Source of the DNA: a virus | Length of the DNA stretch: 64,000 bases | Virus record (IMG/VR): IMGVR_UViG_3300005663_001084 | Location: 24,929 to 88,928 of that record | Direction: 5' to 3' (one strand) | In this document: one piece after another, positions 1 through 64,000 of the stretch | How positions within the stretch are numbered: position 1 is the first letter of the stretch | Layout of the letters: each line of letters begins with the position of its first letter | Made by a program: the position numbers and the translations under genes | Notes under the pieces: model-generated | Seen by the model: the letters and a program-made list of their open reading frames with translations, nothing else | What the model was told of the DNA's origin: nothing | The model's database searches: none

Positions 1-530
1 ATGCCCGAACACGCGAACAGTTTGTAGGCTTGTCGGTACATGCGGGTGAACTGGAAGCCTGCCACCTTGCTGATCGCGTAGGGTGATTGGGGATCGAGCG
101 GTGTCTCCTCACTTTGTGGGGCGTCGGTCGAAGCGTTCCCGAACATCTCACTCGTGCCTGCAAAGTAGAAACGACAGTCCGGTGCGAGATGCCGCAAAGC
201 CTCCAACAGATGCAATGTGCCGACGGCGTTGATCTGGAACGTATCGAACGGAGAGTCGAACGACTCCTTGACGAAGCTCTGGGCTCCGAGATGGTAGCAC
301 TCGTCCGGCATCACGTTCCGCACCACGTCGAATACGCTGGCGTAGACCTGCAAATCTCCGCTGTGCAACACCAGATCGTTCGCAATGTGGTGGATGCGAC
401 CTGCCCGATCTGCCGGGTCTTCGACAGCCGCTCTCCTGACGAGCCCGTGAACTTCGTAGCCCTTCTCCAGCAGAAGCTCAGACAGATACGATCCATCCTG
501 CCCCGTGATTCCAGTAATGAATGCTCTCAT
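1..530 (-). CDS. gmd: GDP-mannose 4,6-dehydratase, N-terminal part; the C-terminus lies beyond the window start
   Basis: The reverse-complement translation from ATG 528-530 reads MRAFITGITGQDGSYLSELLLEKGYEVHGLVRR...YHLGAQSFVKESFDSPF...SPYAISKVAGF. This carries the Rossmann GxxGxxG and the Gmd and SDR signature blocks. The plus-strand ORF 87..689 is its antisense. Confidence 0.85.
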   Translation of the reverse strand, partial: MRAFITGITGQDGSYLSELLLEKGYEVHGLVRRAAVEDPADRAGRIHHIANDLVLHSGDLQVYASVFDVVRNVMPDECYHLGAQSFVKESFDSPFDTFQINAVGTLHLLEALRHLAPDCRFYFAGTSEMFGNASTDAPQSEETPLDPQSPYAISKVAGFQFTRMYRQAYKLFACSG

Positions 531-559
531 GGTCGGCCCCAGCCCCTTCGGCCATCCGG

Positions 560-886
560 TCACCCCGGCGGCATGTCGTCCGGCTCTCCAGTGTTTAGAT
601 CGAGGTGCTCGCCTTCGCCCTCATCTGGATACTCGGACAGACCCGCAGTCCCATGGACGCGCAGATCGGTTTCGTGGACCAGCTTGTAGAACTCCGCCCA
701 CATCGACTCCTCGTACTCCTCGGCCGACATGTCGTCAGGCGGAGCGGTCTGAGCCCCGATCTTCTGATTCGGCGTGCCGGTCTTCTCGTCGTGGTAATCC
801 GCGAAGGCACGCAGCGCCTCGCTGAGACCGCCCTCGAAATCGTCGGGCAGTCTGAAGTACAGCATGCCGAAGTGAAGGATCTTCAT
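560..886 (-). CDS. hypothetical acidic protein
   Basis: Internal Met (MKILHFG...) of ORF 560..1066. Its start overlaps the stop of the upstream gene as ATGA at 884-888. Confidence 0.5.
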   Translation of the reverse strand: MKILHFGMLYFRLPDDFEGGLSEALRAFADYHDEKTGTPNQKIGAQTAPPDDMSAEEYEESMWAEFYKLVHETDLRVHGTAGLSEYPDEGEGEHLDLNTGEPDDMPPG

Positions 887-1185
887 CACGCCTTCTCCAG
901 GTTCATCAGCATCTCGATGGCCTCGCTCAGCAGCGACCTCGGGATCGACGTATCTTCCCACCAGCCGTCTGCATCCTCCAGCATCGACACGCCCAGCACA
1001 AAGCCGTTTGGCTCGCCCCGGGTGAGGCAGGGCCTCGGGTAGGTGCCAATAGACAGCAGCGGCCACTCCGCGTCGCTTGGACGGTAGATCCGCTTCTCCA
1101 ACATCTGGTCGAGTGACTTCACCGGCCGGGCCAGGATGTCCAGGTCCTCAACTTTGACGCGGGTCCACTCGATGCTCATACCCAT
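886..1185 (-). CDS. hypothetical protein
   Basis: ORF directly downstream of a class-1 leaderless promoter. The second ATG (MSIEWT) lies 6 nt after the GATAAC -10. Confidence 0.55.
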   Translation of the reverse strand: MGMSIEWTRVKVEDLDILARPVKSLDQMLEKRIYRPSDAEWPLLSIGTYPRPCLTRGEPNGFVLGVSMLEDADGWWEDTSIPRSLLSEAIEMLMNLEKA

Positions 1186-1230
1186 GTTATCGGGACGGAG
1201 GGGCTATTCGGGCAGGTAAATTTACACGGC
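1186..1230 (-). promoter_or_regulatory. class-1 conserved promoter, minus-strand copy
   Basis: The reverse complement reads taCCTGCCcGAATAGCCccTCCgtcCCGATAACatgggtATG. This matches the window-wide consensus. Confidence 0.6.
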
Positions 1231-1737
1231 GGCTTTTCTACCTCGCTTTCGCTTGGCCTTGATACGGTCGATGGCGTCGAAAACGATCCGAAGCTCATCG
1301 AGGTGCTTCCAGCGTTCGCGCCACTGCTCGGCCTCCTGCAACGCAATTGCCAACAGGTTCGCGCGCCGATCCGCGTCGCTGAGGATCTCCACGGTGGGAA
1401 AGTACGCCCCGCCCTGGGACGTGGGATTCTCCGTGTAGAACGCGCGCACGACTGTGGGCTCCTGCTTCCCCATGGGCTTGCGGTAGATCGTGACTTCGAT
1501 GTTCCGGATGAGGAGCCGCGCCTGCTCCAAGCGATGATCGTTGGCTGCGCTATGATTATCCCAAGTGAAGAAACTGTGCATCGGACTCTTCTTCGCGTGT
1601 GCTCGTCGCAGAACCTCCTCGGGGAGAATCCCGCCCTCGTCTTTCCGGATGGTTTCGAGTTCCTGACCGATGTCGTTGGCCAGCGCTTTCTGTACCTTCG
1701 TGTACCGAGATCCCTTTTTGAAATTGTACTTCGCCAT
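1222..1737 (-). CDS. hypothetical protein
   Basis: ORF 1222..1794. The internal start MAKYNFKK is preceded by GGAGG 6 nt upstream. Confidence 0.55.
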   Translation of the reverse strand: MAKYNFKKGSRYTKVQKALANDIGQELETIRKDEGGILPEEVLRRAHAKKSPMHSFFTWDNHSAANDHRLEQARLLIRNIEVTIYRKPMGKQEPTVVRAFYTENPTSQGGAYFPTVEILSDADRRANLLAIALQEAEQWRERWKHLDELRIVFDAIDRIKAKRKRGRKAAV

Positions 1738-1802
1738 GATGACCTCCAGGAAAAAGTTGGAGGGAGGACCCCTCCATGGAGCCCTCCCTCGCAACCAAGA
1801 AA

Positions 1803-2123
1803 CTACCCAGCCGCAGCGCTGTGCGACTTACGTGTCTTGCCGCCGCTGGCGACCTGGAAGCCGCCCCACGTGCCGCCCTTCTCCGTACGCCATTCGCCGA
1901 GGCCGACGGAGATACCCGCTTCCGCCAGCAAGTTCACGATGGTCGTCTCGTCGATACGATCCGCGTTGAACAGGATCGACACATTGGTCTTCCATCCCGC
2001 AGGGAACTCCCCTCGGTAGCGAAGATCCATTGGACGTGCCGGGCCTACCGATCCATGCCTAACTGCCACTTCTGTCAAACCAACCCTCAACGCTGGAGAC
2101 ACAGCGCTGCCTACCCAACCCAA
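1803..2123 (-). CDS. hypothetical protein
   Basis: ORF in the same orientation as its neighbours; no recognisable motif. Confidence 0.3.
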   Translation of the reverse strand: MGWVGSAVSPALRVGLTEVAVRHGSVGPARPMDLRYRGEFPAGWKTNVSILFNADRIDETTIVNLLAEAGISVGLGEWRTEKGGTWGGFQVASGGKTRKSHSAAAG

Positions 2124-2130
2124 ATTCAGA

Positions 2131-2622
2131 TCATTCCCCTTCCGGCGGAATAATGGCGGCTATCAACATCTCTCCAAGTTTTGGCCAGTACTCCTTAAAT
2201 TTGGAGCCGCCTTTGATATACGTTATCCTGTAGCCACTATCCTCAGCCGAGTTCGTAGGCCCATTTTTAATGGCGACCCACCCATGCGCCTCCCAGCACT
2301 TCAACACCTCGACACGCTGCAAAGTTCGCAACTCAAACTCCGCCACGGCCAACTGATTGTGGCTGAAGTAGCAGTCGTTATCTTCGCGCCACAGGCAAGT
2401 TCGTTTGATGACGTCCAGGATGACGTTCTCTCTCAGCATTCCAACCAAGAGAGGCATTGCCATAAGACTGGTCAGGATATCGATCTGCTGCTGCTTGTCT
2501 GTTGTGAATTTGTGCTCCGCCAAGATATCCAACACAGCGCGAGTCAGACTCAACGCAGCGAGCCGACGCGTAGAGCCGCTGTTCAGAGGGACCTTGGTAA
2601 CCGTGATACTGTCTCTACCCAT
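2131..2622 (-). CDS. hypothetical protein; paralog of 9076..9558
   Basis: Start MGRDSITV lies directly after a class-1-like promoter. The C-terminal half aligns with 9076..9558: CWEAHGWV and YWESKGWV, and YWPKLGEML and YWPKLLEML. Confidence 0.6.
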   Translation of the reverse strand: MGRDSITVTKVPLNSGSTRRLAALSLTRAVLDILAEHKFTTDKQQQIDILTSLMAMPLLVGMLRENVILDVIKRTCLWREDNDCYFSHNQLAVAEFELRTLQRVEVLKCWEAHGWVAIKNGPTNSAEDSGYRITYIKGGSKFKEYWPKLGEMLIAAIIPPEGE

Positions 2623-2665
2623 AATAATATCATCGGATTGGCCGAGCATCCTGCTCAGACCAAAT
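2623..2665 (-). promoter_or_regulatory. class-1-like leaderless promoter
   Basis: The reverse complement reads ggCCAATCCGATGATattattATG. The -10 and spacer are conserved; the upstream part has diverged. Confidence 0.5.
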
Positions 2666-2699
2666 CCGAAAAATATTTGGAGACCGCTGAATTTTAGGA

Positions 2700-3092
2700 T
2701 CAGCGCAACCTGCGCCCGGTGCCGCCACGGTCCAGTTCTCCCCAGGGGAAGTACCAGATCTCGAAGTCGTCCGGGAGGTGCTCCGCCAGCCGCTTCGCGA
2801 CGTGATTTGCCTTCCGGGCGGCCATACGCTGCTCGAAAGCCCACGGCGTGAGGCTGGCCATGCGCTTCGTAACGTCGATGCGCCCGGCAAACTGCGGGGG
2901 TCCTTCCATGCCAACGTCGAGGTGGTAGGTGTCCGGATCGACACCTTCCTGGCTGGCGAAGCTGAACTGACCATCTGACCACTTCCAGGCGTCGAAGTCC
3001 TTGGAGCCGCTGCGGTAGTGGCCGATGTCGGTGTAGTGCTGAGGAGCGGCCTCGCAGAGCAGCTTACGGATGACTTGGCGGGTGGAGTCCAT
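2700..3092 (-). CDS. L-family protein 1; shares its C-terminal domain with 3092..4057
   Basis: N-terminus MDSTRQVIRKLLCEAA. ATGA-coupled to the upstream gene. Confidence 0.7.
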   Translation of the reverse strand: MDSTRQVIRKLLCEAAPQHYTDIGHYRSGSKDFDAWKWSDGQFSFASQEGVDPDTYHLDVGMEGPPQFAGRIDVTKRMASLTPWAFEQRMAARKANHVAKRLAEHLPDDFEIWYFPWGELDRGGTGRRLR

Positions 3093-4057
3093 CAGTACAT
3101 TCTCTGCCCAGGCCTGCCGCGTTGCTGCCCGCTGAAGTACCAGACCGCCTCGACCTCGGGGAACCGGTCGACGAGCCGCTTCACGACGACCTTCGCTTTC
3201 CGTGCAGCGATGGGATTGTCGAGCAGGTCCCAGGCCGTGATGCTGGCCTCGCGCCGCTGAGGGTCGTAGCGTCCGCCGAAGTCAGGAGCGCCCTGAGTGT
3301 CGTAAATCAGGTTGTGGAACTTGTTCGGATCGACGCCTTCATCGCTGGCAACGCGCAGCCGACCTTCGTCCCAGATCCACGCGTCGGTACCTTCGCCGTG
3401 GCCGACGGTGAGGTAGTTGGCGGGGGCTTCGTCCAGGACCGCCTCGGCCCGGACCAGGGATTTGTCCTGGATCTCGTAGCCCTCAACGGCACCGACGTTC
3501 GCATAGTCGAAGCCTTGCAGGACCGCAACTTTCTGTTCGGCGAACCGACCGTGGACGATGTAGTAGGCAGCCTGCCCAACGACCTCGGTGAACAGCGCAG
3601 GCCGGGCTTCCACGGTAGCCAGCTTGGCGTGCGTGTTGTACGCGGCGAGTTCCCCACGGAGTGTGAACGGCTGACCGCGGGCGATGTGCGTGAAGTAATC
3701 GTGGACGGTCCGGAATAGCAGATTGTCCTCGACGCTGAAGACCGGGTGCTCAGAATCTCCGCTGTAGATTTTTAGAACGCCTGTCTCGCGGAAGTCCCGC
3801 TGCATTTCTTCAGACGACTCGTACGGGTCCTCGTCCGTGTACTCGACACGGGACCGGCCCAGGAACCGGCGAAACAGAATTTTGTTGCTGCTGTTGAGCG
3901 CCTCCCAGTGGCGGGCCGCGTCCGGGTCGTAACTGGGAGCCTCCTCGTAGGCGTCAGCGACGAGCCGCGCGTACTCGTTAAAATCTTTAAGTTCGAGCTT
4001 CTCGCGCACGTCCGCTTCGAGAAGCAGCTTCCGGATGGCTGTGCGGGTAGCGTCCAT
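3092..4057 (-). CDS. L-family protein 2 (321 aa)
   Basis: N-terminus MDATRTAIRKLLLEAD. The C-terminal approximately 110 aa are homologous to protein 1 (EGVDP..., AARKA..KRL...WYF). Confidence 0.7.
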   Translation of the reverse strand: MDATRTAIRKLLLEADVREKLELKDFNEYARLVADAYEEAPSYDPDAARHWEALNSSNKILFRRFLGRSRVEYTDEDPYESSEEMQRDFRETGVLKIYSGDSEHPVFSVEDNLLFRTVHDYFTHIARGQPFTLRGELAAYNTHAKLATVEARPALFTEVVGQAAYYIVHGRFAEQKVAVLQGFDYANVGAVEGYEIQDKSLVRAEAVLDEAPANYLTVGHGEGTDAWIWDEGRLRVASDEGVDPNKFHNLIYDTQGAPDFGGRYDPQRREASITAWDLLDNPIAARKAKVVVKRLVDRFPEVEAVWYFSGQQRGRPGQRMY

Positions 4058-4431
4058 CAGATCTTCACGTCCTTCCGCAACGAAATGTGGACACCGGGGT
4101 TGATCTCGTCCAGCTTCAACCTGAGCTTGATGACCTCGACCTGATGCGGCCTGAGATTACGATCCCGCGCGGCGTAGAACGCGGCGTCCTTCGGGCTGTC
4201 AGCAACATACGTACCTGCCCGCAGAACGTCGTAATCACTGCGCTTCGGACGACCGTGATACAGTTCGACGGTCCCATCGAGCAGGATCGGGATGCCGTGG
4301 CGCTCCAGGTACTCGCCTACGGTTTCCTTGCCGAGAACCGGGTGGTCGAGCCAGACGCGGTTCAGACCCCCCTCGTCGTCGGCATCAGCCTCGTAGAGGA
4401 TCTTCCGGATGGCTTGGCGGGTGGCGTCCAT
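4057..4431 (-). CDS. L-family protein 3; possible H-Y-E ADP-ribosyltransferase- or Tpt1-like fold
   Basis: N-terminus MDATRQAIRKILYEAD. Motifs LYHGRP, GTYVADS and VEV. Confidence 0.65.
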   Translation of the reverse strand: MDATRQAIRKILYEADADDEGGLNRVWLDHPVLGKETVGEYLERHGIPILLDGTVELYHGRPKRSDYDVLRAGTYVADSPKDAAFYAARDRNLRPHQVEVIKLRLKLDEINPGVHISLRKDVKI

Positions 4432-4907
4432 CAGCGGCCCTCGATCTTGTCCGCGACGTTCACCATCTGCGAGAGCATGTTCCGGTAGCCGCCGCCGTGT
4501 TCGATGTTGGGGACGTCCGCGCTGTGAACCGCATCGATCTCGGTCTCACCGCGCTGAAGCGCCTCAATCGCCCGGTGGTGACCGTCCAGTATGAACCAGG
4601 CAGCGCGCTTTTCGAGCTTGCTGACCAGGAGCGGACTCTTAGCAGCATGGTAGGATAACTCCCCTTTCTCGATTTCACTGAAGGTTTTATCAATCTTCGG
4701 TTCCCAGGCGTACAGGCTGCGCAGCCGGACGCGCCAGGGTTTTCCCTTGATCGCGGCCTCAGCCAACAGACGCTTCACAAGATCGGGTGGGTAGCCCCGG
4801 TCAGAGCAGCCAGGAGGGGGTGCGGAGATCGAGCCGTCGCCGACCTGTTGGAAGACGCCGCGACCCTCGTTGAGGATGGAGCGAATGGCTTTGCGGGTGG
4901 GGTCCAT
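4431..4907 (-). CDS. L-family protein 4 with ParB/DGQHR-like nuclease domain
   Basis: N-terminus MDPTRKAIRSILNEG. Motif WFILDGHHRAIEALQRG, which is the ParB/Srx-type DGxHR signature. Confidence 0.7.
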   Translation of the reverse strand: MDPTRKAIRSILNEGRGVFQQVGDGSISAPPPGCSDRGYPPDLVKRLLAEAAIKGKPWRVRLRSLYAWEPKIDKTFSEIEKGELSYHAAKSPLLVSKLEKRAAWFILDGHHRAIEALQRGETEIDAVHSADVPNIEHGGGYRNMLSQMVNVADKIEGR

Positions 4908-4976
4908 CAGTCGTTTAGCATCCGCCGGGATTGTCCTCGTGGAATGAACTCGTCAGGTCGGCGTAGTGCATCGCAG

Positions 4977-5414
4977 TCAGTCTTCCTTGCCACCGCATAC
5001 GAGGGCGTTGTAGGTCAGCGCCACAGTCAGCAGGTTGTTGTGCTCGTAGGACAGCTTGGGGATCTCCAGCGACCGGAGGGTCATCTGCGGCTCGCCGTCG
5101 ATGTAGAGCATCCATCGGCCGGTGCGCACCGGCTCCCAGTCCGGGGAGTCCGGGCTGGTCTCGATGAGGTCGTTGCCGTCCCGGTCGAGGAACTTCAGCA
5201 CCATCTCGGGGACACGGCTCAGCAGGATCTGCCGGAACGAGACGGGCACCTCGAAGGCGACCCCCTCGTCGCGCATGTACTGGAGGACTTTCTCAGTGGC
5301 CTCTTCACCGATCCGGTCAGCGAGGTTCTGCGCCCACGGGTGGTCCATGGTCATCAGGTCGTAGGGCGCAGCGTCGAGGATCTGGAAGACGTTGCTGGGC
5401 TTCGGGAAGGGCAT
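4977..5414 (-). CDS. hypothetical protein
   Basis: ORF. Upstream sequence is TTGGCC-N18-TATACT followed by an AGGAGA ribosome-binding site. Confidence 0.5.
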   Translation of the reverse strand: MPFPKPSNVFQILDAAPYDLMTMDHPWAQNLADRIGEEATEKVLQYMRDEGVAFEVPVSFRQILLSRVPEMVLKFLDRDGNDLIETSPDSPDWEPVRTGRWMLYIDGEPQMTLRSLEIPKLSYEHNNLLTVALTYNALVCGGKED

Positions 5415-5480
5415 GGCAGGTCTCCTGGTAGGTGGCAGATAGTATACCCGACCACCGGACAGGAGGCCAACAGTCAGATA

Positions 5481-6059
5481 TCAGGTCCCGATCTGGTCGG
5501 CGTCCACGTACTTGACCTGCTGTCCGCAGCCGATGCAACGGTCGAGCATCTCGATCCGTCCGTCGTCATCCCGGCGGAGCAGCAGTGTGCCCACCACGCA
5601 GAACGGACACTCCCGCGAGAACGAGTCTGCCCGCACCGGCTCCAGGTCAGCGTAGTAGATCCGGAGGATAGGCTTCTCGATGTTACTTGGCTTCGTCGGC
5701 TCAAGTTTCGTCGAAATCAGCACCCGGCTGTAATAGTCGCCCCGGAACCCCTCAGAGTCGAAACGGGTCCGCTTGGGATCGATAGCATCCGTCGGGTCCA
5801 TGTAACCCACCCGAGCGCCTGCGTCCTCCAGATGACCGCCGATGATACGAGCCAAGGTGGTCTTCCCGCAGCCGAGGATACCGCTCAAGGAGATCTCGAC
5901 CATGCCGTGGCCTTCGACGTTGCAATCTTTCACGAGCGCATCCACCTTCTCGGCCATCTCCGGAGAGAAGACCTCGTTCCCACGAACAGTGCTCTCCAGG
6001 ATCTCGTCCTGCGCGCCGTACACGCGGTCTACCAGCTTCTTCCTGTGATCGTCGTCCAT
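5481..6059 (-). CDS. P-loop NTPase, possibly (d)NMP-kinase-like, with C-terminal zinc ribbon
   Basis: Walker A GILGCGKTTLARIIG. C-terminal CPFC...CIGCG. Confidence 0.55.
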   Translation of the reverse strand: MDDDHRKKLVDRVYGAQDEILESTVRGNEVFSPEMAEKVDALVKDCNVEGHGMVEISLSGILGCGKTTLARIIGGHLEDAGARVGYMDPTDAIDPKRTRFDSEGFRGDYYSRVLISTKLEPTKPSNIEKPILRIYYADLEPVRADSFSRECPFCVVGTLLLRRDDDGRIEMLDRCIGCGQQVKYVDADQIGT

Positions 6060-6103
6060 CGCTACTCCAAGTTGATCGGATCTTCAAGGTCATTCATAGT
6101 CAG

Positions 6104-6592
6104 TTACTCCTCAAGAATCTCCGGGTCGTCCAGAACCAAGCCGACGGCGACCCCGGCGGCCAGCCCCCACTTGAACTCGTCCATAAACTCAGGCATCTCA
6201 GCGTCACGCGCGAGAAGATCCGTCTGCGGGTACACCGCTTCAAGCGCATCGAACATCCGGATCATCGCCAAACTTTGCTTGGCGTCCGGCCCGTACAGCC
6301 CGATCCCGTTGAGGCTAAGGCGAACCATGTCGAGCGCAGCTTCGATGATGTGGGTAGTCGCCCTGTCCCCGTACTGCTCACGGAATGCCTGCATCGCCTT
6401 CTCAGCGACCTGGATTACCATCTTCTTCCCGCTGGTCAAGGTGACGATCCGGCACGTGGACGGCAGGACTAAGTTCCCGTCAGCGTCAAAAGATGACTGG
6501 TTGAGCTTGCAATCCCACAGAGCGATGATCCGCTCGAAGTCCTTCAGCGTGAAAGTGAGGGGGTTAGTGGTATCAGCCGCTGTACCGCTCAT
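6104..6592 (-). CDS. hypothetical protein
   Basis: ORF, ATGA-coupled to its downstream gene. Confidence 0.5.
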   Translation of the reverse strand: MSGTAADTTNPLTFTLKDFERIIALWDCKLNQSSFDADGNLVLPSTCRIVTLTSGKKMVIQVAEKAMQAFREQYGDRATTHIIEAALDMVRLSLNGIGLYGPDAKQSLAMIRMFDALEAVYPQTDLLARDAEMPEFMDEFKWGLAAGVAVGLVLDDPEILEE

Positions 6593-6771
6593 CGGGGTGT
6601 CTCCTTCTTCCTCAACGCCAGCATACCGCCCGTCGACGAGAGCAGAATCAGCATCGACGCTCCAAAGCCTGTGAGCAAGTGACTCTCCAACGACTGGCCC
6701 GTGGCTCCCAGGTACAGGAAGAACACGGCCATGAGCGTCAGCATGGTGACGTTAATTTTGACCAGCAGCAT
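6589..6771 (-). CDS. small membrane protein (60 aa)
   Basis: Internal start MLLVKINVTMLTLMAVFFLYLG, which is hydrophobic. Confidence 0.4.
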   Translation of the reverse strand: MLLVKINVTMLTLMAVFFLYLGATGQSLESHLLTGFGASMLILLSSTGGMLALRKKETPR

Positions 6772-7022
6772 CACGCCTCCAGTGGAATCGCCGGGACCCA
6801 GGCCCCATGACGGTGAGCCTCGGTATGGGAGCCGTCCGACTTGGCCAGACGCTTCTCCCAGACCCGGATGGTGCGCTCCAGCAGCTTCTTGCCGCCCGCG
6901 TCCCATTGCCGGAGGCAGTCGACGGCACAGACGACCCCGCGCTCGTCGCCTTTGTACTCAGCGATCTTTTGGGCAAGATCAGCGATGGCGGCAGCCGGGT
7001 TTTTACCGAAACAGATTCTCAT
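6771..7022 (-). CDS. hypothetical protein
   Basis: ORF with stop-start overlap to its neighbours. Confidence 0.45.
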   Translation of the reverse strand: MRICFGKNPAAAIADLAQKIAEYKGDERGVVCAVDCLRQWDAGGKKLLERTIRVWEKRLAKSDGSHTEAHRHGAWVPAIPLEA

Positions 7023-7234
7023 CAGTCCTTCTCCATGTGCTCGCGGACACTCAGTTCTTCTTTAAGCACGTCGTAGTGATCCTGCCACGTGGACGAGTCC
7101 TTCGTGAGAAGCTGCGCGGTGTCCACAGGGTTGTCCCAACTGGGATTCTCCCGGCACGCAAGCAGCCGTTTGCGATAGGCCAGCAGGCGAGGCGTAGTGA
7201 GTTTTTTGAGTTCGTCAGCCGTGAGGAGCTTCAT
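7022..7234 (-). CDS. hypothetical protein
   Basis: Internal start MKLLTADELKK, ATGA-coupled. Confidence 0.4.
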   Translation of the reverse strand: MKLLTADELKKLTTPRLLAYRKRLLACRENPSWDNPVDTAQLLTKDSSTWQDHYDVLKEELSVREHMEKD

Positions 7235-7728
7235 CAGAGCCCCACATCCAGGGCTTCCTGATGCCGACAGTGATAACAAGTCGAAACCTGCGGATACTGC
7301 GTCCAGTGATGGTCTTTATGCCACTCGCGCGGGACGCCCTCCATGCCGCACAACGCCTTACCGTGGTAGAGGATGTGGACGATCAGGAACGAACGGGGCT
7401 TGGATGTCAAACCGTGCATGCGGGTGGCCGTCTCCAGGTCGTCGGCGAACGGCTGAACCAAGCGGTAGCCCACCGACTCACCGCCGCCGGACTGCGTCCC
7501 GTCGAGGGCAATCTTGAATATCACAGCGGAAGCGCCATGAGATTGGACCCGGATCAGGCCCCGGAGGCTCCTTTCACGGTCGTAGGTCGTCATCTCCATG
7601 TCGCCGTCGGGCATCGGGTCGTCGGTGAACGGGATCTCGGCGCGGGCCTGCTCGCAGGCCGCAACAAGCTCGCGGAGGGTCGTCTCGGTGAGAAGAACCC
7701 GGGCGGCGTTGATTTGGATCTCAGACAT
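7234..7728 (-). CDS. hypothetical protein
   Basis: ORF, coupled to its neighbours. Confidence 0.5.
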   Translation of the reverse strand: MSEIQINAARVLLTETTLRELVAACEQARAEIPFTDDPMPDGDMEMTTYDRERSLRGLIRVQSHGASAVIFKIALDGTQSGGGESVGYRLVQPFADDLETATRMHGLTSKPRSFLIVHILYHGKALCGMEGVPREWHKDHHWTQYPQVSTCYHCRHQEALDVGL

Positions 7729-7970
7729 CAGGCATCCCTATCCAGGTCGACCGCGTCAGCTTCCAGGTACCGCTTAGCGAAGTCGATGACCTCCAGAGTC
7801 GTGTTGAACACGAAGCGCTCAGTCGTCGCTTCCTTGCGGATCTTCTCGTCGAACCCGCGAGTTTTCTTGAGCACCTTGATATCCACGGTGAAGCCATTCT
7901 CCACGCGCTTGATCTTGATCTCCCGGTGGGAGGGAGGACCGACCTCAGGCATTATGCTAGCATTGGCCAT
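7728..7970 (-). CDS. hypothetical protein
   Basis: Internal start MANASIMPEV. Confidence 0.4.
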   Translation of the reverse strand: MANASIMPEVGPPSHREIKIKRVENGFTVDIKVLKKTRGFDEKIRKEATTERFVFNTTLEVIDFAKRYLEADAVDLDRDA

Positions 7971-8233
7971 CAGGAGTTCTCCTCGATCTCGGCAATGCGC
8001 TCCCAGACCCAGTCGGCGTGACAATGATGGGTCGTGTGCGGTCCGGTCACGTGGTAGCGCCGCCCATGCTCATGGATCTTCTGGCCCGGCTCTCGCCCTT
8101 TGGCCTCCCGGCACCGCTTACACAGGCGGGCGGCGGTACGCTTCAGTTCATCAATCCGAACCCGCGTCTCAAGCAACCTGTCCCGCTCCGCTTGGTTCGC
8201 CTCGTCTTGTTCTGCGCGCAGGTCAACCACCAT
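7970..8233 (-). CDS. hypothetical basic protein
   Basis: ORF with a CxxC...HHCH motif. Confidence 0.45.
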   Translation of the reverse strand: MVVDLRAEQDEANQAERDRLLETRVRIDELKRTAARLCKRCREAKGREPGQKIHEHGRRYHVTGPHTTHHCHADWVWERIAEIEENS

Positions 8234-8829
8234 CAGGATTCCTTATTTTTCTCGTGCACCACTCTGGCGATGGCAATCGGGCATTCGTCGTCGTGTTCCA
8301 ACTCCTCAGGGTTCACAGACCGGTTGTTGCAGAACTTGCAGGACCAGCCCCGGACCATTGACTCGATACCCTTGGGGTCCAACTCCAGCCAATCGATATC
8401 CGCACTGCCCTTGAGATCGACAAAGACACCTTCGTACCTCGCGGCCACGTCGAACAGGTTGCTGCACTCCAGGGACATGTGATCCAGGGCGCGAAGGATC
8501 TGGTCCCGGACGATCCGCTCGATCTGCGGGCCGTCGTCCACGTCCACGTCGTTATCTTCGACGAGACCCCTGATCTCACGAGACGCTTCCTCGACGCAAG
8601 CCTGGACAACGACGTCCCGCTCGGTCAGAGTCCGGACACGCGTCACACGTTCGAGCAGTTCGGCGTACTCAGGGATCGCGCTATGTGCGGGCGGCAGCCG
8701 CATCACCACTTCGCGCAGGGGCGTCTCTCGTGGCTTGACCTCGGACCCCGGTGTGACAACGGGTTTCTTGGTCGTGGAGAACACGATGTGTTCGTAATCA
8801 TCGACCCCTTTGAATTCGTCAGGCATCAA
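8233..8829 (-). CDS. hypothetical protein
   Basis: ORF with C-terminal CKFC...ECP cysteines. Confidence 0.5.
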   Translation of the reverse strand: MMPDEFKGVDDYEHIVFSTTKKPVVTPGSEVKPRETPLREVVMRLPPAHSAIPEYAELLERVTRVRTLTERDVVVQACVEEASREIRGLVEDNDVDVDDGPQIERIVRDQILRALDHMSLECSNLFDVAARYEGVFVDLKGSADIDWLELDPKGIESMVRGWSCKFCNNRSVNPEELEHDDECPIAIARVVHEKNKES

Positions 8830-9041
8830 TCAGGCCTCCTGGACCCCTGACCGAAGCCCTTCTCCGGCTCGGCCCCTTCCGCGTGGAAAGTGTGGTCCTG
8901 GCGAATCGCGGCAGGCAGGACCACGGTGGAGAGCCACTTGATGGCGTCTGCGACCGCGCGAGCGTGGCCATGGTCCATGGCCGAGAACGTCTCCTTGCGC
9001 TGCGGAAAGCTGCCCATTGTCTCGATTTTGATCAGACCCAT
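8826..9041 (-). CDS. hypothetical protein
   Basis: ORF coupled to 8233..8829. Confidence 0.4.
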   Translation of the reverse strand: MGLIKIETMGSFPQRKETFSAMDHGHARAVADAIKWLSTVVLPAAIRQDHTFHAEGAEPEKGFGQGSRRPD

Positions 9042-9075
9042 CGCAGTTCCTCTTCGGCCTCGAACTCCACGTCAA

Positions 9076-9558
9076 TCACGCAATGGCAGGAAGCGTGACA
9101 GCGCGGAGCATCTCCAGGAGTTTGGGCCAATACTCCTCAACTGGAGATCCATCTTCGATGTACCGCATGCAGTACACGAAATCCTCTTCGGAGCGTTTGG
9201 CATGCAACTCGACCCAACCCTTCGACTCCCAGTACTTTAGAACCTCAATACGCTGCAAATACACCAACTCTGTGTGCAGCGCTTCCAACCGGCTTTGAGT
9301 GAAGTGGTGGCTATCCACAGTACTCAGCAGGCAGTTCCGGTCAACGACTTCCAGAATGGTCTCCAGGCTGAGCGTACCGACCAGGGCAGGTAGCTTCTTC
9401 AGCTTGTTCATAATCTCCAAGACCTGCTCATCGCGTACCGAGAAATCCCAGTCTTCCAGGATTCCCTGCACTGCGGTTCCCAGACTAGCTGCGGCCGTAA
9501 GCCGGTAGGCCTCCTCACAACGGGGCATCAGAATCCTGTCGTCATCTGGTCTGCTCAT
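9076..9558 (-). CDS. hypothetical protein; paralog of 2131..2622
   Basis: The ATG sits 6 nt after the GATAAT of a class-1 promoter. Shares the YWPKLLEML block with its paralog. Confidence 0.6.
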   Translation of the reverse strand: MSRPDDDRILMPRCEEAYRLTAAASLGTAVQGILEDWDFSVRDEQVLEIMNKLKKLPALVGTLSLETILEVVDRNCLLSTVDSHHFTQSRLEALHTELVYLQRIEVLKYWESKGWVELHAKRSEEDFVYCMRYIEDGSPVEEYWPKLLEMLRAVTLPAIA

Positions 9559-9605
9559 AACAGTATTATCGGATCGGGGCGGCTATTTAGCCAAGGAAAA
9601 TTATC
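9559..9605 (-). promoter_or_regulatory. class-1 conserved leaderless promoter
   Basis: The reverse complement reads aattttccTTGGCTAAATAGCCgcCCcGATCCGATAATactgttATG. Confidence 0.65.
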
Positions 9606-11514
9606 CGGCAGCGTTTAACCGCTCAACCGCCTTGGAGAACGCAAGAACACGTAAGTAGGTAGTGTCTCTCACTTTTCCTGAAATCGCCTCGATGATCTTT
9701 TTTGCAGTACACTCGGCGATCCTGGCCCCTCTGGACAGTTCCTTCACAGAGTATCCCGCACACAGCGAGCGCATCACATGCGTGTCGACGAACACGGGAA
9801 GGTCCTCCCAGTGCCGGAGGCATACCTGCATCAGCATCCGCTTAAACAAATCCTTTTCCACACTGACCTGGGCACGCGCTATGCCGGAGACAAGCGCGCT
9901 GCCCTTCCGAGCCCTAGGTTGCCGTGGGCGATTTACCTTCGGACGCTTGACCACGCGAGTCCTCGCCTCTTTCAAGGCCTCGGCCGCTTGCGTGATCTGA
10001 TCAGCCCAGTGCTGCCGAACCCGACGGCCGGGCTTGTCCAAGTCGTAGAGGTACTCGTAAATGGTGTACCGTTTCATCCCGGTCACTTCCGCTACAACGC
10101 TGGCGGCCATCCCTCGAATCAGTGGCGCAATCTCCGAGAGCAGCACCGACCGTATAGGATTACAACGCAGTTGTACTTCCCGAGCCACCTTCGCTGCACA
10201 AGCACCCACGCAGTACCGGGACCGCCAGTTGAGCGGGAGGTCCGCCTTGCAGACGCAACACGCACGATAAGCCAGGGGCAGGTCTGGGCGAACGGTACCA
10301 AAAGCTGCCTGACTCACACGAACAATTCCCACGCTGACCTCGGCCACAACCTTTTGCTGCGTCTGCCCGGCGGCGTAGCGTTCGCGGATATCGCGGATGA
10401 GATCGTCATCGTCGAACCAATCCGGCTTTGGCTCTCGCAGCAACGCCTGTAACCGATACCGCTCCTTCTGCTTGGCTTCTACGAATTTCTCCAAACATTT
10501 CGTAGAACAATAAACCCAGCGACTGGGCGGCAAAGGAGACTTCCCACACTGCTTACATACGGTGCCAACCTGACTTTCCTTCCGCTCCTTCTTTAGCTCC
10601 CTCGACCGCCGAACCCCAGCGACCGCGCGCACCTGGGCGTGTCCCGCCGCGACACACTCACCCGTACAGTACTTGATGTACTTTCTTGGTCTTCCGAATC
10701 GGACGTAGAAGCGGTTGCATTTCGCACACCGTGGAGCGACCCGACCGCGACGCGTTCGCTGCTTCTTGCTTGGTGTAACCGGTTTATTGCCTATGAGGAA
10801 GTTTGCCGCATCTGCCTGCATTCCGTCGTAAGCGACGTCCAGCGCGGCTTTGCGAAGACGCACGCGCATAGCCTTCTGCCCACAGCCCCTACGCTGCGTC
10901 GAGCTTGGGCAGAACAGGGGCAGCTTGCCACCCTTCGGCGGTCGGCGAGCTTTGAATGTTTTTTCACAGTGCGCACAGACGATACTGATTGCACGAAGCG
11001 GGATCAGGGGAAGGTGCTTGTACGTCTTTCCAACCGCGACAGCGTATACCGATGCCGAGCAGACATCGAACTCCTCGGCCAGGGAATAGGATGTCTGACC
11101 ATCCGCCCAACGATCCCGGACTTCCATTACCTCGGCGTCGCTAAACAGTCCTCTACTGCCCCGACGACTCCGCCCTCTCGGGATAGTCCTTGCCCGGACG
11201 TCGTTTTCTATGGCACGCGCCTTACGGATTGCATACTTGGACGCGGCCTCACCGATCTGAGGGTACAGCGCCCGGTAGCTCCGCTTCTTAACGACGTCTT
11301 TGCAGGCGTCGTCACAGTACTGCTGATTGTAATTCTCGGCGTAAAAAGGCCCCTCGCAGGCGTTACACTCTCGGGCAGTGTCCCAGGCCCAGGTCTTACC
11401 CCGCAAAATATTACCGACGCAGGACTTATCTACGCTGTACGTCTTCGCAATACGTGCCCGGCTCCACCCCTGCCGGGCGCGCTTCCGAATCAGATCCGCC
11501 CGGCGGCGAGTCAT
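9601..11514 (-). CDS. multi-domain DNA-binding protein with four to five tandem HTH plus zinc-ribbon modules
   Basis: Repeated HTH-like segments: RARQGWSRARIAKTYSV, RDRWADGQTSYSLAEEF, RERYAAGQTQQKVVAEV. Each is followed by Cxx C...YC(S/T)xxC zinc ribbons. The start is taken at the internal Met MTRRRADL. Confidence 0.6.
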   Translation of the reverse strand: MTRRRADLIRKRARQGWSRARIAKTYSVDKSCVGNILRGKTWAWDTARECNACEGPFYAENYNQQYCDDACKDVVKKRSYRALYPQIGEAASKYAIRKARAIENDVRARTIPRGRSRRGSRGLFSDAEVMEVRDRWADGQTSYSLAEEFDVCSASVYAVAVGKTYKHLPLIPLRAISIVCAHCEKTFKARRPPKGGKLPLFCPSSTQRRGCGQKAMRVRLRKAALDVAYDGMQADAANFLIGNKPVTPSKKQRTRRGRVAPRCAKCNRFYVRFGRPRKYIKYCTGECVAAGHAQVRAVAGVRRSRELKKERKESQVGTVCKQCGKSPLPPSRWVYCSTKCLEKFVEAKQKERYRLQALLREPKPDWFDDDDLIRDIRERYAAGQTQQKVVAEVSVGIVRVSQAAFGTVRPDLPLAYRACCVCKADLPLNWRSRYCVGACAAKVAREVQLRCNPIRSVLLSEIAPLIRGMAASVVAEVTGMKRYTIYEYLYDLDKPGRRVRQHWADQITQAAEALKEARTRVVKRPKVNRPRQPRARKGSALVSGIARAQVSVEKDLFKRMLMQVCLRHWEDLPVFVDTHVMRSLCAGYSVKELSRGARIAECTAKKIIEAISGKVRDTTYLRVLAFSKAVERLNAAG

Positions 11515-12152
11515 CTTTTGCGTTTTTTGCTTGCCTTGGTGCGCAATAGCTGTTGGATCTTCTTGATCACGGTGCCCCGAGTGACGCGGTACCGCGTTCC
11601 GGTCGACATAATGGCCCATACGACGCCCTTGTCATCCAGTTCCGCGTCCGCGACGAACGGGACGGTCTTGCGGGTCCGGTTGAGCGGCAGCTTCGGCCTA
11701 GTGAACCCGAGCGCATCCGACAGAGGACGCGGGTCGGCGATCTCCAGGGCTTTGTCGATGGCCTTGTCGATCTTGACCCGGGTGATGCCGCCCTGGTTCT
11801 GCTTGACCCGCAGCATGTTCAGGTAGCTCGCACCGATCCCGCGCATCATGGCCACCTTGAGCGACTTGTCGGGCAGGTTCCCCCGGCCGACTTCGAGCAT
11901 CACCTTGAGGTGCTCCAGGCTGCGGAACAGGACGCCGTGCTCGACGAGGCAGCGGTCCGTGAACTTGACGAACTCCTCGGGGGGCAGCTTATCAGACACT
12001 TCGACCATGATGTACGAGACCTCCAGAAGGAAGTCGGACTCGGCCTCCCCGTACTGGTCGATGATGCGCATCGCGGCGGCTGCGGACTTGACTGCGCGGA
12101 TCTCCTTCATCGTGGTGTAGGACAGCTTGCGGCGCGTTTTAACTTTGGGCAC
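11511..12152 (-). CDS. hypothetical protein
   Basis: ORF; basic C-terminal tail KKRKR. Confidence 0.5.
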   Translation of the reverse strand: MPKVKTRRKLSYTTMKEIRAVKSAAAAMRIIDQYGEAESDFLLEVSYIMVEVSDKLPPEEFVKFTDRCLVEHGVLFRSLEHLKVMLEVGRGNLPDKSLKVAMMRGIGASYLNMLRVKQNQGGITRVKIDKAIDKALEIADPRPLSDALGFTRPKLPLNRTRKTVPFVADAELDDKGVVWAIMSTGTRYRVTRGTVIKKIQQLLRTKASKKRKR

Positions 12153-12585
12153 GGTGCTTCTCCTTGTGTGGAGGTAACATTTTGTACGTAGATTCCATCA
12201 GGTCCACCTCGACCAGCTTCGCCAGTTCGTCCGGTAGGGCCATGATGCTCGTGATGATGTCAAAGTGGTCGGTGACGCCTTCTGCGGTGATGCCATCAGA
12301 CATGCCGTCCGCGATCCAGTCCATCAGGATCAGGAAGTCCGTCAGATCGTAGGCAAACCCACTGTCTGCGTGTCGACGCTCCCAATAGCGATCCAGGTAC
12401 TTCTCGGCGCGGACAACTGCCCCAGCATCGCACAGGGAGGGGTACGCATCGCAGTGCTGAACGGTCATCTGCTCGACGGTGGCCGTCAGCCACTGCTTGA
12501 TCTCGTAGCCAGTGCAGATATCAGCGATCTGGGGTACTTCGGCGTCCATACCTGTATCATCGGGGTGGCCGGAATCGAAGCTCAT
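12139..12585 (-). CDS. hypothetical acidic protein
   Basis: ORF directly downstream of a class-1 promoter. Confidence 0.5.
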   Translation of the reverse strand: MSFDSGHPDDTGMDAEVPQIADICTGYEIKQWLTATVEQMTVQHCDAYPSLCDAGAVVRAEKYLDRYWERRHADSGFAYDLTDFLILMDWIADGMSDGITAEGVTDHFDIITSIMALPDELAKLVEVDLMESTYKMLPPHKEKHRAQS

Positions 12586-12640
12586 AATAGTACTATCGGA
12601 TTCGGACAGCTATTTGGTCAGGTAATTTTGTGGGTCAAGC
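12586..12640 (-). promoter_or_regulatory. class-1 conserved leaderless promoter
   Basis: The reverse complement reads cacaaaattacCTGACCAAATAGCtgTCCgaATCCGATAGTactattATG. Confidence 0.65.
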
Positions 12641-13144
12641 CATCGCCTCCACGCAGTTGTACCACCGGCAGGAGCCCTGAGCAATGCCCGACAGCGGCAG
12701 TCCACACCCAGGGCAGGGCCTCAACGCGGGCCGGTCCAGTTGGAACTCAGACTCCAGGCCGCTCGCCTCGTAGATGCTGCCAGTCAGCAGGTACGGCGGC
12801 ACCCAGCCCGTACCCCGGCGACCCTCCTCGAAGCCCTTCATCTCGCAGTCGGAAGGGATCTCCTCGTGAAGAACCGTGAGCCGGTGGGCCGTCACGGGGC
12901 ACCAATCGTGGATCTTGGCGGCCAGCCGCGCGAACCATTCGATGGGCTGTGTTTCCTCCAGGTCCTCGGGCTCGATTACGTCCTCCAGGATCATCGTGTC
13001 GGCCAGAGCCTGCGGGGTGGAACCGATGTCGTCCAGCGTGAAGTAGCGGACCTTGGTAGGGAAATGACTGTGCCATATCCACTTGCCGAGATTGAATAGC
13101 TCGCTGTTGTCGATATTGAGAAGGTAGCAGATGTTGGCCCTCAC
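12635..13144 (-). CDS. hypothetical protein
   Basis: ORF with a C-terminal CPGC...CRWYNC cysteine cluster. Confidence 0.5.
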   Translation of the reverse strand: MRANICYLLNIDNSELFNLGKWIWHSHFPTKVRYFTLDDIGSTPQALADTMILEDVIEPEDLEETQPIEWFARLAAKIHDWCPVTAHRLTVLHEEIPSDCEMKGFEEGRRGTGWVPPYLLTGSIYEASGLESEFQLDRPALRPCPGCGLPLSGIAQGSCRWYNCVEAMA

Positions 13145-13217
13145 GCCTTCTCCAGACTACCCGTTTTCGTCACAGAGCCAGCAGGAGCGGCAAGTTGAAT
13201 AGTCATCCCGATTCCGT

Positions 13218-13544
13218 TCAGTGGACGAGGGATATGGACTGGAGTAATTCAGCGGTTTCGTGGATGTCCTTGTTGCGGGTGACGATATGATGTGCGGAAG
13301 CGTGCGCGGTCTGCTGACGGGCGAGGGGGAGTTCTCGGTAGACGTGAACGACGTATCCATTACTTCCCTTCTTCAGACCCCGGTGGGCCAACGTCGTGAC
13401 GATGCCATTGTGAAAAGTCAGAAAGAAGCAGTTTTCCGCGCGGGGTCCATTGTGGGGGAGGGTAGTCTCTGCCACGGCTGCACGGGTCTTCTGTACGTCG
13501 TCAAGTTCAGACCACCTCTTCCAGTCTTTCGTCGGGCGCTTCAT
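13218..13544 (-). CDS. hypothetical protein
   Basis: ORF; a GAGGAC-type ribosome-binding site lies upstream. Confidence 0.45.
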   Translation of the reverse strand: MKRPTKDWKRWSELDDVQKTRAAVAETTLPHNGPRAENCFFLTFHNGIVTTLAHRGLKKGSNGYVVHVYRELPLARQQTAHASAHHIVTRNKDIHETAELLQSISLVH

Positions 13545-13592
13545 GTCGGGTCCTCGTCTGACGTCTCCTAAATCATAAAGAGGTAGCAGATG

Positions 13593-13700
13593 TTACCCAT
13601 CAGCCTTCATCTGGTCCTTGGCTTTCTTGCGTTCCTTACGACGCGCCTGCCTGCGGCGCTTCTGAGACGCACTCGCATGTCTGATCTTTGTCCTGGCCAT
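13593..13700 (-). CDS. possible small basic peptide (35 aa)
   Basis: MARTKIRHASASQKRRRQARRKERKKAKDQMKADG, with a strong GGAGAGG ribosome-binding site 4 nt upstream. Absent from the ORF track because it is shorter than 60 aa. Confidence 0.3.
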   Translation of the reverse strand: MARTKIRHASASQKRRRQARRKERKKAKDQMKADG

Positions 13701-13774
13701 TTATCCTCTCCAATGTTCGGCCGCGAAGAGCCGGGCAAGACCAACGAGTATCCAAACCCACCAGTACTTGTCGC

Positions 13775-14113
13775 TCACGTCGGCCTCTTCAGCAGGCCCG
13801 GCTCCATGCGATTGTACCCGGAGTGCGGGTAGGCGCAGATGCGGCAGCTTAGCTGCGGAATGACCGACGTATGGCCGCAGTTGGGACAGTCAAAGAACCG
13901 GTTCAAGTCGGCCTCCGCCGCCTTTCTCACGGTTTCTTCGTAGCGCGCCTCCATCAGGTCCTGCGCAGCCTCAAACGCTTCCATTGCCTCAAGAATCTGG
14001 CGATACTCCGCATCGCTGAACTCACACAAGGTTCCGTGGGACTCGTCTTCCTCATCCTCGATCACCGAGAAATGCGGGTAGTGCTCGTCGCAGTCGATTG
14101 AGATCTTGGGCAT
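13775..14113 (-). CDS. zinc-ribbon protein
   Basis: Internal start MPKISIDCDEHYP. Cysteines CPNCGH...CRIC. Confidence 0.45.
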   Translation of the reverse strand: MPKISIDCDEHYPHFSVIEDEEDESHGTLCEFSDAEYRQILEAMEAFEAAQDLMEARYEETVRKAAEADLNRFFDCPNCGHTSVIPQLSCRICAYPHSGYNRMEPGLLKRPT

Positions 14114-14145
14114 GGGACGCGCTCCTCTCCTACCCTGTGGCATCT

Positions 14146-14364
14146 TCAGGCCACGTGGCCTGTCGGTTTCTTGATGGACTCCTCCAGGACGGCCTTCACC
14201 TCGATGCGCCAGCGCCCGTGCCAACCGCACTTGTCACAATCCAGAGTCAGATCCTCGTCGCGACCCATGTGCCCGCAGTCTACGCTGAACTTCGAGCCGC
14301 AGCCCGGACAGGTGGCCCTCACGTGCATGTGGCTAATTTCGCAGTAGTCGATCTTGACGTCCAT
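14146..14364 (-). CDS. zinc-ribbon protein (72 aa)
   Basis: CPGCGSK...CDKCGWHG. Its ATG abuts a class-1 promoter. Confidence 0.5.
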   Translation of the reverse strand: MDVKIDYCEISHMHVRATCPGCGSKFSVDCGHMGRDEDLTLDCDKCGWHGRWRIEVKAVLEESIKKPTGHVA

Positions 14365-14418
14365 AACAGTGTTATCGGATCGGGACGGCTATTTGGTCAG
14401 ATAATTTTGCGGGTCAGA
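14365..14418 (-). promoter_or_regulatory. class-1 conserved leaderless promoter
   Basis: The reverse complement reads cgcaaaattatCTGACCAAATAGCCgTCCcgATCCGATAACactgttATG. Confidence 0.65.
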
Positions 14419-14437
14419 GGAGGGAGAGAAATTTCGC

Positions 14438-14773
14438 TTAGTTGCCCCTCGTACGCGGCTGCCGCGTCTCGGGGTCCATCTCGTACGTCATCACTTCGTT
14501 GCAGAAAGTAATCGTCCCGCCGCCAGACAGTTTGCCGTCCCACACCTTGCCCCACGTCTCGTCTTCCCGCGAGCCAGTGATTGTGACACGGAACCCTACG
14601 TGTTCGCCTTCAGCGAGAACCCATGATGCCCCCGTCCAGTCTACACCTTCCGCCGGTTCCGCAACCCGCTGTCCCAGCGGATAACACAGCACCGTCTTGT
14701 TGCTAGGCATGGGAGTCTCGTCTTCAGGAGCCTCAGTGAGGAGGTGTCGGAGAGCTTTGCGGGTCTGATCCAT
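14438..14773 (-). CDS. L-family protein 5 (111 aa)
   Basis: Internal start MDQTRKALRHLLTEAPE of ORF 14438..15253. Confidence 0.65.
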   Translation of the reverse strand: MDQTRKALRHLLTEAPEDETPMPSNKTVLCYPLGQRVAEPAEGVDWTGASWVLAEGEHVGFRVTITGSREDETWGKVWDGKLSGGGTITFCNEVMTYEMDPETRQPRTRGN

Positions 14774-14836
14774 GGGCAGCAGTATACCTGGATATTCGAG
14801 GATTGCGAAATTGAAACGGGCAAAAATTTTGTGTGG
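14774..14836 (-). promoter_or_regulatory. class-2 upstream motif with a TATACT leaderless -10
   Basis: The reverse complement reads CACACAAAATTTTTGCCCGTTTCAATTTCGCAatcctcgaatatccaggTATACTgctgcccATG. Confidence 0.55.
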
Positions 14837-14837
14837 C

Positions 14838-15362
14838 TCAGGTCTGTAGGTCCAGGCGCAGGAAGATGGCTTCGTAATTCTCCCGGGACTCGCGATGCGT
14901 CTCCACAAAGCCAAAACGCTCGTACAAGTGGTGGGCCGCCCGCTCGTCGTCGAGATCAGACGTAAACAGCTTGAGGCACTCGTAGCCCTCATCCTTGGCC
15001 CGCTGAATCGTGAAGCGCAGCAAATCGGTCCCCAGGCCCTGCTTCCGGTGGTCGGGATGAACGCAGAACCAACCGACCCAGATCGCCTCGGGCGTAGGAA
15101 TCTCGTTGTAGAAGCCAGTAACCCCAGTGACCACACCGTTTTCAATAGCAACCCAGTAGCGAATGTCGGAGCACTCGTGGGCTTCCATGAAATCGGTGTG
15201 GGACCCAGGACGGGTGGCCTCCTCAAAGCAGCGCTTGATGGATTCCTGGTCATCGTCCTTGAACACCTGCTGCGTCAACAGCATGGCCTGATCGGCGAAC
15301 TCAGCGGTGAGCGGCAAGGGCTTCACAACAGTATTATTGGATCGGAAGGCCTGTTTACCCAA
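14838..15362 (-). CDS. GNAT family N-acetyltransferase
   Basis: Motif VHPDHRKQGLGTDLL (GNAT motif A) and C-terminal YERFGF. A GTG start near 15326, 6 nt after the promoter GATAAT-like -10, is equally likely. Confidence 0.7.
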   Translation of the reverse strand: MGKQAFRSNNTVVKPLPLTAEFADQAMLLTQQVFKDDDQESIKRCFEEATRPGSHTDFMEAHECSDIRYWVAIENGVVTGVTGFYNEIPTPEAIWVGWFCVHPDHRKQGLGTDLLRFTIQRAKDEGYECLKLFTSDLDDERAAHHLYERFGFVETHRESRENYEAIFLRLDLQT

Positions 15363-15375
15363 GGAAATCCGACTC
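15327..15375 (-). promoter_or_regulatory. class-1 leaderless promoter variant
   Basis: The reverse complement reads atttccTTGGGTAAAcAGgCCtTCCgATCCaATAATactgttGTG. Confidence 0.5.
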
Positions 15376-15867
15376 GGGAAACCTCTTCGCGCGTCGCATG
15401 AGAGCCTCAGGCGTCATCCGGGGGTGCATCAGGTCGGTGACATCGACCTTGATGGCCTCCCGCTGATCCCAGACGTCGAGGTAGACCGTGTCGCCCAGCG
15501 TCAGGCCGGGCAGCAGGACGCGCAGGCGATTCAGAACCTCGGAGTCGAGCGTGGGCACCGTAATCCCGTCGTCGTAGCCGCGAATCCAGCCGTGTTCTAG
15601 CGCTTCGGCCTCAACCCGTTGGCGGTCGTGGGGATCGTCGGAAACCGTGCTCACCTCGTCCAGCAACTCCTCGATGCCCGGGTCGCCAGGGTACATCTCA
15701 GGAAAGCGCCTCAAGGCCTCAGCGGCGTGCGTCGTCCAGCCACTCCCAGTCCAGCCACTCCCAATGTTGATGTACTCGCCGTCGGGCAGGAGCCACCAGC
15801 GGCCCAGCCATGTGGACTCGCGGGCCTCGGTGAGGATGGAACGGATGGCGTGACGGGTGGAATCCAT
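15355..15867 (-). CDS. L-family protein 6; WxLPDG-domain paralog of protein 7
   Basis: N-terminus MDSTRHAIRSILTEAR. Motifs WWLLPDGEYINIGSGW and HGWIRGYDDG. Confidence 0.7.
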   Translation of the reverse strand: MDSTRHAIRSILTEARESTWLGRWWLLPDGEYINIGSGWTGSGWTTHAAEALRRFPEMYPGDPGIEELLDEVSTVSDDPHDRQRVEAEALEHGWIRGYDDGITVPTLDSEVLNRLRVLLPGLTLGDTVYLDVWDQREAIKVDVTDLMHPRMTPEALMRRAKRFPESDFLG

Positions 15868-16391
15868 TAGGCCTGCCGCGTGACTTGGGCAGGATGCTTT
15901 GCCAGCAGAACCGTCTCCACATCGGCGTACATGTACCCACTGCCATATTCGAGCAGGATTTTGCCCTTCGTGGCACCCCGGTCGAGCAGGAACGTCTGTA
16001 TACGCCTCAGCGACTCAGCATCGAACTCCAGCATGTCGAAGCCGCCGGTATCGGTTACACGAATCCAGCCATCCCGGATCGCCACCTGCTCAGGGTTGTT
16101 CATGTAGCGCGCGACGAAGTCAGGCTTCTTGGCGTACTCCCGAGCAATATCGGCGTGGACGTCGTACCAGGGGCCGTCGAAGGTCTCGTCCATGATGTCC
16201 TGCTCAGAGGCCGACAGGAACCCCCAGTCGATCTCAGCAGCGACGGCCAGAGCAGCCGCCTCGTGATTCCAGCCACTGTCTTCAACAGTCACAACCTCGC
16301 CATCAGGCAGAATCCAGTAATCAGCACGGAGCACGTCGGCAGCATCGGACTCAGTGAGCAGCTTTCGGATGGCGTGACGGGTCTGATCCAT
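15867..16391 (-). CDS. L-family protein 7; WxLPDG-domain paralog of protein 6
   Basis: N-terminus MDQTRHAIRKLLTESD. Motifs YWILPDGEVVTVEDSGW and DGWIRVTDTGG. Confidence 0.7.
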   Translation of the reverse strand: MDQTRHAIRKLLTESDAADVLRADYWILPDGEVVTVEDSGWNHEAAALAVAAEIDWGFLSASEQDIMDETFDGPWYDVHADIAREYAKKPDFVARYMNNPEQVAIRDGWIRVTDTGGFDMLEFDAESLRRIQTFLLDRGATKGKILLEYGSGYMYADVETVLLAKHPAQVTRQA

Positions 16392-16460
16392 GGCGAAAAC
16401 ATCATATCAGGGAATCCGGGGATCTCGAAATTGAAACGGCCCAAAATTTTGTGTGTTCGG
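16392..16460 (-). promoter_or_regulatory. class-2 upstream motif
   Basis: The reverse complement reads CGAACACACAAAATTTTGGGCCGTTTCAATTTCGAGatccccggattccctGATATGatgttttcgccATG. Confidence 0.5.
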
Positions 16461-16461
16461 A

Positions 16462-16992
16462 TCAGGCCTCATCCCGTTGGATAGCCTCGTCAAGCGCCTT
16501 TACCCAGCCCGACCACTTGTTGTGCCTGCGCTGCGTTGTTTCGAGAGACGTCTCGGCACGCCGGATCTGTCTGGTGTCGGCCTCCTTACGGGCCTTGTTA
16601 AGCCACTCTTGAGCGTTGCGAAGGCGGGTCTCAGTCTGCACCTGATATTTGTAGCAGTAGCCGCGCAGGCTCGCCAGAGGGGAGGTGTGCAGTTCCATAC
16701 CGCAGTGCGGACAGAAGCGGGTGTCTCGGTTTTGTCCGCAACAGAAACGACGTCCGGCCATGGGGAGAGGACCGATCATACCACGTGCCCAGGTACTGAT
16801 CTCGGCCTCCGTCGCCGAACCGCAGCGGGGGCGCGCGAGCAAGCGAACAGACAAGGCCTCGCGCGGGTGCTCGCCGTCAAGCAGGTCGCGGCCGACTTTT
16901 ATGTCAGATGAGGATAAGACATTCTTCGCCCCGGTAGTCAGGTCGTCGAAGCCCGGCAAGTCTCGCACAGGTGTGTCCAGCGGGACGTCCAT
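16462..16992 (-). CDS. zinc-ribbon protein (176 aa)
   Basis: Internal start MDVPLDTPV lies exactly 6 nt after the GATAAT of a class-1 promoter. Cysteines CPHCGMEL and CCGQNRDTRFC. Confidence 0.55.
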   Translation of the reverse strand: MDVPLDTPVRDLPGFDDLTTGAKNVLSSSDIKVGRDLLDGEHPREALSVRLLARPRCGSATEAEISTWARGMIGPLPMAGRRFCCGQNRDTRFCPHCGMELHTSPLASLRGYCYKYQVQTETRLRNAQEWLNKARKEADTRQIRRAETSLETTQRRHNKWSGWVKALDEAIQRDEA

Positions 16993-17040
16993 AACAGTAT
17001 TATCGGCCTGCGAGGGCAATTTGGGCAGGTGAAAATCAGG
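16993..17040 (-). promoter_or_regulatory. class-1 leaderless promoter variant
   Basis: The reverse complement reads gattttcaCCTGCCCAAATtGCCcTCgcaggCCGATAATactgttATG. Confidence 0.55.
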
Positions 17041-17761
17041 AAACCAGGATCTTAATGCCCAGCCCGGCCTCCAGCTTCTCAACGGTAGAGCGACGAACAG
17101 CCTTCTTGCTCTGATAGAATATGTGATAGATCGTGTCTTCCGGCACGCCACAAGTCCGCGCAGTCTCGGCCAGATTTCGATCACGCAGAACTTCTCGGAC
17201 GACCTCAACTGGAACGTTGCGGCCTGCATCCGGACGTGGCATGTCCTCGGAGGCGTGACGTTTTCCATGACAGTCGGAGCAGAGCCAAAGCACATCCAGG
17301 CGACGGCTGTAGTCCTCGTGGTGAGCCTCCAGCCGCCCATCGGCACCACACTCCGAACAGCAGTCCGGTTTGACCATACGGCCACGCAGAACAGCGCTCT
17401 CAACCGCACTGCGCGCCAGATAGCGGTCACGGTGCTTGGCATACGAACGGTTCCTGTACTCGCGTTGCTGCTTGTTGATGTGCTCTCGATTATTCGTGGC
17501 GTAGGCCTTCGCAGAAGAATTACGACAGTCCCGGCACTGATTCGCGAGACCGTCGGCCTTCTTTCGATTTCGATGGTGGGCAGAGATGGGTTGGGTCTGG
17601 CGGCACTTCGAGCAACGCTTTACAGCCACGTCCTTACAGTGCGGACACAAAGTCAGGCCCTCGTCTATCGCATCAGCGAGACGTATGATCCTTGGCTCAG
17701 CCATGCAGCTTGCGATCACGTGGTAGTGCTCGTCTTGGCCAGCGAAGTAGGAAATAAGCAT
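17036..17761 (-). CDS. HNH endonuclease with N-terminal Cys-rich region and C-terminal HTH
   Basis: HNH signature CSECGADGRLEAHHEDYSRRLDVLWLCSDCHGKRH. C-terminal segment TARTCGVPEDTIYHIF. Confidence 0.65.
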   Translation of the reverse strand: MLISYFAGQDEHYHVIASCMAEPRIIRLADAIDEGLTLCPHCKDVAVKRCSKCRQTQPISAHHRNRKKADGLANQCRDCRNSSAKAYATNNREHINKQQREYRNRSYAKHRDRYLARSAVESAVLRGRMVKPDCCSECGADGRLEAHHEDYSRRLDVLWLCSDCHGKRHASEDMPRPDAGRNVPVEVVREVLRDRNLAETARTCGVPEDTIYHIFYQSKKAVRRSTVEKLEAGLGIKILVS

Positions 17762-18060
17762 AATGTATCCTCAAAACGTATCTTCTCCAACGTACCAGGA
17801 AATTAGGCGATTTCAAAGAGTAAAGGTGAAAAATTTCTGTGTGTTCGCCTGGGCCACCCCCACCCACCCCCTTTCTATCCCACAGGGGACCCCTGATATC
17901 CAAGGGATAGAAAGGACCCCCCTCCCAGGGGCCGGTGTACCGGCCTGGGGCGTCACTGGGCTGCCCACCGGCCCGCAGAGCGGGCTTGTGGGTCACAGGT
18001 GGCTGGGAGTGAGCGACAACAGGTGTTGAGGTGCACAGGTGAGCGGCAACGATGTTCCAC

Positions 18061-18108
18061 GGGGAACAAAGCGGCCCCTGATTGCGAGACATGGCAATCA
18101 GGGGCCGC
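18061..18108 (-). terminator. possible intrinsic terminator hairpin
   Basis: Perfect 15-bp stem GCGGCCCCTGATTGC, 8-nt loop, then GCAATCAGGGGCCGC. A TTTGTT tract follows on the minus strand. Confidence 0.45.
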
Positions 18109-18369
18109 TGGTGTATTGAGGCCGGAAGGCCGAGGTCAGACCACAGCCCTCCGGCTGGACAGGACCTGCTCGTCTCTGGTGGACGGGTGCAGGAGCTTGG
18201 GCTCACTCTACCTCTGGCTGATGGGCGTGTCAACCCTAGCGTTGGGCTGGCAGTCAGGCTGGCTGACCGAATAGAACCCCTCCGTTGATAGCGCTTCGCT
18301 AGGCCTCTCTTATAGAGAGAGTCTAGCGAGAGGCTGTACCCAGATAAAGATCATCCAGCGCTCCTTAGC

Positions 18370-18398
18370 TCTTGACAGACAGAGCCACAGAGTATAAG
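18370..18398 (+). promoter_or_regulatory. sigma70-like promoter for the HNH gene
   Basis: TCTTGACA-N15/17-TATAAG. A GGAGAG ribosome-binding site lies 7 nt before ATG 18427. Confidence 0.45.
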
Positions 18399-18426
18399 CT
18401 CCCTGAACCAGTTACGGAGAGCCAGA

Positions 18427-18954
18427 ATGGAAGAGCAGTGGAGGGTTATCCCCAGCGTCCCGTACTACGAGATCAGCGACCATGGTAGGGTTAGACGACT
18501 GGTGCCAGCTATTGGTACCTGGGTTGGCAGGGTCAAGACACCCTACGTCACAGCCAACGGCTACCTGAAGATCTCGTTGTCCGTGGACAAGAAGAGGTTC
18601 CAGCGCTTCGTCCACAGGTTGGTGGCAGAGGCGTTCATCGGTCCGATCCCAGACCTGCACCACGTCCATCACCTGGACCACGACAAGCAGAACAACCGGG
18701 CCACGAACCTGGAATGCCTGTCCCGCCGCCAGAACCAGCAGCTTACCCACACCACGCCGGTCAAGCGCAGCGCCATGGGCGGCATCCCTGAGATGCTGGT
18801 CCAGGCCTGGGCCAGGGGCTGGATGTTATGCGACGTGGCCGCTCAGCTTGAAGTGGACGAGGCACAGCTTAGCCGCTGGCTGCTACGGGAGGAGCTACCC
18901 AACGGTCGGCAGGCTGAGATCAGCCAGCGCCTGTGGTCGCTCGTGATAGGCTAG
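18427..18954 (+). CDS. HNH homing endonuclease (NUMOD4 plus HNH_3 type)
   Basis: Motifs PYYEISDHGRVRRL and HHVHHLDHDKQNNRATNLECLSRRQN. Confidence 0.75.
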   Translation: MEEQWRVIPSVPYYEISDHGRVRRLVPAIGTWVGRVKTPYVTANGYLKISLSVDKKRFQRFVHRLVAEAFIGPIPDLHHVHHLDHDKQNNRATNLECLSRRQNQQLTHTTPVKRSAMGGIPEMLVQAWARGWMLCDVAAQLEVDEAQLSRWLLREELPNGRQAEISQRLWSLVIG

Positions 18955-19176
18955 GCTACGAGGAGGACCAGCGCTGTGACAAGACCCACGCCAACCACGC
19001 CCAGGAATGCTAGGAGGATCAGGAGCCAGAACCCCAGGTACGCCATCATCGCCGCGAAGATGATCTTCTCCAGGAAGCGCAGCATCAGGCCACTCCCGTT
19101 AAGAAGCAGTAGATCCCCACGGCCACGATGAGGACGATCAGGAACAGGGTGAGGTCGTCGAGTTGGGGCTCGTGCA

Positions 19177-20166
19177 TCAGGCCACCGCCTCGACCAGACG
19201 GCCAGGGCCGGTGGGCTCAGTTACGAGGTCGCCGCCGAACAGCGCGTGGTACCGCGTCGTCGCCTCGACCCAGGCCTCAGCCACGTGGCAGTTGGGAATG
19301 CGCTTGCCCTTCACGCCGCTGAGGTAGCGGGCCAGGGCCTTCAGGTCGAAGCAGGCCGGGGTCGGCCGCACGGTCAGTTGTTCGTACTCGCCATGGTAGC
19401 CGTCGCTGAGAACGATCAGCTTGAACTCGAACTCCAGCCTCCACATATCGGTATCATCTGACACGGTCATATTGCCATGGCTGGTCTCTATGACACCCCC
19501 GGCCAGTGGCCCCTCCCACGTTATGGTGTAGCCAGTCGAGGTGTAGCCCTCACGCGGCTCCACATTCATGCGTGAGAGGCCGTAGCGTTCCTGTGACGCC
19601 ACGATCTCCACGTCACCATAGGCTCGCTTGGTCCGCTGGCTGAGGAAGTTCTCCTGAAGCGCAGCGGGCGGGTTGAGCAGTACGTCGATGATCCGGCGGG
19701 CCAGTGGCCGCAAGCCGTCACGATACTGATCCACCCGGTCGATGCTGGCGTAGTCGACCTCGTAGTTGTTGAGCGTATCCATGTAGCCGATTTGCCCGCG
19801 ACCGTCCGGACGGTCGCTGATCTCGTTGTTCACGTTCCAGGTCTTCCCGGCATCGCGCCCCTCGGCCCGGGTTGTCTCCCACATGTCGTCCATGCGCCGC
19901 TGGCAGAAGATCTGGACGAACTTCTCCAGGTGGTTCTCGTCGCTCGCCAGCATGGCCAGGGTCTCCGGCCGGTGGCCCGAGATCCACTCCAGCAGGACCA
20001 TCACGCCGTATTGGTAGTAATCATCCTGGCACAGGGACGGGTCGCGCGTGATCCTGGCGAAGCGGGCCGCCACGCGGCCGATGATGATATCGCTGCGCGA
20101 CAGCACATCTGAGAGGACAGCGTCGGATGACACCGGCGCGTCCGGCAACGGGAATTTAGGTGGCAT
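19177..20166 (-). CDS. hypothetical protein (329 aa)
   Basis: Long ORF on its own between two non-coding regions. No confident motif. Confidence 0.5.
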   Translation of the reverse strand: MPPKFPLPDAPVSSDAVLSDVLSRSDIIIGRVAARFARITRDPSLCQDDYYQYGVMVLLEWISGHRPETLAMLASDENHLEKFVQIFCQRRMDDMWETTRAEGRDAGKTWNVNNEISDRPDGRGQIGYMDTLNNYEVDYASIDRVDQYRDGLRPLARRIIDVLLNPPAALQENFLSQRTKRAYGDVEIVASQERYGLSRMNVEPREGYTSTGYTITWEGPLAGGVIETSHGNMTVSDDTDMWRLEFEFKLIVLSDGYHGEYEQLTVRPTPACFDLKALARYLSGVKGKRIPNCHVAEAWVEATTRYHALFGGDLVTEPTGPGRLVEAVA

Positions 20167-20919
20167 GGGGTGGGGCTCTCCTGCACTCGGGTCCTATCCG
20201 CCAGTCACCATACCGGGACGCGCCACGCGCGTCAAGGACTTTTCGTGAGATTTGCTACATTTTCTTGTGGGAGTTTATCAACAGGTCGTCAACAACGCCT
20301 CCTCCGCCCGGCCGCCAGCGTAGTCAGAGCCAATACCTGTGTAGCATACGTCCAGTCTCACCGGGGTGGAGCGGAGGAGGGGCCAACGAAGTGTTCAGAA
20401 ACTCGCGGAAATCTCGCGTGCCAGCGTGACCCCTCGCACCCCCGACACTTATCTTCTGTCTATGTGTAGGCTATCACTACACTTAGTTGTGTAACACGTT
20501 ACATTGCTACATATAGCATGCTACATCCTTCTCACCTGCCCGATCCCCAGGTCGCTGCACCGTGACCACCCGACATCTGTGTCCGCCGGTGGCGGCTGGT
20601 GACTCTGTAACCCGTTGGCCTCATTGACCTCACTCATTGTTGCACTTTTGTTGCAGTCTTATTTCAATGGGCTGCCGGTAGCCGCTGTCCAAGTTGAGCC
20701 GCTGTCTGGACTGGGGGCGCTGGGCTGTCCACATCTTGGACTGCCAGCTTATCCACATACTGTCAACATGACCATGTCGTTATGGCGCAGTGACACACCT
20801 AACGCATCCCAATCCAGTTCAATTTGGAGCCTATTATTTACATTGAGCCGTTGTTGTTGCAGTTATTTACAGTTACTGCGTTGAGGGCACCGGCCGCACG
20901 GCGGCCCGGCCCATGGGAG

Positions 20920-20970
20920 GGTGGGAGGATTTACATGACCAAAAAGCCGTCCGAATCCGATAATACCTGT
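20920..20970 (+). promoter_or_regulatory. class-1 conserved leaderless promoter
   Basis: ttaCATGACCAAAAAGCCgTCCgaATCCGATAATAcctgtATG. It lies inside track ORF 20824..21969. Confidence 0.6.
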
Positions 20971-21969
20971 ATGACCACCGCAGCGACCACCGACGTAGAC
21001 ACGCTCTTCAACCGGTTCGCCAAGATGGCCTCGGACACGTTCAAGCCCACCGGCCTGTACCCGGACAGTGCAGTGCTGTCGATGCTTCAGCGGGCTGAGG
21101 TGTTCTGCTTCCCCTCCATGCTCACCGCTGAAGAGAGGCCCGAAAGCGCCACGATCCTGAAGACTCGCCTGCCCCATAAGGCCTGTGCTATGGTCTCCCC
21201 TCGGGCAGTCACAGTGTTCGGTGGTCAAACCTTACACCACGGTCGCCAAGGCATCGATATCGATACAATCGAGAACCTGGACTCAGCGTGGGGTGCTAGG
21301 CTCAAGCGAATCGCTGACAGTACGCAAACAGATCTCAACACGAGTCTCGACAGCGTAAAGCTCTGGACAGGGTTCGACTCTGTCGTCATGTACTACCCGG
21401 GCGAGAAGACGAGTGGCGACCTGTTGGCCTACGGGTGGGCGTTGCTGGTTGAGGACGACACCAGTGGTGGTGCAACGAGGATAATCATGCCGCCAAAAGT
21501 GGTGATCATGCGTACCGGCAGGAAGCCCGAGCTACTGGTGAGCGACAGGCAGGACCACGGGATGTCTCATCAGGACGTTAAACTCGTGATAGAGAGCATG
21601 GAGCGCCACGCCATGATCGGTATGGGAGAGGTGGCTGTAGCCTCCGCTCCAATCAGTCGTGTCGTCCTGCGGGAACGTCCTGTCAAGAAGCCCAAGCGTC
21701 CTAGCCGGTACATCGGCCGGGTGGGCGAGAAGCCGAGGACCATCCTCATCGATCCCAGTAACCGTGAGTCCATTCAATACGTTGGTTTGGGTGGGCATCG
21801 TGGTCCGCTGCTCGAAGGCCACAAGCGCCGTGGCCACCACCGGACTTACCGGTCTGAGCGCTATAAGAAGATGCGGGGCAAAACCGCCTGGGTAAAGCCG
21901 ACGTGGATCGGACCCCGAAACTGGACGGACCATGGACGCGTCTACATCGTACAGGTAGTAGGAGGATGA
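20971..21969 (+). CDS. hypothetical protein (332 aa)
   Basis: Start moved to MTTAATTDV because a leaderless promoter ends 6 nt upstream. The first 49 codons of the track ORF are the promoter read through. Confidence 0.55.
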   Translation: MTTAATTDVDTLFNRFAKMASDTFKPTGLYPDSAVLSMLQRAEVFCFPSMLTAEERPESATILKTRLPHKACAMVSPRAVTVFGGQTLHHGRQGIDIDTIENLDSAWGARLKRIADSTQTDLNTSLDSVKLWTGFDSVVMYYPGEKTSGDLLAYGWALLVEDDTSGGATRIIMPPKVVIMRTGRKPELLVSDRQDHGMSHQDVKLVIESMERHAMIGMGEVAVASAPISRVVLRERPVKKPKRPSRYIGRVGEKPRTILIDPSNRESIQYVGLGGHRGPLLEGHKRRGHHRTYRSERYKKMRGKTAWVKPTWIGPRNWTDHGRVYIVQVVGG

Positions 21970-21973
21970 CAAC

Positions 21974-22276
21974 GTGACTGAGATCAACTGGCGTAGTGCC
22001 GACGAGCACATGATTGCTGATGTGGATGACGTGAAGCTGACCGCCTACAACCCTATCAACCAGTCTGCCTGGAACGTGGTGGCCAAGCGCCCCGCGTTCG
22101 AGGTCGACTACGATGATGTGAAGCGGCAGAGGATTCAGGAAGTCGAAGTCACGATGAAGGTCGTTGCTCAGGGTGCCGACACCGAGTCCCTGAACAGTGT
22201 GGGGCAGCGGGCTCTGGATGCTCTGGAAGGGATGCGCCGCCGTCTGGAGACCGATGTTACTACGGTAGGCGTGTGA
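21974..22276 (+). CDS. hypothetical protein
   Basis: ORF following 20971..21969. GGAGGATGA lies upstream. Confidence 0.45.
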   Translation: MTEINWRSADEHMIADVDDVKLTAYNPINQSAWNVVAKRPAFEVDYDDVKRQRIQEVEVTMKVVAQGADTESLNSVGQRALDALEGMRRRLETDVTTVGV

Positions 22277-22292
22277 GGGTCAGAGGCGGGTA

Positions 22293-22709
22293 CTACCGGC
22301 CAGTAACTACGTAGCGGCTCTTGAGTTCGTCCCCGTCAACACTGGGATGGCTGTAGTAGACGCCTCCCTCGGAGGTGTACAGATCCACGTCGAGGGTACT
22401 GGTGAACTGGTCTACCGTAGGATCTAGGATGTGACTGCCGACGATCACCCATGTGTGGTCCCACTCCTCAAGCTCCTCGAATCCGGGCCGGTCTCCTGTG
22501 ACTGTGATGAACTGGCCGCCTTGGATCTTTGCCTGGATTCCTTTGGCGCGGAGAAGTTTGACGAGTCCCTCGGCGGTCTCGCTGCAATCCCCGAACTGGG
22601 CAACGTCGCACACGAACTGCTTACGGGCCTGCTTGGCAAGATCAATGGTGGCGTCCGTGATCGACTCAGTGAGCATCCTGCGTATGACTGTTCTGGTGGA
22701 GTCCATCAC
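22293..22709 (-). CDS. L-family protein 8
   Basis: N-terminus MMDSTRTVIRRMLTESI. Confidence 0.65.
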   Translation of the reverse strand: MMDSTRTVIRRMLTESITDATIDLAKQARKQFVCDVAQFGDCSETAEGLVKLLRAKGIQAKIQGGQFITVTGDRPGFEELEEWDHTWVIVGSHILDPTVDQFTSTLDVDLYTSEGGVYYSHPSVDGDELKSRYVVTGR

Positions 22710-23098
22710 ATGGCTCTCAACTTCTCAATGAACTCTACGACTTCCAGGTCTGCGAATTCCCTGTCCTGAAGCCACTCGTACGTGTCGCAGGGGACCTCGT
22801 AAGCCATAATGGACCGCGCACCCGACATCATTCTGGCAATCAGCCTGTGGTGTCCGTCCAGGAGTTTGCCGCACGCGATCCAGATCGGCGGAATGTCTTT
22901 GGCCTGCCGGAGCGCCGCGATCTTCTCCGGGTCCTGGTGTAGCTCGTAGGTCAGTATCTGCCTTGGGTCCTCTTCAACCAATTCGGCGGTCAGGTCGATC
23001 CCGGCTGCGCGGGCTTCGTCAACGACCTCCCGTTCCCAGTCCTTGAGAGGGTCGGCCTCGGTGAGCATCCTGCGTATGGCTGTTCTGGTTGGGTCCAC
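22706..23098 (-). CDS. L-family protein 9 with ParB/DGQHR-like domain
   Basis: GTG start. N-terminus (V)DPTRTAIRRMLTEAD. Motif KLLDGHHRLIARMMSG. Confidence 0.65.
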   Translation of the reverse strand: MDPTRTAIRRMLTEADPLKDWEREVVDEARAAGIDLTAELVEEDPRQILTYELHQDPEKIAALRQAKDIPPIWIACGKLLDGHHRLIARMMSGARSIMAYEVPCDTYEWLQDREFADLEVVEFIEKLRAM

Positions 23099-23145
23099 GG
23101 CAGGCAGTATACCCGGTGGGCCTCAGCATGGCGAGTAGAGCCTCT
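23099..23145 (-). promoter_or_regulatory. TATACT leaderless promoter
   Basis: The reverse complement reads TTGACTcacc...ccaccgggTATACTgcctgccGTG. Compare the 14774 copy, gTATACTgctgcccATG. Confidence 0.45.
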
Positions 23146-23153
23146 TAGGTGAG

Positions 23154-23495
23154 TCAAGCCTGCGGCAGGGTGGGTCTGCGTGCCTCTTCAGACCACAGAA
23201 GGTTGTAGATGGACCCCCTGTCCAGGATCTCGCTCTGTTCGTACTCCTCGCCATACCACAGCAGGACGTCGTCGTCGCCCTCTTTACAAAGCGCCAGCAG
23301 TTCGTATCTTTGCTCCTGATGGCGTAGCATCGTCACCCTGATGTAGTAGGCCGTGTATCCGTCTTCAAAGTCATCCGGCGGATCGCTGCATTCCACCTTG
23401 AAGTCGTCGCCCCATTGGTTGAGGGCTGTCTCGAAGGCCTCGATTACGTCGTCAGTCCGGTCAGTCATACCATGGGCCTCCGTACCTGGGGTCAC
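23154..23495 (-). CDS. hypothetical acidic protein
   Basis: ORF. Confidence 0.45.
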   Translation of the reverse strand: MTPGTEAHGMTDRTDDVIEAFETALNQWGDDFKVECSDPPDDFEDGYTAYYIRVTMLRHQEQRYELLALCKEGDDDVLLWYGEEYEQSEILDRGSIYNLLWSEEARRPTLPQA

Positions 23496-23636
23496 GTCGC
23501 TTCTCCTTGGCTCGCTTCGCCTTCTGGTCCCTGAGTCGCTTGAGATCCTTCAGCGTGAACTGTGGCTTCTCGCCGCCCGCCTTGCAGATCTTCACGTAGT
23601 TCGCGTAGATCTCGGTCAGCAACTTGTCGCTCTCGA

Positions 23637-23867
23637 TCACGGCTGTGGGTCCTGCGGCCGGGCGAACTCTAACGCAACGCAGGTGTCGCAGACGTCGACG
23701 AAGGTCCATTTGTACTCATGGGTTCTGGCCATCCGGTACTCCCACCCGTGGTGCTTGGCCTCCGCTCTCAACTGGGCTGCCCCGAAGTTGGGCTGCTGGA
23801 GACCGCCGAAGTCTGAGAACTGGCGGCCGCAGTGGTCACACAGCAGGTGAACGGGGCGCTGGATCAT
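23637..23867 (-). CDS. zinc-ribbon protein
   Basis: Internal start MIQRPVHLLCDHCGRQF. Cysteines CDTC. Confidence 0.4.
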   Translation of the reverse strand: MIQRPVHLLCDHCGRQFSDFGGLQQPNFGAAQLRAEAKHHGWEYRMARTHEYKWTFVDVCDTCVALEFARPQDPQP

Positions 23868-24103
23868 CAGGCCGCCTTCGAGCGTGCCGTTATCAGCAGA
23901 CACCCGTGCTTGAAGTCGGCTCCGGTGTTCCGCAGCATGTCGGCCATGTGAGCGAGGTTGATCGTTTCGGCAAGGGCACAGGTGGCTACCGTGGGCACCT
24001 CGTAGTAGATGTAACCCGGCCCTTCCTCCACGCCATACGTCACGACCACCACAGCCTCGTCGGGAAGGTCTCCGATTGCCGCCTTCAATTCTCCCACGTT
24101 CAT
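23867..24103 (-). CDS. hypothetical protein
   Basis: Internal start MNVGELKAAIGDLP, coupled to its neighbours. Confidence 0.4.
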   Translation of the reverse strand: MNVGELKAAIGDLPDEAVVVVTYGVEEGPGYIYYEVPTVATCALAETINLAHMADMLRNTGADFKHGCLLITARSKAA

Positions 24104-24681
24104 ACCTGCTCCCTGATCTTCTTCTGGCCGGAGCCGAGACAGACAGGACACTGTACAGTCCCATCGTCACGGGGGCCTGCAAGGATCTGAATCTCCCCAC
24201 TCCCTTTGCACCGCTCGCACTTACTGACTTCCTTGATACCTTTCCGTAGCGTCACCGGCGCGGGCATACGCAACGCCGAGAGCGGCACTGACTGCTCGTC
24301 GATGTGCTCCCGTACCCTATCGATGTGGTCCCGGATCGCGTACATGGCCTCGCAGCGCATCTTCGCAGTAGCGTGGGCCATCTTGAAATCAAGGGAGTAG
24401 TTGCCCCATTGTGGTCCCTCTAGTTCACTGGCTGCCCGGATTAACTCGTCCATGTATTCGTCGCACAATCCCATTTCCGCAATCTTCACCTCGGCTTGCG
24501 CGACGGCGTCACGCGAGTGACAGAAGTCAGGAAGATGGTCGTCCCCTATCGACTCGCCACGGCCACGCCCATACGGATGCCAGAGTCGCCAGCCGTGCGG
24601 GTTCGCGTCGAACTCCCACTGCATGACGTGTTCGGCCACGAATTGGTTGTACTCCCACGTCTCCATCTTCTTGTCAATCAC
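24100..24681 (-). CDS. hypothetical protein; paralog of 25434..25799
   Basis: Shared blocks QAEVKIAEMGL and RAEAKIARMGI, and AKMRCEAMYAIRDHI and ARERCEAMYAMREQI. C-terminal CERCKGSG...CPVCLGSG. Confidence 0.5.
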   Translation of the reverse strand: MIDKKMETWEYNQFVAEHVMQWEFDANPHGWRLWHPYGRGRGESIGDDHLPDFCHSRDAVAQAEVKIAEMGLCDEYMDELIRAASELEGPQWGNYSLDFKMAHATAKMRCEAMYAIRDHIDRVREHIDEQSVPLSALRMPAPVTLRKGIKEVSKCERCKGSGEIQILAGPRDDGTVQCPVCLGSGQKKIREQV

Positions 24682-24721
24682 TGCTGGTTCTCCTTCAGAG
24701 CCGGTAGTTGGTCACGCTGGA

Positions 24722-24964
24722 TCATGCCGTCACGCCCATCTCCTTCAGCTTTTCAAAGACATCCTCGGGGATCTTCTCCCAGAAGACGATGTGCCGGAGC
24801 TTGTAGCCGCCCTGCTGAGGTTTATGGAGCCAGAGCAGCGGGTGCTTGCTAGTGATGAGGCTGCGGAAGGCGGGGCCTTGGACATGCCCGCCGTGGTCAG
24901 GCGTGCTCAGGTAGTACTGCGTCTCTTCGGTGTAGCAGACGTAGTATCGGGTCCGGCTGGGCAT
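24722..24964 (-). CDS. hypothetical protein
   Basis: ORF. Confidence 0.4.
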   Translation of the reverse strand: MPSRTRYYVCYTEETQYYLSTPDHGGHVQGPAFRSLITSKHPLLWLHKPQQGGYKLRHIVFWEKIPEDVFEKLKEMGVTA

Positions 24965-25437
24965 CAGTAAAATCCTCCGTCTGGACTGTCAGCGCCATCC
25001 TCGACCCTCAAATTGTTGGTCCTCGTTGAGGGTGTGAACGTCTGCCCGCACCCGATACACTGAATCTCTCCTGACAATCCCGACATATCATCCTTCCACT
25101 TGTAGATCGGAGCGAATACGACCTCGGCGCTGTTGGCCCCACAGTGGGGACATATTTCATCGGGATGCTTGGGGTCCTTCTCCTCCGGCCACGTCTCGCC
25201 CTTGGGGTCGGCTGGATACTTCAGGTCGCCCTGGGGGTAGGTGAAATGGTCCATGCGGTCGACGGCCTCCTTCAGTCTGGCCTCTGACCGCTTCAGCCGC
25301 TCGCCCTGCATCTTGGCGATCTCCGCGCGGGCTGCCTTCATCGCGTTGTCGACTCCCTCGGCGCGGCCGATGCGGTAGCCGACCGCTATGCCCACCACGT
25401 GGGCGATCAGTATGTAGACCAGAGTCTCGATCATCAT
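24964..25437 (-). CDS. membrane-anchored zinc-ribbon protein
   Basis: N-terminal transmembrane segment MMIETLVYILIAHVVGIAVG. Cysteines CPHCGAN...CIGCGQ. Confidence 0.45.
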   Translation of the reverse strand: MMIETLVYILIAHVVGIAVGYRIGRAEGVDNAMKAARAEIAKMQGERLKRSEARLKEAVDRMDHFTYPQGDLKYPADPKGETWPEEKDPKHPDEICPHCGANSAEVVFAPIYKWKDDMSGLSGEIQCIGCGQTFTPSTRTNNLRVEDGADSPDGGFY

Positions 25438-25799
25438 GCTGCCCTCGCTCTCTCAATCTGTTCCCGCATGGCGTACATGGCCTCGCAGCGCTCGCGGGCG
25501 GTGGCTGTAACCATTGCGAGTTTGGCACGCACGGTCAACTCCTTCAGTCCCAGGGCACTGAGAATAACGTCGCGCAGCGAGAGCCAGTATCGAGCAGGAA
25601 TCCCCATCCTTGCGATCTTCGCCTCGGCTCGCGCGGCGGCGTTGAGGTCGGTGGTGAACAAGGGACAAGTAGGCGCATTAACCCAGGCTCTGCCTTTGGG
25701 GTCGTTTTCATCCTTCTTCCAAGCGCGGTTGCCAATCATCACGGACTCGACGCCAAAGACGGCGTTCCAGACCCACGCATCCAGTTCGGAGTCAGTCAT
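25434..25799 (-). CDS. hypothetical protein; paralog of 24100..24681
   Basis: Internal start MTDSELDAWVW. Shares the blocks listed for its paralog. Confidence 0.45.
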   Translation of the reverse strand: MTDSELDAWVWNAVFGVESVMIGNRAWKKDENDPKGRAWVNAPTCPLFTTDLNAAARAEAKIARMGIPARYWLSLRDVILSALGLKELTVRAKLAMVTATARERCEAMYAMREQIERARAA

Positions 25800-26071
25800 T
25801 TCAAGGCCTCGTCGATCTGCTCCGGCGTGAAGCTCTCCGGTGCGCGGTCGGCCTGCTTCCAAAGGGCACGACCTACCTCCTTCAGCCGCTCGATCTCGTC
25901 CAGCAGGGTCGCGGTCCTGTAGGCCAGATCGTGCGCCCGTGTCACGCACAACTCCCGGTTGCCTTGGCTCCGGTGACGTTGGTAGGATGCCAACAGTTCC
26001 CTCGTTCTCGCCAGATCGGTTTCGGTCAGGTGGTCAGTCCTCATAGTGCCGGTTCTCCTTGCTTCGGTCAC
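25796..26071 (-). CDS. hypothetical protein
   Basis: ORF. Confidence 0.4.
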   Translation of the reverse strand: MTEARRTGTMRTDHLTETDLARTRELLASYQRHRSQGNRELCVTRAHDLAYRTATLLDEIERLKEVGRALWKQADRAPESFTPEQIDEALK

Positions 26072-26271
26072 GTCTTCTCCTCGACGACAGACAGTTCCAG
26101 AGAATCGCCCAGAAGCCTCGCTGTGACGGTATTGGACGTATGCGTCGTGTCCCAGTCTCTGCTGGCCAAATCCAACAACGCCTCCTCGGCGAGACGAACA
26201 GCTTCGTCTTTGGATTTGGCCATGACGTTTACATCGACAAGCACATTGAATGTGACCCGGTATCTAGCCAT
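26068..26271 (-). CDS. hypothetical protein
   Basis: ORF. Confidence 0.35.
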   Translation of the reverse strand: MARYRVTFNVLVDVNVMAKSKDEAVRLAEEALLDLASRDWDTTHTSNTVTARLLGDSLELSVVEEKT

Positions 26272-26713
26272 CGTGGGCTGCCATCTGGTCGGCCTCTTCC
26301 CGGCTGGTCACCGAGTCGCAGTTCTTGCCGTCGTATCGCTCGGCGTGCTCGCAGCAAACATCGTACTCGGCCACCACGCCCCAGCAGTTGACGTCGATCC
26401 GCTTCGTGGCTCGCTCGTGGCAGCAGTAGCACTGCTGGTCGAAGTCGAGAAGGCCGGTCTTCTTCGTGTAGCTCGTGTGCCACATGCGACCGTACCGTTC
26501 GTTGAGGTAGGCCTCGCGATTCTCCTGCTCGGCCCGGTGAATGTGGTTCTGCTCTACCTGACAGAAGCAGCGGGTGGCCTCCGGGTCGACGTGGTGCCAG
26601 CCGTCATCTTGCTTCTCGACGTCCCAGCCATCGCCGCACTGCTTGCAGCGGCTCCAGGTCAGCGACTTGATCCCGTCGGCCCGGCCACGGTAGTAGTCCT
26701 GAGACTCAGGCAT
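26264..26713 (-). CDS. Cys/His-rich protein
   Basis: Internal start MPESQDYYRGR. Many CxxC and CCH motifs. Confidence 0.45.
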   Translation of the reverse strand: MPESQDYYRGRADGIKSLTWSRCKQCGDGWDVEKQDDGWHHVDPEATRCFCQVEQNHIHRAEQENREAYLNERYGRMWHTSYTKKTGLLDFDQQCYCCHERATKRIDVNCWGVVAEYDVCCEHAERYDGKNCDSVTSREEADQMAAHDG

Positions 26714-27149
26714 CGGTGGGCTCCGGCTCGAACAGAGCGTCGCTGGCTTGTCGACGAGGACACGTACTCCGATGCGTCGATAGAGGTTCACTGTGCAGCA
26801 GGACAGGACACTGGCATGTGCCGTTCCGGATCGTGGTCAGGATCTTGCGAAGGCGGTCGTTCTCAGCGTCCCGGGCCTTGATCTGTAGTACGTTCATGGC
26901 GTTGCCCGTCAGATCCAAGGCCGCCTTCAGCGATTGAACCTTGTCCTTCAGCCGGTCCTCGCGCTTCTCGTGAAAGGCTCCCTCGGCTCGGTTCAACAGT
27001 TCGACGTACCGGTCGTTGTAGGCCTGGAGCCGCCGGACCTCGTCGATGCACTCCTCCAGGTAGTCAGCCACCGGGTCCTCACCTGTGGGACTCGCAGCCC
27101 TGAGGCGGCGCGCAGCTTGCTCCACTTCAGTCAGGCGCTCGGACGTCAT
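26706..27149 (-). CDS. coiled-coil protein
   Basis: Internal start MTSERLTEVEQAARRL. Confidence 0.4.
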   Translation of the reverse strand: MTSERLTEVEQAARRLRAASPTGEDPVADYLEECIDEVRRLQAYNDRYVELLNRAEGAFHEKREDRLKDKVQSLKAALDLTGNAMNVLQIKARDAENDRLRKILTTIRNGTCQCPVLLHSEPLSTHRSTCPRRQASDALFEPEPTDA

Positions 27150-27230
27150 GGTCAGGTCTCCGTATGCAAGAACACCCGCAACCCTGGCATTTCTCACGAA
27201 TATCCCGTTTAAGTGCCATTGTGGGTCTCC

Positions 27231-27575
27231 TTACCTGGGGTCCTTCGGCGGCATCGACACATTCGGCACCTTGCACTGAAGGCGGCCGGTCCGTACTCCT
27301 TCGAGATTCAGATTCGGCATCTCAGGCGGCTCCATCTTCACCGCGCACACGCCGAACTCGTCAGGCGACATCCGCACCATCGAACATTCCCCCTCGCCCT
27401 TTGGTTTGCACATGGACGTGAAGTGCTGCGGCACCGGGTACCCGCGCTTCATGCACCACTCGTTGATCCGCATCCGTGCCCCGATGTCGCCTTCCGCCAG
27501 TACCACAATCATCCCCTGGTGCTGTGGCATGTTCAGCTTCGCGAGGTACATCGTCACATCCTTATACGATTTCAT
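27231..27575 (-). CDS. hypothetical protein
   Basis: Internal start MKSYKDVTMYLAKL. Confidence 0.4.
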   Translation of the reverse strand: MKSYKDVTMYLAKLNMPQHQGMIVVLAEGDIGARMRINEWCMKRGYPVPQHFTSMCKPKGEGECSMVRMSPDEFGVCAVKMEPPEMPNLNLEGVRTGRLQCKVPNVSMPPKDPR

Positions 27576-27832
27576 GTCGGCTCCGGGGTGTGGGCTCTGT
27601 AGGCCAGCGCCTGTAGGTGCTCGACCTGATCCTGGTGGCTGGCGAAGTACTTCTCGCCGCCCTCCTCGATGGTGGCCAGGATCTTCTTCAGGCGGTCGAT
27701 CTCGGCGTCCTTTTCCTTGATCAGGCAATCGACATGGTAGAGCTTGCCGGTTTCGTCCAGGTGTTGTGCCGCACCGTAGGCAACTACTTCGTTACAGAAG
27801 GCGCAGTCTCGGTAGTTATTGGAGTCAGTCAT
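27572..27832 (-). CDS. hypothetical protein
   Basis: Internal start MTDSNNYRDCAFCNEVV. Confidence 0.4.
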   Translation of the reverse strand: MTDSNNYRDCAFCNEVVAYGAAQHLDETGKLYHVDCLIKEKDAEIDRLKKILATIEEGGEKYFASHQDQVEHLQALAYRAHTPEPT

Positions 27833-27833
27833 C

Positions 27834-28037
27834 TCACTCCTCCTTCGCATCTTCAGTCCGATCAAAATACCCCTTCCCATCCTTGATTGTGTACCAATGT
27901 AATTTGCACTTCCCCGGACCACTTGTATCTTCCGGATACGGAAGTCCGATCCTGCTAGGCATTAGTCCACCGTAAAGCTCGTGAACAATCCCATCGAGCG
28001 GCCCGCCGACGAAAAGAATCTGCCGGGGGGAACTCAT
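27834..28037 (-). CDS. hypothetical protein
   Basis: ORF. Confidence 0.35.
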   Translation of the reverse strand: MSSPRQILFVGGPLDGIVHELYGGLMPSRIGLPYPEDTSGPGKCKLHWYTIKDGKGYFDRTEDAKEE

Positions 28038-28333
28038 CCGGATACCCCGCCGTCTTCGGCCTCTCTAGCCTCTCTAGCCTCTCTAGCCTCTCTGGCCCGT
28101 ATGGCTGCGAGGGCTCTGTCGCGGTCTACGTCGTTGGCGTGGACATGCCAATGCTGCGACTTACGCGCTGCGGCCAACTCCTGCCGCAGCCCTTCGGCGT
28201 ACTCATCCAGCGCGGCGGTGATGACTCTCTCAGTACAGCCACTATGGAGACCTCCAAAACGTCGGCAACAACTCTCCAAGAGTGTCATTACAGTCTCGTC
28301 CACGATCTTGTCCCGCAGTTCGTTGGTCATCAC
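28034..28333 (-). CDS. NELRDK-family protein (member A) with AREAREAREARE repeat
   Basis: Blocks MMTNELRDKIV and AALDEYAEGLRQELAAAR. The C-terminal (ARE)x4 is encoded by a 9-bp tandem repeat. Confidence 0.5.
   Translation of the reverse strand: MMTNELRDKIVDETVMTLLESCCRRFGGLHSGCTERVITAALDEYAEGLRQELAAARKSQHWHVHANDVDRDRALAAIRAREAREAREAREAEDGGVSG
28063..28098. repeat. 9-bp tandem repeat (CCTCTCTAG) x4 inside a CDS
   Basis: gcctctctagcctctctagcctctctagcctctctggcc. Confidence 0.8.
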
Positions 28334-28605
28334 TCCTCCCCTTCGTCTTCAGCCTGCGATTCGCGCCAGCGTTTGAGCAGGGCCTCGCGGGCTTTCTCGT
28401 CCATCCGCATCATCGAAAGCGGGTAGTACCGCGCGCCGTCGTCATCCGTGATCCTCACGTGAGGCTCGGCGAATCGTTTGATCCCCTCGCGCACTCCAAC
28501 TCTGTAACCCACCCCGATGCCAATCAGGAAAGCGACAAACGCGCAAACGATCACCATACAAAACCACGACCAATCCCATAATGAGTCCGGCTTTGCCATC
28601 TTCAC
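28330..28605 (-). CDS. membrane protein
   Basis: Transmembrane segment WFCMVIVCAFVAFLIGIGVGY. Confidence 0.4.
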   Translation of the reverse strand: MKMAKPDSLWDWSWFCMVIVCAFVAFLIGIGVGYRVGVREGIKRFAEPHVRITDDDGARYYPLSMMRMDEKAREALLKRWRESQAEDEGEE

Positions 28606-29216
28606 TCCTCCCCGCCGCCTTCAGCTAGCTCGGCCTCGATGCCTTCCAGGATTTTTGTAGCGGCCTCACGCTCGGCATCGCTGACAGGTCCAGTACCGAG
28701 TACGATAAGAATCTCTCCATTATCCCCGGTTATGCCGATCTGTTGACCACTGGCGGAATCTCGAAGAAACCCCAGCGCGTCCTTTTGGTACTGTTCTTTG
28801 GTTAGGACCTTCATTTTTCCTGTGTCGTCTTCGTCCCGCAACTTCTCCTCGTCGTCTTTGGCTTGTATGGTAGCGAGAGCTTTCTTAGCGCAGTGAGCCC
28901 ACTGCGCTATGTCTAGGTACCAAGTCAAAGCCTTACGCGCGACGGCCAACTTGATTCGGTAGCCTTCGTTTTGAACCCGATAATTCTCTGCCAACATTTT
29001 AACAGACCGCAAACAAGCAGATTGATCTTCTAGCTCGTGCCGCAACCCCTCGGCGTATTCGTTCAGCGCGGCGGCGATGATGGGACTCACCTTTTCATAT
29101 GCTTTGTTCCGCAACGCCGCGTATTCTTTACAATCCATGTCGCAGCGGTCGCCGAAAACGCCGGACACAGCCGCTGTTATCTTCCGTGCGATATTTTCCT
29201 GTCGTTCGTCGCTCAT
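28602..29216 (-). CDS. NELRDK-family protein (member B)
   Basis: Block AALNEYAEGLRHELEDQ. Confidence 0.5.
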   Translation of the reverse strand: MSDERQENIARKITAAVSGVFGDRCDMDCKEYAALRNKAYEKVSPIIAAALNEYAEGLRHELEDQSACLRSVKMLAENYRVQNEGYRIKLAVARKALTWYLDIAQWAHCAKKALATIQAKDDEEKLRDEDDTGKMKVLTKEQYQKDALGFLRDSASGQQIGITGDNGEILIVLGTGPVSDAEREAATKILEGIEAELAEGGGEE

Positions 29217-29244
29217 CGTTCTTCCTTTCCGCCGTCTTCGACGG

Positions 29245-29349
29245 CTACCACCATCCCGTGATGACCCCGGCGATGAGAATCATATACCACACGACTATCA
29301 AGATCCCAATAATGAGCCACACCTCCGGTGGCGGGGTGTCCGGGTTCAT
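29245..29349 (-). CDS. possible small membrane peptide (34 aa)
   Basis: MNPDTPPPEVWLIIGILIVVWYMILIAGVITGWW, ATGA-coupled to 29346..29654. Not in the ORF track. Confidence 0.3.
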   Translation of the reverse strand: MNPDTPPPEVWLIIGILIVVWYMILIAGVITGWW

Positions 29350-29654
29350 GCCTTCTCGCCTTTGTCGGCCTGCATGGCTTTGAGCGCTTCACGGGCGGTG
29401 TCGGCCTGCCCCTGCGCCCAGGGTGATGCACCGCCACTATAGCGTCTGATTTCCTTCAGTGCGGTCATCGCCACATCCAAATTATCCCGCAGCCCCTTGG
29501 CGTACTCGTCCAGCGCGTCGGCGATGATGGGAACTGCCACGTCCCAGCGCACCGAGATATGGTTTGCGCCATAAAAAGTGCAATCTTCTTCGAGAGTCTC
29601 CGACAATGCCCGCGCGATCTTGTCCCGCAGTTCGTTGGAGTCAGGCATCTTCAT
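29346..29654 (-). CDS. NELRDK-family protein (member C)
   Basis: Blocks MKMPDSNELRDKIA and ADALDEYAKGLRDNL. Confidence 0.5.
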   Translation of the reverse strand: MKMPDSNELRDKIARALSETLEEDCTFYGANHISVRWDVAVPIIADALDEYAKGLRDNLDVAMTALKEIRRYSGGASPWAQGQADTAREALKAMQADKGEKA

Positions 29655-30096
29655 CCTCCCCGCCGTCCTTGTAAGCCTCTTGAATGAGCTTCAATCCTTT
29701 GCGTATCTGGTCTGGGTTGTCGCTCTCGGAGATCTTGTGCAGCACGACTGAACGAATCTTGGCCAGGAATTCGACTTTATCAATGATTAGAGCCTCTTCG
29801 GGCTGCATGGCTGCGAGAGTTTCTCGGGTAATCTCGCGACACCGAATAGTCTCTTCGGACTTACCGGTAATCCATGTAGTACATATTTCTTGGATCTTAC
29901 CCAATGCCTCCCGACTTACGGCCAACTTCTCTCGCAGCCCCTCGGCATACTCGTCCAGTGCGGCCGCGACGTAGCTAGGTAACTTGTCCAGGCCTTGGAT
30001 CATGCGTGGCTCGTGGACAAGCCATGCGTCGGCCCATTTATGTGACCACTCGTCCGCGACCTTGTCCCGCAGTTCGTTTTTGTCAGGCATCTCCAT
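29641..30096 (-). CDS. NELRDK-family protein (member D)
   Basis: Internal start MEMPDKNELRDKVA. Block AALDEYAEGLREKL. Confidence 0.5.
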   Translation of the reverse strand: MEMPDKNELRDKVADEWSHKWADAWLVHEPRMIQGLDKLPSYVAAALDEYAEGLREKLAVSREALGKIQEICTTWITGKSEETIRCREITRETLAAMQPEEALIIDKVEFLAKIRSVVLHKISESDNPDQIRKGLKLIQEAYKDGGEDEDA

Positions 30097-30400
30097 CTCC
30101 CACTTTCTCTTTGATCGCGTCCAGGGCATCTTGCGCGGCCAGCACGTGACATAAAAAACCGTGTCGAGGCTCGGTAACATCTTCATCGGTAATCACGTGC
30201 GGGCAGCTACAGCCTCTGGCGATGATGAACTTAAAAGCATTTGCAGCCACGTACAGGGCTTCGACCTGCTTTTGGCCCCGAGAGTCTTTCAGCCTCCTCA
30301 CCATCACCCCGCGATGATGAAGGCAATACCTCTTACTGTCGAGCCTTGGGTCAGTGTAGATACCAATAGTGCCACAGTCCAGAAATTCACATTTAGCCAT
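30083..30400 (-). CDS. Cys/His-rich protein
   Basis: MAKCEFLDCG...CLHH...CSCPH. Confidence 0.45.
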   Translation of the reverse strand: MAKCEFLDCGTIGIYTDPRLDSKRYCLHHRGVMVRRLKDSRGQKQVEALYVAANAFKFIIARGCSCPHVITDEDVTEPRHGFLCHVLAAQDALDAIKEKVGDGDA

Positions 30401-30422
30401 GCTCAGTTCTCCTCGTCGTCCA

Positions 30423-30962
30423 TCATAAGATGCGTCCGTCCTCGTAAGCCTTCGCGAACTCCTTCGCGAACTCCGGGCTCAGGTCCATCAGGGCATGTCG
30501 GATGGCGTTGGCTGTCCGGCCCGGGTCCCGGCCTTCCAGGAACGTCTCCTTGCAGCTATCCACGAAGCGCTGGAGAGGGTGGTTCAGGTCGTCTGCCCGC
30601 TCTAAAGCATTTAGCGCTCCACGGGCGATGTCATAGACTGAGCCTTTACTTCGGTCGGTCTCGGCCATGAGGATATTGATGGTGCTCTGGTCGATTTTTA
30701 GTAAGTCGTATCCATCTTGAGTCAGCTTGCGTTGCAGGTCGAGCGCCTCAGTCAAACGCTCGACCTCGGCCTGCTGGGCGTCGAGCGCATCCAGTAGCCG
30801 TCCGGACTCCTGGGCCAACTCCCACGCGAGGCGCACCGGACCGTTCATATCGGTCAGGTTTACCCCGTGCATCGTGTTCAGCTTCTGCATGCGGGCGAAC
30901 CTGCTCTTTAGGTTGTCCCGCTTTTCCTGGAGTAGCACGTCATCCATCGTCAGGCTCCTCAT
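30423..30962 (-). CDS. hypothetical protein
   Basis: ORF. Confidence 0.45.
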   Translation of the reverse strand: MRSLTMDDVLLQEKRDNLKSRFARMQKLNTMHGVNLTDMNGPVRLAWELAQESGRLLDALDAQQAEVERLTEALDLQRKLTQDGYDLLKIDQSTINILMAETDRSKGSVYDIARGALNALERADDLNHPLQRFVDSCKETFLEGRDPGRTANAIRHALMDLSPEFAKEFAKAYEDGRIL

Positions 30963-31221
30963 CCATTATGTCGCCCAGCCGGTCGAACAGGTAGTCCGCC
31001 TTTAGATCGACGTTGATCGCCGTGAAGCGTAACCGCTGGCAAACATTAGATATGGGAAACATATCGCCTTCGACACCTCCGGGACCAGCGGCTGACTCAG
31101 CCAGTGCTCGGATAATGTGGAAACACTCACGCAGTGCCTCCTCGGCGTCGCCCAGGTTCTCGATGAGGTCCATTCTGAAGCGGCCCCGGTCGTCTACGAT
31201 GCTGGCGAATGATCCTGCCAT
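30940..31221 (-). CDS. hypothetical protein
   Basis: Internal start MAGSFASIVDD. Confidence 0.4.
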   Translation of the reverse strand: MAGSFASIVDDRGRFRMDLIENLGDAEEALRECFHIIRALAESAAGPGGVEGDMFPISNVCQRLRFTAINVDLKADYLFDRLGDIMDEEPDDG

Positions 31222-31370
31222 CAGACTGCTCCCGTGCAGATCAGGGTGACCAGGACCCCGGCCGCGCCGCCGAGTACGACACCGATCCAGAAGGACATCC
31301 ACTGTTTGAAGCGGACCTCCCGGACCAACTGCATCGTGTGGAACTCTCTAAGCTCGTGGTCAGTGGCCAT
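31221..31370 (-). CDS. possible small membrane protein (49 aa)
   Basis: MATDHELREFHTMQLVREVRFKQWMSFWIGVVLGGAAGVLVTLICTGAV. Its stop overlaps the start of the downstream gene. Not in the ORF track. Confidence 0.35.
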   Translation of the reverse strand: MATDHELREFHTMQLVREVRFKQWMSFWIGVVLGGAAGVLVTLICTGAV

Positions 31371-31626
31371 CGGTTGACTCCTGCGGCTCGAACAAAGCGC
31401 TGGTCACGATCTCCTTCACCGCGCTCACGTTACCCATGATGACGTAGTGGCGGGCGCAGATCAGGGCGTGCCGGAGCCGGTTGATCTCGTTGACGCACTC
31501 CTTCATGTCGACGGTGTAGGTATTCTCCCAGTGGCCATCATCCGGGTCCACCGTGGCCACGAACTTCTGGTGCTCCCGCAGGCGCTTCAAGGTCATCAGG
31601 GCTGGGGTTCCTTGCTCCATGACCAT
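31360..31626 (-). CDS. hypothetical protein
   Basis: The ATG lies 6 nt after the GATAAT of a class-1 promoter. Confidence 0.5.
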   Translation of the reverse strand: MVMEQGTPALMTLKRLREHQKFVATVDPDDGHWENTYTVDMKECVNEINRLRHALICARHYVIMGNVSAVKEIVTSALFEPQESTDGH

Positions 31627-31665
31627 ATTATCGGATCGGCAGGGCAGTTTGCCCAGAATTTCTTG
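31627..31665 (-). promoter_or_regulatory. class-1 leaderless promoter, minus-strand member of a divergent pair
   Basis: The reverse complement reads aaattCTGGGCAAActGCCcTgCCgATCCGATAATatggtcATG. Confidence 0.6.
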
Positions 31666-31698
31666 CCCAAATAGCCCTCTGAATCCGATAATACAGGC
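31650..31698 (+). promoter_or_regulatory. class-1 leaderless promoter, plus-strand member of a divergent pair
   Basis: gaatttcTTGCCCAAATAGCCcTCtgaATCCGATAATAcaggcATG. Confidence 0.65.
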
Positions 31699-31953
31699 AT
31701 GAAGACCAAGACGGCCCGGCCCATGTATCTGATCGTGCCCGACAACGCGCCGCCCTACGTACTCAAAGGCAGGATGACTGTGGCCATCAAGGACAAGCTC
31801 GGTGGCTCGCGCAACAAGCTGCTCAAGATTGAAGACGGTGTCGCGTCGCAGCTATCTATGACCGGACACTTCACCGAGAAGGACCCGTGGTCCTGGGTCG
31901 AGGTGCCACGGCAGACGTTCGCGACGCCGGAGAAGGAGGCTCCCAGTGACTGA
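31699..31953 (+). CDS. hypothetical protein
   Basis: Leaderless start 6 nt after the -10. Confidence 0.55.
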   Translation: MKTKTARPMYLIVPDNAPPYVLKGRMTVAIKDKLGGSRNKLLKIEDGVASQLSMTGHFTEKDPWSWVEVPRQTFATPEKEAPSD

Positions 31954-32194
31954 GCCCGACGGCACACCGATCCAGCCCCTCGCCGCCGACGTGGTCCCGC
32001 GTATGATCCCCGAGCGTGAGGAGTGGCCGGATGCCTGTTGCGACGAGTGCGGTAATCAGCAGCACATTTGCAGTGGTGAGGGCTGGGTCTTTAACGAGCA
32101 GTACTACCGCGATACGAAGACGAACCGGGTGCTCTGCCCTCAGTGCGCGGTCGACGTGCTCCAGGGTGTAGAGCACGTGGAGGAGAAACCGTGA
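31946..32194 (+). CDS. zinc-ribbon protein
   Basis: CCDECGNQ...CPQCA. Confidence 0.5.
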   Translation: MTEPDGTPIQPLAADVVPRMIPEREEWPDACCDECGNQQHICSGEGWVFNEQYYRDTKTNRVLCPQCAVDVLQGVEHVEEKP

Positions 32195-32373
32195 AGTGTC
32201 CCAAGTGCGGAGCAGAGAACACCAGCTTGTACGGCTACTTCGATGAGCCAGAGACGATGCGCTGCAACGCCTGCCTCGACCGGCGGGAGCGCTGGGTCAG
32301 GCTCGCCATGTTGGTTGGGCTGGTGACGGCTTTCGTGATACTAATCGTGATGCTGAGGGGGCTGCTTCAATGA
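32191..32373 (+). CDS. zinc-ribbon plus transmembrane protein (60 aa)
   Basis: GTG start after GGAGGAGA. CPKCGAE...CNAC, then transmembrane segment LAMLVGLVTAFVILIVML. Confidence 0.45.
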   Translation: MKCPKCGAENTSLYGYFDEPETMRCNACLDRRERWVRLAMLVGLVTAFVILIVMLRGLLQ

Positions 32374-32849
32374 CGCTTGACCTAGAGAAGATCAAAGAAG
32401 CCCTGGCGTCACGCCCGACCAACTGCCCGTACTGCAAGATCTCCGTGCCGGGTTCGGTCCAGATGGCGTGCACGAACCTGGAGGATGACTGCGAGTTTCA
32501 GATCTGGTGCAGTGGCTGTTGGGCGCACGGACCGACGTGTAGCACTTTGCAAAGTGCACTCGACGGCTGGAACAGAGTGGCTGACGCGTCAGACGACAAG
32601 GCGCTTGACGAGTACGAGATCGCGAACCTCATGGGCCTGTTGATGCGGTCGGCCGAGCATGACAACGGCGACTGGTTTTGCCAAGTCATGTACAAGCTGA
32701 TCGCCGAGTGCCGGGTGCAGGGCCTGAAGATGCTCGACAACAACTTCGGCGACCGGATCAACGTGGAGACCCTCGCGCTCATGTCTTCAACCCAGTGGAC
32801 GCTGCGCCCCGGCCAGCAAATGCTGAGCGGAGGCTGCCAAGATGGCTGA
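32370..32849 (+). CDS. Cys-rich protein
   Basis: CPYCKI...CSGCWAHGPTC. Confidence 0.5.
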   Translation: MTLDLEKIKEALASRPTNCPYCKISVPGSVQMACTNLEDDCEFQIWCSGCWAHGPTCSTLQSALDGWNRVADASDDKALDEYEIANLMGLLMRSAEHDNGDWFCQVMYKLIAECRVQGLKMLDNNFGDRINVETLALMSSTQWTLRPGQQMLSGGCQDG

Positions 32850-32854
32850 AGGAG

Positions 32855-33052
32855 ATGAAGATGGCGAGTGAAGTTTCCAACGAGACGATGATCGAAGAAT
32901 CTCTGGAGGTCGCGTCGGATGCCCTGAACGACTGGGAGTACAAGTTTCTGATAAGCATCAAGGAACGGGTCGACCAGGGCCGCGAACTCACAGACAATCA
33001 GCAGGACAAGCTGGACCAGATCTACAAGAAGGTCTGCGACTCTCCGTACTAA
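32855..33052 (+). CDS. hypothetical acidic protein
   Basis: MKMASEVSNE, with GGAG directly upstream. Confidence 0.45.
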   Translation: MKMASEVSNETMIEESLEVASDALNDWEYKFLISIKERVDQGRELTDNQQDKLDQIYKKVCDSPY

Positions 33053-33358
33053 ATGGCGCGGAACAACATGACTGTGAAGTACTTCAAGCTGAAGGTGGCA
33101 GGGCTCTCCGTGTTCTTCGTGGTGATGGTAACCTGGGGGCTCGGAGCCTCCATCAAGAACCACAACCAGCATATGGCTAACCTGTACGCTGCCGAAGACC
33201 AGCCCTTCGTCAATCAAGCAGGCCAGCACGTCGTCACGATTACCAACTACCGACTGGCCGCGTGGCTGAAGCGGCACCCAGAAGCAGTGGTCGTCGCCTT
33301 AACGTCCCACCATGGTGGGACGGCCATCGTGGTCTACACAATTTACGAGGTGGAGTAG
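33053..33358 (+). CDS. membrane-anchored protein
   Basis: Transmembrane segment LSVFFVVMVTWGLGA. Confidence 0.45.
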   Translation: MARNNMTVKYFKLKVAGLSVFFVVMVTWGLGASIKNHNQHMANLYAAEDQPFVNQAGQHVVTITNYRLAAWLKRHPEAVVVALTSHHGGTAIVVYTIYEVE

Positions 33359-33525
33359 ATGATCAAGATCCCGCAAATACTCAACTGGATACTAGCCGTC
33401 ACGGCCGGTACCGCACTGATCGCCGCTGCTCAGTACCACGACAGCACCTTCGTGTGTGTCATTGGCGGCGTGCTGTCGGTGTTGGGCCTGATCGGACTGC
33501 TGAAAGAGATGGCTGGCGACTGATG
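33358..33525 (+). CDS. small membrane protein (55 aa)
   Basis: MIKIPQILNWILAVTAGTALIAAAQ...VIGGVLSVLGLIGLL. Not in the ORF track. Confidence 0.35.
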
Positions 33526-33548
33526 GGCAAGGTGAGGTGCGGTAGTCT

Positions 33549-33800
33549 TTGGTTAGGTCCGACATGGGAGATACAACGATGACTGAGGATCGCAATTGTC
33601 GGGTGTGGGTGTCAAGGGGGGATCTGATTCTACTGCTGGCTGCGTTGGCGTTCCTGCTCCTATGCACGATCACGATTGGCCTGAGCAGCATCAACAACAC
33701 CCTGGAACAGATCCGGGACCGCCTGCCCGCGCCCGTGGTTGAGAAGGAGAAGCCAGGACTGACGACAACGCCATCGTTGGCGACTGACTGGCCTCGTTGA
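33549..33800 (+). CDS. membrane protein
   Basis: Transmembrane segment LILLLAALAFLLLCTITIGL. Confidence 0.4.
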   Translation: MVRSDMGDTTMTEDRNCRVWVSRGDLILLLAALAFLLLCTITIGLSSINNTLEQIRDRLPAPVVEKEKPGLTTTPSLATDWPR

Positions 33801-33809
33801 GGAGGTACT

Positions 33810-33986
33810 ATGAAAATCTCACTCGCTGCAATCATAATCACGTTCCTGTCAGTGGCTATTTGCGTTGTCGAAGGCTTGGCTTGGTATCCTGACAATGAGG
33901 TTTTTGCTGGCATCTTCACGAACCACTTGCTTCTAGGTATTGTCCTCTTTGTAGTCATCGAGATGAGCTTTAGGAGACACAACTGA
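33810..33986 (+). CDS. small membrane protein (58 aa), AT-rich
   Basis: MKISLAAIIITFLSVAICVVEGLAWYPDNEVFAGIFTNHLLLGIVLFVVIEMSFRRHN. GC is markedly lower than the surroundings. Not in the ORF track. Confidence 0.35.
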   Translation: MKISLAAIIITFLSVAICVVEGLAWYPDNEVFAGIFTNHLLLGIVLFVVIEMSFRRHN

Positions 33987-34053
33987 TGGGCTGGATGTAC
34001 TGCGGACAGGACGACTTGGGCCGGGACATCGGCTACGGCGAGGAGGTTGCGAA

Positions 34054-34299
34054 GTGCTGACTCTCTGCGCCCATATCGGATGTCCGGCAAAGATCCTGCT
34101 CACCATCGAGCACATAATGACCGAAGGTATCGTTTGGTACTGCCGTCGCCACACGCCTGCGTCAGCCAGCAAGGCCAAGGCACAGTATCTGTTCGACAAG
34201 TGCGTGAAGGAACTGGGGGCGTTAGGCTACGAGATCCTGGACAGCCACGAGTCTCTGGAGCCGGTGGGGATCTTTCTCATCGAGGACAACGATGAGTGA
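34054..34299 (+). CDS. hypothetical protein
   Basis: ORF with cysteines CAHIGCP...YCRRH. Confidence 0.4.
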   Translation: MLTLCAHIGCPAKILLTIEHIMTEGIVWYCRRHTPASASKAKAQYLFDKCVKELGALGYEILDSHESLEPVGIFLIEDNDE

Positions 34300-34543
34300 C
34301 ACTGTGGTCGACTTGGTGGCCTCGTTCAAGTACTTCAATGTCCATGGGTGGCCACGGAAGAAACACCGCAAAACCCGGGACTACACGGTCGTCTGCAAGA
34401 AGGGCTCCACCCTGGGTGAGATCGTGTTCTACAGTAACTGGCGGCAGCACGTCCTGGTCCCAACATCGGGCACAGTTTGGAGCAAGGGCTGCCTCGCCAA
34501 CGTGAACGAGTTCATCGAAGGTATTGGAAGGAAGTGGAGGTGA
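34292..34543 (+). CDS. hypothetical protein
   Basis: ORF. Confidence 0.4.
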   Translation: MSDTVVDLVASFKYFNVHGWPRKKHRKTRDYTVVCKKGSTLGEIVFYSNWRQHVLVPTSGTVWSKGCLANVNEFIEGIGRKWR

Positions 34544-34546
34544 CTT

Positions 34547-34765
34547 GTGAAAGAAGCTGAAGCGACAAACGGTGAGAAGCTGAAGGCTTTAGTGGCATCG
34601 TTTAATCTCAGATGTACCTTGACGACCGCCCTGAAGCACATAGAGCCATTTGGCCCGGAACGTACGTGCTGGGATGAGTGGGCAGACCAGCTTAAACGCT
34701 TCCAGACGGAGGCTGCATTCCCTCCCGATCCCTTCTGGTCTCCGCCACCTAAGCCTAAAGCGTAA
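34547..34765 (+). CDS. hypothetical protein
   Basis: GTG start after GGAGGTGA. Confidence 0.35.
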   Translation: MKEAEATNGEKLKALVASFNLRCTLTTALKHIEPFGPERTCWDEWADQLKRFQTEAAFPPDPFWSPPPKPKA

Positions 34766-34774
34766 CTTTTCTAC

Positions 34775-34815
34775 ATTTTCTCCTAGCCAAATAGCCTTCC
34801 CAATCCGATAGTACT
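34775..34815 (+). promoter_or_regulatory. class-1 conserved promoter
   Basis: ttttctCCTAGCCAAATAGCCtTCCcaATCCGATAGTActc. It sits ahead of the NAD salvage operon. Confidence 0.6.
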
Positions 34816-34856
34816 CATAGCGGGTTTAACCGATACCGCACGCATGGAGACACCAG

Positions 34857-35786
34857 ATGAAAGAAGTCAGCCCCCCGGCGGCAGATGTCGGCGTCCTAGT
34901 CGGCAGGTTCCAAGTCCACAAACTCCACGAAGCACACCTGGAACTGATCAGGCACGTGGTCAAGCACCACGACCGCGTGATGATCTTCCTGGGCATGTCG
35001 CCGTGCCGCGTCACGAGGAACAACCCCCTCGACTTCGACGCCCGCAAAGCGATGATCCAGGACGCCTTCCCGGACGTAAGTGTCTACTACGTCAGGGACT
35101 GCCGACCCGATGACCTGTGGTCTAAGCGCCTCGACAACATGATCTATGAGCACATCAAGCCGGGCGCGAAGGTCCTGCTGTACGGTGGGCGCGACGCGTT
35201 CATCAAGCACTACGAAGGCAAGATCCCCACGCGCGAGTTGGAGCAGGAGGTCTTCATCTCGGGCACCGCCGTGCGCAACACCATCGCCAACACCGTGCCC
35301 AAGACGACCGACTTCCGCGCCGGGGTCATCTGGGCCTCCCAGAATCAGTACCCGCGTGCCATCCCCACCGTCGACGTGGCCGTCTGGGACGAGACCGGCG
35401 AGAAGCTCCTACTGGCCCGCAAGCCCGACGAGGATCTCTACCGCTTCATCGGCGGCTTTGCCACTGGCCCAACGTACGAGTCCGACGCGCGGCGCGAGGT
35501 CGACGAGGAAGCGCACATCGCCATCACCGATCCAGTCTACGTGGGCTCGCATCAGGTCGACGACTGGCGCTACCGCAGCGAGGCCGACAAGATCGTCACG
35601 CTCCTATTCGAGGCCAAGCGGCTCAGCGGCAACCCACGTCCCGACGATGACATCGCTGAACTCAAGTGGTTTGATTTCGCAACACTCCGCGACGAAATGG
35701 TCGTCCCGGAGCACCGTCCACTCCTCAAGATGCTTCAATGCAAGAGGGAGACACACCATGAAGACGAACATCGTACTGGCGACTGA
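34857..35786 (+). CDS. nadM: bifunctional NMN adenylyltransferase/Nudix hydrolase (NadM-Nudix type)
   Basis: N-terminal cytidylyltransferase-fold block VLVGRFQVHKLHEAHLELI. Nudix box GGFATGPTYESDARREVDEEAHI. The 3' end overlaps the nadV start. Confidence 0.8.
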   Translation: MKEVSPPAADVGVLVGRFQVHKLHEAHLELIRHVVKHHDRVMIFLGMSPCRVTRNNPLDFDARKAMIQDAFPDVSVYYVRDCRPDDLWSKRLDNMIYEHIKPGAKVLLYGGRDAFIKHYEGKIPTRELEQEVFISGTAVRNTIANTVPKTTDFRAGVIWASQNQYPRAIPTVDVAVWDETGEKLLLARKPDEDLYRFIGGFATGPTYESDARREVDEEAHIAITDPVYVGSHQVDDWRYRSEADKIVTLLFEAKRLSGNPRPDDDIAELKWFDFATLRDEMVVPEHRPLLKMLQCKRETHHEDEHRTGD

Positions 35787-37140
35787 CAGCTACAAGCTCA
35801 CCCACTGGAATCAGTACCCACGCGGCACGGAGAAGGTCTACTCCTACTTCGAGGCGAGGCCCGGCGCGAAGTACCGCGACACCGTGTTCTTCGGTCTCCA
35901 GTACATCATCGCCGAGTACCTCGCAGGCCACGTCGTCACGACCCAGAAGATCGACGAGGCCGAGGCGTTGGCAGCCCAGCACTTCGGCAATCCGAACATC
36001 TTCAACCGCGCCCGCTGGGACCACATCGTCGACCAGCACGACGGCCGCCTGCCTGTCCGCATCAAGGCGGTGCCCGAGGGCACGCCGGTCCCTGTCAACA
36101 ACGTGATGATGACCATCGAGAACACGGACCCGGCCTGCTACTGGCTGACCAACCACCTGGAGACGATCCTCACGCACGTGTGGTACCCGTCCACCGTGGC
36201 CACGCAGAGCCGGGAGGCCAAGCGGATCTGCAAGAGGTACCTCGAAGAGACTGCCGAGTCCGCTGGCGGCCTGGACTTCATGCTGCACGACTTCGGCTAC
36301 CGTGGCGTGTCGTCGGTGGAGTCGGCTGGCCTCGGCGGCGCTGGTCACCTCGTCAACTTCCACGGCACTGACACCATCGCGGCGATGGAACTGCTGCGTC
36401 AGTACTACGATGCCGACGTACCCGCGTTCAGCGTACCGGCCACCGAACACAGCGTGATGACCGCGCACGGTGCAGACGGTGAGAACTGGGTGCTGTCGCA
36501 ACTGCTCGATGCCTACCCTACCGGCATCCTGTCCATCGTGATCGACTCGTACGACTACCGGAAGTTCATCAAGATGGCAGGCACGACGTTCAAGGATCGC
36601 ATCCTTGCCCGCGACGGCAAGGTCGTCTTCCGTCCCGACAGCGGAGATCCGTGCGAGGTGACACTGGAGGTCCTGGAACTGCTGGGCGAGTACTTCGGGT
36701 CAGCCGACGGTAAGCCCGGCTACAAGATCCTGCACCCCCAGGTCGGCGTGATCTGGGGCGATGGCATCGATCTCGAAGACATGGAGCGCATCCTGGCCGA
36801 CATCACCTACGCGGGTTGGAGCGCCGAGAACATGGTGTTCGGCATGGGCGGCGGCCTGCTCCAGAAAGTCAACCGCGACATCCAGCGCTTCGCGTTCAAG
36901 AGCAGCTACCAGGAGCGCGGCGGCGAAGGCCACGACATCTTCAAGGAGCCCATCGACAAGACCAAGACCAGCAAGAAGGGCCGACTGAAGCTGGTGCGCC
37001 TCGAAGGCGCGCACGGCTCCACGCTGACCACCGTCGGCATCGATGATCCACGCGAGGACCTGCTGGAGACGGTCTTCGAGGGCGGTCAGGTCCTGAAACG
37101 TTACAGCCTGGACGAGATCCGCGCGAGAGCAGCACTGTAA
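35758..37140 (+). CDS. nadV: nicotinamide phosphoribosyltransferase (NAMPT/NadV)
   Basis: MKTNIVLATDSYKLTHWNQYP...FGYRGVSS...HGTDT. It is co-linear with the NAMPT family throughout. The track ORF 35146..37140 is over-extended into the nadM alternate frame. Confidence 0.85.
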   Translation: MKTNIVLATDSYKLTHWNQYPRGTEKVYSYFEARPGAKYRDTVFFGLQYIIAEYLAGHVVTTQKIDEAEALAAQHFGNPNIFNRARWDHIVDQHDGRLPVRIKAVPEGTPVPVNNVMMTIENTDPACYWLTNHLETILTHVWYPSTVATQSREAKRICKRYLEETAESAGGLDFMLHDFGYRGVSSVESAGLGGAGHLVNFHGTDTIAAMELLRQYYDADVPAFSVPATEHSVMTAHGADGENWVLSQLLDAYPTGILSIVIDSYDYRKFIKMAGTTFKDRILARDGKVVFRPDSGDPCEVTLEVLELLGEYFGSADGKPGYKILHPQVGVIWGDGIDLEDMERILADITYAGWSAENMVFGMGGGLLQKVNRDIQRFAFKSSYQERGGEGHDIFKEPIDKTKTSKKGRLKLVRLEGAHGSTLTTVGIDDPREDLLETVFEGGQVLKRYSLDEIRARAAL

Positions 37141-37184
37141 CACCCAGAAGCAGCCCCGGATGCACGTTATTGGCCCGGGGTTGC

Positions 37185-37221
37185 TTTTTACCTGCCCGAA
37201 TAGCCATCCCGATCCGATGAT
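37185..37221 (+). promoter_or_regulatory. class-1 conserved promoter
   Basis: tttaCCTGCCCGAATAGCCaTCCcgATCCGATGATatg. Confidence 0.55.
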
Positions 37222-37692
37222 ATGGGTGGAGACAAGCAGATGCACAAGAACTACCTGGAGATCGACCCGCGCGGCGGGCCAACCAACGTACCTGCCGGTC
37301 AGGTCTTTGGTGGCGTGCGCTTCACGTTACTGAAGGGAGCCACAGAACAGCGAGTGGAAGTCAACTCGCTGTTCTGTGGACCGGCAGTGATCAGCAGGAT
37401 CAACTTGGACCCGCACGGCGCGACCTCGGCGGTGGTCTACCAGCTTGTTCACGATGGCCAGATCACATGCGTCTGGCACCAAAGACACCTTGGGCCAGCC
37501 CTCCAGATCTTTGACCGGCGCTACGACATCTCCCGGGACCGCGAGGCCGAACGGCGTGGCGAGAACCTGAAGGAGTTCGGCGAGCAGTCGGCCCGGGCAC
37601 TGGTGGGCATGACCAGGGCCGACCGGATGAGCATCATGCACCGAGCTATGGTGCCCGGTGCAGGCGAGGAGGCGTGGACATGGGTCAAGTAA
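37222..37692 (+). CDS. hypothetical protein
   Basis: ORF. The alternative start ATG 37240 (MHKNY) follows GGAG. Confidence 0.45.
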   Translation: MGGDKQMHKNYLEIDPRGGPTNVPAGQVFGGVRFTLLKGATEQRVEVNSLFCGPAVISRINLDPHGATSAVVYQLVHDGQITCVWHQRHLGPALQIFDRRYDISRDREAERRGENLKEFGEQSARALVGMTRADRMSIMHRAMVPGAGEEAWTWVK

Positions 37693-37898
37693 AGAAGGTA
37701 ACCTTGGAACTCGACGTGGAACTGACCGAGGAGCAGCTTCAGAAGATCTTGATCGCCTGCGCGCAGACCATCGCAGAGAAGCTGGGCGAGGGTCACGACG
37801 TACAGGTGATACAGAATCCTGTTGCGTTCCCCACTATGACTGGCCTGTCCCACATCGTCATGGAGCACAGCATCGTGGCGGTCGACCTGGAGAGGTAA
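37674..37898 (+). CDS. hypothetical protein
   Basis: ORF. Confidence 0.35.
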   Translation: MDMGQVKKVTLELDVELTEEQLQKILIACAQTIAEKLGEGHDVQVIQNPVAFPTMTGLSHIVMEHSIVAVDLER

Positions 37899-37900
37899 CA

Positions 37901-38518
37901 GTGGAATACTACGAGTCACATTGCCCTGACTGTAACGCGACCTACCGTTGGGTTGGCTACAAGACTGGCATCGGCAAGACGCCCGAGCAGCTTGCTGCTA
38001 TGAATCGCCTGCACACTACCTGCGAGAGATGCGGCAGCACGAACCTGAAGACTGGGCTCGACCACGGCAGCCCGGAAGCGCAGGCGTACGACTCGGCGTT
38101 GAAAGGCACGATCAGCAGAATGCTACAGCCCACCCAGGAGGTGCGGACAGTCAAGACGACCGAGACCAAGCTCAGTGACGATGTGTGCCTGACTTGCCTT
38201 TTCTCCCACATGGAGCAGGTGTCTGTTGAGGATGGGAAGCTGAAAGTCCTTGGTCGGCTCGGCTATCCACCCGTTCTCAAGGGCTCTGTGGAGGCTGACT
38301 TTAAGATCGAGGTGGAACCTGAGACGGGCCATTTACGGGCACTCGTGGCTGGCCCGATCCGAACGGATTCTCATCCCATCAAGTACCGTGTGGACGTGGC
38401 TGAATTGGGGATGAGAGTGCACTGGATTGGAGATGCAAAAAGACGATGGCTAATGAGACGGACTGGGAAGAAACGTTGGAGGAACTTTGATGGCGGTGAC
38501 CCCCCTTCGAGAACATAG
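37901..38518 (+). CDS. zinc-ribbon protein
   Basis: GTG start after GGAGAGG. CPDCNATY...CERCGS. Confidence 0.45.
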   Translation: MEYYESHCPDCNATYRWVGYKTGIGKTPEQLAAMNRLHTTCERCGSTNLKTGLDHGSPEAQAYDSALKGTISRMLQPTQEVRTVKTTETKLSDDVCLTCLFSHMEQVSVEDGKLKVLGRLGYPPVLKGSVEADFKIEVEPETGHLRALVAGPIRTDSHPIKYRVDVAELGMRVHWIGDAKRRWLMRRTGKKRWRNFDGGDPPSRT

Positions 38519-38566
38519 GCCCCCTCGGCGTCAATGACCACGATGTGAAGTACGGAGACAACCAAG

Positions 38567-38785
38567 ATGACACTCAACGGTGAAGCGCGAGGGATCGCAG
38601 ATCTGCATCGCTGCCAGATCCAGGGCTACCTCAAGGCGGTCAAGGCTACGCTGTACTCGCTGGAGGAAGACTGCTCGCTGTTCAAGCATATGCCCAAGAC
38701 GCACATTCAGATCGGTAACCTGCTCTCCCAACTTGGACACGTCATGGCTGAGTGTGACGACGAGTTCTTGACGCAGGCACGCTGA
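38567..38785 (+). CDS. hypothetical protein
   Basis: ORF. Confidence 0.4.
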   Translation: MTLNGEARGIADLHRCQIQGYLKAVKATLYSLEEDCSLFKHMPKTHIQIGNLLSQLGHVMAECDDEFLTQAR

Positions 38786-39078
38786 TGGTCCCCCCGATCC
38801 ATCTCAACGACTCCGGCCCACGCGTCGCCCACTGGATCTTCTGTCCACGCTGTGGGTGGCAGACGCCCAAGCCCAACAGCGCCTGCGCCAATACCTGTTG
38901 CGGTAATGACCTCCACTACGCTGACCTGAGTCAGGCTGACCTCGACGAGATGGAGCGCGACGGCCTCACCGTCAAGGAGTTGGTCGACCGCTACTGGCAG
39001 AAGAGACGGGACGCTCAGCCGAAGCCTAAGAAGTTGCCGGACGAGGACCCGTACGACTGGAAGCCGCCGGAGGAGTAG
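38785..39078 (+). CDS. zinc-ribbon protein
   Basis: CPRCGWQTP...CANTCCG. Confidence 0.45.
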   Translation: MVPPIHLNDSGPRVAHWIFCPRCGWQTPKPNSACANTCCGNDLHYADLSQADLDEMERDGLTVKELVDRYWQKRRDAQPKPKKLPDEDPYDWKPPEE

Positions 39079-39079
39079 G

Positions 39080-39283
39080 ATGAGCGAGTTGATCACGTTC
39101 TCCGAGGAACTGATCCCCCAGGTCGTCAGGATCATGCGGATGGGGATCGTCGTGGCCATGAAGCGAGAGGACAAGAGAGGCAACCGCGAAGAGCGTGCCC
39201 TTGTGAAACGTGCTGCGGTGGCGCTGGAAGAGCAGTGCGTCTCGCTTATGGAGTACTGGGACCAGATGCAGAGCGAGGACTGA
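39080..39283 (+). CDS. hypothetical protein
   Basis: ORF. Confidence 0.4.
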   Translation: MSELITFSEELIPQVVRIMRMGIVVAMKREDKRGNREERALVKRAAVALEEQCVSLMEYWDQMQSED

Positions 39284-39285
39284 CT

Positions 39286-39636
39286 GTGGGCGAAGCAAGG
39301 TCGTTGGTTCCCGGCAAGCCCCTCATCTGCCAAGTGTGCGAGAAGAACGAGGCCAAAGGCGTCTGCTGCGTGCCCAGCGTCCCATACTCGGCAGCGTACT
39401 GTCAGGAGTGTCTGAACGCCAATGCACACCCCTGGTTTATCATCGTGGCCAACACAGCCTGCGTGGGCAGCTACGAGGACTGCGCCCCGTGGTGGAAAGA
39501 GATGGTCGAGGATACCTGCAAGCACCTGGGCAAGACTCTGGAAGAGTTCAAGGCCGAGGTTCTCAAGGACGTCGAGGATATGGAGCGGAGTCTGCTGGAG
39601 CAACTGGGAGATCCGGATAACGGACAGGAGGACTGA
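39286..39636 (+). CDS. Cys-rich protein
   Basis: GTG start. CQVCEKNEAKGVCCVP...CQECLN. Confidence 0.45.
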   Translation: MGEARSLVPGKPLICQVCEKNEAKGVCCVPSVPYSAAYCQECLNANAHPWFIIVANTACVGSYEDCAPWWKEMVEDTCKHLGKTLEEFKAEVLKDVEDMERSLLEQLGDPDNGQED

Positions 39637-39671
39637 CACGTGTACGACTACGCAGATTTTCGTCCGGCCGC

Positions 39672-40103
39672 CTAAGCACCGTACTTCTCTCGTACGGTCT
39701 CCGCATACTTGGGCACCACAGCCACCGGGATCTGCTCGAAGCCTGCGTCACGCAGCACAGCGAAGCGGTGGCGACCGTTGGTGAATCCGGGCAGGCCGGA
39801 CTCGTACGGCCCAATCTCGGGCATGATGATCGGCACGTCCGGGTTGTCGTGGAACCACTGCTGGAACTTCTCATACCTGTTGCTGATCGTAGGCCCGGTG
39901 CCGCCGGGGCCTACGTAGTCCGACGACTGCGCCCAGGCCGCGTCGAACTTGGCCACGTCCACTACGACCTCAACATCGGTACCGGCACGTTCAGGTTTGA
40001 CGAACAGACGACCGCCAACATTGAACTTCTTGTGAGGAGAACTCTCCGGAGGCCGCTCCGCTGCCTCGGTCAGGATGTGGCGTATGGCTCGGCGCGCGTC
40101 CAT
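39672..40103 (-). CDS. L-family protein 10 with ParB-like domain
   Basis: N-terminus MDARRAIRHILTEAA. Motif GFTNGRHRFAVLRDAGF. Confidence 0.65.
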   Translation of the reverse strand: MDARRAIRHILTEAAERPPESSPHKKFNVGGRLFVKPERAGTDVEVVVDVAKFDAAWAQSSDYVGPGGTGPTISNRYEKFQQWFHDNPDVPIIMPEIGPYESGLPGFTNGRHRFAVLRDAGFEQIPVAVVPKYAETVREKYGA

Positions 40104-41095
40104 CAGTCACCTGCCTGACGCTGACGTTCCCGGCGGGCGAACAGCTTAGTCTTCTCTTTCTCCGCACGGCGTACAGACACAATCTTCACACTGGCATACT
40201 TGGTGCGTAGTTGATTGATCGCTTCGTGCCACCTGTCCACGCTTTTCATCACGTCGGTCCAGGTGTCGAAGGCGTAGCCTCGCTTACCCAAAAACGGAAA
40301 CTCCCCTGTCTTCTTCCAGTGCGGGTAAGCATCCATGTACTTCTGCTCAGGGCTGATCACCCAGATATCACTGGACTCCGGAACTTTAAGGGCACCGGAC
40401 TTCACTGCCCACTCGACCTCGGCAGAGTACAACGCGCCCATGTTCTTCACGCCCTGATGAAACCACTTCTTCCATTCGGAAGCGTCTGGGAAGTCCGGCT
40501 GGTCGTAGTCCAGGTGGCTCGTAATTGCTCTTCGGTATGGGTCGTCTGAGTTGTGCTCTTCATCCAGGAACTGCAAGAACAGCCTGACCATATCGTCGAC
40601 GCTGTTTATCCTGCGCCCTGATCTCGCGATCCAGTGGCCAAAACTCTGTAGTGGCCCGCTGTACTGGAATCCGTAGTGTTGCTGCGCCGCCCCGAAATCT
40701 CTGAGCGCTTTCAGGACGTAACTTCCCATCTTCGTAAGGATCTGCTGTGGGTCTCCGGGACTGTTGAACAGACGGCCGAGGGCTTCCATGTTGTTGGCCA
40801 TGAGGTACGCTGGATCGTCGTACCGGATCATCGATACGTCGTTGAGGGCGGCCACGTCATCGCCGGGCATGCGGATCAGGAGTTCGCGGAGTTGTCCCCA
40901 GTCCATGATCATGTCCTGAATGGACGTGGCCCCGATACCCTTCAGCCCTTCGAGGCGACCGCTCATCAGATTAGCGAGCATCTCGTCATAGTTATAGGAC
41001 CCGAAGTCCAGCGCGAGGTAGAAGTATTGAGGCACGGCAGCGTCGGCTGCCTCGGTCAGCATGATGCGGCGCATGGCTGTGCGGGTGGGGTCCAT
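40103..41095 (-). CDS. L-family protein 11 (330 aa)
   Basis: N-terminus MDPTRTAMRRIMLTEAA. ATGA-coupled. Confidence 0.7.
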   Translation of the reverse strand: MDPTRTAMRRIMLTEAADAAVPQYFYLALDFGSYNYDEMLANLMSGRLEGLKGIGATSIQDMIMDWGQLRELLIRMPGDDVAALNDVSMIRYDDPAYLMANNMEALGRLFNSPGDPQQILTKMGSYVLKALRDFGAAQQHYGFQYSGPLQSFGHWIARSGRRINSVDDMVRLFLQFLDEEHNSDDPYRRAITSHLDYDQPDFPDASEWKKWFHQGVKNMGALYSAEVEWAVKSGALKVPESSDIWVISPEQKYMDAYPHWKKTGEFPFLGKRGYAFDTWTDVMKSVDRWHEAINQLRTKYASVKIVSVRRAEKEKTKLFARRERQRQAGD

Positions 41096-41718
41096 CAGTA
41101 GTAGCTCGGGTTGTAGGGCCGGTCCTCGCCGTACTGCTCGACCAGGGCACGCAGGCTGTCGTCCAAATGCTCGACGGCCTCGCGATACTTGCTGTTGTTG
41201 AGTGGGTAGTACAGGGTGCCTGTCCGCTCGTAGACTACGAGAATCCCCAACGTCGCCTCGGCCAGCTTGATGACCACGTCGTAGCAGGCGTCAGCCGCCG
41301 CGCGGTACAGCGGGTCCTCCACCTGGAGCGAGCCCTTCATCCTGGTGGCGCGCTTGCGTAGCCGTGTCGCGGCCTTCTGCATCGACTCCAACGACTCGTC
41401 CTTGTACTTGCTGACCTCCAGGTGCTCGCGGTACACGTCGCGTACATACTCTTCGTTGACGTGGCGGATGATGCCCATCTCTTCGTTGATGTGGCCGACC
41501 TCGATGCGGAGCGGGCTGGCCTTCGCATAGACCGCAGAGCCCAGCGAGCCCAGGATGCAGTGGACCGCCTCGGCGATGCGCTGGAGGCCAATCTCGTACT
41601 CGGTGTATGCCTGGAACCAGCCGCCTTCTGGCAGGCCGCCGTAGATCGTGCCAAGGGCGCAGTGGTCAGGCGCAGCTTCGGTCAGCATCTGGCGTATGAC
41701 GTGGCGTGTCTGGTCCAT
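41095..41718 (-). CDS. L-family protein 12
   Basis: Internal start MDQTRHVIRQMLTEAA of ORF 41095..41817. Confidence 0.65.
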   Translation of the reverse strand: MDQTRHVIRQMLTEAAPDHCALGTIYGGLPEGGWFQAYTEYEIGLQRIAEAVHCILGSLGSAVYAKASPLRIEVGHINEEMGIIRHVNEEYVRDVYREHLEVSKYKDESLESMQKAATRLRKRATRMKGSLQVEDPLYRAAADACYDVVIKLAEATLGILVVYERTGTLYYPLNNSKYREAVEHLDDSLRALVEQYGEDRPYNPSYY

Positions 41719-41722
41719 CGCG

Positions 41723-43399
41723 TTACTCGAACAGGTGGATCTCTTTCGGATTGAACTCAGCTTCAAGGACTCCCTGAAGTTTGCCGGTCCACTTGTACTG
41801 ACCGGGGTTGACAACACTGAGCCTGCCGGTGTCGCCCTCGAAGTGGCCTTTCCAACGGCTATCGACAGGAGGGTCCAAGTAGTCCCAGACTAGGTTGTGC
41901 GACCACGTGGGCAGTTCACCGTGCTCCTGAAAATACTCTTCCATGGCTTCGTCGTCTTCCAGGTCGAAGTCAACCAAGTCTTCCATGATCTGTTGATGGC
42001 GCTCGACTTGACCGTGATTCAGCACCCATATCTCATGTGTTCTTGGGTCTGTATAATCCATCTCGAACTCGTCGCCAGGATCGACATGGTACGCCTCGTT
42101 GCCATGCCCAAGCTCGAAGTAGAATATCGCTGTACTTTCGTCACCAACCGTGTGCGGGACGACAGGAGACTCGGTCAGCAGGATACCGCGCATGATCTGC
42201 CGCATCGAGTCCGCCACGTGCCGCTCGCGTCCGCGCTGTCCGTAGGCGGGCTCCCCGAACTCGTCCGGCCACGGCGTGTCTTTGTACGACTGAAACTGTG
42301 GATCATCCAAGAACGTGCCAAGGTGTTTCCACCGCAGACGCAGGAGTTCCTCAGGAAGAAGCTCGTGCGTTCGGCTTTGGTTAAGCGGCCACGGGTTGGT
42401 GGGCCTTTCCTCGTCTCCCGGCATGAGGTCGCGTACGCTGCCGGGCTTGACGACGAACGTCGGTCCCACGCGCTCGATGTACTGCCTCCAGAACTCGGGG
42501 TCCGGCTTGCCGTAGAGTACCGTGTAGCGCTGGTACATGTCCGCGCCGGTCCTGGGCATCTGTCTCCAGTGCCATGCGTTGTCGTTCTGGACCGCCCAGA
42601 GGATCTTGTTGGCTCCCCGAAAGCCCACGTCCTGGTCAAGCCGGATGTTGCTGGCCCCAAACATCGCGCCTTTTGTATGCTTGGCGATCTGACCGCGCAC
42701 GGCCCGGAGCAGCTTCTCGTGCGCCTCGCGGACGATTGGCGTCGTCTTGGCTGTCCCACTCCAAGGATCGGTTGCCTTCTCTTCAATCGCCGCGCGCATC
42801 CAAGCTCGGATCATTTCCTTGTATGGGCGGAAGAGTCTCAGGGCGAACTCGCCGGGCATGCGCCGTTCGAGCTTCTCGTTCAAGAACCCGATGAAGTCCT
42901 CGAAGCTCGGCATCATGGCCCCGTCTACCTTGTCGTACCACTCCTTGTCCCAGTGCGCTGCCCCGGTCGCCTTCCGGTAGCTCTCCCAGTCAAGACTGTC
43001 AAGCGCGATCAGGATGGCCTGGGCCGTGTCCGACGAGGGGATGTTCTGGCCCACTCGGCGCATGAAGAGCGTGAGAGGGATGCTGGCCGAAAGCTGGTCT
43101 TCGTCGAACAGCGCGGTCCGCGTCTCGACCTGGAGGCCGAACACGACCGGCGCGCCGCCGAACTTCTCGGCTGCCTTTCTGGCTTCGCTCTCTGCCGTCA
43201 TCGCGTTCTGTGTAGCATAGATGCCTCCGTACGAGGCGATGGTGCCGCGCTCGGGATCGTACTGGCGCTGCTCGGGAGGAATGTCGGCACGCAGGCCCTC
43301 CTTGAAGACCAGACGGGCGCGGCCTGAAGACGTTCCGTGATAGTAGATCTCGCGGGCTTCGGTGAGCATCCTACGTATGGCTTGTCGGGCTGCGTCCAT
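41723..43399 (-). CDS. L-family protein 13 (about 558 aa); possible H-Y-E ADP-ribosyltransferase-like N-terminal domain; internal second leader motif
   Basis: N-terminus MDAARQAIRRMLTEARE. Candidate ART motifs YYHGTSSGR and YGGIYAT. Internal copy SMRQIMRGILLTES. The C-terminal approximately 170 aa are homologous to protein 14 (FYFELGHGN...LPTWSH...KGHFEGDTGRLS...EIHLFE). Confidence 0.7.
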   Translation of the reverse strand: MDAARQAIRRMLTEAREIYYHGTSSGRARLVFKEGLRADIPPEQRQYDPERGTIASYGGIYATQNAMTAESEARKAAEKFGGAPVVFGLQVETRTALFDEDQLSASIPLTLFMRRVGQNIPSSDTAQAILIALDSLDWESYRKATGAAHWDKEWYDKVDGAMMPSFEDFIGFLNEKLERRMPGEFALRLFRPYKEMIRAWMRAAIEEKATDPWSGTAKTTPIVREAHEKLLRAVRGQIAKHTKGAMFGASNIRLDQDVGFRGANKILWAVQNDNAWHWRQMPRTGADMYQRYTVLYGKPDPEFWRQYIERVGPTFVVKPGSVRDLMPGDEERPTNPWPLNQSRTHELLPEELLRLRWKHLGTFLDDPQFQSYKDTPWPDEFGEPAYGQRGRERHVADSMRQIMRGILLTESPVVPHTVGDESTAIFYFELGHGNEAYHVDPGDEFEMDYTDPRTHEIWVLNHGQVERHQQIMEDLVDFDLEDDEAMEEYFQEHGELPTWSHNLVWDYLDPPVDSRWKGHFEGDTGRLSVVNPGQYKWTGKLQGVLEAEFNPKEIHLFE

Positions 43400-43403
43400 T
43401 GCG

Positions 43404-45230
43404 CTACTCAAAAACGTGAATTTCAGTCGGGCTGAACTCGGAGCGGAGCATTCCGATCAACTGGTTGGTGAGTTTGAAGCGTCCAGGGTTCATGGCGCTG
43501 AGCCTTCCGGTGTCACCCTCATAATGACCTTTCCAGTACTGGTCGGGGTTCGGCCAGAGCATACCATGCGACCACGTGGGCAAGCCTCGTCCCTTCTCTT
43601 CTTGTTGATCGACGTAAGCCTGCAACGCTTCGGGATCGCTTAGGTCAACACCCTCGTCCTCGATGTTAGGCATGTTAAGCTGATGGTAACGCTGGATTTC
43701 GCCGTGCATCAGAACCCAAATCTCATGGGTCAGCGGATCGGTGTACTCCATCCCGTCGTCATACGAGGTGTTCCCGTGTCCGAGGTCGAAGTAAAATACG
43801 GATGTACCTTCATCGTCGATCTTGTGGAGCGTGACATCGCTGGCGACGACAGATTCGGGGAGGCTCTCCTTGTCCATCACCACAAGAGCCGGAAGCGCCT
43901 CGACACCCAGGACGTGGAGAGCGTCGTACCGGTGGCTGCCCTCCAGGACGTACGGGCCTTCTTTGTCGACAACCACGATCAGCGGCACGATCCAACCACT
44001 TGCAGCGATCTGCTGCGCCAGTTCGCGGGCCGCCTCGTTGTCATCTCCAGAAGTCTCGAAAGCAGACAAGGGAACGGCGCGGATGCCGGACAGCACCTCG
44101 TAGTCCAGAAGACTGGCCGCGATGGAACTGGTATTTGGAACTTCGTCACCCACGCGGAGGCCGCTGACCTCGTCACCAGCCCGTGGGTAGAGTTCGTCCT
44201 CCTGGGCCTCGGCGAGTATTCGACGTATCACACGTCGGCTTTCGGTCAGCGCCTCGTCCTGCCCGGCGTAAAACCTGCGGATCGCACCCATGATGCGGCG
44301 CGAGTTTTCTCCGGGATCGAACATGTAGGACTTATTCCGTTCGGCCTTCCAGTAGTAGTCGTTACGCTCGTCGAATTCGCCCAGGCCGTCCTCCATATCG
44401 ACCGGCATGCCCTCGGCGCTGAAGTTATCGATCCAGCCCTCCAAGGTCCGGTACTGCGCCGAGGTGGGCTGGACCATCATGTCGAGGCCGCCGTCTTCAG
44501 GCATCAGACGGATCGCGCCCAGGCTCATAAACTCCTGCATGCCGCGCGTGCCGCCCCCGCCGTAACCGATGTTCCGATGGTCAAAGCCGCGCCCGTAGCC
44601 GCCGCCCCCGCCCGAGATCATGTCGCCGTCAGGCAGCAAGTAGAACGCATCGGTGAAGCTGCTCGTGATCCCGAACCGGCCCTTGGCTTTCTCGAACGGG
44701 TCGGCCTCGTCCTCCGCGTCCTCTACGCCGGGCCAGTCCTCCATGGACAGCGGCATCTCGTTGTCTAGCTTTCGGAGAACCTGGAGCGGGATCTCGCGGT
44801 ACCTGGACTCCTGGCCGTTCTGCACACTACGGAATACGGAGCGAGCGTACTCTCCGGCCGACCAGCCGAACTCGTCACTGATCACTCCAATGATCCGGGC
44901 GTGGAAGTCCAGCAGTATCTGGGGTTCGTTCTGGACGAGCGCAGCCATCTCTCCCGGATTCCAGTTGAGTGCGTCGTAGACCGCGCTCCAGATAGTCCGG
45001 TGCTCACCCTCGTCGAACGTAGCCAGCGTGTACTCGGGGAACAGTTCAGTGACAATCCTCTCGTAGCGCTGCCAGTCGTAGTCCCTGTCCTCCTCACGGT
45101 TTACCGCGTCCAGGAAGAACTCCCGCAGGTGATCGTACGTCATGTTCCAGACGTGCCGAGGCTGGGTGGGAGCCTCAACGCTGGCCTGCTCGGCCAACAC
45201 CTGCCGCATCACTAGGCGAGTGGCATCCAT
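43404..45230 (-). CDS. L-family protein 14 (about 608 aa) with internal leader copy, ParB-like domain and a C-terminal domain shared with protein 13
   Basis: N-terminus MDATRLVMRQVLAEQ. Internal copy ESRRVIRRILAEAQ. ParB-like motif YVLEGSHRYDALHVLG. C-terminal FYFDLGHGN...LPTWSH...EIHVFE. Confidence 0.7.
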   Translation of the reverse strand: MDATRLVMRQVLAEQASVEAPTQPRHVWNMTYDHLREFFLDAVNREEDRDYDWQRYERIVTELFPEYTLATFDEGEHRTIWSAVYDALNWNPGEMAALVQNEPQILLDFHARIIGVISDEFGWSAGEYARSVFRSVQNGQESRYREIPLQVLRKLDNEMPLSMEDWPGVEDAEDEADPFEKAKGRFGITSSFTDAFYLLPDGDMISGGGGGYGRGFDHRNIGYGGGGTRGMQEFMSLGAIRLMPEDGGLDMMVQPTSAQYRTLEGWIDNFSAEGMPVDMEDGLGEFDERNDYYWKAERNKSYMFDPGENSRRIMGAIRRFYAGQDEALTESRRVIRRILAEAQEDELYPRAGDEVSGLRVGDEVPNTSSIAASLLDYEVLSGIRAVPLSAFETSGDDNEAARELAQQIAASGWIVPLIVVVDKEGPYVLEGSHRYDALHVLGVEALPALVVMDKESLPESVVASDVTLHKIDDEGTSVFYFDLGHGNTSYDDGMEYTDPLTHEIWVLMHGEIQRYHQLNMPNIEDEGVDLSDPEALQAYVDQQEEKGRGLPTWSHGMLWPNPDQYWKGHYEGDTGRLSAMNPGRFKLTNQLIGMLRSEFSPTEIHVFE

Positions 45231-45688
45231 CAGCCCCAGGCTTCCTTGTCGTGCTGTACCAGCGCGCGGGTCATGTCCTGGGTGAGCGGCTCGACGTTGA
45301 TGGTGTCTTCCGACGGGACCGCAGCCATCCGCTTGAGCCACTGCCCTTCCGCCCCGGCCTGCGAAAGCGGGTCTGCCGTGTCGACCTCCCACTCCTCGCC
45401 GCTCGGGCTGAACGTGACAATGGAGATGTCGCCGCTCCCCATGGCCTGATTCAGATCCCAGTCCATCTTCGAGGCCCAGCGTATGGCGTCGAACTTGTTA
45501 TCGAACGCGAAGATTTCACCCTGGCCGTAGCGCTCGCCAGTCCCAGACATGGCCCAGTTGGAGGGCTGCATCGGGACGAGCCCACGCTTCTGGATATCTG
45601 AGACCCGGTCAGTGGGGGTGACGTGGTAGTACTCGACGCCCTGGGCCTCGGTGAGTATCCGTCTGAGGGCTCTGCGGGTGGGGTCCAT
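45230..45688 (-). CDS. L-family protein 15; possible ART-like fold
   Basis: Internal start MDPTRRALRRILTEAQ. Motifs YYHVTPTDR, GEIFAFD and EEWEVD. Confidence 0.6.
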   Translation of the reverse strand: MDPTRRALRRILTEAQGVEYYHVTPTDRVSDIQKRGLVPMQPSNWAMSGTGERYGQGEIFAFDNKFDAIRWASKMDWDLNQAMGSGDISIVTFSPSGEEWEVDTADPLSQAGAEGQWLKRMAAVPSEDTINVEPLTQDMTRALVQHDKEAWG

Positions 45689-45727
45689 GGAGGTGAATCT
45701 TACTCGTTTTGGCATCCCCGAGTCAAT
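45689..45727 (-). promoter_or_regulatory. sigma70-like promoter for the 45688-to-39672 L-family operon
   Basis: The reverse complement reads TTGACT-N18-TAAGATtcacctccATG. Confidence 0.5.
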
Positions 45728-45729
45728 TT

Positions 45730-45775
45730 GGTAGAAATTCCCTGCCGAAATAGCCCTCCGAATCCGATGATATAG
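45730..45775 (+). promoter_or_regulatory. class-1 conserved promoter, divergent from the previous one
   Basis: agaaattcCCTGCCGAAATAGCCcTCCgaATCCGATGATAtagg. Confidence 0.6.
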
Positions 45776-45840
45776 GTATAAGCCCGGCAGTGGCATCCCG
45801 ATGTGGGGCGACCTACTGCTTGGCACGGTACGGTGCGGTG

Positions 45841-46206
45841 ATGATCTTCAAGGACCTGATCAAACAAGACGAGTTTGCCGGGCACATGGTGTTATGCGTG
45901 CTCACTGCGCACGCCCAGGACGTGGCCAACGGCGACTTCCGCAAGGTCCCCGGCTGGGAGAACATAGACGGCAGGGAACTCGACATCATTCTGAGCATTG
46001 ACGGTGTTGAGGTTCCGTTCCAGCCCGCCATGGAGCGTATGGCCGAATGCCGCGAGGAGTGGATCAAGAAAGAGGCGTTCAATCTGTTCCAGGAGAAGCT
46101 GAGCGGCAAGTTCCCCGAAATCGGAGACCTGCTGGAACAGATCGAACAGAAGATCCGCGACGTTGCGCGCGAGACGTTGGGAATCGAACTGGAAGAGGAC
46201 TACTAA
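45841..46206 (+). CDS. hypothetical protein
   Basis: Internal ATG start MIFKDLIKQ. Confidence 0.45.
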   Translation: MIFKDLIKQDEFAGHMVLCVLTAHAQDVANGDFRKVPGWENIDGRELDIILSIDGVEVPFQPAMERMAECREEWIKKEAFNLFQEKLSGKFPEIGDLLEQIEQKIRDVARETLGIELEEDY

Positions 46207-46608
46207 GTGCGCAAGCCCAACCTGACCGTCGACGAGCTACTGGAGGACATCGAGTGCGAGGGTCTGCGCGAAGCTCAGGAGATCGTTTGCAAGTTCTGCG
46301 GTCATCCCTCCCACTCGGACACCTCGATCAGCAGACTGATCGAGGTTGCCCTGAGTCGTCTGGGAAATCACGACCACCCATCGGATGCTACACTCAAAGA
46401 CTCAGTTAAGTTCTACCAACTGAACTACTACATCACCCTCCTGGAGTACTGCCCGAACTGTGTCTGCGGCGGCGGGGACACCTGCTCGCCATGCCACTGG
46501 TTTCTGGTCACGGCCTCAGAGATCCTGCGCATGGCGGCGCTAGTCAAGACGATCCGACACATCCAGAAAGACGAGGACAAACCATGGCCTACGAATACGA
46601 AACCCTGA
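46207..46608 (+). CDS. Cys-rich protein
   Basis: GTG start. CKFCGH...CPNCVCGGGDTCSPCH. Confidence 0.45.
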   Translation: MRKPNLTVDELLEDIECEGLREAQEIVCKFCGHPSHSDTSISRLIEVALSRLGNHDHPSDATLKDSVKFYQLNYYITLLEYCPNCVCGGGDTCSPCHWFLVTASEILRMAALVKTIRHIQKDEDKPWPTNTKP

Positions 46609-46850
46609 AGCCCCAACTCCTCACCGACGACGGGCAGCGCATGTTCATCCAGGGCCGCGACGAGGTACTCAAGCTGATGCCGAACCGCAGCGACTCCGTT
46701 CTTATGGGTCGGGCTTTGGATTTCTTCAAGGCCGGGGACAGTTGGCTGAAGATGGCCTGTGTGGATCGTATGGTCGAGATCGGAGACCTCCACGAGATCT
46801 CTGGCGACAACGTCGTTGCCCAACACCGAGTATTCGTGAGAGCGCGGTAA
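46584..46850 (+). CDS. hypothetical protein
   Basis: Internal start MAYEYETLKP. Confidence 0.4.
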   Translation: MAYEYETLKPQLLTDDGQRMFIQGRDEVLKLMPNRSDSVLMGRALDFFKAGDSWLKMACVDRMVEIGDLHEISGDNVVAQHRVFVRAR

Positions 46851-46852
46851 TC

Positions 46853-47335
46853 ATGCCAGAAGATCACGACTGGAAAGCGATCAGCCAACTGATGGAGCAG
46901 GCGTCCGTCCTGGCCCAGCGGTACAATCTGTGCATCTGGAACGGCATCAAAGCTGACGGCAGCAGGCACATCGAAGCCTACCGCATGAAGCGTGGCGAGA
47001 AGGACGTTGTGCTGACTACCCCGAGCATGGAAAAAATGATCGAGAAGCTCACCGTGATGGCTGTAGAGGGGAAGCTGGAACATCACGACCGCGCCGTCGA
47101 AGACATCGACCCAGAGATCTGGCACCTGCACATCGACAGCGCTGCGTTCAATCTGCTGCACAAGACACAGGATCTGCACCAGACGTTCAGTCATCTGATC
47201 GGCCCGGTAGGGCTGGTGTACGACCGGTACTGCGTCATCGACATGCAGCTACGGAACCTGTGCCTATCTATCCAAAACCTAACCAGTTCGATACGCAAAG
47301 TCCCCATTCGAGAAAGAGAGAAGAAGCATGGATAA
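46853..47335 (+). CDS. hypothetical protein
   Basis: Internal start MPEDHDWKAIS. Confidence 0.45.
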   Translation: MPEDHDWKAISQLMEQASVLAQRYNLCIWNGIKADGSRHIEAYRMKRGEKDVVLTTPSMEKMIEKLTVMAVEGKLEHHDRAVEDIDPEIWHLHIDSAAFNLLHKTQDLHQTFSHLIGPVGLVYDRYCVIDMQLRNLCLSIQNLTSSIRKVPIREREKKHG

Positions 47336-48002
47336 TCCGATCATCGTGGCCCTCGATGGCATCGACATGTCGAAGGCTATCGCTCTCGCGCAGCTATTGA
47401 AGGATGACGTGTGGGGGTTCAAGGTCAACGACCTGTTCTTCCAGCACGGCATCCAGGCTGCCAACAACCTCGGGGTCTTTGGCAACGTCATGCTCGATGG
47501 GAAGTTCCACGACATCCCGAATACCGTGGAGAACACCACGAAGAAGATCGCAATCTTCGGCCACCCGGCTCCCGGCATCGTTACCATACACGCCTCCGGC
47601 GGCCCTGCGATGATACGGGCTGCTGTTGAGTACCTTCCGGGAAAGGTTGCGGCTGTCACCGTGCTCACGTCATTAGACGAGGACGCCTGCATGCACGTTT
47701 ACAACGTGCGGCCTGAGGTTGCCGTCAAGCGCCTCGCCAGTATGGCCCACGAATACGGAGCCAGCTTCATTGTGTGCAGCCCTCTGGAACTTGCCGCGCT
47801 CAAAGACATCCCTCGTCCCAAGATCGTCCCAGGCATCCGCCCGCTCTGGTACCAGGAGGCTGACGATCAGGCGCGGAAAATGACTCCTGCCGAGGCAATG
47901 GAAGCCGGGGCCGGGTTCCTGGTCATGGGCCGTCCGATCCTGCGCGCGGACGATCCGGTCGAAGCCGCGCAGCGCACACTCGAAGAGATCAAGAAGGGGT
48001 AA
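47328..48002 (+). CDS. pyrF: orotidine 5'-phosphate decarboxylase
   Basis: IVALDGIDM...FKVN; LDGKFHDIPNTV (catalytic DxKxxDIPNT); HASGG; VTVLTS; PGIRP; GRPI. All OMPDC signature blocks are present, in order. Confidence 0.85.
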   Translation: MDNPIIVALDGIDMSKAIALAQLLKDDVWGFKVNDLFFQHGIQAANNLGVFGNVMLDGKFHDIPNTVENTTKKIAIFGHPAPGIVTIHASGGPAMIRAAVEYLPGKVAAVTVLTSLDEDACMHVYNVRPEVAVKRLASMAHEYGASFIVCSPLELAALKDIPRPKIVPGIRPLWYQEADDQARKMTPAEAMEAGAGFLVMGRPILRADDPVEAAQRTLEEIKKG

Positions 48003-48004
48003 CT

Positions 48005-48823
48005 ATGTCACGCGACTGGAAGAACACAGGACTCTACCAGGAGTTCAACCAGGACGATGCGGACACCCGCGTCGAACGGTTCATTGAGGCCGCCGCCAAG
48101 CTGACCGTCGAGTTCCTGGAGGACCAGGATGCCTTCTGGCATTGGGACGGCCACAAGCACGTGGCGGAGTTGACCAGCGGCAAGCTGAGCAACTTCTTCG
48201 CCAACTGCACGCCGATCTTCACACACCCCGGCATCCAGAAGGACATCGCACACGCACTGTGCGAGAAGCTGGTGCGCAGCGTGTACGTCGGGATGGATAA
48301 GTTCCTGGGGAAGCCCGCAGGATACCACGGTCAGCCACGTATACTCACCGACGATAGGCTGTTCAAGACGCACCCTAACCGCTGGGTCGTCGGCTCCGCC
48401 ATGGGCAGCATCGGCCTCGCGCAGTCCATCGCCTCGGTCCTGGGCCAGGGCTGGAAGGCCGCATTCGCCGACAAAGGTGGCGACGGCATGGAACTCAAGC
48501 GGTTCGACCTGGGGGAAGCGCCCATGGTCCTGCTCTGCGAGGATGTGTTCACAACCGGTGGGACCATCAAGTCGACGATCATGGCCGTCGAGAAGAAGCA
48601 CGAGGACGTTCTCTTCGTGCCCGAGGTCCCGACCATCATCAACCGCAACCCGGGCTACTCCTTCCAGGTCAAGCAGGGTGGACCCGGCTTCCACTTCCCG
48701 GCGCTCATCACCAAGGTCGCTGAAACCTGGGACGATGTCACCAGCCTGCCCGAGCGCATGAAAGGCTGCGTCCCGATCCGGCCGAAAGTAGGATGGAAAA
48801 AACTAACAACCGCGATGTTATAG
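48005..48823 (+). CDS. type-I phosphoribosyltransferase, putative orotate PRTase, with a roughly 100-aa N-terminal extension
   Basis: PRPP-binding motif VLLCEDVFTTGGTIKS. Adjacent to pyrF. Confidence 0.6.
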   Translation: MSRDWKNTGLYQEFNQDDADTRVERFIEAAAKLTVEFLEDQDAFWHWDGHKHVAELTSGKLSNFFANCTPIFTHPGIQKDIAHALCEKLVRSVYVGMDKFLGKPAGYHGQPRILTDDRLFKTHPNRWVVGSAMGSIGLAQSIASVLGQGWKAAFADKGGDGMELKRFDLGEAPMVLLCEDVFTTGGTIKSTIMAVEKKHEDVLFVPEVPTIINRNPGYSFQVKQGGPGFHFPALITKVAETWDDVTSLPERMKGCVPIRPKVGWKKLTTAML

Positions 48824-48832
48824 GGGTTTGGA

Positions 48833-49351
48833 ATGGCAGAAAACACGTACCGTTGCTCCGTATGTGAACGAGACTTGCCGGAGTCAAGTTTCCATAAGCA
48901 ATCCAGAAAAGCAGGCAAAGCAGTTCGGCGTCGTCCTGTGGGCTACAAGTGCAGGACATGCCGGACGGAGTACAGAAAGCGGTGGTACCGGAATGGCGGA
49001 AATGCCAGTGTCAAAAGCACGAATCAGCGGCAAAGGTTGACTAATCCAAAGATCAGAATGCTGCATGCCGCGCGGAAGAGAGCGAAAAAGTTGGGACTGC
49101 CGTGCTCTCTGAGCAAGGAAGACTTCGAGATCCCGAAGATCTGCCCTGTTTTAGGTATCCATCTTGAGATTACTCTCGGAGGGATTACCACAAACACACC
49201 GACCATGGATCGGGTAGATAACTCAAAGGGGTATGTTCCTGGAAACGTCCAGGTCATCTCTTGGAGAGCAAACATGATTAAGCGGGACGCAACTATCCCT
49301 GAGTTGGAAGCGATTATTCGGTACATGCGGAAATTCTCCCCGGCTGCATAA
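48833..49351 (+). CDS. HNH homing endonuclease, lower-GC gene
   Basis: Motif MDRVDNSKGYVPGNVQVISWRANMIK. N-terminal CSVCER...CRTCRTEY. Confidence 0.7.
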   Translation: MAENTYRCSVCERDLPESSFHKQSRKAGKAVRRRPVGYKCRTCRTEYRKRWYRNGGNASVKSTNQRQRLTNPKIRMLHAARKRAKKLGLPCSLSKEDFEIPKICPVLGIHLEITLGGITTNTPTMDRVDNSKGYVPGNVQVISWRANMIKRDATIPELEAIIRYMRKFSPAA

Positions 49352-49387
49352 CTGGCGAGCGCTGGCCGACGAGAAGCTGGAGAAGTA

Positions 49388-49600
49388 GTGGGCAGCGAGA
49401 CGCTACCTTACGAGTGTTGGGCGATCATGTCTACGAACGAGAGCCCACGTGTCGTGCGGATCAACGGCCAGTTGGCAGTGTACGACAACCAGCCCGCCGC
49501 GTTGTTTAAGCTGGGTGACATCCTAGAGGCCAACCCAGGCAAGCAACACGCATACGCAGTCAGGCCTGCCACCGTCACCCTGGAGTTTCGAGATGAGTAA
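49388..49600 (+). CDS. hypothetical protein
   Basis: GTG start. Confidence 0.35.
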   Translation: MGSETLPYECWAIMSTNESPRVVRINGQLAVYDNQPAALFKLGDILEANPGKQHAYAVRPATVTLEFRDE

Positions 49601-49973
49601 AAAGTTCGAGCGCGCACGCGTCCGGGTCAAGGGGAACTACGACACGGGAGGCAGGCTGGGCTGGCAAATCGGACCCGAGATCTATGCTGAGCAGTGGTGG
49701 ATTCCTGTGCTCTGGGACGACGACGAAGATCCAGATTGCTTCAAGAAGGTTGGGCTCAACTTCCTGGATCACGGCCAGGAGCAGCGCGAACTCCGACAGA
49801 ACATCCTCGACATAGTCACCGACCTCGTGTCTAAGTTCATGTACTACAACCGAGAAGAAGAAGATGACACGCTCTCAGTCGAACGCCTGGAGCAGGCTTT
49901 CAAAGATGGCGTGATCACCCACGAAGAGGTGGCCGCCCACTTCCTGAAGGAACTGAAGGGCAAGAATGGATGA
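49593..49973 (+). CDS. hypothetical protein
   Basis: ORF. Confidence 0.45.
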   Translation: MSKKFERARVRVKGNYDTGGRLGWQIGPEIYAEQWWIPVLWDDDEDPDCFKKVGLNFLDHGQEQRELRQNILDIVTDLVSKFMYYNREEEDDTLSVERLEQAFKDGVITHEEVAAHFLKELKGKNG

Positions 49974-50361
49974 CATCCCACCACCACTACCACCACCATC
50001 ACCACTAACACGCGCTGATGTCGCCGCCGAAGTCGCTGAGTCCTTCAAGGACTACTACGACGAAGAGGATCGTGGCAAGCTGGAGGTGGCCAGCGTCGAG
50101 GGCATCGACCAGTACGTCCGCAGTCTGAACCTGTACTTCGTCATGGGCGAAATGGACGCAGACAGCGGCGGTCGTGGCTGGATTGCAGAGATCTGGGTCG
50201 ACGAAGCCAAGGCCGAGGAGCGTGCTACGTACATCGAAAAACGCGGTAAGCCTATCTACAAGTACCCGACCTTCTTCAGCGTCCAGGAAATCAACCTTGG
50301 CGAGGAGTTAGAGATCCACAACGAGGACAGAGACCCCCTGCCTCCGCAGCAGCTACCCTGA
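49966..50361 (+). CDS. hypothetical protein
   Basis: ORF with N-terminal Pro-rich repeat PPPLPPPSPL. Confidence 0.45.
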   Translation: MDDIPPPLPPPSPLTRADVAAEVAESFKDYYDEEDRGKLEVASVEGIDQYVRSLNLYFVMGEMDADSGGRGWIAEIWVDEAKAEERATYIEKRGKPIYKYPTFFSVQEINLGEELEIHNEDRDPLPPQQLP

Positions 50362-50371
50362 GGATCGCATA

Positions 50372-50563
50372 GTGCACCTGTATATGCTCTACTGCCTGAC
50401 GACGCACCGCGCCTTCCTGTGGCACTCGCCCAAGCGGGACGACACTGCGGCCGTCGCGAAGGCCAAGACGTTGCTGGTCAAGGGTGGGCACGGAAAGCTG
50501 TACAAAGGGCCGACCGGCGTGGACGAGATGGATTTCCTGGAGAACGTCTATGGCCCGCTATAA
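50372..50563 (+). CDS. hypothetical protein
   Basis: GTG start. Confidence 0.35.
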   Translation: MHLYMLYCLTTHRAFLWHSPKRDDTAAVAKAKTLLVKGGHGKLYKGPTGVDEMDFLENVYGPL

Positions 50564-50885
50564 CGATCTGCTTAACGAGCGCCCTCTCCCTGAGATGAAG
50601 TACCGCTGCTGGTTCCGTAAGGAAGATCCCAGAAAAAGGGGAGAAGTAGTCGAGGCAACCAATATCGAGGCTGCTGCCAAGATATTCGCTGAAGAGTGGG
50701 GCGATTGGGAGGAGGGTGTCTTCGACATCCTGGTCAATCCCGTGCGCACCGGTAAGATCTACAATGTCAAAGTCTCAGTGTGGCTGGAGCTAAACACTGA
50801 GACGGACAAGGTCACGCTGACCCGCATCAAGCTGGAAGGCCGCGAGAAGCCGAAGCGAAGGCCGCGCAAGAAGAAGAAGAAGTGA
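50550..50885 (+). CDS. hypothetical basic protein
   Basis: Internal start MARYNDLLNER. C-terminal tail KRRPRKKKKK. Confidence 0.45.
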   Translation: MARYNDLLNERPLPEMKYRCWFRKEDPRKRGEVVEATNIEAAAKIFAEEWGDWEEGVFDILVNPVRTGKIYNVKVSVWLELNTETDKVTLTRIKLEGREKPKRRPRKKKKK

Positions 50886-51094
50886 CCTGGGGATCTCCCA
50901 GGTCGACCTGCGCCCCCGGCCATCGGCGCATTGAGGTGTGTACCAAAATGGCAGCAGACCAAAATGATGCTGACAAAGACGTTATAAAGTTTTCCCCAAT
51001 CCTTGAACACGGTTATCCCCATGATGAGTTACGCGACCTAGCAGAGTTCCGGCAGAAAGTGCTGGCCAGCCTTATGATCAAGCCGTGGCAGATT

Positions 51095-51136
51095 TTTCCT
51101 GACCGATTTAGTCCTCCCAATCCGATAATACATAGT
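51095..51136 (+). promoter_or_regulatory. class-1 conserved promoter inside track ORF 50882..51355
   Basis: tttcCTGACCGAtTTAGtCCtCCcaATCCGATAATAcatagtATG. It sits in a roughly 240-bp AT-rich stretch. Confidence 0.55.
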
Positions 51137-51355
51137 ATGAGCATGACGACAGACGAAGTTGTTGCCTGGATGCTGGAGATGGCGGAGAGGCGCGTTCCCT
51201 TCCGCTTGGAGTACAACATCAACTACGGCGCGAACAATCGCATAGGCTGGAGCGTGTCCATCTACGGTCACATTGTGGTCGAGTTCGCCCCGACGTTCAC
51301 AGAAGCCATCGCAGAGGCAAAACGAAAGTACGCCGAGGTCCTGGCTGATGAGTGA
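51137..51355 (+). CDS. hypothetical protein (72 aa)
   Basis: Start MSMTTDEV is 7 nt after the -10. The upstream part of the track ORF is most likely intergenic. Confidence 0.5.
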   Translation: MSMTTDEVVAWMLEMAERRVPFRLEYNINYGANNRIGWSVSIYGHIVVEFAPTFTEAIAEAKRKYAEVLADE

Positions 51356-51653
51356 CGAGAAGCAGGCCTTTGGTATACTCGGCCGGACGGGCCAGTTCGA
51401 TGGACCGTGGAATTGGTACAGGTTCGACTATGCCGAGGACAAGTTAGTGGTCTCGGCAGAGCCCGTATTCCCGTGGAACACCGTGCACATGGCTCAGCAG
51501 GAAGCGATGAAGTTGATGAAGCAGGAGCCGGACCTCTGGACGACCCAGGTCGTGATCCAGCCCGATGGCTGGGGTCCGAACCTGCCGTACGAGAACAACA
51601 CAACCACCGGGGAGCACCTCGGCTTTGCTCCCTCAGCAGGAGGTAACTGGTAA
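51348..51653 (+). CDS. hypothetical protein
   Basis: Internal start MSDEKQAFGIL. Confidence 0.45.
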   Translation: MSDEKQAFGILGRTGQFDGPWNWYRFDYAEDKLVVSAEPVFPWNTVHMAQQEAMKLMKQEPDLWTTQVVIQPDGWGPNLPYENNTTTGEHLGFAPSAGGNW

Positions 51654-52105
51654 TGGGCGACTACGACGGACCCCCGATGATCCGCGCAGACGTGCGAATC
51701 AAGGGTTTTCAGATAAGCATCATGCGTGCGCTGAGCGAGGAGGTGCGGCCCTTCGCCGAGGACATCCAGCGGCAGGTCGAGCACGCGATCCAGAACATGG
51801 ATCTGGAAAAAGAGCTTGCGGATGTCGTCTCTTACCAAGCCAAAGAAACCATCCGGGACATGGTCAAGCGCCAGTTCCGCGACACCATCCACCAGGAGAA
51901 GTGGGAACAGAAGTTCCAGGCTCTCGTCGAGGAGTACGCCGACAAGTACCTGAACGAACTCGTCGAGGCAGAGGTTAAGCACCGAGTCCGAGACACCGTG
52001 TACAGCGTGATAGGCACGAAAATGCGCGCCACGCTCGGAGAGAAGGTCGAAACCTACGTCAAGGAACTGCTACATGACTCGGAAGGAAGCGGTCAGCCTG
52101 ATTAA
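51653..52105 (+). CDS. hypothetical protein
   Basis: ORF, ATGA-coupled. Confidence 0.5.
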   Translation: MGDYDGPPMIRADVRIKGFQISIMRALSEEVRPFAEDIQRQVEHAIQNMDLEKELADVVSYQAKETIRDMVKRQFRDTIHQEKWEQKFQALVEEYADKYLNELVEAEVKHRVRDTVYSVIGTKMRATLGEKVETYVKELLHDSEGSGQPD

Positions 52106-52273
52106 GGCCCGGCTCGGCGATATCGAGCATTGGTCTGCGGAGTTCAAGGAGCGTTGCACGGACGGCGTCCTGCGGCGGGACTTGATCTTGTTCGAGAAAC
52201 AGTGCAAGGTGTTTAGCGACGAGCTATTCATCCTGTGCCTGAAGACGCACGGCCATCTTGTGAGAGACGACGT

Positions 52274-52711
52274 ATGTCAGACGACAGCCCCCTCGACTAC
52301 GACCGGGTCCTGAACCGGATTGTCGACGGTATCGAAGGTATGCTGCCCGACCCGTTACAGTGGAGTTCGGACCGCGTCAAGACAATCATACGAGCGATCC
52401 TGGTCGAGGTGGAAGAGGTCGTCCACATCTCCTCGCACAACGCGGGATGCGCCATCGCGGCCAACAAGCTGCTCGACATCGCCAAGACAGGCAGGCACGG
52501 CGGAACCTTCGGGGGCGAGTCCATGGAGGCTTGCGCCCAGGAGATCCTCAAGCTGCACGCCGACCACCTGCGCATGGAGAAGCTGGAACGAGGCGATTCT
52601 CTCTGCATCGAGAGAGGAACCCCGATCACCACACGTCAGTTAGTCCTTCCCGAGGGGGACACGCTGCGAGAGCAAATCGACAAGGCCGAATTTACCAACG
52701 AGGTGACCTGA
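52274..52711 (+). CDS. hypothetical protein
   Basis: Internal start MSDDSPLDYDR. Confidence 0.45.
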   Translation: MSDDSPLDYDRVLNRIVDGIEGMLPDPLQWSSDRVKTIIRAILVEVEEVVHISSHNAGCAIAANKLLDIAKTGRHGGTFGGESMEACAQEILKLHADHLRMEKLERGDSLCIERGTPITTRQLVLPEGDTLREQIDKAEFTNEVT

Positions 52712-52790
52712 TGGACGTAGACGAACAGTTCGACAAGATCATCCAGGACGCGATCACCGAGGCGTCTGGGATCGACTGCTCCATCAAGGT

Positions 52791-53312
52791 TCAGTCGTAG
52801 AAGACGTTCTCAGTCTTGCCGCCATAGAACATGTGAGCGGCGGCAAGACGATTTCCAAAGGGTCCGTAGAAATTCTGGTTCGAGGCCAACCAGAATTCTC
52901 CACCTCTGCGGAGAATGTACGCAGCGTGCCAGTCACCGCTCTTGCTGCCTACGTACACGCGCCAGCTTTCGGAGTACCTGTCCTTCAACACACACTCGGC
53001 GATTCGCATCATGTCGTCGCAGTCGCCGTAGTTCAGGACCACGCTGACCCAAGGCACGCTGGAGTAGTCGAGTCTGCCGCCCCAGGGGTCCTGCTTCCAC
53101 TTGAAGCCGCGCTCCTTGTACCACGCTGCAAGCTGGTAGCCGGTCCGGAACTGACCGCGCATCAGCCGCAGTTCTCGTACAGCCCGGCGGCGCTTGAAGA
53201 AGTAACGAACGTACTGGCCAAGTCCCAGGAACCAGTCCCGGACGCGAACGCCCTTGTCGAAGACGAGATCGGCTGCCTCGGGGTGGCGAGCCAGCCAGCG
53301 GGGTGCAGACAT
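52791..53312 (-). CDS. hypothetical protein; possible Cys peptidase-like fold
   Basis: Internal start MSAPRWLARHP. Motif VLNYGDCDDMMRIAEC...DWHAAY suggests a Cys-His pair, but the call is weak. Confidence 0.4.
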   Translation of the reverse strand: MSAPRWLARHPEAADLVFDKGVRVRDWFLGLGQYVRYFFKRRRAVRELRLMRGQFRTGYQLAAWYKERGFKWKQDPWGGRLDYSSVPWVSVVLNYGDCDDMMRIAECVLKDRYSESWRVYVGSKSGDWHAAYILRRGGEFWLASNQNFYGPFGNRLAAAHMFYGGKTENVFYD

Positions 53313-53322
53313 GTGGGTCTCC

Positions 53323-53739
53323 TTATGGCTGAATCCGGTACGCCGCCCCGTCCCACTCCCCACCCAGCTTCTCCCAGGCTCTCGCAGCGGCTTTGGTAAG
53401 CTGAACGTCGCTCCTGACTGCCAGACCATAGTATCCGGCCAGCGCCTTGAGCACACGGCCGTACAAACCCTGGCCTCGGTACTCATCATCGATGTTGGCG
53501 TTCCGGACGACCAGGAGGCCTTTATCCCAGCCGTGGAACAGGTGACCTTCGCCGACGCCCTCACCATCGTGAAACACCATCCAGTTGATGGAGTTAATGG
53601 CGTAGGGCTCGACACTGACAGTGAACCCGTCTCCGATGCTGAACTCGGCAGGCTGTTCCTTGCCGATCATGGCCAAGGTATGGTCATCGGCCTCGTGGAG
53701 TTCCCGGGTCACAATCTGGTGTACAGGCGGGGCTTCCAT
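53323..53739 (-). CDS. GNAT family N-acetyltransferase
   Basis: Motif A DDEYRGQGLYGRVLKAL. Confidence 0.6.
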   Translation of the reverse strand: MEAPPVHQIVTRELHEADDHTLAMIGKEQPAEFSIGDGFTVSVEPYAINSINWMVFHDGEGVGEGHLFHGWDKGLLVVRNANIDDEYRGQGLYGRVLKALAGYYGLAVRSDVQLTKAAARAWEKLGGEWDGAAYRIQP

Positions 53740-53782
53740 GCCAGAATCCTAGCATAGCGCCGATCTCTCAGCAAATCCCCAG

Positions 53783-53825
53783 TTTTCACCTAGCCAAATA
53801 GCCTTCCCAATCCGATAACATAGTT
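53783..53825 (+). promoter_or_regulatory. class-1 conserved promoter
   Basis: ttttcaCCTAGCCAAATAGCCtTCCcaATCCGATAACAtagttATG. The ATG opens only a 14-codon ORF before the real gene at 53903. Confidence 0.6.
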
Positions 53826-53902
53826 ATGGAGCCTCTCCTACAGGACCAGTTCACAGAATCCAGGCATTGAGCCGGTAGAGACAGAACCCCCGGAGTACTA
53901 CG

Positions 53903-54382
53903 ATGAGTGACAAGAGTGTTGTCGCGTTTGATCCCGATGCCCTCAAGAAGGCGATCCGTGGCCGCGTCCAAGCCGCCTTCGTCGACATGATCCCGGACGA
54001 GGCCTGGGACAAGATGGTCAGCGGGGAGATCGACAGCTTCTTCAAGGAACCGCAGAAAGTCGTCACGGCGGAGGAGAAGCGCCACAGCCGGAATCAGTCC
54101 TGGCAGAGCGACCAGTACGAAATCTCCCGCGTCGAGATGACGCCTTTCCGGCAGGTCGTCTACGATCAACTTCGGCCGCTCGTCATCGCCGAAATCGTGA
54201 AACGCATCAATTCCGCCAATTTCGAGTCTGTGTGGTTTAACGAAGGCGAGCACCGGCTCGGACCCTTTTTTGAAAAGATCCTCCGGGACTGTGTACCCGA
54301 AATGGTGGCTCTCATGTTCAAGGGCGTTTTCGCCCGTGCAGCCGGTGCCACGATGGAGAGCCTCAGGAACCAGCAGTTCTAA
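53903..54382 (+). CDS. hypothetical protein
   Basis: GGAG lies 8 nt upstream. Confidence 0.5.
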   Translation: MSDKSVVAFDPDALKKAIRGRVQAAFVDMIPDEAWDKMVSGEIDSFFKEPQKVVTAEEKRHSRNQSWQSDQYEISRVEMTPFRQVVYDQLRPLVIAEIVKRINSANFESVWFNEGEHRLGPFFEKILRDCVPEMVALMFKGVFARAAGATMESLRNQQF

Positions 54383-54696
54383 TGTGCGTCCACGTCACTA
54401 TGCAAGATATCCGGCTGGGCAAGCCTGACAGCCCGGCATACGGCCCAATCGCTTTGGCAGTTGGCCGCGCCCAGGGTGGCGGCGTAGCCAGCGTCTACTA
54501 CTCCGACATTCTCACGACACGGGGGATCTTCGAGACGCCGGAAGAGGTGTGCCAGTGGATATTGGCATTTGACCACGGAGAGGCCTCGGGATATTTACCA
54601 CCCCCATTTACCTTCACTCTAAAAAATAAAGCCCGTTTTGAAGCGTACCCGATGCCCGATCCTCCCTGGCCCCGGTGGTTGTGGAGGTGGGACTGA
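54382..54696 (+). CDS. hypothetical protein
   Basis: ORF, coupled. Confidence 0.45.
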   Translation: MCVHVTMQDIRLGKPDSPAYGPIALAVGRAQGGGVASVYYSDILTTRGIFETPEEVCQWILAFDHGEASGYLPPPFTFTLKNKARFEAYPMPDPPWPRWLWRWD

Positions 54697-54959
54697 TGCA
54701 CGACTTGTCCGAAGAACACATCGCTACGCTCCGGCTTGCGGATAAGCAGGGCGGACTCACGTTCCAATGCGAGAAGAATGGTCCCCATCTCCTAACCGTG
54801 CTCGATGAAGACGCCCCCTGCTCTCGGCCGGTCGCGGCTGACCTGTCACGTTGGGGACTCATCCAGGTAGTCGGTGCCTCGGATACACAGATAGGGTACA
54901 AACTCACTGACGAAGCCAAAGAGTGGCTTCGAGAACACCCGGAGACTGATGATGCGTAA
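54696..54959 (+). CDS. hypothetical protein
   Basis: Internal start MHDLSEEH. Confidence 0.4.
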   Translation: MHDLSEEHIATLRLADKQGGLTFQCEKNGPHLLTVLDEDAPCSRPVAADLSRWGLIQVVGASDTQIGYKLTDEAKEWLREHPETDDA

Positions 54960-55383
54960 ACCCAGCGACGAGTTCTGGGCAGCCTTCCGTTGCGGCGGAA
55001 GCCTCGTCATCCTGTGCGAGCACTGCGGACGGACACACTTCTGTACCACTTCCGGGGCTGTCGACTACAACGAAGGTGAACTGGAAGAGCTACTGGAGAA
55101 GGCCAAGAAAGACCCCGACATGTACCGTGAAGACGGCACGTACAGCAGCATCGAGTGGGGATACATCGGCGGGAAGCAGTCTGTCATGCACTGCCCCTGC
55201 AACGAAGAGAAGATCGCTCCCTACGAACAGTTCATCATCGTCCACGCCGAACAGATCCTGGAGTATCTCCAGAGCCGAGCTAATAAAAAACTCAGGAGTT
55301 CTCAGAGCCTCATGGACAAGGTCAACGAGACACTTAACGCCACAGAGGAAGCAGACAATGCGAGTAACCGTAGCCCCGAATGA
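54949..55383 (+). CDS. zinc-binding protein
   Basis: CEHCGRTHFC...HCPC. Confidence 0.45.
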   Translation: MMRKPSDEFWAAFRCGGSLVILCEHCGRTHFCTTSGAVDYNEGELEELLEKAKKDPDMYREDGTYSSIEWGYIGGKQSVMHCPCNEEKIAPYEQFIIVHAEQILEYLQSRANKKLRSSQSLMDKVNETLNATEEADNASNRSPE

Positions 55384-56566
55384 ACCGCCCGAGTCCTGGA
55401 CCTCATCGGTTTTCCTCGCCGGTCCCACGCCACGCAAAGAGGGCGACACCCGCTGGCGTGACAAAGCTATCGCGGAGTTCAAGAAGAGAGGCTTCGACGG
55501 TGTGATCCTCGACCCCGAGCGTGAGGACTGGCCCGAAGACAAAGAGGGCTACGAAGAGCAGATCCACTGGGAGCAGGAGATGCGCGAGCGGTGCGACGTA
55601 ATCCTGTTCTTCGTCCCGCGCCACATGGAACTGGCCCCCGGACTGACGACCAACATCGAGTTCGGCCAGGACCTATCAGGCTGGAAGGTCGTCTACGGCA
55701 GGCCCAACGACGCGGTCAAGATGGACTACATGGATCTCATCTACAAGCAGCGCTACAAGGTGGTCCACGAGACGTCCATCGAGGCCACGGTCCAGGCCGC
55801 CATGGACATGATCGAGACGCTCACGGAGAAGATCCACGACGTCGAGGCGGAGACGAGTGCGCTGCGTGAGGACGGCGAGACCTATGTGCCTCTTCACATC
55901 TGGTCGTCTCCCCAGTTCCAGTCCTGGTACAAGGCTCAGCTTGCCGTGGGCAACCGTCTTGACGCCGCCCGCGTGGAGTACGCGTTCGTGATGCCCAAGG
56001 CAGGGCTGCTGTTCATGTTCGTACTGTGGGTCAAGGTCTGGATCGAGGCAGAGCAGCGGCACAAGGAGAACGAGTTCATCGTCAGCCGCACCGACATCTC
56101 CACCATCGTGGCGTACAAGAAGGCGCTGTCCGGATCGCTGGCCGACACTGAACTGGTCCTGGTCCAGGAGTTCCGCAGCCCGGTCCGTAACAGCAGCGGC
56201 TTCGTCTACGAGTTGCCCGGTGGGTCAAGCATCAAGCCTGGGCAGGACCCGCTACAGATCGCGGCCGAAGAACTCCACGAGGAAACCGGCATCAAGATCG
56301 ACGACCCGAAGCGGTTCGTTCAGGTCATGCCGAAGCAGCTTGTCGCCACCATGCTCACGCACCAAGCCCACGTCTTCGCCATCGAACTGACCGAGGAGGA
56401 GATGGCTGTCGCGCGGGCCAAGGACGCGGCCGACGAGACCCACGGTCTGGAAGAGGACTCGGAGAAGACCTACGTCCGGGTCACGACGTTCGGTGAGCTT
56501 CCCGACCGCGATGTCGACTGGTCGACCATCGGGATGATCACCACGGCCCTACGCCAGGAACTCTGA
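55358..56566 (+). CDS. fusion of nucleoside 2-deoxyribosyltransferase-like (DNPH1/NDT fold) and Nudix hydrolase
   Basis: N-terminal SVFLAGPTP...CDVILFFVP...TNIEFG. C-terminal Nudix-like box GGSSIKPGQDPLQIAAEELHEETG. The start was moved from the over-extended track ORF 55076. Confidence 0.5.
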   Translation: MRVTVAPNEPPESWTSSVFLAGPTPRKEGDTRWRDKAIAEFKKRGFDGVILDPEREDWPEDKEGYEEQIHWEQEMRERCDVILFFVPRHMELAPGLTTNIEFGQDLSGWKVVYGRPNDAVKMDYMDLIYKQRYKVVHETSIEATVQAAMDMIETLTEKIHDVEAETSALREDGETYVPLHIWSSPQFQSWYKAQLAVGNRLDAARVEYAFVMPKAGLLFMFVLWVKVWIEAEQRHKENEFIVSRTDISTIVAYKKALSGSLADTELVLVQEFRSPVRNSSGFVYELPGGSSIKPGQDPLQIAAEELHEETGIKIDDPKRFVQVMPKQLVATMLTHQAHVFAIELTEEEMAVARAKDAADETHGLEEDSEKTYVRVTTFGELPDRDVDWSTIGMITTALRQEL

Positions 56567-56567
56567 C

Positions 56568-56864
56568 ATGCCTCCAGCGATTATGATGTCTTACGACCGT
56601 GTGCAGGTCTTCCGGTTTGGCGACGGCACTGATTGGGTTGCTACGCGTGACGTCGACGAGGCCATCAAGTGGTACTGTGCCGAGAACGGGTTCGAGGATG
56701 CCGACGATGCCGGATTCGATCCGAATCCCGTCTGCCTGATGACCGAGCACTACATCGAAGGGAACAACCCTGAAGCAGGTCGGGAGACCTTCCTCGACTG
56801 CATCAAGATACGCATTAAGAATGGCTGGGAGTTCCCGGCCGTCATCAGCAGCGAGAACTCCTGA
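56568..56864 (+). CDS. hypothetical protein
   Basis: ORF. Confidence 0.45.
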   Translation: MPPAIMMSYDRVQVFRFGDGTDWVATRDVDEAIKWYCAENGFEDADDAGFDPNPVCLMTEHYIEGNNPEAGRETFLDCIKIRIKNGWEFPAVISSENS

Positions 56865-56865
56865 T

Positions 56866-57687
56866 ATGAATGATGATTACCATGGTCCTCCGCCAGGAGT
56901 TACAGCCATGAATTTCGACACCGAGCTTGTGCAGTGCATGGTCGACCGCATCTGCGATTTTCACAGGGGCCAGACCCGTAAGGCCCTGCCGATCCCGTAC
57001 ACCTTTCATCTCTTCGACGTGGCCAAGACGCTGGTCAACTGGGGCATCGAAGATGCCGACGTCATTGCCGCTGGTCTGGGGCACGACCTGATCGAGGACA
57101 CCAAGGACAGTCACCCCAGCCTGATCGCACAATTCGGCACACGTATCGCCGGGATGATCGACGAACTGACTTGGGTCAAGGAGGACGGCACCAGTCGGAC
57201 GGCCAAGGTCAAGCACTGGAAGCAGTTCGCCGAGCACTCCACCATCCAGGCCCTGGTCATCAAGGCGGCCGACCGCTACTGCAACGTCCGGGACTACGCC
57301 CGGCAGCGCAGTCGGGACAACGAGTACGAAGGCGAGTACGCGGCCCGGTATGCCTGCTATCTGTACCCGGTGTGGCGGGCGATCTACACTCGGCAGGACG
57401 AGGTCTCTCGGGTCTTCGGAGACAGGGCGCAGCGGCTCATGGACCCGGACATCCGGTGGATCATCCGCCTCATCCGCTGCGACGTGAAGATTTGCCTGGA
57501 CGTCATCAACTCCAGGACGGTCCTCATCGACGGCGCTCTGGACATCGGGCTGGGCAAGGAACTTTGCGACGCTCAGGCTGATCTGGAGAGGCTGAACCAC
57601 GAGCGCTCCAAGAACGAGAAGGAGATCCAGGCAGCCGAATTGAGGCTCCATAAGCTGAATAGGCGGGCCTCCGATGAGCCTGAGTGA
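56866..57687 (+). CDS. HD-domain phosphohydrolase of the SpoT/Mesh1 small-alarmone-hydrolase type
   Basis: FHRGQTRKALPIPYTFHLFDVAKTL...AAGLGHDLIEDT matches the RelA/SpoT HD signature. The alternative start ATG 56908 has an AGGAG ribosome-binding site. Confidence 0.65.
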   Translation: MNDDYHGPPPGVTAMNFDTELVQCMVDRICDFHRGQTRKALPIPYTFHLFDVAKTLVNWGIEDADVIAAGLGHDLIEDTKDSHPSLIAQFGTRIAGMIDELTWVKEDGTSRTAKVKHWKQFAEHSTIQALVIKAADRYCNVRDYARQRSRDNEYEGEYAARYACYLYPVWRAIYTRQDEVSRVFGDRAQRLMDPDIRWIIRLIRCDVKICLDVINSRTVLIDGALDIGLGKELCDAQADLERLNHERSKNEKEIQAAELRLHKLNRRASDEPE

Positions 57688-57714
57688 CCCTCTATACATT
57701 TTTATTGGATTTGT

Positions 57715-57750
57715 AACCGTAAATACCCCTCCAAATCCGATAATATAAGT
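57715..57750 (+). promoter_or_regulatory. class-1 promoter variant
   Basis: gtAACCGTAAATAcCCcTCCaaATCCGATAATAtaagt. ATG follows 14 nt downstream. Confidence 0.5.
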
Positions 57751-57758
57751 AGTGCTAC

Positions 57759-58166
57759 ATGGACGATGAAATACTACAGCGCGAAGTGACCCTGGCCCTG
57801 GAGAAGGAACTCCAGGGCTATCAAAGCACGGTTGACCTGCTGAAGCAGGGCTTGAAGGAGGCCAAGAACCGGGCCAACATCAAGTTCAACGTGCACCTCC
57901 GCTGCATATGGGCCGACCACGGCGGCAGGGACGCCAAGGCCGAGCGCACCCGGGACCTGGAGAAGGCTCTCAAGAACGCGGTCACCCGTTACCTCAAGAT
58001 CAACAAGCGGTCCGATGTCCAGGCCCAGTGGCAGGTCACGTTCCAGCTTCCCTGCGGAGCAGGCGGGAAGGTCCCCGACAAAGTATGGAAGCCTCTCGCC
58101 ATCAAGGTGCTGGAGAAGTACGCACCCAGTACGTCCAGCTTGCAGCGTTGGAAGGGTGAGCTATGA
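57759..58166 (+). CDS. hypothetical protein
   Basis: ORF. Confidence 0.5.
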   Translation: MDDEILQREVTLALEKELQGYQSTVDLLKQGLKEAKNRANIKFNVHLRCIWADHGGRDAKAERTRDLEKALKNAVTRYLKINKRSDVQAQWQVTFQLPCGAGGKVPDKVWKPLAIKVLEKYAPSTSSLQRWKGEL

Positions 58167-58513
58167 GCACCGCCATGCAGAAGCTGAAGGAGGAGCTTGC
58201 CACGGCCGACGCCAAGGTCGATCAGATCTCAGGTGAGCTTACGAAAGCTGTCGAAATCAGGAACTCAGTCCTCGACCGCATGTTCGAGACTGACACAGGC
58301 TTCCGCATCGGGGGCGACGCTATCCAGACGCTGTCGTATGGAAGTAGGCCTCCGCGCCGTGTGAAAATCTTGCGCCTGACTAATCGCGATTGGAGCAACG
58401 GCAAAAACTGGTGGTGCGCAGTTCAAATTTACAAGAAAGACGGGACGCTTGGAAAGAACGAGGCCCGGGTATTCAGCGCCAAGGACGAACTCGCACAGGT
58501 TGACAAGGAATAG
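58163..58513 (+). CDS. hypothetical protein
   Basis: ORF, ATGA-coupled. Confidence 0.45.
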   Translation: MSTAMQKLKEELATADAKVDQISGELTKAVEIRNSVLDRMFETDTGFRIGGDAIQTLSYGSRPPRRVKILRLTNRDWSNGKNWWCAVQIYKKDGTLGKNEARVFSAKDELAQVDKE

Positions 58514-58515
58514 CT

Positions 58516-58788
58516 ATGCCTCATGGCGAGAAGACGCGAATCGGCATCGAGATCTTCAACGCTTTTGACCTGACCCGAGGTCGAGTCGAGGAAGACTTCG
58601 AGCCCGAAGCACTGGCGTACAGAGAGTGGCCGAGCGTCCCCATCAAGGGCGACCGGATCTACCTTAGCGAGACAGACAAAACGTACGAGGTCCTGTGGCG
58701 AACCTGGAGTTCCTTGGTAGACGGCAAGGCTGTGGTGATCACGACCGGAGCGTACGTCACACTCGCAGTGCAGGAGGTAGACCACTGA
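58516..58788 (+). CDS. hypothetical protein
   Basis: ORF. Confidence 0.45.
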   Translation: MPHGEKTRIGIEIFNAFDLTRGRVEEDFEPEALAYREWPSVPIKGDRIYLSETDKTYEVLWRTWSSLVDGKAVVITTGAYVTLAVQEVDH

Positions 58789-59426
58789 TGGCCAAAGTCA
58801 CCAAAGCTCAGCGTGCCAAGGTCGCGAAGGCCCTGAATAAACTGCTGGCCGAGCGCCGGATCTCTGACGGCGGCTACGCTCCGGCCACCGAACAGGACAT
58901 CGATCAAATCCACGTCCTGTTCTGCACGATCATCGAAGCCAAGTGGGGAAGCGATCCTGATGGCGATCTGCCTGTCGAATACAAGTTGATCAACCGCCAC
59001 ACAGAAGAGCGACTTCACTACTACCCGATCCCGTACGGCCACCGGCTCAAGGACTTCGAGGCGATGCGGAATCGGGTAAGCCTGCTGATGGCCAACTTGG
59101 ACATGGCTCAGGAAGCTGTGAGCAAAATGATGCGTGGCTTCATGGACTACGACATGCCTCGGATAGGCCTCACGTACCGGAACTGGTACATGGGAGGTGC
59201 CGCGCCGCACCAACGCGGCCACTACTGGGCCGCAAGCTCGAAGCTATTCAAGGGACGTCAGGTTGTCGAAGTTACGCACGGACAACCAACCGGTCGAGGC
59301 TTGGTCGTCCGGTTGCCGGGACAGGATGAACAGATTTCGCTGGACGAGATCAAGCTCTGGGGTCCCCAAGTCCTGAATTTCGACAGTGGACCGCTACCTT
59401 GGGGAGATTCCAACGATGAAAAATAA
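58788..59426 (+). CDS. hypothetical protein
   Basis: Internal start MAKVTKAQRAK overlapping the previous stop. Confidence 0.5.
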   Translation: MAKVTKAQRAKVAKALNKLLAERRISDGGYAPATEQDIDQIHVLFCTIIEAKWGSDPDGDLPVEYKLINRHTEERLHYYPIPYGHRLKDFEAMRNRVSLLMANLDMAQEAVSKMMRGFMDYDMPRIGLTYRNWYMGGAAPHQRGHYWAASSKLFKGRQVVEVTHGQPTGRGLVVRLPGQDEQISLDEIKLWGPQVLNFDSGPLPWGDSNDEK

Positions 59427-59637
59427 GTTCTTGCCTACTCTGATGGTCTGGGTAGTGGGCTACGCACTCGGTGCCGCGTCCGTAGGGTGCATTGTAGGTA
59501 TTGTCCACGTGGTCTATAATCCTCCTGATCCGGGCGAAGCGCCCCTCGGTATGCCGATAGCAGGCCTCGGGCTGTTCACCCTTGCTTTCATCCTCGGCAT
59601 CATCCTAACGACGATGTACGATACGGAGAAGAAATGA
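59416..59637 (+). CDS. membrane protein (2 transmembrane segments)
   Basis: MKNKFLPTLMVWVVGYALGAASVGCIVGIV...GLGLFTLAFILGIIL. Confidence 0.45.
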   Translation: MKNKFLPTLMVWVVGYALGAASVGCIVGIVHVVYNPPDPGEAPLGMPIAGLGLFTLAFILGIILTTMYDTEKK

Positions 59638-59906
59638 CCAACGAACACAAAGATGGGTGGAAACCCTCGCTCACATCGAAGTGTGCTGTCTGCAACGAGC
59701 GCCGGGCCGAGATCAACCTGAATAGCGTCACCGGGCACACCGGACAGTACTACGACATGTCTCCCGAGGCCATGTCGCAGACCCTGCGGTTCTGCAAGAA
59801 CAGTACCAAGTGCCGCGAGGTCGCGGGCGCGATGGTCCGCCTGAAGATGCCGTACGACCACCCAGAATGCTGGCGAGCGGAGCAAAAGAAGCTCGACGGC
59901 AGATGA
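59634..59906 (+). CDS. Cys-rich protein
   Basis: CAVCNERR...FCKNSTKC...HPECW. Confidence 0.45.
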   Translation: MTNEHKDGWKPSLTSKCAVCNERRAEINLNSVTGHTGQYYDMSPEAMSQTLRFCKNSTKCREVAGAMVRLKMPYDHPECWRAEQKKLDGR

Positions 59907-59910
59907 TTCT

Positions 59911-59955
59911 GTAAAATTTCCTTGCGTAAATACCCCTTCCGATCCGATAACATTG
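59911..59955 (+). promoter_or_regulatory. class-1 promoter variant
   Basis: aaatttcCTTGCGTAAATAcCCcTtCCgATCCGATAACAttgg. An AGGAGG ribosome-binding site follows. Confidence 0.5.
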
Positions 59956-59970
59956 GTAGGAGGACTGCTC

Positions 59971-61107
59971 ATGCCTGACCTGCTAAGCTCTGACGACTGG
60001 GAAAAGCGACTCTTCGGAGACTATAGACGTCAGTGGTGGGCGGGTGCAGAAGTCTATCGCATGGGCTCCACCCTCGACGAGCCTGTCCTCGAAGCAGATC
60101 AGGCTGCCCTCGATGCTTGGCGTGAGAAAGTCACCGATCCTCAGGCGATCAAGGCTTTCGAGGACGAGTACCTGTGCACGCGCCCGCGACAAGACGAGGC
60201 CCGGCAGCAGGCCAAGACCAAACTGTTCCGTGCGGCCTACGGCAAGTCTTCTCTTACTGACGCTACCAAAGTGTGGATGCAGGCGGAGATGCTGCGCAAG
60301 GAAAGGCAGGCCGACAGCGGCACCACGTCTCCCGAAAATGTCTCCGGCGTCGTCACAACCAAGTTCACCAGTGCCACGCAGGGCAAAGTCGACGTGGTCG
60401 ACGGCAGTAACGACGTCCATGTCAGCACCCACGACGGTGCGACACAGTGTACGTTCACCGTCGAGATCCCCGGCGTCGACCAGTGGATCGTCGACGAGTA
60501 CCGGCGGAACCTGAAGACACTGCGGGACATCTACGGAGACCAGATCAGCGATGTCGTCCTGCCGGAGCAGACCGAAGAGGCGCTACGTGAGTTCAACGAG
60601 AACTTCCGGCGGCACGCCAGCAGTCTGTACAGCAGTCCCGAAGTCGTGAAGACAACCGACTTGCTTGGCATGCTCCTGCTGGATACGCTGGGTACGCTGG
60701 CAACGGGAGTCAGCGTCAACTACTGGAGCCTGCAACGTTACACCTTGAAAGACCTGGGCGAAGAGCGGCAGGCACTGGGCATCCCAGTTGGGTGCGCCGC
60801 CCAAGGCCGGAACATCGTGATTCGCAAGGCCGGTAAGAACTACCCGCACGTCAACGGTCACGAGTGGCACATTGATCACACAGAGTGTAGCGCCAGTCTC
60901 ATCTCCCCCGCGTTCCCGACGTATGAGCGGGCGAACGCGGTGGCCGAACAACTTATCAACAACTGTCAGTGGGGGCTGTCAGGCTACGAACCTGGAGAGG
61001 TTTTCAACAACTTCCCCGCTCACATGGGCGAGTACATGCAGTACATGACTCGTCGTGACGTGGACTTTGTGGATTACCAGACGTGGCTGCTACGCTTCCA
61101 TCGTTAA
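59971..61107 (+). CDS. hypothetical protein (379 aa)
   Basis: ATG start MPDLLSSDDW after AGGAGG. The track start 59953 is a TTG. Confidence 0.55.
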   Translation: MPDLLSSDDWEKRLFGDYRRQWWAGAEVYRMGSTLDEPVLEADQAALDAWREKVTDPQAIKAFEDEYLCTRPRQDEARQQAKTKLFRAAYGKSSLTDATKVWMQAEMLRKERQADSGTTSPENVSGVVTTKFTSATQGKVDVVDGSNDVHVSTHDGATQCTFTVEIPGVDQWIVDEYRRNLKTLRDIYGDQISDVVLPEQTEEALREFNENFRRHASSLYSSPEVVKTTDLLGMLLLDTLGTLATGVSVNYWSLQRYTLKDLGEERQALGIPVGCAAQGRNIVIRKAGKNYPHVNGHEWHIDHTECSASLISPAFPTYERANAVAEQLINNCQWGLSGYEPGEVFNNFPAHMGEYMQYMTRRDVDFVDYQTWLLRFHR

Positions 61108-61508
61108 TGGCCCAGCGAGAGATCATTCATCGGCTGTCCAAATGCTTCCAGGCCCTGCCTCGCAGAGACTGGTTGGGCAACTTGGTGTGGCATGCCAAGA
61201 AGGGCAACCCGGTCCTGTGCGGGTCGACCGATCACGACTGGTACATCAAGTACGGGTTCGGATCGCCTGCTGTCATGGCCGTCACGCGCGCCGACCTCAC
61301 TAAGTTCCAGCCCACCATGAAAGTCGACGAGCTTCCGGCCCATATCCGGCACCAAGTCGTTGCGGCGTTCGAGTCGCTCTGCGTACCATACGGCTACGAT
61401 GTCTACATGGATACGTTGGAAGCGGCCTCGCAAGCGGATGTCTACGAGGCCATCCTGTCGCTGGAAGGGTCGGACTTCGAGGAAGACTCAGTTCCGAAGG
61501 GCACGTAG
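61107..61508 (+). CDS. hypothetical protein
   Basis: Internal start MAQREIIHRL overlapping the stop (TAATG). Confidence 0.45.
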   Translation: MAQREIIHRLSKCFQALPRRDWLGNLVWHAKKGNPVLCGSTDHDWYIKYGFGSPAVMAVTRADLTKFQPTMKVDELPAHIRHQVVAAFESLCVPYGYDVYMDTLEAASQADVYEAILSLEGSDFEEDSVPKGT

Positions 61509-61805
61509 GACCGTGTCCCGAACGCCGCCCTTCTTCTGGGGCGGCTCACCCAGATCCAGTTCGCCCTGAACCTCTTTCGGCTCCGGCTTGACCGGCTTCT
61601 CCTCAGGCTCCGGCTCGGAATGCTGGACTAGCTGGCCCGGCTTGGTCCGAGCGTGCACACTGCGACGGGAAGTCTCATTCTGGACGTCCTCCCAGTCCAC
61701 CTTGTAGCGCTCGGACGCCTTGAAGATGGACTGCATGAAGGGAAGGCCACGCTGGCGACGAAGCTGGGATGCGAAGTCGGCGGCTCTTTCGATACGGTCA
61801 GGCAT
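61488..61805 (-). CDS. hypothetical protein
   Basis: ORF. Confidence 0.45.
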   Translation of the reverse strand: MPDRIERAADFASQLRRQRGLPFMQSIFKASERYKVDWEDVQNETSRRSVHARTKPGQLVQHSEPEPEEKPVKPEPKEVQGELDLGEPPQKKGGVRDTVLRALRN

Positions 61806-61818
61806 GATTGGTCCTCAG

Positions 61819-62295
61819 TTATGGGCCGAACAGGGTACGGACCTGGATCTTCGACTCCAGTGTAGCCTGCTTGCTCTCGAACTTGTAGCGGCGAAGCTCT
61901 CCGGGGTTGATGATGTCGAGGAAGTCCCGGTAAGGAACCTCGAAGATCTGCATGCCCCTGCCGCCGGGACCACTGATGTCGATGTAGAACTGGGTACCCA
62001 TCTCCCGGACGCCTGCGTCGAGGTAGGTCTGCTGGACTCGGCGGAGCAGATCCTTGGTGAGCGTCTGCGCCTCAAATCCAGTCCCGACTAAGCGCGCCCA
62101 GCCCTGAGCCTTGGCCCAGTCCTCGTAGGTGCCGCCCTCCAGGTCCTTGTTGAAGCGCTCGCGGTAGTAATCCCCGGCGACCGCTTCGTGCCGACGCTGT
62201 CCGGTCACGGGCAGGATGGTCCCGTCAGGCAGGAGCCAACTGTACGTGGCGTCTGCCTCAAGCAGGAGCGTAGTGACGTCGTGCTGCGAGGTCAT
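61819..62295 (-). CDS. WxLPDG-domain protein; homolog of L-family proteins 6 and 7 but lacking the leader
   Basis: Internal start MTSQHDVTTLLLEADATYSWLLPDGTILPVTGQRRHEAVAGDYY. Compare YWILPDGEVVTV in protein 7. Confidence 0.5.
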   Translation of the reverse strand: MTSQHDVTTLLLEADATYSWLLPDGTILPVTGQRRHEAVAGDYYRERFNKDLEGGTYEDWAKAQGWARLVGTGFEAQTLTKDLLRRVQQTYLDAGVREMGTQFYIDISGPGGRGMQIFEVPYRDFLDIINPGELRRYKFESKQATLESKIQVRTLFGP

Positions 62296-62316
62296 ACTTG
62301 ACTTTCTTCCTGGGGT

Positions 62317-63219
62317 TTGTACAATAGGATCATGTACAAGACCTGCACAAACCCGACGTGCCAACAGTCTAACCCACAGTCGGTCTCAAACTTCGCTATC
62401 GACCGGCGTGTCAAGACGAAGATATCTTATCAGGCTAGGTGCAGGGACTGCAAGCGGCAAGCCGCCCGGGAGAACAGGCGGAAACGTGTACAGGAGAGCA
62501 AGGGTCTTTATTCTCGATGGAGTACGATGAAAACTCGGTGCTATAACAAGAACTGCGACGCGTATAAGTACTATGGAGCCCGAGGGATTGAGGTATGTAA
62601 AGGCTGGAGAGAATCCTACGGAGCCTTTGAGGCGTGGGCTCTAGCCTCCGGCTACGACCCGAAGAAGACGCTGGACCGCGTAGACTGCACCGGACCGTAC
62701 TCCCCAGATAACTGCCGGTGGGCGACGTGCCAGGAGCAGGCACTAAACACTCGTAGGACGAATCCTGGAAGACACAAGCCAAAGCCCAGAAAGAGTAAGT
62801 CCAGCAGAGCCCCTCTCGAAGTAGTGATGAAAAGACGCTGGTACGATATGCGAAACAGATGCAGCAATCCGAACAACAGAGCGTACCTCCACTACGGGGG
62901 CAGAGGCATTCTCATAGCCTCAGAGTGGCAGGACTTTGCCACCTTCCGCATTTGGCTGATCAGCCAGGGTTTCAAGGTAGAACTTACATTGGATCGTGTC
63001 GACGTAAACGGATCGTACTCCCCAGAAAACTGTCGGCTTGCAACAAGAACACAGCAAGCCAGAAACACACGACAGGTTAGGTTGTCCAGAGAAAAGGCAG
63101 CAGAGATCAGGATACTCTCTGCCCAAGGTGTATCCGGTAGGCAGATCGCCAAGCGATTTGGAGTTACGCCACCAACCATTTACTCAGTGCTAAACGGAAG
63201 ACTTTGGCGCACGCCATAG
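62317..63219 (+). CDS. tandem-domain DNA-binding protein (actinophage HNH-like/YGGRGI family) with C-terminal HTH; lower GC
   Basis: Two repeats of RW..M..RC.N.....Y.YYG(A/G)RGI.VC..W..F..F........LDRVD..G.Y.P.NCR.AT, followed by RQIAKRFGVTPPTIYSVLNG. Confidence 0.5.
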   Translation: MYNRIMYKTCTNPTCQQSNPQSVSNFAIDRRVKTKISYQARCRDCKRQAARENRRKRVQESKGLYSRWSTMKTRCYNKNCDAYKYYGARGIEVCKGWRESYGAFEAWALASGYDPKKTLDRVDCTGPYSPDNCRWATCQEQALNTRRTNPGRHKPKPRKSKSSRAPLEVVMKRRWYDMRNRCSNPNNRAYLHYGGRGILIASEWQDFATFRIWLISQGFKVELTLDRVDVNGSYSPENCRLATRTQQARNTRQVRLSREKAAEIRILSAQGVSGRQIAKRFGVTPPTIYSVLNGRLWRTP

Positions 63220-63663
63220 ACGACACCAACCTTCTGGTCGAATCCAATTCCTTATTTGTGAACATAAATTCTTCCCGTTCGAGACTTTCATGTACGAAAA
63301 TTCACAATTCCCGCAGCGCTGAGTCTCGCTGGCCGACTCGTCGGTGTACTCGGCGTCGGCAGGGTCCATCTTGTACGCGTCGGTGCCGCTGCCCAGGATG
63401 TAGTAGAGCAGGGGCTCACGCATCTGGACCTCGGGCGGCAGGCGGGACCAGTCGCGGATCACCTTCTTGACCGGGGAGGGAGCCTGGGTTCCGGCCTCCG
63501 GATAGCCGCGCACCCGGACCGGCTTCTCCGGTGCAGGGTCCGGTTGCGGATTGAGGTCGCGGGGCTCGACGGTGCCCTGCGACATCATCTCTTCGTCGTC
63601 CTCAGGCGGGAGCGGGGCCTGCTCGTTCAGCAGCTTCCGCATCGCCCTGCGTGTCTGGTCCAT
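63190..63663 (-). CDS. L-family protein 16
   Basis: N-terminus MDQTRRAMRKLLNEQA. C-terminal CGNCEF...C. Confidence 0.65.
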   Translation of the reverse strand: MDQTRRAMRKLLNEQAPLPPEDDEEMMSQGTVEPRDLNPQPDPAPEKPVRVRGYPEAGTQAPSPVKKVIRDWSRLPPEVQMREPLLYYILGSGTDAYKMDPADAEYTDESASETQRCGNCEFSYMKVSNGKNLCSQIRNWIRPEGWCRLWRAPKSSV

Positions 63664-64000
63664 TCATCTGCACTCCGAGTTCCTGAAGTTCCTCGTCCCA
63701 GTCCGAGGTGTCACGGTCCGAGAGTTCCTGAAGGAGCGTGGCGTCGATACTGTAGCGGCCCTCTAGGTAGTCAGCCATGCCGCCGGTCTGGTGCGTGAGG
63801 TTGACGATCTCATTTAGCTTACCGAAAAGCTGCTGCATAGGAAACTGCTGGGCGTCGGCCTCGATCTTCTCCAGTACCTCAACCCCGTCCTCGATCCGTT
63901 CGCGCGTGGCCTCGATACCCAGAGGCTGCCAGTGATCCCACCACACGGGGAAGACGAACGTCTGGTACAGTTCCCGCAGGAAGCTGCTAGGATCGGCGTC
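63602..64000 (-). CDS. hypothetical protein; the ORF continues past the window end
   Basis: The open frame extends upstream of the track start 63946 with no stop before position 64000. Confidence 0.35.
   Translation of the reverse strand, partial: DADPSSFLRELYQTFVFPVWWDHWQPLGIEATRERIEDGVEVLEKIEADAQQFPMQQLFGKLNEIVNLTHQTGGMADYLEGRYSIDATLLQELSDRDTSDWDEELQELGVQMNGPDTQGDAEAAERAGPAPA

Follow-up and report, generated by a model that had tools for sequence, protein, structure and literature searches.

ParB/sulfiredoxin-like domains of at least three branches behind a common N-terminal leader in a large phage-like contig

Results

A leader family of sixteen genes

The window analysed here, a stretch of 64,000 nucleotides (positions 24,929 to 88,928 of IMG/VR record IMGVR_UViG_3300005663_001084), belongs to a contig of 224,854 bp that was assembled from a metagenome of marine sediment, has 59% GC and looks like a large phage. 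Sixteen genes of the window open with the N-terminal leader MDxTRxAIRxxLxE:

2700-3092, 3092-4057, 4057-4431, minus strand: leader members 1-3, in tandem downstream of protein 4, with 1-nt stop/start overlaps (TGATG)
4431..4907, minus strand: protein 4, 158 aa (KKN96697, A0A0F9VA99), leader at aa 1-14; opens the array 4907->2700
14438-14773, 15355-15867, 15867-16391, minus strand: leader members 5-7
22293..22706, minus strand: leader member 8, directly after protein 9; weak Transglut_core match (E 0.019)
22706..23098, minus strand: protein 9, 130 aa, GTG start (KKN96731, A0A0F9XCK9), leader at aa 1-14; opens the array 23098->22293
39672..40103, minus strand: protein 10, 143 aa (KKN96778, A0A0F9XWL7); last gene of the array 45688->39672
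40103-41095, 41095-41718, minus strand: leader members 11 and 12
41723..43399, minus strand: protein 13, 558 aa, a leader member without a ParB domain
43404..45230, minus strand: protein 14, 608 aa (KKN96782, A0A0F9VAL5)
45230..45688, minus strand: leader member 15; opens the largest array
63190..63663, minus strand: leader member 16, with a HiPIP-like cargo

The part common to the 16 proteins is limited to the first 14-15 aa, typically followed by Ala, and its invariant residues are D2, R5, R9, L12, and E14. All 14 leaders that align without gaps have L12 and E14, and members 10 and 11 likewise finish in L-T-E (the leader of protein 10 has 13 aa, one residue shorter). The residue that follows the gap-free leaders is A in nine, S in two, Q in two, and G in one. 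One degenerate DNA pattern fits 8 of the 16 copies exactly, against a chance expectation of 0. The invariant residues are spelt with many synonymous codons, five for R9 alone, which indicates selection on the peptide. Behind the leader, most cargos of the window have no recognisable domain; members 1 and 2, 6 and 7, and 13 and 14 form paralogous pairs. The neighbours of the leader genes are small accessory-type genes and not late structural genes.

Further copies of the leader lie between modules within proteins 13 and 14, which are the only multi-module leader proteins of the window, and within a relative, P0028. The latter has three leader copies between an ART-PolyVal region, a protein-4-like domain and a GNAT region, the underlying matches to ART-PolyVal (E 4.6e-5), ParBc_2, and GNAT being weak and below cut-off. 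The same arrangement of leader genes in tandem, with a protein 4 homologue among them, is seen in a related contig (L032). Searches with the exact leader DNA pattern returned one match in IMG/VR that is spurious and outside any array (in L004, a tail-gene contig rich in GC) and, in JGI metagenomes, 27 isolated matches that look unrelated and are likewise not arrayed, and comparative support therefore comes from a few short contigs. No match was obtained by blastn of positions 38500-46000 against GenBank phages, PADLOC gave no relevant match, and no earlier description of the leader family of this contig was found in the literature.

Four cargos carry a ParB/Srx-type box

The initial annotation had assigned ParB/DGQHR-like nuclease domains to proteins 4, 9, 10, and 14 on the strength of four peptide strings. 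All four strings were found exactly, each on the minus strand and within a leader gene, and the numbering of the proteins fits the 16-gene leader set. The corresponding features are:

4434..4751, minus strand: cargo domain of protein 4, aa 53-158, of the 'DGHHR...IEHGGGY' family (elsewhere 'DGHHR...IERTGGAY')
4548-4598, minus strand: motif of protein 4, WFILDGHHRAIEALQRG
22709..22996, minus strand: ParB/Srx-fold domain of protein 9, aa ~35-130
22820-22867, minus strand: motif of protein 9, KLLDGHHRLIARMMSG
39675..39986, minus strand: cargo domain of protein 10, aa ~40-143, PFIN/Osa-like ParB/Srx
39738-39785, minus strand: motif of protein 10, FTNGRHRFAVLRDAGF
43845..44060, minus strand: ParB_N-like module of protein 14, aa ~391-462
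43905-43952, minus strand: motif of protein 14, YVLEGSHRYDALHVLG

Within the leader family (3,610 residues) the core motif [DEN]G.[HR]R was counted five times, against a mean of 0.42 in shuffled sequences, and none of 2000 shuffles reached five; the other ~15,600 residues of the provisional gene set have it just twice. The G, H, and R of the G-x-H-R box were invariant among 16 aligned sequences as well as in a 60-sequence alignment of the protein 4 family. The Gly-x-x-Arg that follows a hydrophobic strand, at the start of the nucleotide-binding helix, is present, and its register agrees in hhalign. The proposed consensus, hydrophobic-x-D/E-G-x-H/R-R-x-x-A, is followed less strictly than proposed: protein 10 has N at the acidic position and protein 4 lacks the Ala at +3 after the Arg.

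Profile searches, the check suggested with the initial annotation, did return significant ParB/Srx matches. These comprised ParB_N, PHROG, PDB-ParB, SbnI, PFIN, and ParBc_2, and the UniProt automatic names include ParB/Sulfiredoxin for exactly these four leader proteins. The profile matches of the four domains are all below the curated cut-offs, yet they fall in one superfamily and in one register. Membership of the ParB/Srx superfamily is the best explanation for all four segments; this membership appears virtually certain for protein 14, nearly as firm for protein 9, highly probable for protein 10 and, a step lower, very likely for protein 4. The finding of ParB-like domains in these proteins mainly confirms the existing UniProt annotation. 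Single-sequence searches of Pfam, PHROGs, and the PDB gave nothing significant for proteins 4, 9, and 10, and PDB searches with small profiles of proteins 4 and 9 gave chance matches only (a sugar-binding protein, prefoldin, and METTL3). The label 'DGQHR-like' was not borne out, since no DGQHR or DndB model matched at E<=1, either in the NCBIfam scan of the 16 sequences or in the Pfam scans.

Protein 14 has a ParB_N-like module

Protein 14 consists, in this order, of the leader, an N-terminal module, an internal leader, the ParB module and a C-terminal domain common to protein 13:

44202..44243, minus strand: internal leader of protein 14, ESRRVIRRILAEAQ, aa 330-343, ~47 residues upstream of the ParB module
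43407..43850, minus strand: C-terminal domain of protein 14, with 50% identity to the protein 13 C-terminus over 158 aa
42167-42211, minus strand: internal leader of protein 13, DSMRQIMRGILLTES, aa 397-411, directly before the C-terminal domain common to protein 14

A second copy of the motif lies at aa 74 of protein 14. The protein matched Pfam ParB_N with an E of 2.2e-4 (21.7 bits, cut-off 26.3), PHROG ParB-like families with E 1.6e-5 to 1e-2 and, in the PDB, the ParB structure 7o0n (E 0.005), Spo0J (E 0.017), and sulfiredoxin (E 0.1). The NCBIfam models Noc and parB_part (E 0.0055) each had one match among the 16 leader sequences, presumed to be protein 14. The module aligns with ParB box I-II of the canonical ParB/Spo0J/Noc clamps, but it has GSHRYDA in place of the GERRxRA of TIGR00180, and no ENxxR box was found after its fourth strand; protein 14 is therefore unlikely to be a ParB-type CTP clamp. 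Neither an HTH, a dimerisation domain nor a C-terminal ParB domain was detected by Pfam, and no ParA partner was found. An iterative search for an ART domain in proteins 13 and 15, seeded with the N-terminus of P0028, recruited nothing.

Protein 10 is related to leaderless proteins of mobile elements

The family profile of protein 10 matched SbnI with an E of 0.009, in an alignment that spans the motif. Five of seven protein 10 homologues matched the Pfam family PFIN (PF22162) with E 2e-4 to 3.5e-3 and 18.2-22.2 bits (cut-off 27), one of them covering positions 1-118 of the 118 of the model, while neither protein 10 itself nor P0010 matched it. The domain is 42-49% identical to leaderless proteins found in bacterial plasmid/ICE-like contexts, where ArdC, Fic, integrase, RES, and LuxI/R genes are neighbours, and it is far closer to these mobile-element proteins than to any paralogue in the window. 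For Osa, itself a ParB/Srx protein, both ATPase and DNase activities are summarised in PMC5512222. The likeness to Osa/PFIN consists in the PFIN matches of the homologues and in the occurrence of the leaderless relatives on plasmid/ICE-like elements, whereas protein 10 is phage-borne and leader-tagged, and the PFIN matches are below cut-off.

Proteins 4 and 9 point to the SerK/SbnI/sulfiredoxin neighbourhood

In the structural model of protein 9 the leader is disordered, and an alpha/beta core that can be superposed on sulfiredoxin or the ParB N-domain was found; its best structural neighbours are SerK/SbnI and sulfiredoxin. Proteins 4 and 9 have a DGHHR block of 21-22 columns in common, and the protein 4 domain profile detects protein 9 with an E of 1.7e-4. 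An exhaustive HMMER search gave 86 representative relatives or clusters of the protein 4 domain. Among 52 relatives, 11 matched ParBc_2 (best E 1.3e-4), one matched ParB_N, and 10 had an ART-PolyVal domain fused to the protein 4 domain, other partners being GNAT, C39 peptidase, and GDSL lipase. No Pfam model was matched by the protein 4 family above its cut-off, and tblastn of a typical domain of the family against phages gave no match. The deep profile matched SbnI (E 0.026), SerK, and 1vk1 in the PDB with E 0.026-0.7, and weak matches to SerK and DUF1015 were also seen.

The cargo domain of protein 4 thus probably adopts the ParB/Srx fold. The idea that its DGHHR string is a chance resemblance and that the domain lies outside this fold, which would apply to protein 4 alone, could appeal to the single-sequence and small-profile searches that gave nothing significant, to an AlphaFold model (6-sequence alignment) that was unusable at pLDDT 41 and to a beta-lactamase as the top PDB match of the deep profile. 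It is nevertheless improbable, given that the independent weak matches (DUF1015, ParBc_2, SerK, SbnI, 1vk1, and ParB_N) all belong to ParB/Srx proteins and agree in register, that the profile reaches protein 9, whose ParB/Srx fold we regard as confirmed on the basis of its predicted model, and that the UniProt automatic pipeline names protein 4 a ParB/Sulfiredoxin domain protein.

The DGHHR type, represented by protein 4 and more distantly by protein 9, appears nearest to the ATP-using SerK/SbnI/Srx group. This group has a box of the D-G-x-H-R type and, the beta-lactamase apart, provides the best PDB sequence matches obtained with the profiles of proteins 4 and 10. Unlike SerK and SbnI, the window proteins have only the ~100-aa core, without the C-terminal kinase domain, at an identity of 13-20%. 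The catalytic Cys box of sulfiredoxin is GCHR, and the window proteins have His at the position of this Cys. The term 'nuclease' used in the initial annotation is accordingly not upheld, as proteins 4 and 9 are most closely related to kinases that use ATP and to a reductase (SerK, SbnI, and Srx).

Separate recruitment is favoured over recent duplication

Outside the short box the four domains, of ~100 aa each, are almost undetectable to one another by sequence, and they represent at least three separate ParB/Srx branches. The N-terminal ParB domain of P1 DdrB, taken as one reference sequence, gave no meaningful match to the four window-family HMMs (--max), which suggests that the branches are other than DdrB-like. 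The initial annotation had read the set as one ParB-/DGQHR-like nuclease effector, repeatedly duplicated behind the leader in this genome and then diversified. Such a history would account for the G-x-H-R box in all four domains and for the DGHHR block of proteins 4 and 9, and genuine duplications did occur among other leader members (the three pairs given above). It is nonetheless hard to reconcile with domains that lack detectable mutual similarity beyond the box and belong to different families (ParB_N, PFIN, and ParBc_2/SerK-like). The identity of protein 10 to leaderless proteins and the breadth of the protein 4 domain family, which spans at least 86 clusters and is fused to many other partners, tell against it as well, as does the lack of DGQHR/DndB matches and of nuclease evidence. 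Repeated duplication is therefore a poor candidate. As far as their sequences indicate, the four domains are not recent duplicates, and their near-undetectable similarity, the number of families and the leaderless relatives of protein 10 together favour separate recruitment of the cargos.

Discussion

The overall picture is probably best explained by the recruitment of at least three ParB/Srx branches as cargo behind a packaging/cleavage leader, and on balance we favour, by analogy with phage T4, a leader that serves as a capsid-targeting sequence. The internal proteins of T4 and Alt have only a capsid-targeting sequence of 10-20 aa in common, which is removed by gp21 after L/I-X-E, a motif whose original definition came from a Glu-Ala bond (PMC9026906, PMC3012670). 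In the giant phage SPN3US, the paralogues gp53 and gp54 have an identical N-terminus of 15 aa with x-X-E motifs (PMC5694885). As in T4 IPI, IPII, IPIII, and Alt, a short N-terminal peptide is the sole conserved part here and ends in (L/I)-x-E followed by Ala, and the genes are clustered with variable cargo. In contrast to T4, which has ~4 such proteins, the family has 16 members, the internal leader copies give rise to polyprotein-like members, and the phage is uncultured, its protease and packaging being putative.

Polyvalent proteins packaged in phage heads are, moreover, known to include ParB/Srx domains among their modules (PMC5512222). There, too, ParB/Srx stands beside ART, GNAT, and peptidase modules, in proteins for which entry into the host together with the DNA has been predicted (Iyer et al. 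2017, PMC5512222), but the modules described here are mostly separate small leader proteins instead of parts of one giant polypeptide. A role of the ParB/Srx proteins as effectors packed into the virus head is likewise suggested by analogy only. According to the proposed mechanism, the leader would act as a T4-like propeptide that takes each cargo into the prohead, where the prohead protease would cut it off after L-x-E. Cleavage would extend to the internal copies and split multi-module proteins into separate modules. The mature proteins would be ejected into the host along with the DNA, and there the ParB/Srx modules may bind or hydrolyse NTPs, as enzymes of nicking/DNase, NTP-sensing or phosphotransfer type, and so contribute to early takeover or to counter-defence, a role put forward earlier for the ParB domains of polyvalent proteins.

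The ParB/Srx cargos could also be real while the leader has another purpose: it might dock the proteins to a phage chaperone or other partner, serve as a degron that times their proteolysis or direct their localisation, the proteins staying unpackaged and acting inside the infected cell. No prohead protease, capsid or other virion gene was found in the window or in the 1.4-5.6 kb added at either edge, the leader is unlike the T4 targeting sequence except for its L/I-x-E-A end, and the gene surroundings are of the accessory type; all three observations fit such an intracellular tag. The combination of a short N-terminal peptide on otherwise unrelated proteins, L-x-E followed by Ala and internal reuse is, however, the signature of T4-type targeting and cleavage, and the protein 4 domain has relatives joined to modules of polyvalent proteins, for which Iyer et al. 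predicted delivery with the DNA. A non-packaging leader is on this evidence rather unlikely.

A more specific version of the packaging reading can be put forward only tentatively. A giant phage that is not T4-like would use its own 14-residue tag as packaging signal and cleavage site for at least 16 unrelated effectors and for tag-cut polyproteins. The three ParB/Srx families would have been recruited independently, and the DGHHR family would be injected as an enzyme that depends on NTP, perhaps one that acts against host defence in the manner of a kinase or an NTP sensor, and not a nuclease.

Should the leader prove to be a portable tag for head packaging and cleavage, this phage lineage would offer a ready catalogue of the proteins that a giant phage injects first, and the tag might itself serve to deliver proteins, a use to which the T4 targeting sequence has already been put. 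The presence of three ParB/Srx branches behind a single tag would lend support to the idea of small NTP-binding modules as a favoured tool of early infection, and the DGHHR family, often fused to ADP-ribosyltransferases, would stand out for biochemical study. Among the remaining cargos of the window, that of member 16 matched Pfam HIPIP with an E of 2.4e-5 and 25 bits (cut-off 22), in agreement with its UniProt name.

Motif-bearing genes of the leader family

The four peptides quoted in the initial annotation for proteins 4, 9, 10 and 14 were each present exactly once in the window (G+C 59%), on the minus strand, and all fell within a set of 16 minus-strand genes (leader members 1-16) whose products start with the 14-residue leader MDxTRxAIRxxLxE; the protein numbering used initially agrees with this set. 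The leader genes are organized in tandem arrays, with stop/start overlaps of mostly 1 nt.

Leader arrays and motif peptides in the window
4907 to 2700, minus: leader array
4548-4598, minus: protein 4 peptide (gene 4431-4907)
16391 to 15355, plus 14773 to 14438, minus: leader array
23098 to 22293, minus: leader array
22820-22867, minus: protein 9 peptide (gene 22706-23098, GTG start)
45688 to 39672, minus: leader array
39738-39785, minus: protein 10 peptide (gene 39672-40103)
43905-43952, minus: protein 14 peptide (gene 43404-45230)
63663 to 63190, minus: leader gene

The string [DEN]G.[HR]R occurs five times in the leader family (3,610 residues), against a shuffle mean of 0.42 and with five or more occurrences in 0 of 2,000 shuffles, while the rest of a provisional gene set (~15,600 residues) has two. 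The initial observation holds and is above chance, although the consensus proposed with it is looser than stated. Two extra strings, one at residue 74 of protein 14 (ATFDEGEHRTIWSAV; 45009-45011 region, N-terminal module) and one (VWFNEGEHRLG) in a plus-strand gene outside the leader family (53903-54382), showed no ParB/Srx match in their respective region and gene, and probably arose by chance.

Membership in the ParB/sulfiredoxin superfamily

Residues 397-451 of protein 14 matched Pfam ParB_N (E 2.2e-4, 21.7 bits, cut-off 26.3), and the protein also matched five PHROG ParB-like families (best E 1.6e-5). Its six PDB matches were all ParB, Spo0J or sulfiredoxin (best E 0.005), with YVLEGSHRYDA aligned onto YRIIAGARRWRA. 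An NCBIfam scan of the 16-sequence set returned Noc and parB_part for one unnamed member each, which is likely protein 14. A seven-sequence profile of protein 10 matched the kinase SbnI exactly across the motif (E 0.009), and Pfam PFIN, the Osa-type fertility-inhibition factor, was matched by five of seven protein 10 homologues (E 2e-4 to 3.5e-3), with one homologue spanning the whole model.

Single-sequence matches of protein 4 were faint (DUF1015, E 0.045; the kinase SerK, E 0.063), and its AlphaFold model failed (pLDDT 41). Exhaustive HMMER searching revealed a family of 86 representative clusters, 45 of them at <1e-10, with a domain of ~100 aa that reads approximately LYxWxPKxxETxxDxxEGRLSxS...VSRLDxPRGxFFxxDGHHRxxEA...PxIERTGGAY. 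Among 52 full-length relatives, 11 matched ParBc_2 (best E 1.3e-4) and one matched ParB_N. When a leader-free profile of 60 sequences was compared with the PDB, SbnI, 1vk1 and SerK accounted for 8 of the 12 matches (E 0.026-0.7), and the SbnI alignments displayed were centred on the strand-DGxHR segment; the leader-free profile also picked up protein 9 among 753 window ORFs (E 1.7e-4). The automatic UniProt names "ParB/Sulfiredoxin domain-containing" or "ParB-like N-terminal domain-containing" are carried by exactly proteins 4, 9, 10 and 14, and by none of six other leader-family members checked. In view of these profile and PDB matches and of the UniProt names, the ParB/Srx membership claimed initially was accepted for all four proteins, least firmly for protein 4.

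Figures listed beside ParB/Srx membership
SbnI: 7.5
Free serine kinase: 7.5
PadC: 7.3
pNOB8 ParB-N: 7.0
KorB: 6.3
Atu1540: 5.6

One protein 4 homologue, from a 746-bp ENA contig (P0006), has an isocitrate/isopropylmalate dehydrogenase-like N-terminus in place of the leader and is probably an assembly chimera; it explains the dehydrogenase match of one member in the member scans.

The "DGQHR-like" label was not borne out, as no DGQHR-domain or DndB model was matched at E<=1 in the NCBIfam and Pfam scans. Nor do the matches imply a nuclease: proteins 4, 9 and 10 are closest to ATP-using kinases (SerK, SbnI), a reductase (Srx) and an ATPase/DNase (Osa), and families with this fold differ in binding CTP, ATP or GTP (PMC12704722; PMC5512222). 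The CTP-dependent ParB clamp has GERRxRA where protein 14 has GSHRYDA, and protein 14 lacks the ENxxR box, the HTH and the dimerisation domain of the clamp. The "DdrB-like ParB" type found in polyvalent proteins has its prototype in phage P1 DdrB, whose ParB domain was not detected with any of the leader-family profiles.

Separate recruitment or duplication of the cargo domains

The four domains had been interpreted as repeated duplications of one effector, and plain paralogy does occur in the leader family, between members 1 and 2 (40% identity across 115 aa), 13 and 14 (50% across 158 aa) and 6 and 7 (27%). The ParB/Srx domains, however, are barely detectable from one another beyond the short GxHR box: proteins 4 and 9 have 21-22 columns in common, proteins 10 and 14 match at E ~0.002-0.1, and nothing was detected between 4 and 10 or 9 and 10. 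Moreover, leaderless proteins match the protein 10 domain at 42-49% identity, and the family of the protein 4 domain is wide, with many further fusion partners. Taken together, this low similarity, the leaderless relatives and the fusions favour a model in which at least three ParB/Srx families were recruited separately behind the leader, over the duplication proposed. The contig neighbours of two of the leaderless protein 10 relatives, P0012 and P0013 (ArdC-MPTase, Fic, integrase, RES toxin and LuxI/R genes), indicate plasmid or ICE-like elements.

Within 2700-4057 (minus), the region of member 2 (321 aa) that aligns with leader member 1 (130 aa) is C-terminal, and member 2 matches PHROG 3170 (E 1.9e-22).

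The leader and a proposed role in packaging

One degenerate DNA pattern fits 8 of the 16 leader copies, where chance would give 0. Several synonymous codons encode the invariant residues D2, R5, R9, L12 and E14 (five for R9), so it is the peptide that is under selection rather than an RNA or DNA element. The leader always ends in L-x-E, and the next residue is Ala in 9 of 14 gap-free copies. Internal copies were found in protein 14 (ESRRVIRRILAEA, aa 330-342), ~47 residues upstream of the ParB module (aa 391-462), and in protein 13 (DSMRQIMRGILLTES, aa 397-411), directly ahead of its C-terminal domain. In a 498-aa relative (P0028), three copies (aa 1, 171 and 364) set apart a region weakly matching ART-PolyVal (E 4.6e-5), a domain like that of protein 4 and a region weakly matching GNAT (E 0.032). 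The related contig L032 (60.6% GC) carries three tandem leader genes, the last encoding a protein 4 homologue (67% identical). Neither IMG/VR nor the JGI metagenomes yielded arrays when searched with the exact leader DNA pattern, which suggests a leader confined to this lineage.

In T4, the internal proteins and Alt carry a capsid-targeting sequence, an N-terminal propeptide of 10-20 residues that is the sole conserved part of these diverse injected proteins and is taken off by the prohead protease gp21 after L/I-X-E, a motif originally defined at a Glu-Ala bond (PMC3012670; PMC9026906). Paralogous ejection proteins of giant phages have identical short N-termini with x-X-E sites (PMC5694885). 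The leader resembles the T4 sequences in its short N-terminal form, diverse cargo, L-x-E end and frequent following Ala. Polyvalent proteins, whose packaging and delivery with the DNA were predicted by Iyer et al., include ParB/Srx domains as a recognised module, with a proposed role as NTP-regulated DNases or NTP sensors (PMC5512222); fusions to ART-PolyVal, GNAT and C39 peptidase domains place the protein 4 family in this setting. Based on these likenesses, we infer as the best explanation that the 16 leader proteins are probably head-packaged, injected effectors: the leader would direct them to the prohead and be cut after Glu14, likewise at internal copies, and the four ParB/Srx cargos would act as NTP-dependent enzymes in early takeover or counter-defence.

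Automatic annotation in public databases already assigns these proteins to ParB/Srx, and the occurrence of such modules in injected phage effectors is a published concept; the four domains therefore add members to a known kind of module. No description of the leader system, with its 16 tagged cargos, its internally tagged polyproteins and, apparently, three independent ParB/Srx recruitments, was found in the literature searched. The initial observation stands, and its interpretation is partly upheld, being retained for superfamily membership and revised for DGQHR/nuclease identity and repeated duplication.

Other cargos

A C-terminal domain of ~150 aa is common to proteins 13 and 14 (50% identity; 41726-42178 and 43407-43850, minus) with the pattern FYFxLGHGN...THEIWVLxHG...LPTWSH...WKGHxEGDTGRLS...EIHxFE and no family match; protein 14 is set apart by its ParB module, which comes after the internal leader and before this domain and is absent from protein 13. 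The ParB module is followed by an L-P-E-S string that may serve as another cleavage site.

Proteins 13 (41723-43399) and 15 (45230-45688), both minus, continue after the leader with EIYYHGTS and VEYYHVTP, respectively (26% identity across 115 aa), resembling the start of an ADP-ribosyltransferase domain (compare the ART-PolyVal fusions of protein 4 relatives); no Pfam match was obtained, and a small iterative search gained no sequences. A "W/Y-x-LLPDG-x-hydrophobic" segment, which may represent another cargo family, links leader members 6 and 7 (15355-16391, minus) with the N-terminal module of protein 14 (aa ~190-215; BLAST E 0.014 to 7e-4), and was seen by eye in a non-leader gene (61819-62364, minus). 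Leader member 8 (22293-22706, minus) showed a weak Transglut_core match (E 0.019, aa 37-86), and a papain-like or transglutaminase fold is possible. Leader member 16 (63190-63663, minus) contains a high-potential iron-sulfur protein (HiPIP) domain (Pfam E 2.4e-5, 25 bits, cut-off 22), in agreement with its UniProt name, and such a cargo is unexpected in a putatively injected protein; a 27-aa stretch of member 16 is 44% identical to the region just after the internal leader of protein 13.

Source of the sequence

Proteins 4, 9, 10 and 14 are identical to GenBank KKN96697, KKN96731, KKN96778 and KKN96782, respectively, which belong to a 224,854-bp contig in the LCGC14 metagenome of marine sediment. 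Window genes include nicotinamide phosphoribosyltransferase (NAMPT), Nudix, HD-hydrolase and EndoVII/HNH genes and many matchless small ORFs; no virion or prohead protease genes were found in the window or in short added flanks. The nearest counterparts of the NAMPT are in jumbo phages, and the 7.5 kb of 38500-46000 had no blastn-type DNA match among GenBank phages. Given this gene content, the jumbo-phage-like NAMPT and the lack of a phage DNA match, the source is most likely a large uncultured phage.

Of two plus-strand NAD-salvage genes (35146-37140 and 55076-56566), one encodes the NAMPT (PHROG 448, E 3.5e-160), with an additional N-terminal region of ~200 aa, and the other a protein with a Nudix-like region; both are auxiliary genes typical of large phages. 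Four adjacent ORFs at 28034-30186 (minus) make up another small family of paralogues, which lacks the leader; they have in common "NELRDKI..." close to their starts and, later in the sequence, "...ALDEYAEGLR...".

Follow-up and report, generated by a model that had tools for sequence, protein, structure and literature searches.

A large protein with homing-endonuclease-type helix-turn-helix units and interleaved putative zinc modules, and no detectable nuclease domain, in an uncultivated phage-like genome

Introduction

The DNA-binding domain of I-TevI, a GIY-YIG homing endonuclease of phage T4, is built from a Cys4 zinc finger, a basic or minor-groove segment plus an HTH (helix-turn-helix), and wraps, as an extended monomer, along about 20 bp; without cleavage, this domain also represses its own operator, by promoter occlusion (PMC2988022, PMC1564403). 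A 637-aa protein from an uncultivated, large, phage-like genome, encoded in the 64,000-nucleotide stretch of DNA analysed here (the window), shares with I-TevI the string of zinc, basic and HTH elements and the homing-endonuclease lineage. I-TevI joins a GIY-YIG nuclease to a single zinc-helix-HTH unit, whereas the present protein lacks a nuclease and carries three HTHs along with five putative zinc modules; neither the GIY-YIG catalytic domain nor NUMOD1 or NUMOD3 was matched in Pfam at E<=10, and comparison with I-TevI itself gave no significant match of sequence or fold.

The HTH repeat of this protein (common consensus KLTxxxVxEIRxRYAxGExxxxLAxEFGVSxxTIxxIvxGKTWKHV) is also that of free-standing HNH_3 and GIY-YIG endonucleases, including one encoded at 62317-63219 of the window and P0005, P0006, P0008 and P0009. 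These differ in possessing a nuclease domain and in having contiguous HTH repeats with no interleaved zinc modules. The HNH endonucleases P0112 and P0141 carry an N-terminal CxxC..FCSxxC module similar to those described below. Tandem-HTH proteins from metagenomes (P0002, P0004, P0007, P0011, P0012 and P0074) bear three to about ten HTHs of the same type and no Pfam nuclease, but they have no Cys4 modules, and their names are uninformative.

Two further groups deserve comparison. The archaeal CRISPR repeat-binding proteins Cbp1 and Cbp2 place tandem homeodomain-like HTHs on repeated DNA (PDB 2LVS; PMC3597662) and, among natural PDB sequences, match the HTH profile best (E 9e-8), but they have only two to three HTHs and no zinc modules. 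Assignment of the protein to Cbp1 itself (NF040595, HTH_Cbp1) was rejected, the score being 18 bits against an NCBIfam equivalog cut-off of 140. The cysteine modules share with the FCS/TRASH treble clefs (Pfam zf-FCS, DUF2116 and YHS; ribosomal L24e) the pattern CxxC-x(n)-[YF]C-x3-C and, as predicted, a basic helix that begins with the second Cys pair; they differ in that their fold is modelled at low confidence.

Results

The gene and its operon

The open reading frame placed at 9601-11514 by the first-pass annotation was confirmed as intact, on the minus strand and encoding 637 aa. Its product has the same sequence (100% identity) as LCGC14_0163540, a protein annotated as hypothetical in a marine sediment metagenome (Loki's Castle sediment contig of 224,854 bp). 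With a pI of 10.1 and a net charge of about +69 it is very basic, as are its linkers. The gene is the third, translationally coupled member of an operon starting at 12585, arranged as follows.

12582 to 12626, minus strand: class-1 promoter-like element, nearest upstream copy, likely promoter of the three-gene unit
12139 to 12585, minus strand: first gene of the operon, 148-aa ORFan, ATG leaderless after the promoter element
11511 to 12152, minus strand: partner gene, 213-aa ORFan, its stop overlapping the start of the 637-aa gene (ATGA)
9601 to 11514, minus strand: gene of the 637-aa protein, stop codon at 9601-9603
9604 to 10194, minus strand: C-terminal region of 197 aa (aa 441-637), basic and predicted helical
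9555 to 9599, minus strand: class-1 promoter-like element just past the stop codon, driving an ORF at 9558-9076 (ATG at 9558)

The ATG at 11514, which overlaps the TGA of the upstream partner ORF, is the start picked by gene callers and agrees with the N-termini of both orthologues. A 672-aa version from the ATG at 11619 was rejected: it would share 109 nt with the partner gene, and the N-termini of the orthologues do not support it. The gene had earlier been placed directly downstream of a class-1 promoter, which is wrong by strand: the element at 9555-9599 lies 3' of the gene and serves the next one. No Pfam or PHROG assignment was obtained for the neighbouring genes.

HTH units

Three HTH units matched an external profile, which combines 434 HTH repeat units drawn from 149 other proteins, at the i-E values given below; the sources of the profile were found with this protein as query, which favours the match, and the values lie far beyond that bias.

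11386 to 11496, minus strand: HTH unit 1 (aa 7-43), tri-helical, homing-endonuclease type, i-E 1.7e-14, AF2 pLDDT 72-94
11011 to 11145, minus strand: HTH unit 2 (aa 124-168), i-E 6.2e-19, pLDDT 65-82
10303 to 10407, minus strand: HTH unit 3 (aa 370-404), i-E 1.3e-8, closest to unit 2

HTH unit 2 follows a basic linker of 50 aa (aa 73-122, net charge +11), and HTH3 is the most degenerate of the three. Against the resolvase-type Pfam family HTH_7 the protein stays below the gathering threshold of 23.8 bits. Two further candidate HTHs were discarded, one at about 586-608 (not significant, 0.28 against the HTH profile) and one at about 460-492 (no match to it).

Internal repetition was borne out in part. 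Single-sequence self-comparison with hhalign gave P=0.007 for HTH2/HTH3, and Smith-Waterman alignment gave z = 9.2 for unit 2 against unit 5; for unit 1 against unit 2 hhalign gave P=0.17, and the other unit pairs reached z values of 2.4-3.1. AF2 modelling of the protein as a single sequence had a mean pLDDT of 39, rising to 57 for aa 1-240 modelled with the orthologue P0003, where the HTHs alone are usable. A Foldseek search against the PDB returned no match below E 0.47.

Zinc modules

Five CxxC...[Y/F]C...C motifs are present (C50-C71, C180-C211, C263-C287, C320-C340 and C419-C439), and in 5/5 the third Cys is preceded by an aromatic residue. The mean of shuffled sequences was 0.19 motifs and the maximum two, five being reached in 0/5000 shuffles. 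From the sequence, the five Cys4 sets are putative zinc-binding sites.

11302 to 11367, minus strand: zinc module 1 (aa 50-71), CNAC...YCDDAC
10882 to 10977, minus strand: zinc module 2 (aa 180-211), CAHC...FC-x8-C, atypically spaced
10654 to 10728, minus strand: zinc module 3 (aa 263-287), CAKC...YCTGEC, no HTH before it
10495 to 10557, minus strand: zinc module 4 (aa 320-340), CKQC...YCSTKC, no HTH before it
10198 to 10260, minus strand: zinc module 5 (aa 419-439), CCVC...YCVGAC

The ligands of zinc module 1 (C50/C53/C67/C71) are invariant in 3/3 orthologues, this protein included. For zinc module 2 the first three Cys are kept in P0003, where the fourth ligand is probably His. The protein had been described as four to five HTH-plus-zinc repeats with a period of about 100-130 aa. 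The count stands for the zinc modules, of which there are five, but only three units combine an HTH with a zinc module, two zinc modules having no HTH. The period was not borne out: successive zinc modules start at irregular distances of 130, 83, 57 and 99 aa. The final 197 aa gave no match.

No curated family threshold was reached by the zinc modules, which scored 18.7 bits for DUF2116 (cut-off 26.8), 18.4 for VATC (26.6) and 19.8 for Zn_ribbon_recom (25.3). The FCS/TRASH-type matches, all below curated thresholds, had E-values of 0.0018 for the DUF2116 treble clef and 0.002 for VATC (both at zinc module 4), 0.065 for YHS and 0.13 for L24e. In the AF2 models a beta-hairpin followed by a helix is seen at modules 2 and 3 with low confidence (pLDDT 30-63); pLDDT was about 30 at module 1 and about 55-63 at module 2. 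The label of zinc ribbon is not supported, the weak matches and low-confidence models pointing instead to a treble-clef (FCS/TRASH-like) topology. Modules so weakly matched and modelled may contact DNA, protein or RNA. Searched against PDB sequences, the zinc-module profile matched nothing but the CxxCGKxF knuckle of C2H2 fingers, a trivial similarity.

Relatives of the protein

At E<=1e-3 the protein has 206 matches, nearly all confined to the HTH segments. Among the 150 best relatives, HNH_3 occurs in 76, zf-His_Me_endon in 26, GIY-YIG in 11, NUMOD4 in 12 and HTH_7 in 102. On this sequence evidence, the three HTHs are homologues of those repeated in tandem in free-standing phage HNH_3 and GIY-YIG homing endonucleases. 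Matches to endonuclease families in PHROGs (1e-8 and 1.5e-7) again cover the HTH parts only. HNH_3, zf-His_Me_endon and other nuclease domains were absent from the protein in searches of Pfam (at E<=10), PHROGs, NCBIfam and the PDB. About half of the relatives are likewise nuclease-free arrays.

Beyond the HTHs the protein is rare. Searches with tblastn and megablast against 50,697 GenBank phages gave no match; a word-indexed search of 5.8 billion proteins found only the protein itself, and the orthologue profile found only P0003. Neither the protein nor its partner was matched in IMG/VR, JGI metagenome and GTDB genome scans or in PDB sequence searches. No relatives were detected for the C-terminal 197 aa.

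Orthologues and the partner gene

Only two orthologues were found, a 240-aa HTH-Zn-HTH-Zn protein (P0003) and one truncated ORF, so that the family comprises three strongly diverged members. At 31-36% identity, the three lineages retain the two N-terminal HTHs as well as the ligands of zinc module 1, and no nuclease domain occurs in the available sequence of any of them. P0003 has no counterpart of aa 441-637, and it also lacks Zn3, Zn4 and HTH3-Zn5. The last of these is closest to unit 2, and the extra modules most likely arose through internal duplication. The genes downstream of P0003 were considered as a split counterpart of the C-terminal two-thirds, and no similarity was found.

The partner is 47-51% identical to the genes directly before both orthologues, and the synteny and start/stop coupling with this gene of about 213 aa are conserved in all three lineages. 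The pair is placed differently relative to other genes common to two of the phages.

Discussion

We lean slightly towards a zinc-stabilised, beads-on-a-string, nuclease-free and sequence-specific DNA binder, made from homing-endonuclease recognition modules and acting together with its partner. A multi-module DNA-binding protein, as first proposed, is supported at the sequence level by the three homing-endonuclease-type HTHs, the pI of 10.1 and the basic linkers. Such a protein would bind a long asymmetric DNA site as an extended monomer, in a mode modelled on the I-TevI DNA-binding domain with its zinc finger, minor-groove helix and HTH. The HTHs would read the major groove, and the zinc modules and basic linkers may act as rigid spacers and make backbone or minor-groove contacts. 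Binding without a nuclease could block or structure a particular site on phage or host DNA, for instance in the way that I-TevI represses at its own operator; alternatively, the protein may deliver its co-translated partner to its DNA site. A leaderless class-1 promoter of sigma-70-like type would drive its expression, probably at an early stage of infection.

The class-1 element could itself be the target, read by the protein as a shut-off repressor or as a co-factor recognising the conserved spacer. There are 16 copies of this element of about 45 bp in the 64 kb compared with 0.26 expected, and its conservation (aTTTnCcTGcCcAAATAGCCcTCCcaATCCGATAAT) extends well beyond the -35/-10 hexamers, so that a reader other than a standard sigma factor is possible. 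A length of 45 bp could be within the span of a multi-module binder, and I-TevI provides a precedent for promoter occlusion by an endonuclease-type DNA-binding domain. However, the gene is itself probably expressed from a class-1 promoter, in which case the protein cannot be the initial activator of such promoters; no class-1 element occurs in the 20.7-kb stretch of the related 55-kb contig L005 that bears P0003 and its partner; and HTH arrays of homing endonucleases typically bind single long sites, not many copies. The L005 stretch has Shine-Dalgarno-led genes and different repeats. This role is accordingly considered unlikely. No convincing iteron-like tandem DNA repeats were found as candidate binding sites.

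A split or novel homing endonuclease, in which the HTH/zinc array targets and the 213-aa partner or the C-terminal 197 aa cuts, appears similarly doubtful. In its favour, the homology that can be detected is entirely to DNA-binding modules of homing endonucleases, the partner shows tight coupling and is conserved along with the array, and the shifted position of the pair in two phages fits a mobile cassette. Against this, searches of Pfam, PHROGs, NCBIfam and PDB sequences gave no nuclease family for either the partner or the C-terminus, the partner alignment contains no recognisable conserved catalytic motif, and the C-terminal region is wholly missing from P0003. Neither part has relatives of known function, so that an enzymatic activity in either is conceivable. 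A more adventurous proposal, and a long shot, is that the ORFan of about 213 aa and the HTH/zinc array form an unrecognised two-component targeting cassette of large phages, in which the array would bring a new catalytic activity, located in the partner or the C-terminal domain, to a long site (a new split endonuclease or DNA-modifying family), or that the array is dedicated to the 45-bp leaderless promoter element and switches the whole early programme.

It is also quite unlikely that the protein is a decaying, functionless leftover from a homing endonuclease whose nuclease domain was lost. The HTH homology fits such an origin; the same genome holds intact free-standing endonucleases at 18427-18954 and 62317-63219, the latter a true endonuclease bearing the same HTH type, and HTH3 is degenerate and the C-terminal HTH-like segments not significant. 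Yet the 1.9-kb ORF is intact, 20/20 motif cysteines are retained, and the zinc-module 1 ligands and N-terminal HTHs have been conserved, after the same partner, in three lineages of the protein whose available sequences contain no nuclease domain. The share of nuclease-free arrays among the relatives also suggests a stable architecture. A non-specific nucleoid or architectural DNA-coating protein, the other role first suggested, would suit the very high positive charge, the many modules and the long basic linkers but is very unlikely, as HTHs of this class are the specificity modules of homing endonucleases, the gene is third in an ordinary operon that gives no indication of being very highly expressed, and typical nucleoid proteins are small.

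The design favoured here, a nuclease-free binder, is a rare variant of a known one and not a new kind of system, and its importance is modest, that of an ORFan with a plausible role inferred from sequence. It suggests that recognition modules of homing endonucleases can be put together anew, in larger number and with zinc modules between them, as a large nuclease-free binder, which has persisted alongside a partner gene in three or more divergent phage-like lineages. Were its target site mapped, the protein would provide a natural case of a modular reader that recognises long DNA sites as a monomer, and could suggest a function for the many uncharacterised nuclease-free tandem-HTH proteins of metagenomes.

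Gene model and window

Since ATG 11514 forms an ATGA overlap with the stop codon TGA of the preceding ORF, was the choice of gene callers in four independent assemblies and is the start at which the N-termini of both orthologues align, the 637-aa form is the real reading of the target ORF (minus strand, end 9601), for which ATG 11619 (672 aa) was the other possible start. The protein (pI 10.1, net charge about +69, linkers net +2 to +11) has a 100% identical counterpart, 'hypothetical protein LCGC14_0163540 [marine sediment metagenome]', on a 224,854-bp contig, and a search of GenBank phages found no match. The window (59% GC) consists mostly of small ORFans and has no structural genes within its 64 kb; its inferred source is a large phage or an element resembling one. 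Auxiliary metabolic and DNA-related genes include the following.

35146-37140, 47328-48002, 55076-56566, 56821-57687, 43404-45392 (jointly): NAMPT (E 1e-42), OMP decarboxylase (2e-35), nucleoside deoxyribosyltransferase-like + NUDIX fusion, HD_4 protein, and a 662-aa protein with a weak ParB_N-like domain

Modular architecture

Twenty of the 27 cysteines of the target sit in five copies of the pattern CxxC-x(n)-[Y/F]C-x(3 or 8)-C (aa 50-71, 180-211, 263-287, 320-340 and 419-439). Shuffled sequences held a mean of 0.19 such motifs and at most two, with five reached in 0/5000, and the expectation fell to 0.013 once the aromatic residue was required. In Smith-Waterman comparisons against shuffles, unit 2 and unit 5 (the third HTH with the fifth zinc module) gave z = 9.2, zinc modules 3 and 4 z = 3.1, units 1 and 5 z = 3.0, and units 1 and 2 z = 2.4. 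A self-comparison run with hhalign on the single sequence gave P = 0.007 for HTH2/HTH3 and 0.17 for units 1 and 2. The strongest sequence evidence on the repeats is an external HTH profile, built from 434 HTH repeat units of 149 other proteins, which matched aa 7-43 (i-E 1.7e-14), 124-168 (6.2e-19) and 370-404 (1.3e-8). Two further candidate HTHs were rejected, one at aa 586-608 (0.28 with this profile) and one around aa 460-492 (no match).

Together, the motif counts, unit comparisons and external profile give an architecture of [HTH-Zn][HTH-Zn][Zn][Zn][HTH-Zn]; the remaining 197 residues, at the C-terminus, carry no assignment and have no relatives anywhere searched. The first-pass annotation, which had described four to five regular HTH-plus-ribbon units, was approximate: the gene and its modular architecture are both real, with five non-random Cys4 motifs and three profile-matched HTHs, but the modules do not form such regular units and their spacing is irregular.

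The zinc modules reached no curated family threshold, the best matches, all sub-threshold, being Zn_ribbon_recom (0.0011), DUF2116 'probable treble clef' (0.0018), VATC treble clef (0.002) and NinG (0.023). Apart from L24e at 0.13, a profile of eight zinc modules returned nothing but trivial matches to C2H2 knuckles. Low-confidence models place a beta-hairpin before a helix whose start holds the second Cys pair, which suggests, only weakly, a treble clef rather than a classical ribbon.

Origin of the modules

When 1.84 billion representative sequences were searched exhaustively with phmmer, 206 matches at E<=1e-3 emerged, nearly all over the HTH segments. Among the best 150 of these 206, HNH_3 was found 76 times, zf-His_Me_endon 26, NUMOD4 12 and GIY-YIG 11, and 102 had an HTH_7 match. 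In the sequences read, the tandem repeat 'KLT..V.EIR.RYA.GE...LA.EFGVS..TI..I..GKTWKH' lies C-terminal to the nuclease domains and also occurs in nuclease-free arrays. The PHROG matches of the target are to the HTH portions of 'endonuclease' families, and the window itself encodes two free-standing homing endonucleases.

62317-63219, plus: 300 aa, phrog_3377 'HNH endonuclease', E 3.7e-68
18427-18954, plus: 175 aa, NUMOD4+HNH_3

In the larger one, a Cys cluster at the N-terminus is accompanied by two internal repeats, and the C-terminus carries an HTH of the target's type, which aligns to HTH1 with z = 9.4 and to HTH2 with z = 8.8. Two HNH endonucleases among the matches (P0112 and P0141) have a comparable CxxC..FCSxxC module at the N-terminus (zf-FCS at 0.003-0.009). 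From these modules and the HTH relatives, both module types of the target are assigned to the homing-endonuclease toolkit. A split or novel endonuclease is nevertheless unlikely, as Pfam, PHROGs, NCBIfam and PDB revealed neither a nuclease domain in the target nor any match for its upstream partner. By its sequence relationships, the target is best described as a variant of the DNA-binding array of homing endonucleases, zinc-rich and without a nuclease, that is limited to a tiny family.

Orthologues and partner gene

Only two orthologues were found in everything searched. One (P0003, 240 aa, JGI 3300023284) is exactly HTH-Zn-linker-HTH-Zn and aligns to target aa 1-240 with 32-36% identity; the other, a truncated ORF, lies at one end of a Logan contig of 1.5 kb. 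All three proteins retain C50, C53, C67 and C71. Unit 2 is the closest match of unit 5, and the extra modules of the target (Zn3, Zn4 and HTH3-Zn5) accordingly look like internal duplications.

Directly 5' of each orthologue lies a 212-218-aa ORFan, 47-51% identical to window ORF 11511-12152 (minus), with stop and start abutting or overlapping at the junctions. P0003 is encoded on L005 (contig Ga0255798_10000050, 54,958 bp), a distantly related phage-like contig with tRNA-like repeats near 3174-3359, a sigma-70-family gene at 19606-20244 and Shine-Dalgarno-led genes. Only 4 of 44 tested L005 proteins are related to proteins of the window; the pair is among them and is placed differently relative to the other shared genes. 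Judged from this recurrent adjacency and differing position, partner and target behave as a conserved two-gene cassette.

Promoter-like elements and operon position

A 45-bp promoter-like element, consensus aTTTnCcTGcCcAAATAGCCcTCCcaATCCGATAATAcnGnTATG, occurs 16 times in the window (0.26 expected), and comprises a sigma-70-like -35 (cTGcCc), an 18-nt conserved spacer AAATAGCCcTCCcaATCC and a -10 (GATAAT). In 11-12 of the 16 copies ATG or GTG follows 6-7 nt past the -10, so these mRNAs would be leaderless; the conserved spacer suggests a reader beyond the standard sigma factor.

1186, 9565, 12592, 14371, 15333, 16999, 20943, 31627, 31671, 34791, 37200, 45750, 51108, 53798, 57723, 59930: class-1 sites
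9555-9599, minus (target's strand): class-1 copy starting 2 nt past the target's stop codon, predicted to drive the next ORF (ATG 9558)
12582-12626: nearest upstream class-1 copy, predicted promoter of a 148-aa ORF (12585-12139)
31617-31700: back-to-back class-1 elements (31627-31648 minus, 31671-31692 plus), forming divergent promoters where the coding strand switches
14784-14835, 16404-16455, 17792-17843: intergenic repeat D10, ATAyCAGGnAATyCGrGGATytCGAAATTGAAACGGnCnAAAATTTTGTGTG, possibly another regulatory class
28184-30097, minus: paralogous genes with repeated 40-46-nt blocks ~445-856 nt apart (families D8, D11), suggesting a tandemly duplicated small-gene family
3092, 4057, 4431, 4907, 14773, 15867, 16391, 22706, 23098, 40103, 41095, 41718, 43399, 45230, 45688, 63663, minus: starts of sixteen genes (products 111-608 aa) with a common ~15-aa start peptide, MD(x)TR(x)(A/V)(I/L/M)R(x)(I/L/M)L(T/N)EA, diverging right after; it looks like an N-terminal tag, targeting signal or conserved 5' mRNA element shared by proteins that are otherwise unrelated

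The target had been placed directly downstream of a class-1 promoter, but the adjoining copy lies past its stop codon and serves the next ORF. The 148-aa ORF overlaps the partner (12152-11511), which overlaps the target, and the stretch from the upstream copy to the target contains no notable promoter or terminator; from this arrangement the target is predicted to be the third, translationally coupled gene of the operon. Recognition of the class-1 element by the target, as first suggested, is improbable: the gene itself sits under a class-1 promoter, and the 20.7-kb stretch of L005 carrying P0003 lacks the element and uses other signals.

Possible function

A decaying remnant is also an improbable reading, and a nucleoid protein the least probable of those considered; particular evidence counts against each. 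The DNA-binding array remains the preferred reading, with a DNA-binding role for the target inferred by analogy. The DNA-binding domain of I-TevI winds a zinc finger, a minor-groove helix and an HTH along 20 bp, and is also a cleavage-independent autorepressor (PMC2988022, PMC1564403). A similarly extended binding along DNA by zinc and HTH modules is proposed here: as an extended monomer, the target may read a long asymmetric site with its three HTHs; spacing, and contact with groove or backbone, would fall to the zinc modules and basic linkers. Such binding would occlude or organise the long site, or may deliver the partner to it.

Follow-up and report, generated by a model that had tools for sequence, protein, structure and literature searches.

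UP elements of the rrnB P1 type possess two subsites for the alpha-CTDs of RNA polymerase, a proximal one near -43 and a distal one, bound by alpha-CTD II and centred near -53, which in its optimised forms is characterised by an A-tract followed by a T-tract (PMC3326320). UP-like A/T sequence is also part of the early promoters of phage T4, which have been described as 'UP/-35/TGn/-10' and show extra conserved positions beyond the host consensus; the T4 middle promoters have a -10, often a TGn and, instead of a -35, a box for the factor MotA (PMC2988021). In the promoter Pm of phage Mu, which has a partial UP element, the site of a factor (Mor) and an alpha-CTD subsite can adjoin (PMC4390567). 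A further arrangement is represented by the PeSL of T4-type phages, mobile regulatory cassettes consisting of an early promoter and a stem-loop (PMC2839356).

The DNA analysed here is a stretch of 64 kb (the window) of a phage contig of about 225 kb from Loki's Castle sediment, in which almost no genes have homologues. An earlier note on this DNA had described an upstream element on the minus strand, with two copies (14774..14836 and 16392..16460) sharing about 30 bp and a third, partial one upstream of an HNH gene, and its coordinates and gene assignments proved correct. In fact, the 30-mer CACACAAAATTTTTGCCCGTTTCAATTTCG is found on the minus strand exactly at 14835..14806 (copy A) and with two mismatches (28/30) at 16455..16426 (copy B), with no match expected by chance (100 shuffles). 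A repeat search returned one family of three ungapped, in-register copies of 52 nt, at 14784-14835, 16404-16455 (81%) and 17792-17843 (67%). Over 55 nt, from CACACA through the last base of a -10-like hexamer, identical positions amount to 43/55 for A and B, 36/55 for A and C and 35/55 for B and C, with 30 columns invariant in all three. Since neither A nor B scored above 32/55 anywhere in 100 sequences of 64 kb obtained by Markov shuffling, copy C, judged by its alignment, is a true member of the family, although diverged. The three copies show no indels despite 12-20 substitutions, they have the same orientation, and in each of them CACACA begins 49 nt before the hexamer. The upstream half is the best-kept part, because copies A and B agree at 28/30 positions of the element, whereas the core gives 15/25 and the leader-coding DNA 34/42.

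All three copies fall inside 3.1 kb. No others were found in the 64-kb window or in 5.5 kb of flanks, and with a profile of six copies (the three of the window and three from relatives) the next best match across window, flanks and relatives had E=2. The idea in the earlier note that a motif scan would find enrichment upstream of genes genome-wide was thus not borne out, the three clustered copies standing against at least 16 promoters of another type (class 1) in the same 64 kb.

Positions are given hereafter with the hexamer taken as -12 to -7, so that each of them depends on the choice of hexamer, from which the start sites are predicted. From 5' to 3' on the minus strand, the upstream half comprises CACACA, A3-4 T4-5, GSCCG and TTTCAA(A)TTTC, and the downstream half RWTCnCC-N3-ATTnCC, a G at -14 and a sigma70-type -10-like hexamer, with TGn in two of the three copies and a poor -35 region. 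Copy A (14781..14835), a putative composite promoter defined by the repeat, a sigma70-type scan and the hexamer position, contains the element at 14835..14806, with CACACA, A4T5 at 14830..14822, GCCCG and TTTCAATTTCG, followed by a spacer (RATCnCC..ATWYCC) and by the hexamer TATACT at 14786..14781, flagged by the scan as TTCGCA-17-TATACT (9/12). It begins 2 nt past the stop codon of a GNAT gene (14840..14838), and 7 nt (GCTGCCC) separate its hexamer from the ATG at 14773 of gene 5 (14438..14773, minus strand), a 111-aa ORFan with an MDxTRxAIRxxLTE leader. The second putative composite promoter, copy B (16401..16455, minus strand; element 16455..16426), begins 6 nt past the stop codon of a Zn-ribbon gene (16464..16462) and has an extended -10, TGA-TATGAT (hexamer 16406..16401), which the scan flags as TCGAGA-16-TATGAT with TG. 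It lies 9 nt before the ATG at 16391 of gene 7 (16391..15867), which is followed by gene 6 (15867..15355), both L-leader ORFans of the minus strand (15355..16391 together). Homologues of gene 7 were limited to itself and a 99% variant, with none outside this phage; the contig of the variant differs by 3 SNPs, all within gene 7.

Copy C (CACACAGAAATTTTTCACCTTTACTCTTTGAAATCGCCTAATTTCC, 17789..17843, minus strand) is placed at the end of a conserved intergenic region of 665 nt. It carries an extended -10-like motif, TGG-TACGTT (hexamer 17794..17789), preceded at 16 nt by the -35-like hexamer TTGAAA, and a leader of 27 nt containing GAGGA precedes the ATG at 17761 of an HNH-type endonuclease gene (17036..17761, minus strand; phrog_2340). 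Genes 5 and 7 lack a Shine-Dalgarno sequence and their upstream stop codons are 64-70 nt away; together with hexamers at only 7 and 9 nt, this indicates that a promoter for a leaderless or nearly leaderless mRNA is probably needed there. Most likely, therefore, the three copies are small promoters with a conserved A/T-rich upstream half. Inspection by eye of other kinds of signal gave no sigma54 -24/-12 motif (no GG/TTGC pair in copy A), only a poor match to the IHF site WATCAANNNNTTR, no antisense promoter (a plus-strand TTGAAA without a -10 partner) and no convincing -35 in GTTTCA, whose partners at a 17-nt spacing (TATCCA, TTCCCT and TTTCCT) are without the T at -7. Neither an Rfam family nor a tRNA was matched.

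In the class-1 promoters the start codon follows the -10 by exactly 6 nt in about 15 copies of their core, so that their transcripts would be leaderless. The recurrence of the A/T tract just upstream of several class-1 promoters, as reported earlier, holds for two, where CACAAAATTA (12632..12623, minus strand) and CGCAAAATTA (14411..14402, minus strand; a short form of the element) abut the -35-like CTGACC of the promoters at 12601 and 14380, respectively, with the A|T junction at -41/-40; at no further promoter does the tract adjoin such a hexamer. Nevertheless, in 15 aligned class-1 promoters positions -44..-39 are 73-100% A/T, and 100% at -41/-40, which suggests that upstream A/T blocks are a general feature of the promoters of this phage. 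The full element accompanies 3 of at least 20 promoters of the window and appears to be an optional add-on, since GGTATACT-type cores occur without it at 23113 and, in the related phage L012, at the junction between the GNAT gene and gene 5.

Two related phage contigs, L012 and L013, whose proteins are 53-78% identical to those of the window, keep the element at syntenic places. In L013 the orthologous endonuclease gene stands behind its own copy, which is retained although identity has dropped to 53% in the 329-aa protein beside it. In L012 the copy is joined to a class-1 core; it matches copy A throughout its first 25 nt (25/25), although the two are non-orthologous and the surrounding DNA is 72-90% identical. 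CACACA begins 49 nt before the hexamer in the window, and 47 nt (L013) or 56 nt (L012) before it in the relatives, so that the L012 element lies 7 nt farther from the -10; the end of the RWTCnCC block precedes the hexamer by 11 nt in the four short copies but by 18 nt in L012. Correspondingly, the A|T junction is found at -53/-52 (A and B), -52/-51 (C), -60/-59 (L012) and -49/-48 (L013). CACA is invariant in six of six copies and GSCCG is kept in four, copy C and L013 preserve TTTCAATTTCG poorly, and the tract varies among orthologous copies (A3T5, A4T5, A5T4; an A4T4 form is also seen) with the A-then-T order maintained.

Gene content between the copies differs from the window in both relatives. 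Copy A (54 nt) is absent from L012 at the GNAT/gene-5 junction, and the L012 orthologue of the 14380 promoter carries CACAAAATT plus 19 more nt (TTAGGCCGTTTCAAATTTC) which are missing from the window promoter. The module is therefore portable, and among the relatives it is attached to a class-1 core, absent or cut to its first 10 nt or so. Two further contigs were found through NAMPT: L115 is unrelated, and L114, probably the same phage as L012 since it comes from the same sample, has a class-1 promoter but not the element. Wider searches gave little: megablast of 14000-18500 found no close relatives among GenBank phages, pattern scans of IMG/VR found 0 matches to either the element or the class-1 core, and no relative came out of an IMG/VR scan based on an alignment of the 329-aa neighbour. 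The 3 matches of a pattern scan of JGI metagenomes were chance occurrences inside unrelated coding DNA. A looser pattern gave 2 matches in IMG/VR and 97 in GTDB, all single and mostly in AT-rich unrelated genomes, with no extended similarity and no class-1 motifs.

The earlier note had left open whether the element is UP-like or a regulator's binding site. A promoter-associated upstream element acting at the level of DNA is supported by the fixed orientation and 49-nt distance, by the lack of RNA structure and by syntenic retention in two diverged relatives, and the two options are inseparable by sequence alone. That the element is an UP-like upstream module of a small promoter class, helping to recruit RNA polymerase, is the reading that we favour, at about even odds. 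According to it, the 30 nt would form the upstream half of a composite promoter of about 55 bp and work as DNA in cis; the A/T blocks would compensate for the poor -35 by offering a narrow minor groove as a docking site for host alpha-CTDs, whose predicted contact would stimulate short-leader or leaderless transcription of small accessory cassettes, namely the endonuclease gene plus two groups of L-leader ORFans, which alternate with class-1 promoters. The sigma70-type cores are preceded by an A/T tract at -56..-48, within the region of about -40 to -60 typical of UP elements, and by a second block at -42..-34, counted from TATACT, TATGAT and TACGTT and hence from predicted start sites. The A-tract/T-tract junction at -53/-52 in the window fits the distal subsite, and a drift of the tract with its A-then-T order kept is what selection on its shape rather than its exact sequence would produce. 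Other features are less typical of UP elements. Outside the A/T tracts no base-specific conservation should be needed, yet CACA never varies and copy A shares an unbroken 25 nt with L012; the junctions of the relatives lie at distances from -53 that are not multiples of a helical turn; in the window copies TTTCAATTTCG overlaps the expected -35 and not the proximal subsite. Some of the similarity and of the fixed spacing could also be due to shared descent through local duplication.

The conserved bases outside the A/T tracts and the 25/25 match between copy A and its non-orthologous counterpart in L012 are more readily understood if the element is bound by a sequence-specific regulator, phage-encoded or host, a possibility that we regard as the main rival but less probable. 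It could be an activator replacing the -35 contact (class I/II, or by sigma appropriation as with MotA of T4) or a repressor, and would define a small, separately timed regulon of the endonuclease and the L-leader cassettes; the restriction of the element to few promoters is regulon-like. Moreover, a poor -35 with TGn in two of three copies recalls the T4 middle promoters (PMC2988021), the end of RWTCnCC 11 nt upstream of the hexamer is near the 12+/-1 bp of the MotA box, the position of the element varies among relatives, and L013 encodes a sigma70-region-4 protein. On the other hand, neither dyad nor direct-repeat half-sites, as in operators, are seen beyond the A4T4 tract (CAAAATTTTG), the centre of this palindrome shifts by 0, 1 or 2 nt from copy to copy, and no extension of it is conserved. 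The drifting tract and the poorly kept second block also speak against a specific site, a helix-face-dependent activator should not tolerate -10 distances changed by 7 nt (L012) or 2-4 nt (L013), and Pfam and PHROG scans of the neighbouring genes gave no candidate in the window. A bolder version, which we hold to be rather unlikely, is that the site serves a novel phage activator or sigma-associated factor which turns on leaderless transcripts as a temporal class of their own, the modules being at the same time recombination cassettes that move between genes; if true, uncultivated huge phages of marine sediment would possess a MotA-box-like system with no sequence relationship to those already described.

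It is improbable, in our view, that the element is itself functionless and its similarity only the result of descent or gene conversion of locally copied promoter cassettes with their leader-coding 5' ends, the repeats mattering mainly as recombination substrates that shuffle small genes, for which the PeSL offer a precedent (PMC2839356). The crowding of all copies among ORFan cassettes, the extension of the A-B similarity from CACACA through 42 nt of leader-coding DNA, the indels exactly at element boundaries (the absence of copy A from L012 and the 19 nt in L012b, not in window 14380) and the changing gene content would all follow. Simple recent duplication is nevertheless rejected as the whole explanation because conservation is higher in the upstream 30 nt than in either the core or the coding leader; furthermore, the window copies have kept their register through up to 20 substitutions, and at the divergence of the L013 endonuclease locus neutral DNA would be unalignable. 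Action as RNA in read-through transcripts, as an unstructured A/U- and CA-rich translational enhancer or a ribosome standby site for genes 5 and 7, is very improbable. Enhancers rich in CA and in A/U are known; a gap of 2-6 nt without a terminator separates the element from the preceding stop codon, so that it would be transcribed from upstream promoters, the genes concerned have no Shine-Dalgarno sequence, and the sense strand folds less stably than the shuffled controls (MFE z-scores of +0.35 to +1.18; 0 pairs in the consensus fold). However, the conserved part stops 29-35 nt before the ATG, the gene after copy C has its own GAGGA, the leaderless nature of the class-1 core would keep the L012 element out of that mRNA, and strict in-register conservation is unexpected for an unstructured enhancer.

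Set beside the described systems, the element shares with UP elements the A/T-rich block upstream of the -35, the junction near the distal subsite in the window copies and the weak -35 cores, and departs from them in the conserved CACACA and GSCCG, the shifting position and the overlap of the second block with the -35. Like the early promoters of T4, these are phage promoters joining UP-like A/T sequence, TGn and -10, but with a poor -35, in a genome of 59% G+C, with apparently leaderless transcripts and in three copies only. A -10, often with TGn, the missing -35 and a conserved phage-specific upstream box are shared with the T4 middle promoters; unlike in these and in Mu Pm, the best-conserved part is at -61..-48, not at -30, and has no half-site symmetry, and no MotA, AsiA or Mor homologue was identified in the 64 kb of about 225 kb covered. 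As with PeSL, repeated promoters flank small ORFans of a variable region, here gene 7, and mark the boundaries of indels and replacements between relatives (copy A and the 19-nt piece); a stem-loop or terminator, in contrast, is not attached to them, no terminator-like site being present at the copies, and there is no evidence for mini-circles.

The element is a real but fairly ordinary regulatory signal. In such a genome, promoter classes are among the few features that can order it into transcription units and probably into temporal classes. Testable predictions on how huge phages with leaderless transcripts may drive and reshuffle their accessory genes follow from three points: the dominant class-1 promoters are accompanied by a small second class of probable promoters, whose upstream module is UP-like or binds a factor; this class stands before the endonuclease gene and leader-tagged ORFans; and between relatives its upstream module is swapped, truncated or lost.

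Three minus-strand sites in the window carry an A/T-rich repeat of ~30 nt, with CACACA, an A-tract/T-tract and GSCCG: copy A (14781..14835) ahead of gene 5, copy B (16401..16455) ahead of genes 7 and 6, and copy C (17789..17843) ahead of an HNH-type endonuclease gene. The 30-mer occurs exactly at 14835..14806 and with two mismatches (28/30) at 16455..16426, where chance predicts no occurrence, and the upstream repeat described in the earlier note is thus real and correctly located. A repeat search returned an ungapped, in-register family of three members, 17792-17843 included. Along the 55-nt alignment that opens with CACACA and closes with the -10-like hexamer, 43 positions are shared by A and B, 36 by A and C and 35 by B and C (30 columns are invariant), whereas 100 Markov shuffles of 64 kb contained nothing that matched A or B at more than 32; the copy at the HNH gene, previously called partial, is therefore a true member. 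A profile of six copies (three from the window, three from related phages) was run over the window, an added 5.5 kb of flank and the related contigs, and no further copy emerged, the best remaining match having E=2. The notion of a genome-wide motif was not borne out, since the scan of window and flank gave only these three; they are a local three-member promoter subclass.

The hexamer lies exactly 49 nt downstream of the start of CACACA in 3/3 copies and reads TATACT in A, TATGAT in B and TACGTT in C. With this hexamer numbered -12 to -7, the A-tract/T-tract junction falls at -53/-52 in A and B and at -52/-51 in C. A G stands at -14 in every copy, and in B and C it belongs to a complete extended -10 (TGn). 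Copies A (TTCGCA, spacer 17) and B have a poor -35 region, and copy C shows a -35-like TTGAAA with a spacer of 16. Between hexamer and start codon there are 7 nt for gene 5, 9 nt for gene 7 and 27 nt for the endonuclease gene, the last of these being the sole gene with a Shine-Dalgarno sequence (GAGGA). The element is separated from the stop codon of the gene before it by 2 nt in copy A and 6 nt in copy B; no terminator was detected between that stop and either copy, nor at any copy. Since genes 5 and 7 start 64-70 nt after the stop codon upstream and have no ribosome-binding site, a (near-)leaderless mRNA from the putative promoter would be the simplest route for their expression.

Class-1, the dominant other promoter family of the window, is a strongly conserved ~45-nt form (A/T tract, cTGaCC, AAATAGCCnTCCnnATCC, GATAAT, six nt, ATG) that counts at least 16 members over the two strands, among them 1191, 2631, 9570, 12597, 14376, 15338, 17004 and 31632 on the minus strand and 20959, 31687, 34807, 51124, 53814, 57739 and 59946 on the plus strand. 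Between 12 and 18 kb, the three promoters with the element alternate with class-1 promoters, and each serves one or two small genes. The distance from hexamer to start is exactly six nt in most class-1 copies, which implies leaderless transcripts. When 15 copies were aligned, the A/T share was 73-100% at -44 to -39 and 100% at -41/-40. The recurrence of the A/T tract at class-1 promoters, also claimed earlier, holds for 12601 and 14380, where CACAAAATTA or CGCAAAATTA abuts the -35-like hexamer (junction -41/-40), and does not extend beyond those two. The pairs 31632/31687 and 57710/57739 are divergent and back to back, and promoter 20959 follows an AT-rich intergenic stretch between divergent genes (20240-20880) with repeated TTGCTACAT and GTTGCAG(T). 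The sigma28-type -10 is GCCGATAA; the CCGATAA of class-1 resembles it, with a spacing to a TAAA that is ~3 nt too short.

Gene 7 is an ORFan with no homologue outside this phage; three related contigs were reached through the GNAT gene adjoining copy A. L012 is syntenic with the window (GNAT 76%, a 329-aa protein 78% and DNA 72-90% identical) and carries two element copies, one where the long intergenic region ends, in the place of copy C, and the other after the gene-5 homologue, in the place of class-1 promoter 14380. Both are fused to a class-1-type core (...CCCTAATTGCCATCGCAGGCC-GATAAT-ACTGTT-ATG), which puts CACACA 56 nt ahead of the hexamer and the tract junction at -60/-59, and the first 25 nt of one (L012a) are identical to copy A. 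L013 (GNAT 69%, 329-aa protein 53%) has a single copy with a short core, CCACAGAAAAATTTTACTTACGACTTTCCAAATCCCCATGTTCCCGA-TATAAT-AATTT-ATG, junction at -49/-48, before the orthologous endonuclease gene; the motif is not present in the more distant contigs L014 and L115. Where GNAT meets gene 5, the 54 nt with the stop codon and copy A are missing from L012, so that the two reading frames are fused into one of 276 aa (L012 4956-5786, versus window 14438-15326), with GGTATACTGCTGCCTATG and the GGTATACT...ATG of gene 5 kept. The promoter that follows gene 5 is longer in L012, where 19 additional nt (TTAGGCCGTTTCAAATTTC) separate CACAAAATT from the -35-like hexamer. Furthermore, GGTATACT cores without the element exist, as at 23113 before another L-leader gene. 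This loss and gain in L012, with the element-free cores, indicates that the upstream 30 nt are an optional, portable add-on. They are also better preserved than the adjoining sequence: A and B have 28/30 positions of the element in common, against 15/25 for the core and 34/42 for the leader-coding DNA.

The L-leader is a ~15-aa N-terminus, MDxTRxAIRxxLTE(A), shared by at least 13 otherwise unrelated ORFs, with minus-strand starts at 16391, 15867, 14773, 41718, 63663, 4057, 23098 (GTG), 43399, 3092, 22706, 4907, 40103 and 45688; 2/3 element copies stand before such genes. The capsid-targeting sequences of T4 end in the L-x-E site of the prohead protease and, by analogy, the L-leader could be a packaging or processing leader.

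Given its DNA-level placement, in fixed orientation and at fixed distance before -10-like hexamers, the element is safely described as an upstream promoter module, and this is very probably what it is. The earlier proposal of an UP-like element or a regulator site was right in kind, the choice between the two lying beyond what sequence alone can settle. UP-like action is favoured, at roughly even probability, because the A-then-T tract of the window copies, centred near -53, has the form and position described for optimised distal alpha-CTD subsites (PMC3326320), because the 15 aligned class-1 promoters have a proximal A/T block, and because the tract changes composition among orthologues yet keeps its A-then-T character. 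The cores here pair a weak -35 with TGn, as do promoters that profit from alpha-CTD-type upstream help. Sites farther upstream can also be used by alpha-CTDs (PMC3326320). A phage precedent for such a layout is offered by T4 early promoters, with their UP/TGn/-10 combinations and extra conserved positions (PMC2988021).

UP-like action is weakened, and a sequence-specific regulator site favoured, by the conservation of CACACA and GSCCG, by the agreement at 25/25 positions of copies that are not orthologous and come from two phages, and by junction shifts (to -60/-59 and -49/-48) that are not helical-turn multiples. This main rival is possible but distinctly less probable; its models would be the T4 middle promoter, where the MotA box and the -10 are 12+/-1 bp apart (PMC2988021), and Mu Pm with Mor plus a partial UP element (PMC4390567). 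Against it, half-site symmetry is absent beyond the A4T4 tract, the spacing is variable, and copy C and L013 have kept the second block poorly. That the repeat reflects descent alone, or PeSL-type recombination cassettes (PMC2839356), is unlikely, and a translational enhancer at the RNA level is more improbable still. The six copies gave no common RNA fold (0 pairs), and sense-strand folding was no better than in shuffles (z +0.35 to +1.18). Readings as sigma54, IHF or antisense promoter sites, judged by eye, do not fit the sequence.

Two divergent endonuclease genes, phrog_2340, HNH-type (17036-17761, minus strand) and HNH_3/NUMOD4 (18427-18954, plus strand), flank the long intergenic region of 665 nt. 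The former, absent from L012 and present in L013, has a stop codon overlapping the A/T tract of class-1 promoter 17004. An inverted repeat, CTTTCTATCC...GGATAGAAAG, is kept in all three phages (window 17851-17912, minus strand; L012 3920-3985; L013 6600-6690), with an extra direct copy in L013; it has the look of an operator or of iterons, and a G-rich run, GGGGGTGGGTGGGGGTGG, comes after it, both lying 10-70 nt upstream of copy C. A perfect DnaA-box sequence, TTATCCACA, occurs in L013, and GTGACCCACA further upstream in the window, L012 and L013. At 18233..18205 (minus strand) lies a consensus sigma70-type promoter, TTGACA-17-TAGAGT (10/12), conserved in L012, with two hairpins ~130 nt downstream, the last of which (18109..18070) has a perfect 16-bp stem, then GCTTTGTT. 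Compared with L012, four pairs are changed on both sides and still paired, of which three belong to this hairpin and the fourth to the short stem after it, and 18060-18233 (minus strand) is a candidate small RNA or leader. L013 1926-2567 encodes a 213-aa protein with sigma70 region 4 (Pfam 1.1e-12; PHROG 'RNA polymerase sigma factor' 2.8e-08), of which no homologue was found in the 64-kb window.

The window has a G+C content of 59% and no close relative among GenBank phages; no tRNA or Rfam families were found in it, and most of the ~25 ORFs scanned lack a Pfam/PHROG match. Its NAMPT is 100% identical to LCGC14_0164140 ('marine sediment metagenome'), the longest contig carrying the latter measures 224,854 nt (identical contigs come from PRJNA259156), and the best phage matches are jumbo phages at <50% identity, all of which points to the window as part of an uncultivated huge phage. 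The longest NAMPT ORF (35146-37140, plus strand, 664 aa) is over-extended, the database protein of 460 aa matching only its last 69%. The element is a known kind of signal, in a new instance from a very poorly known phage lineage.
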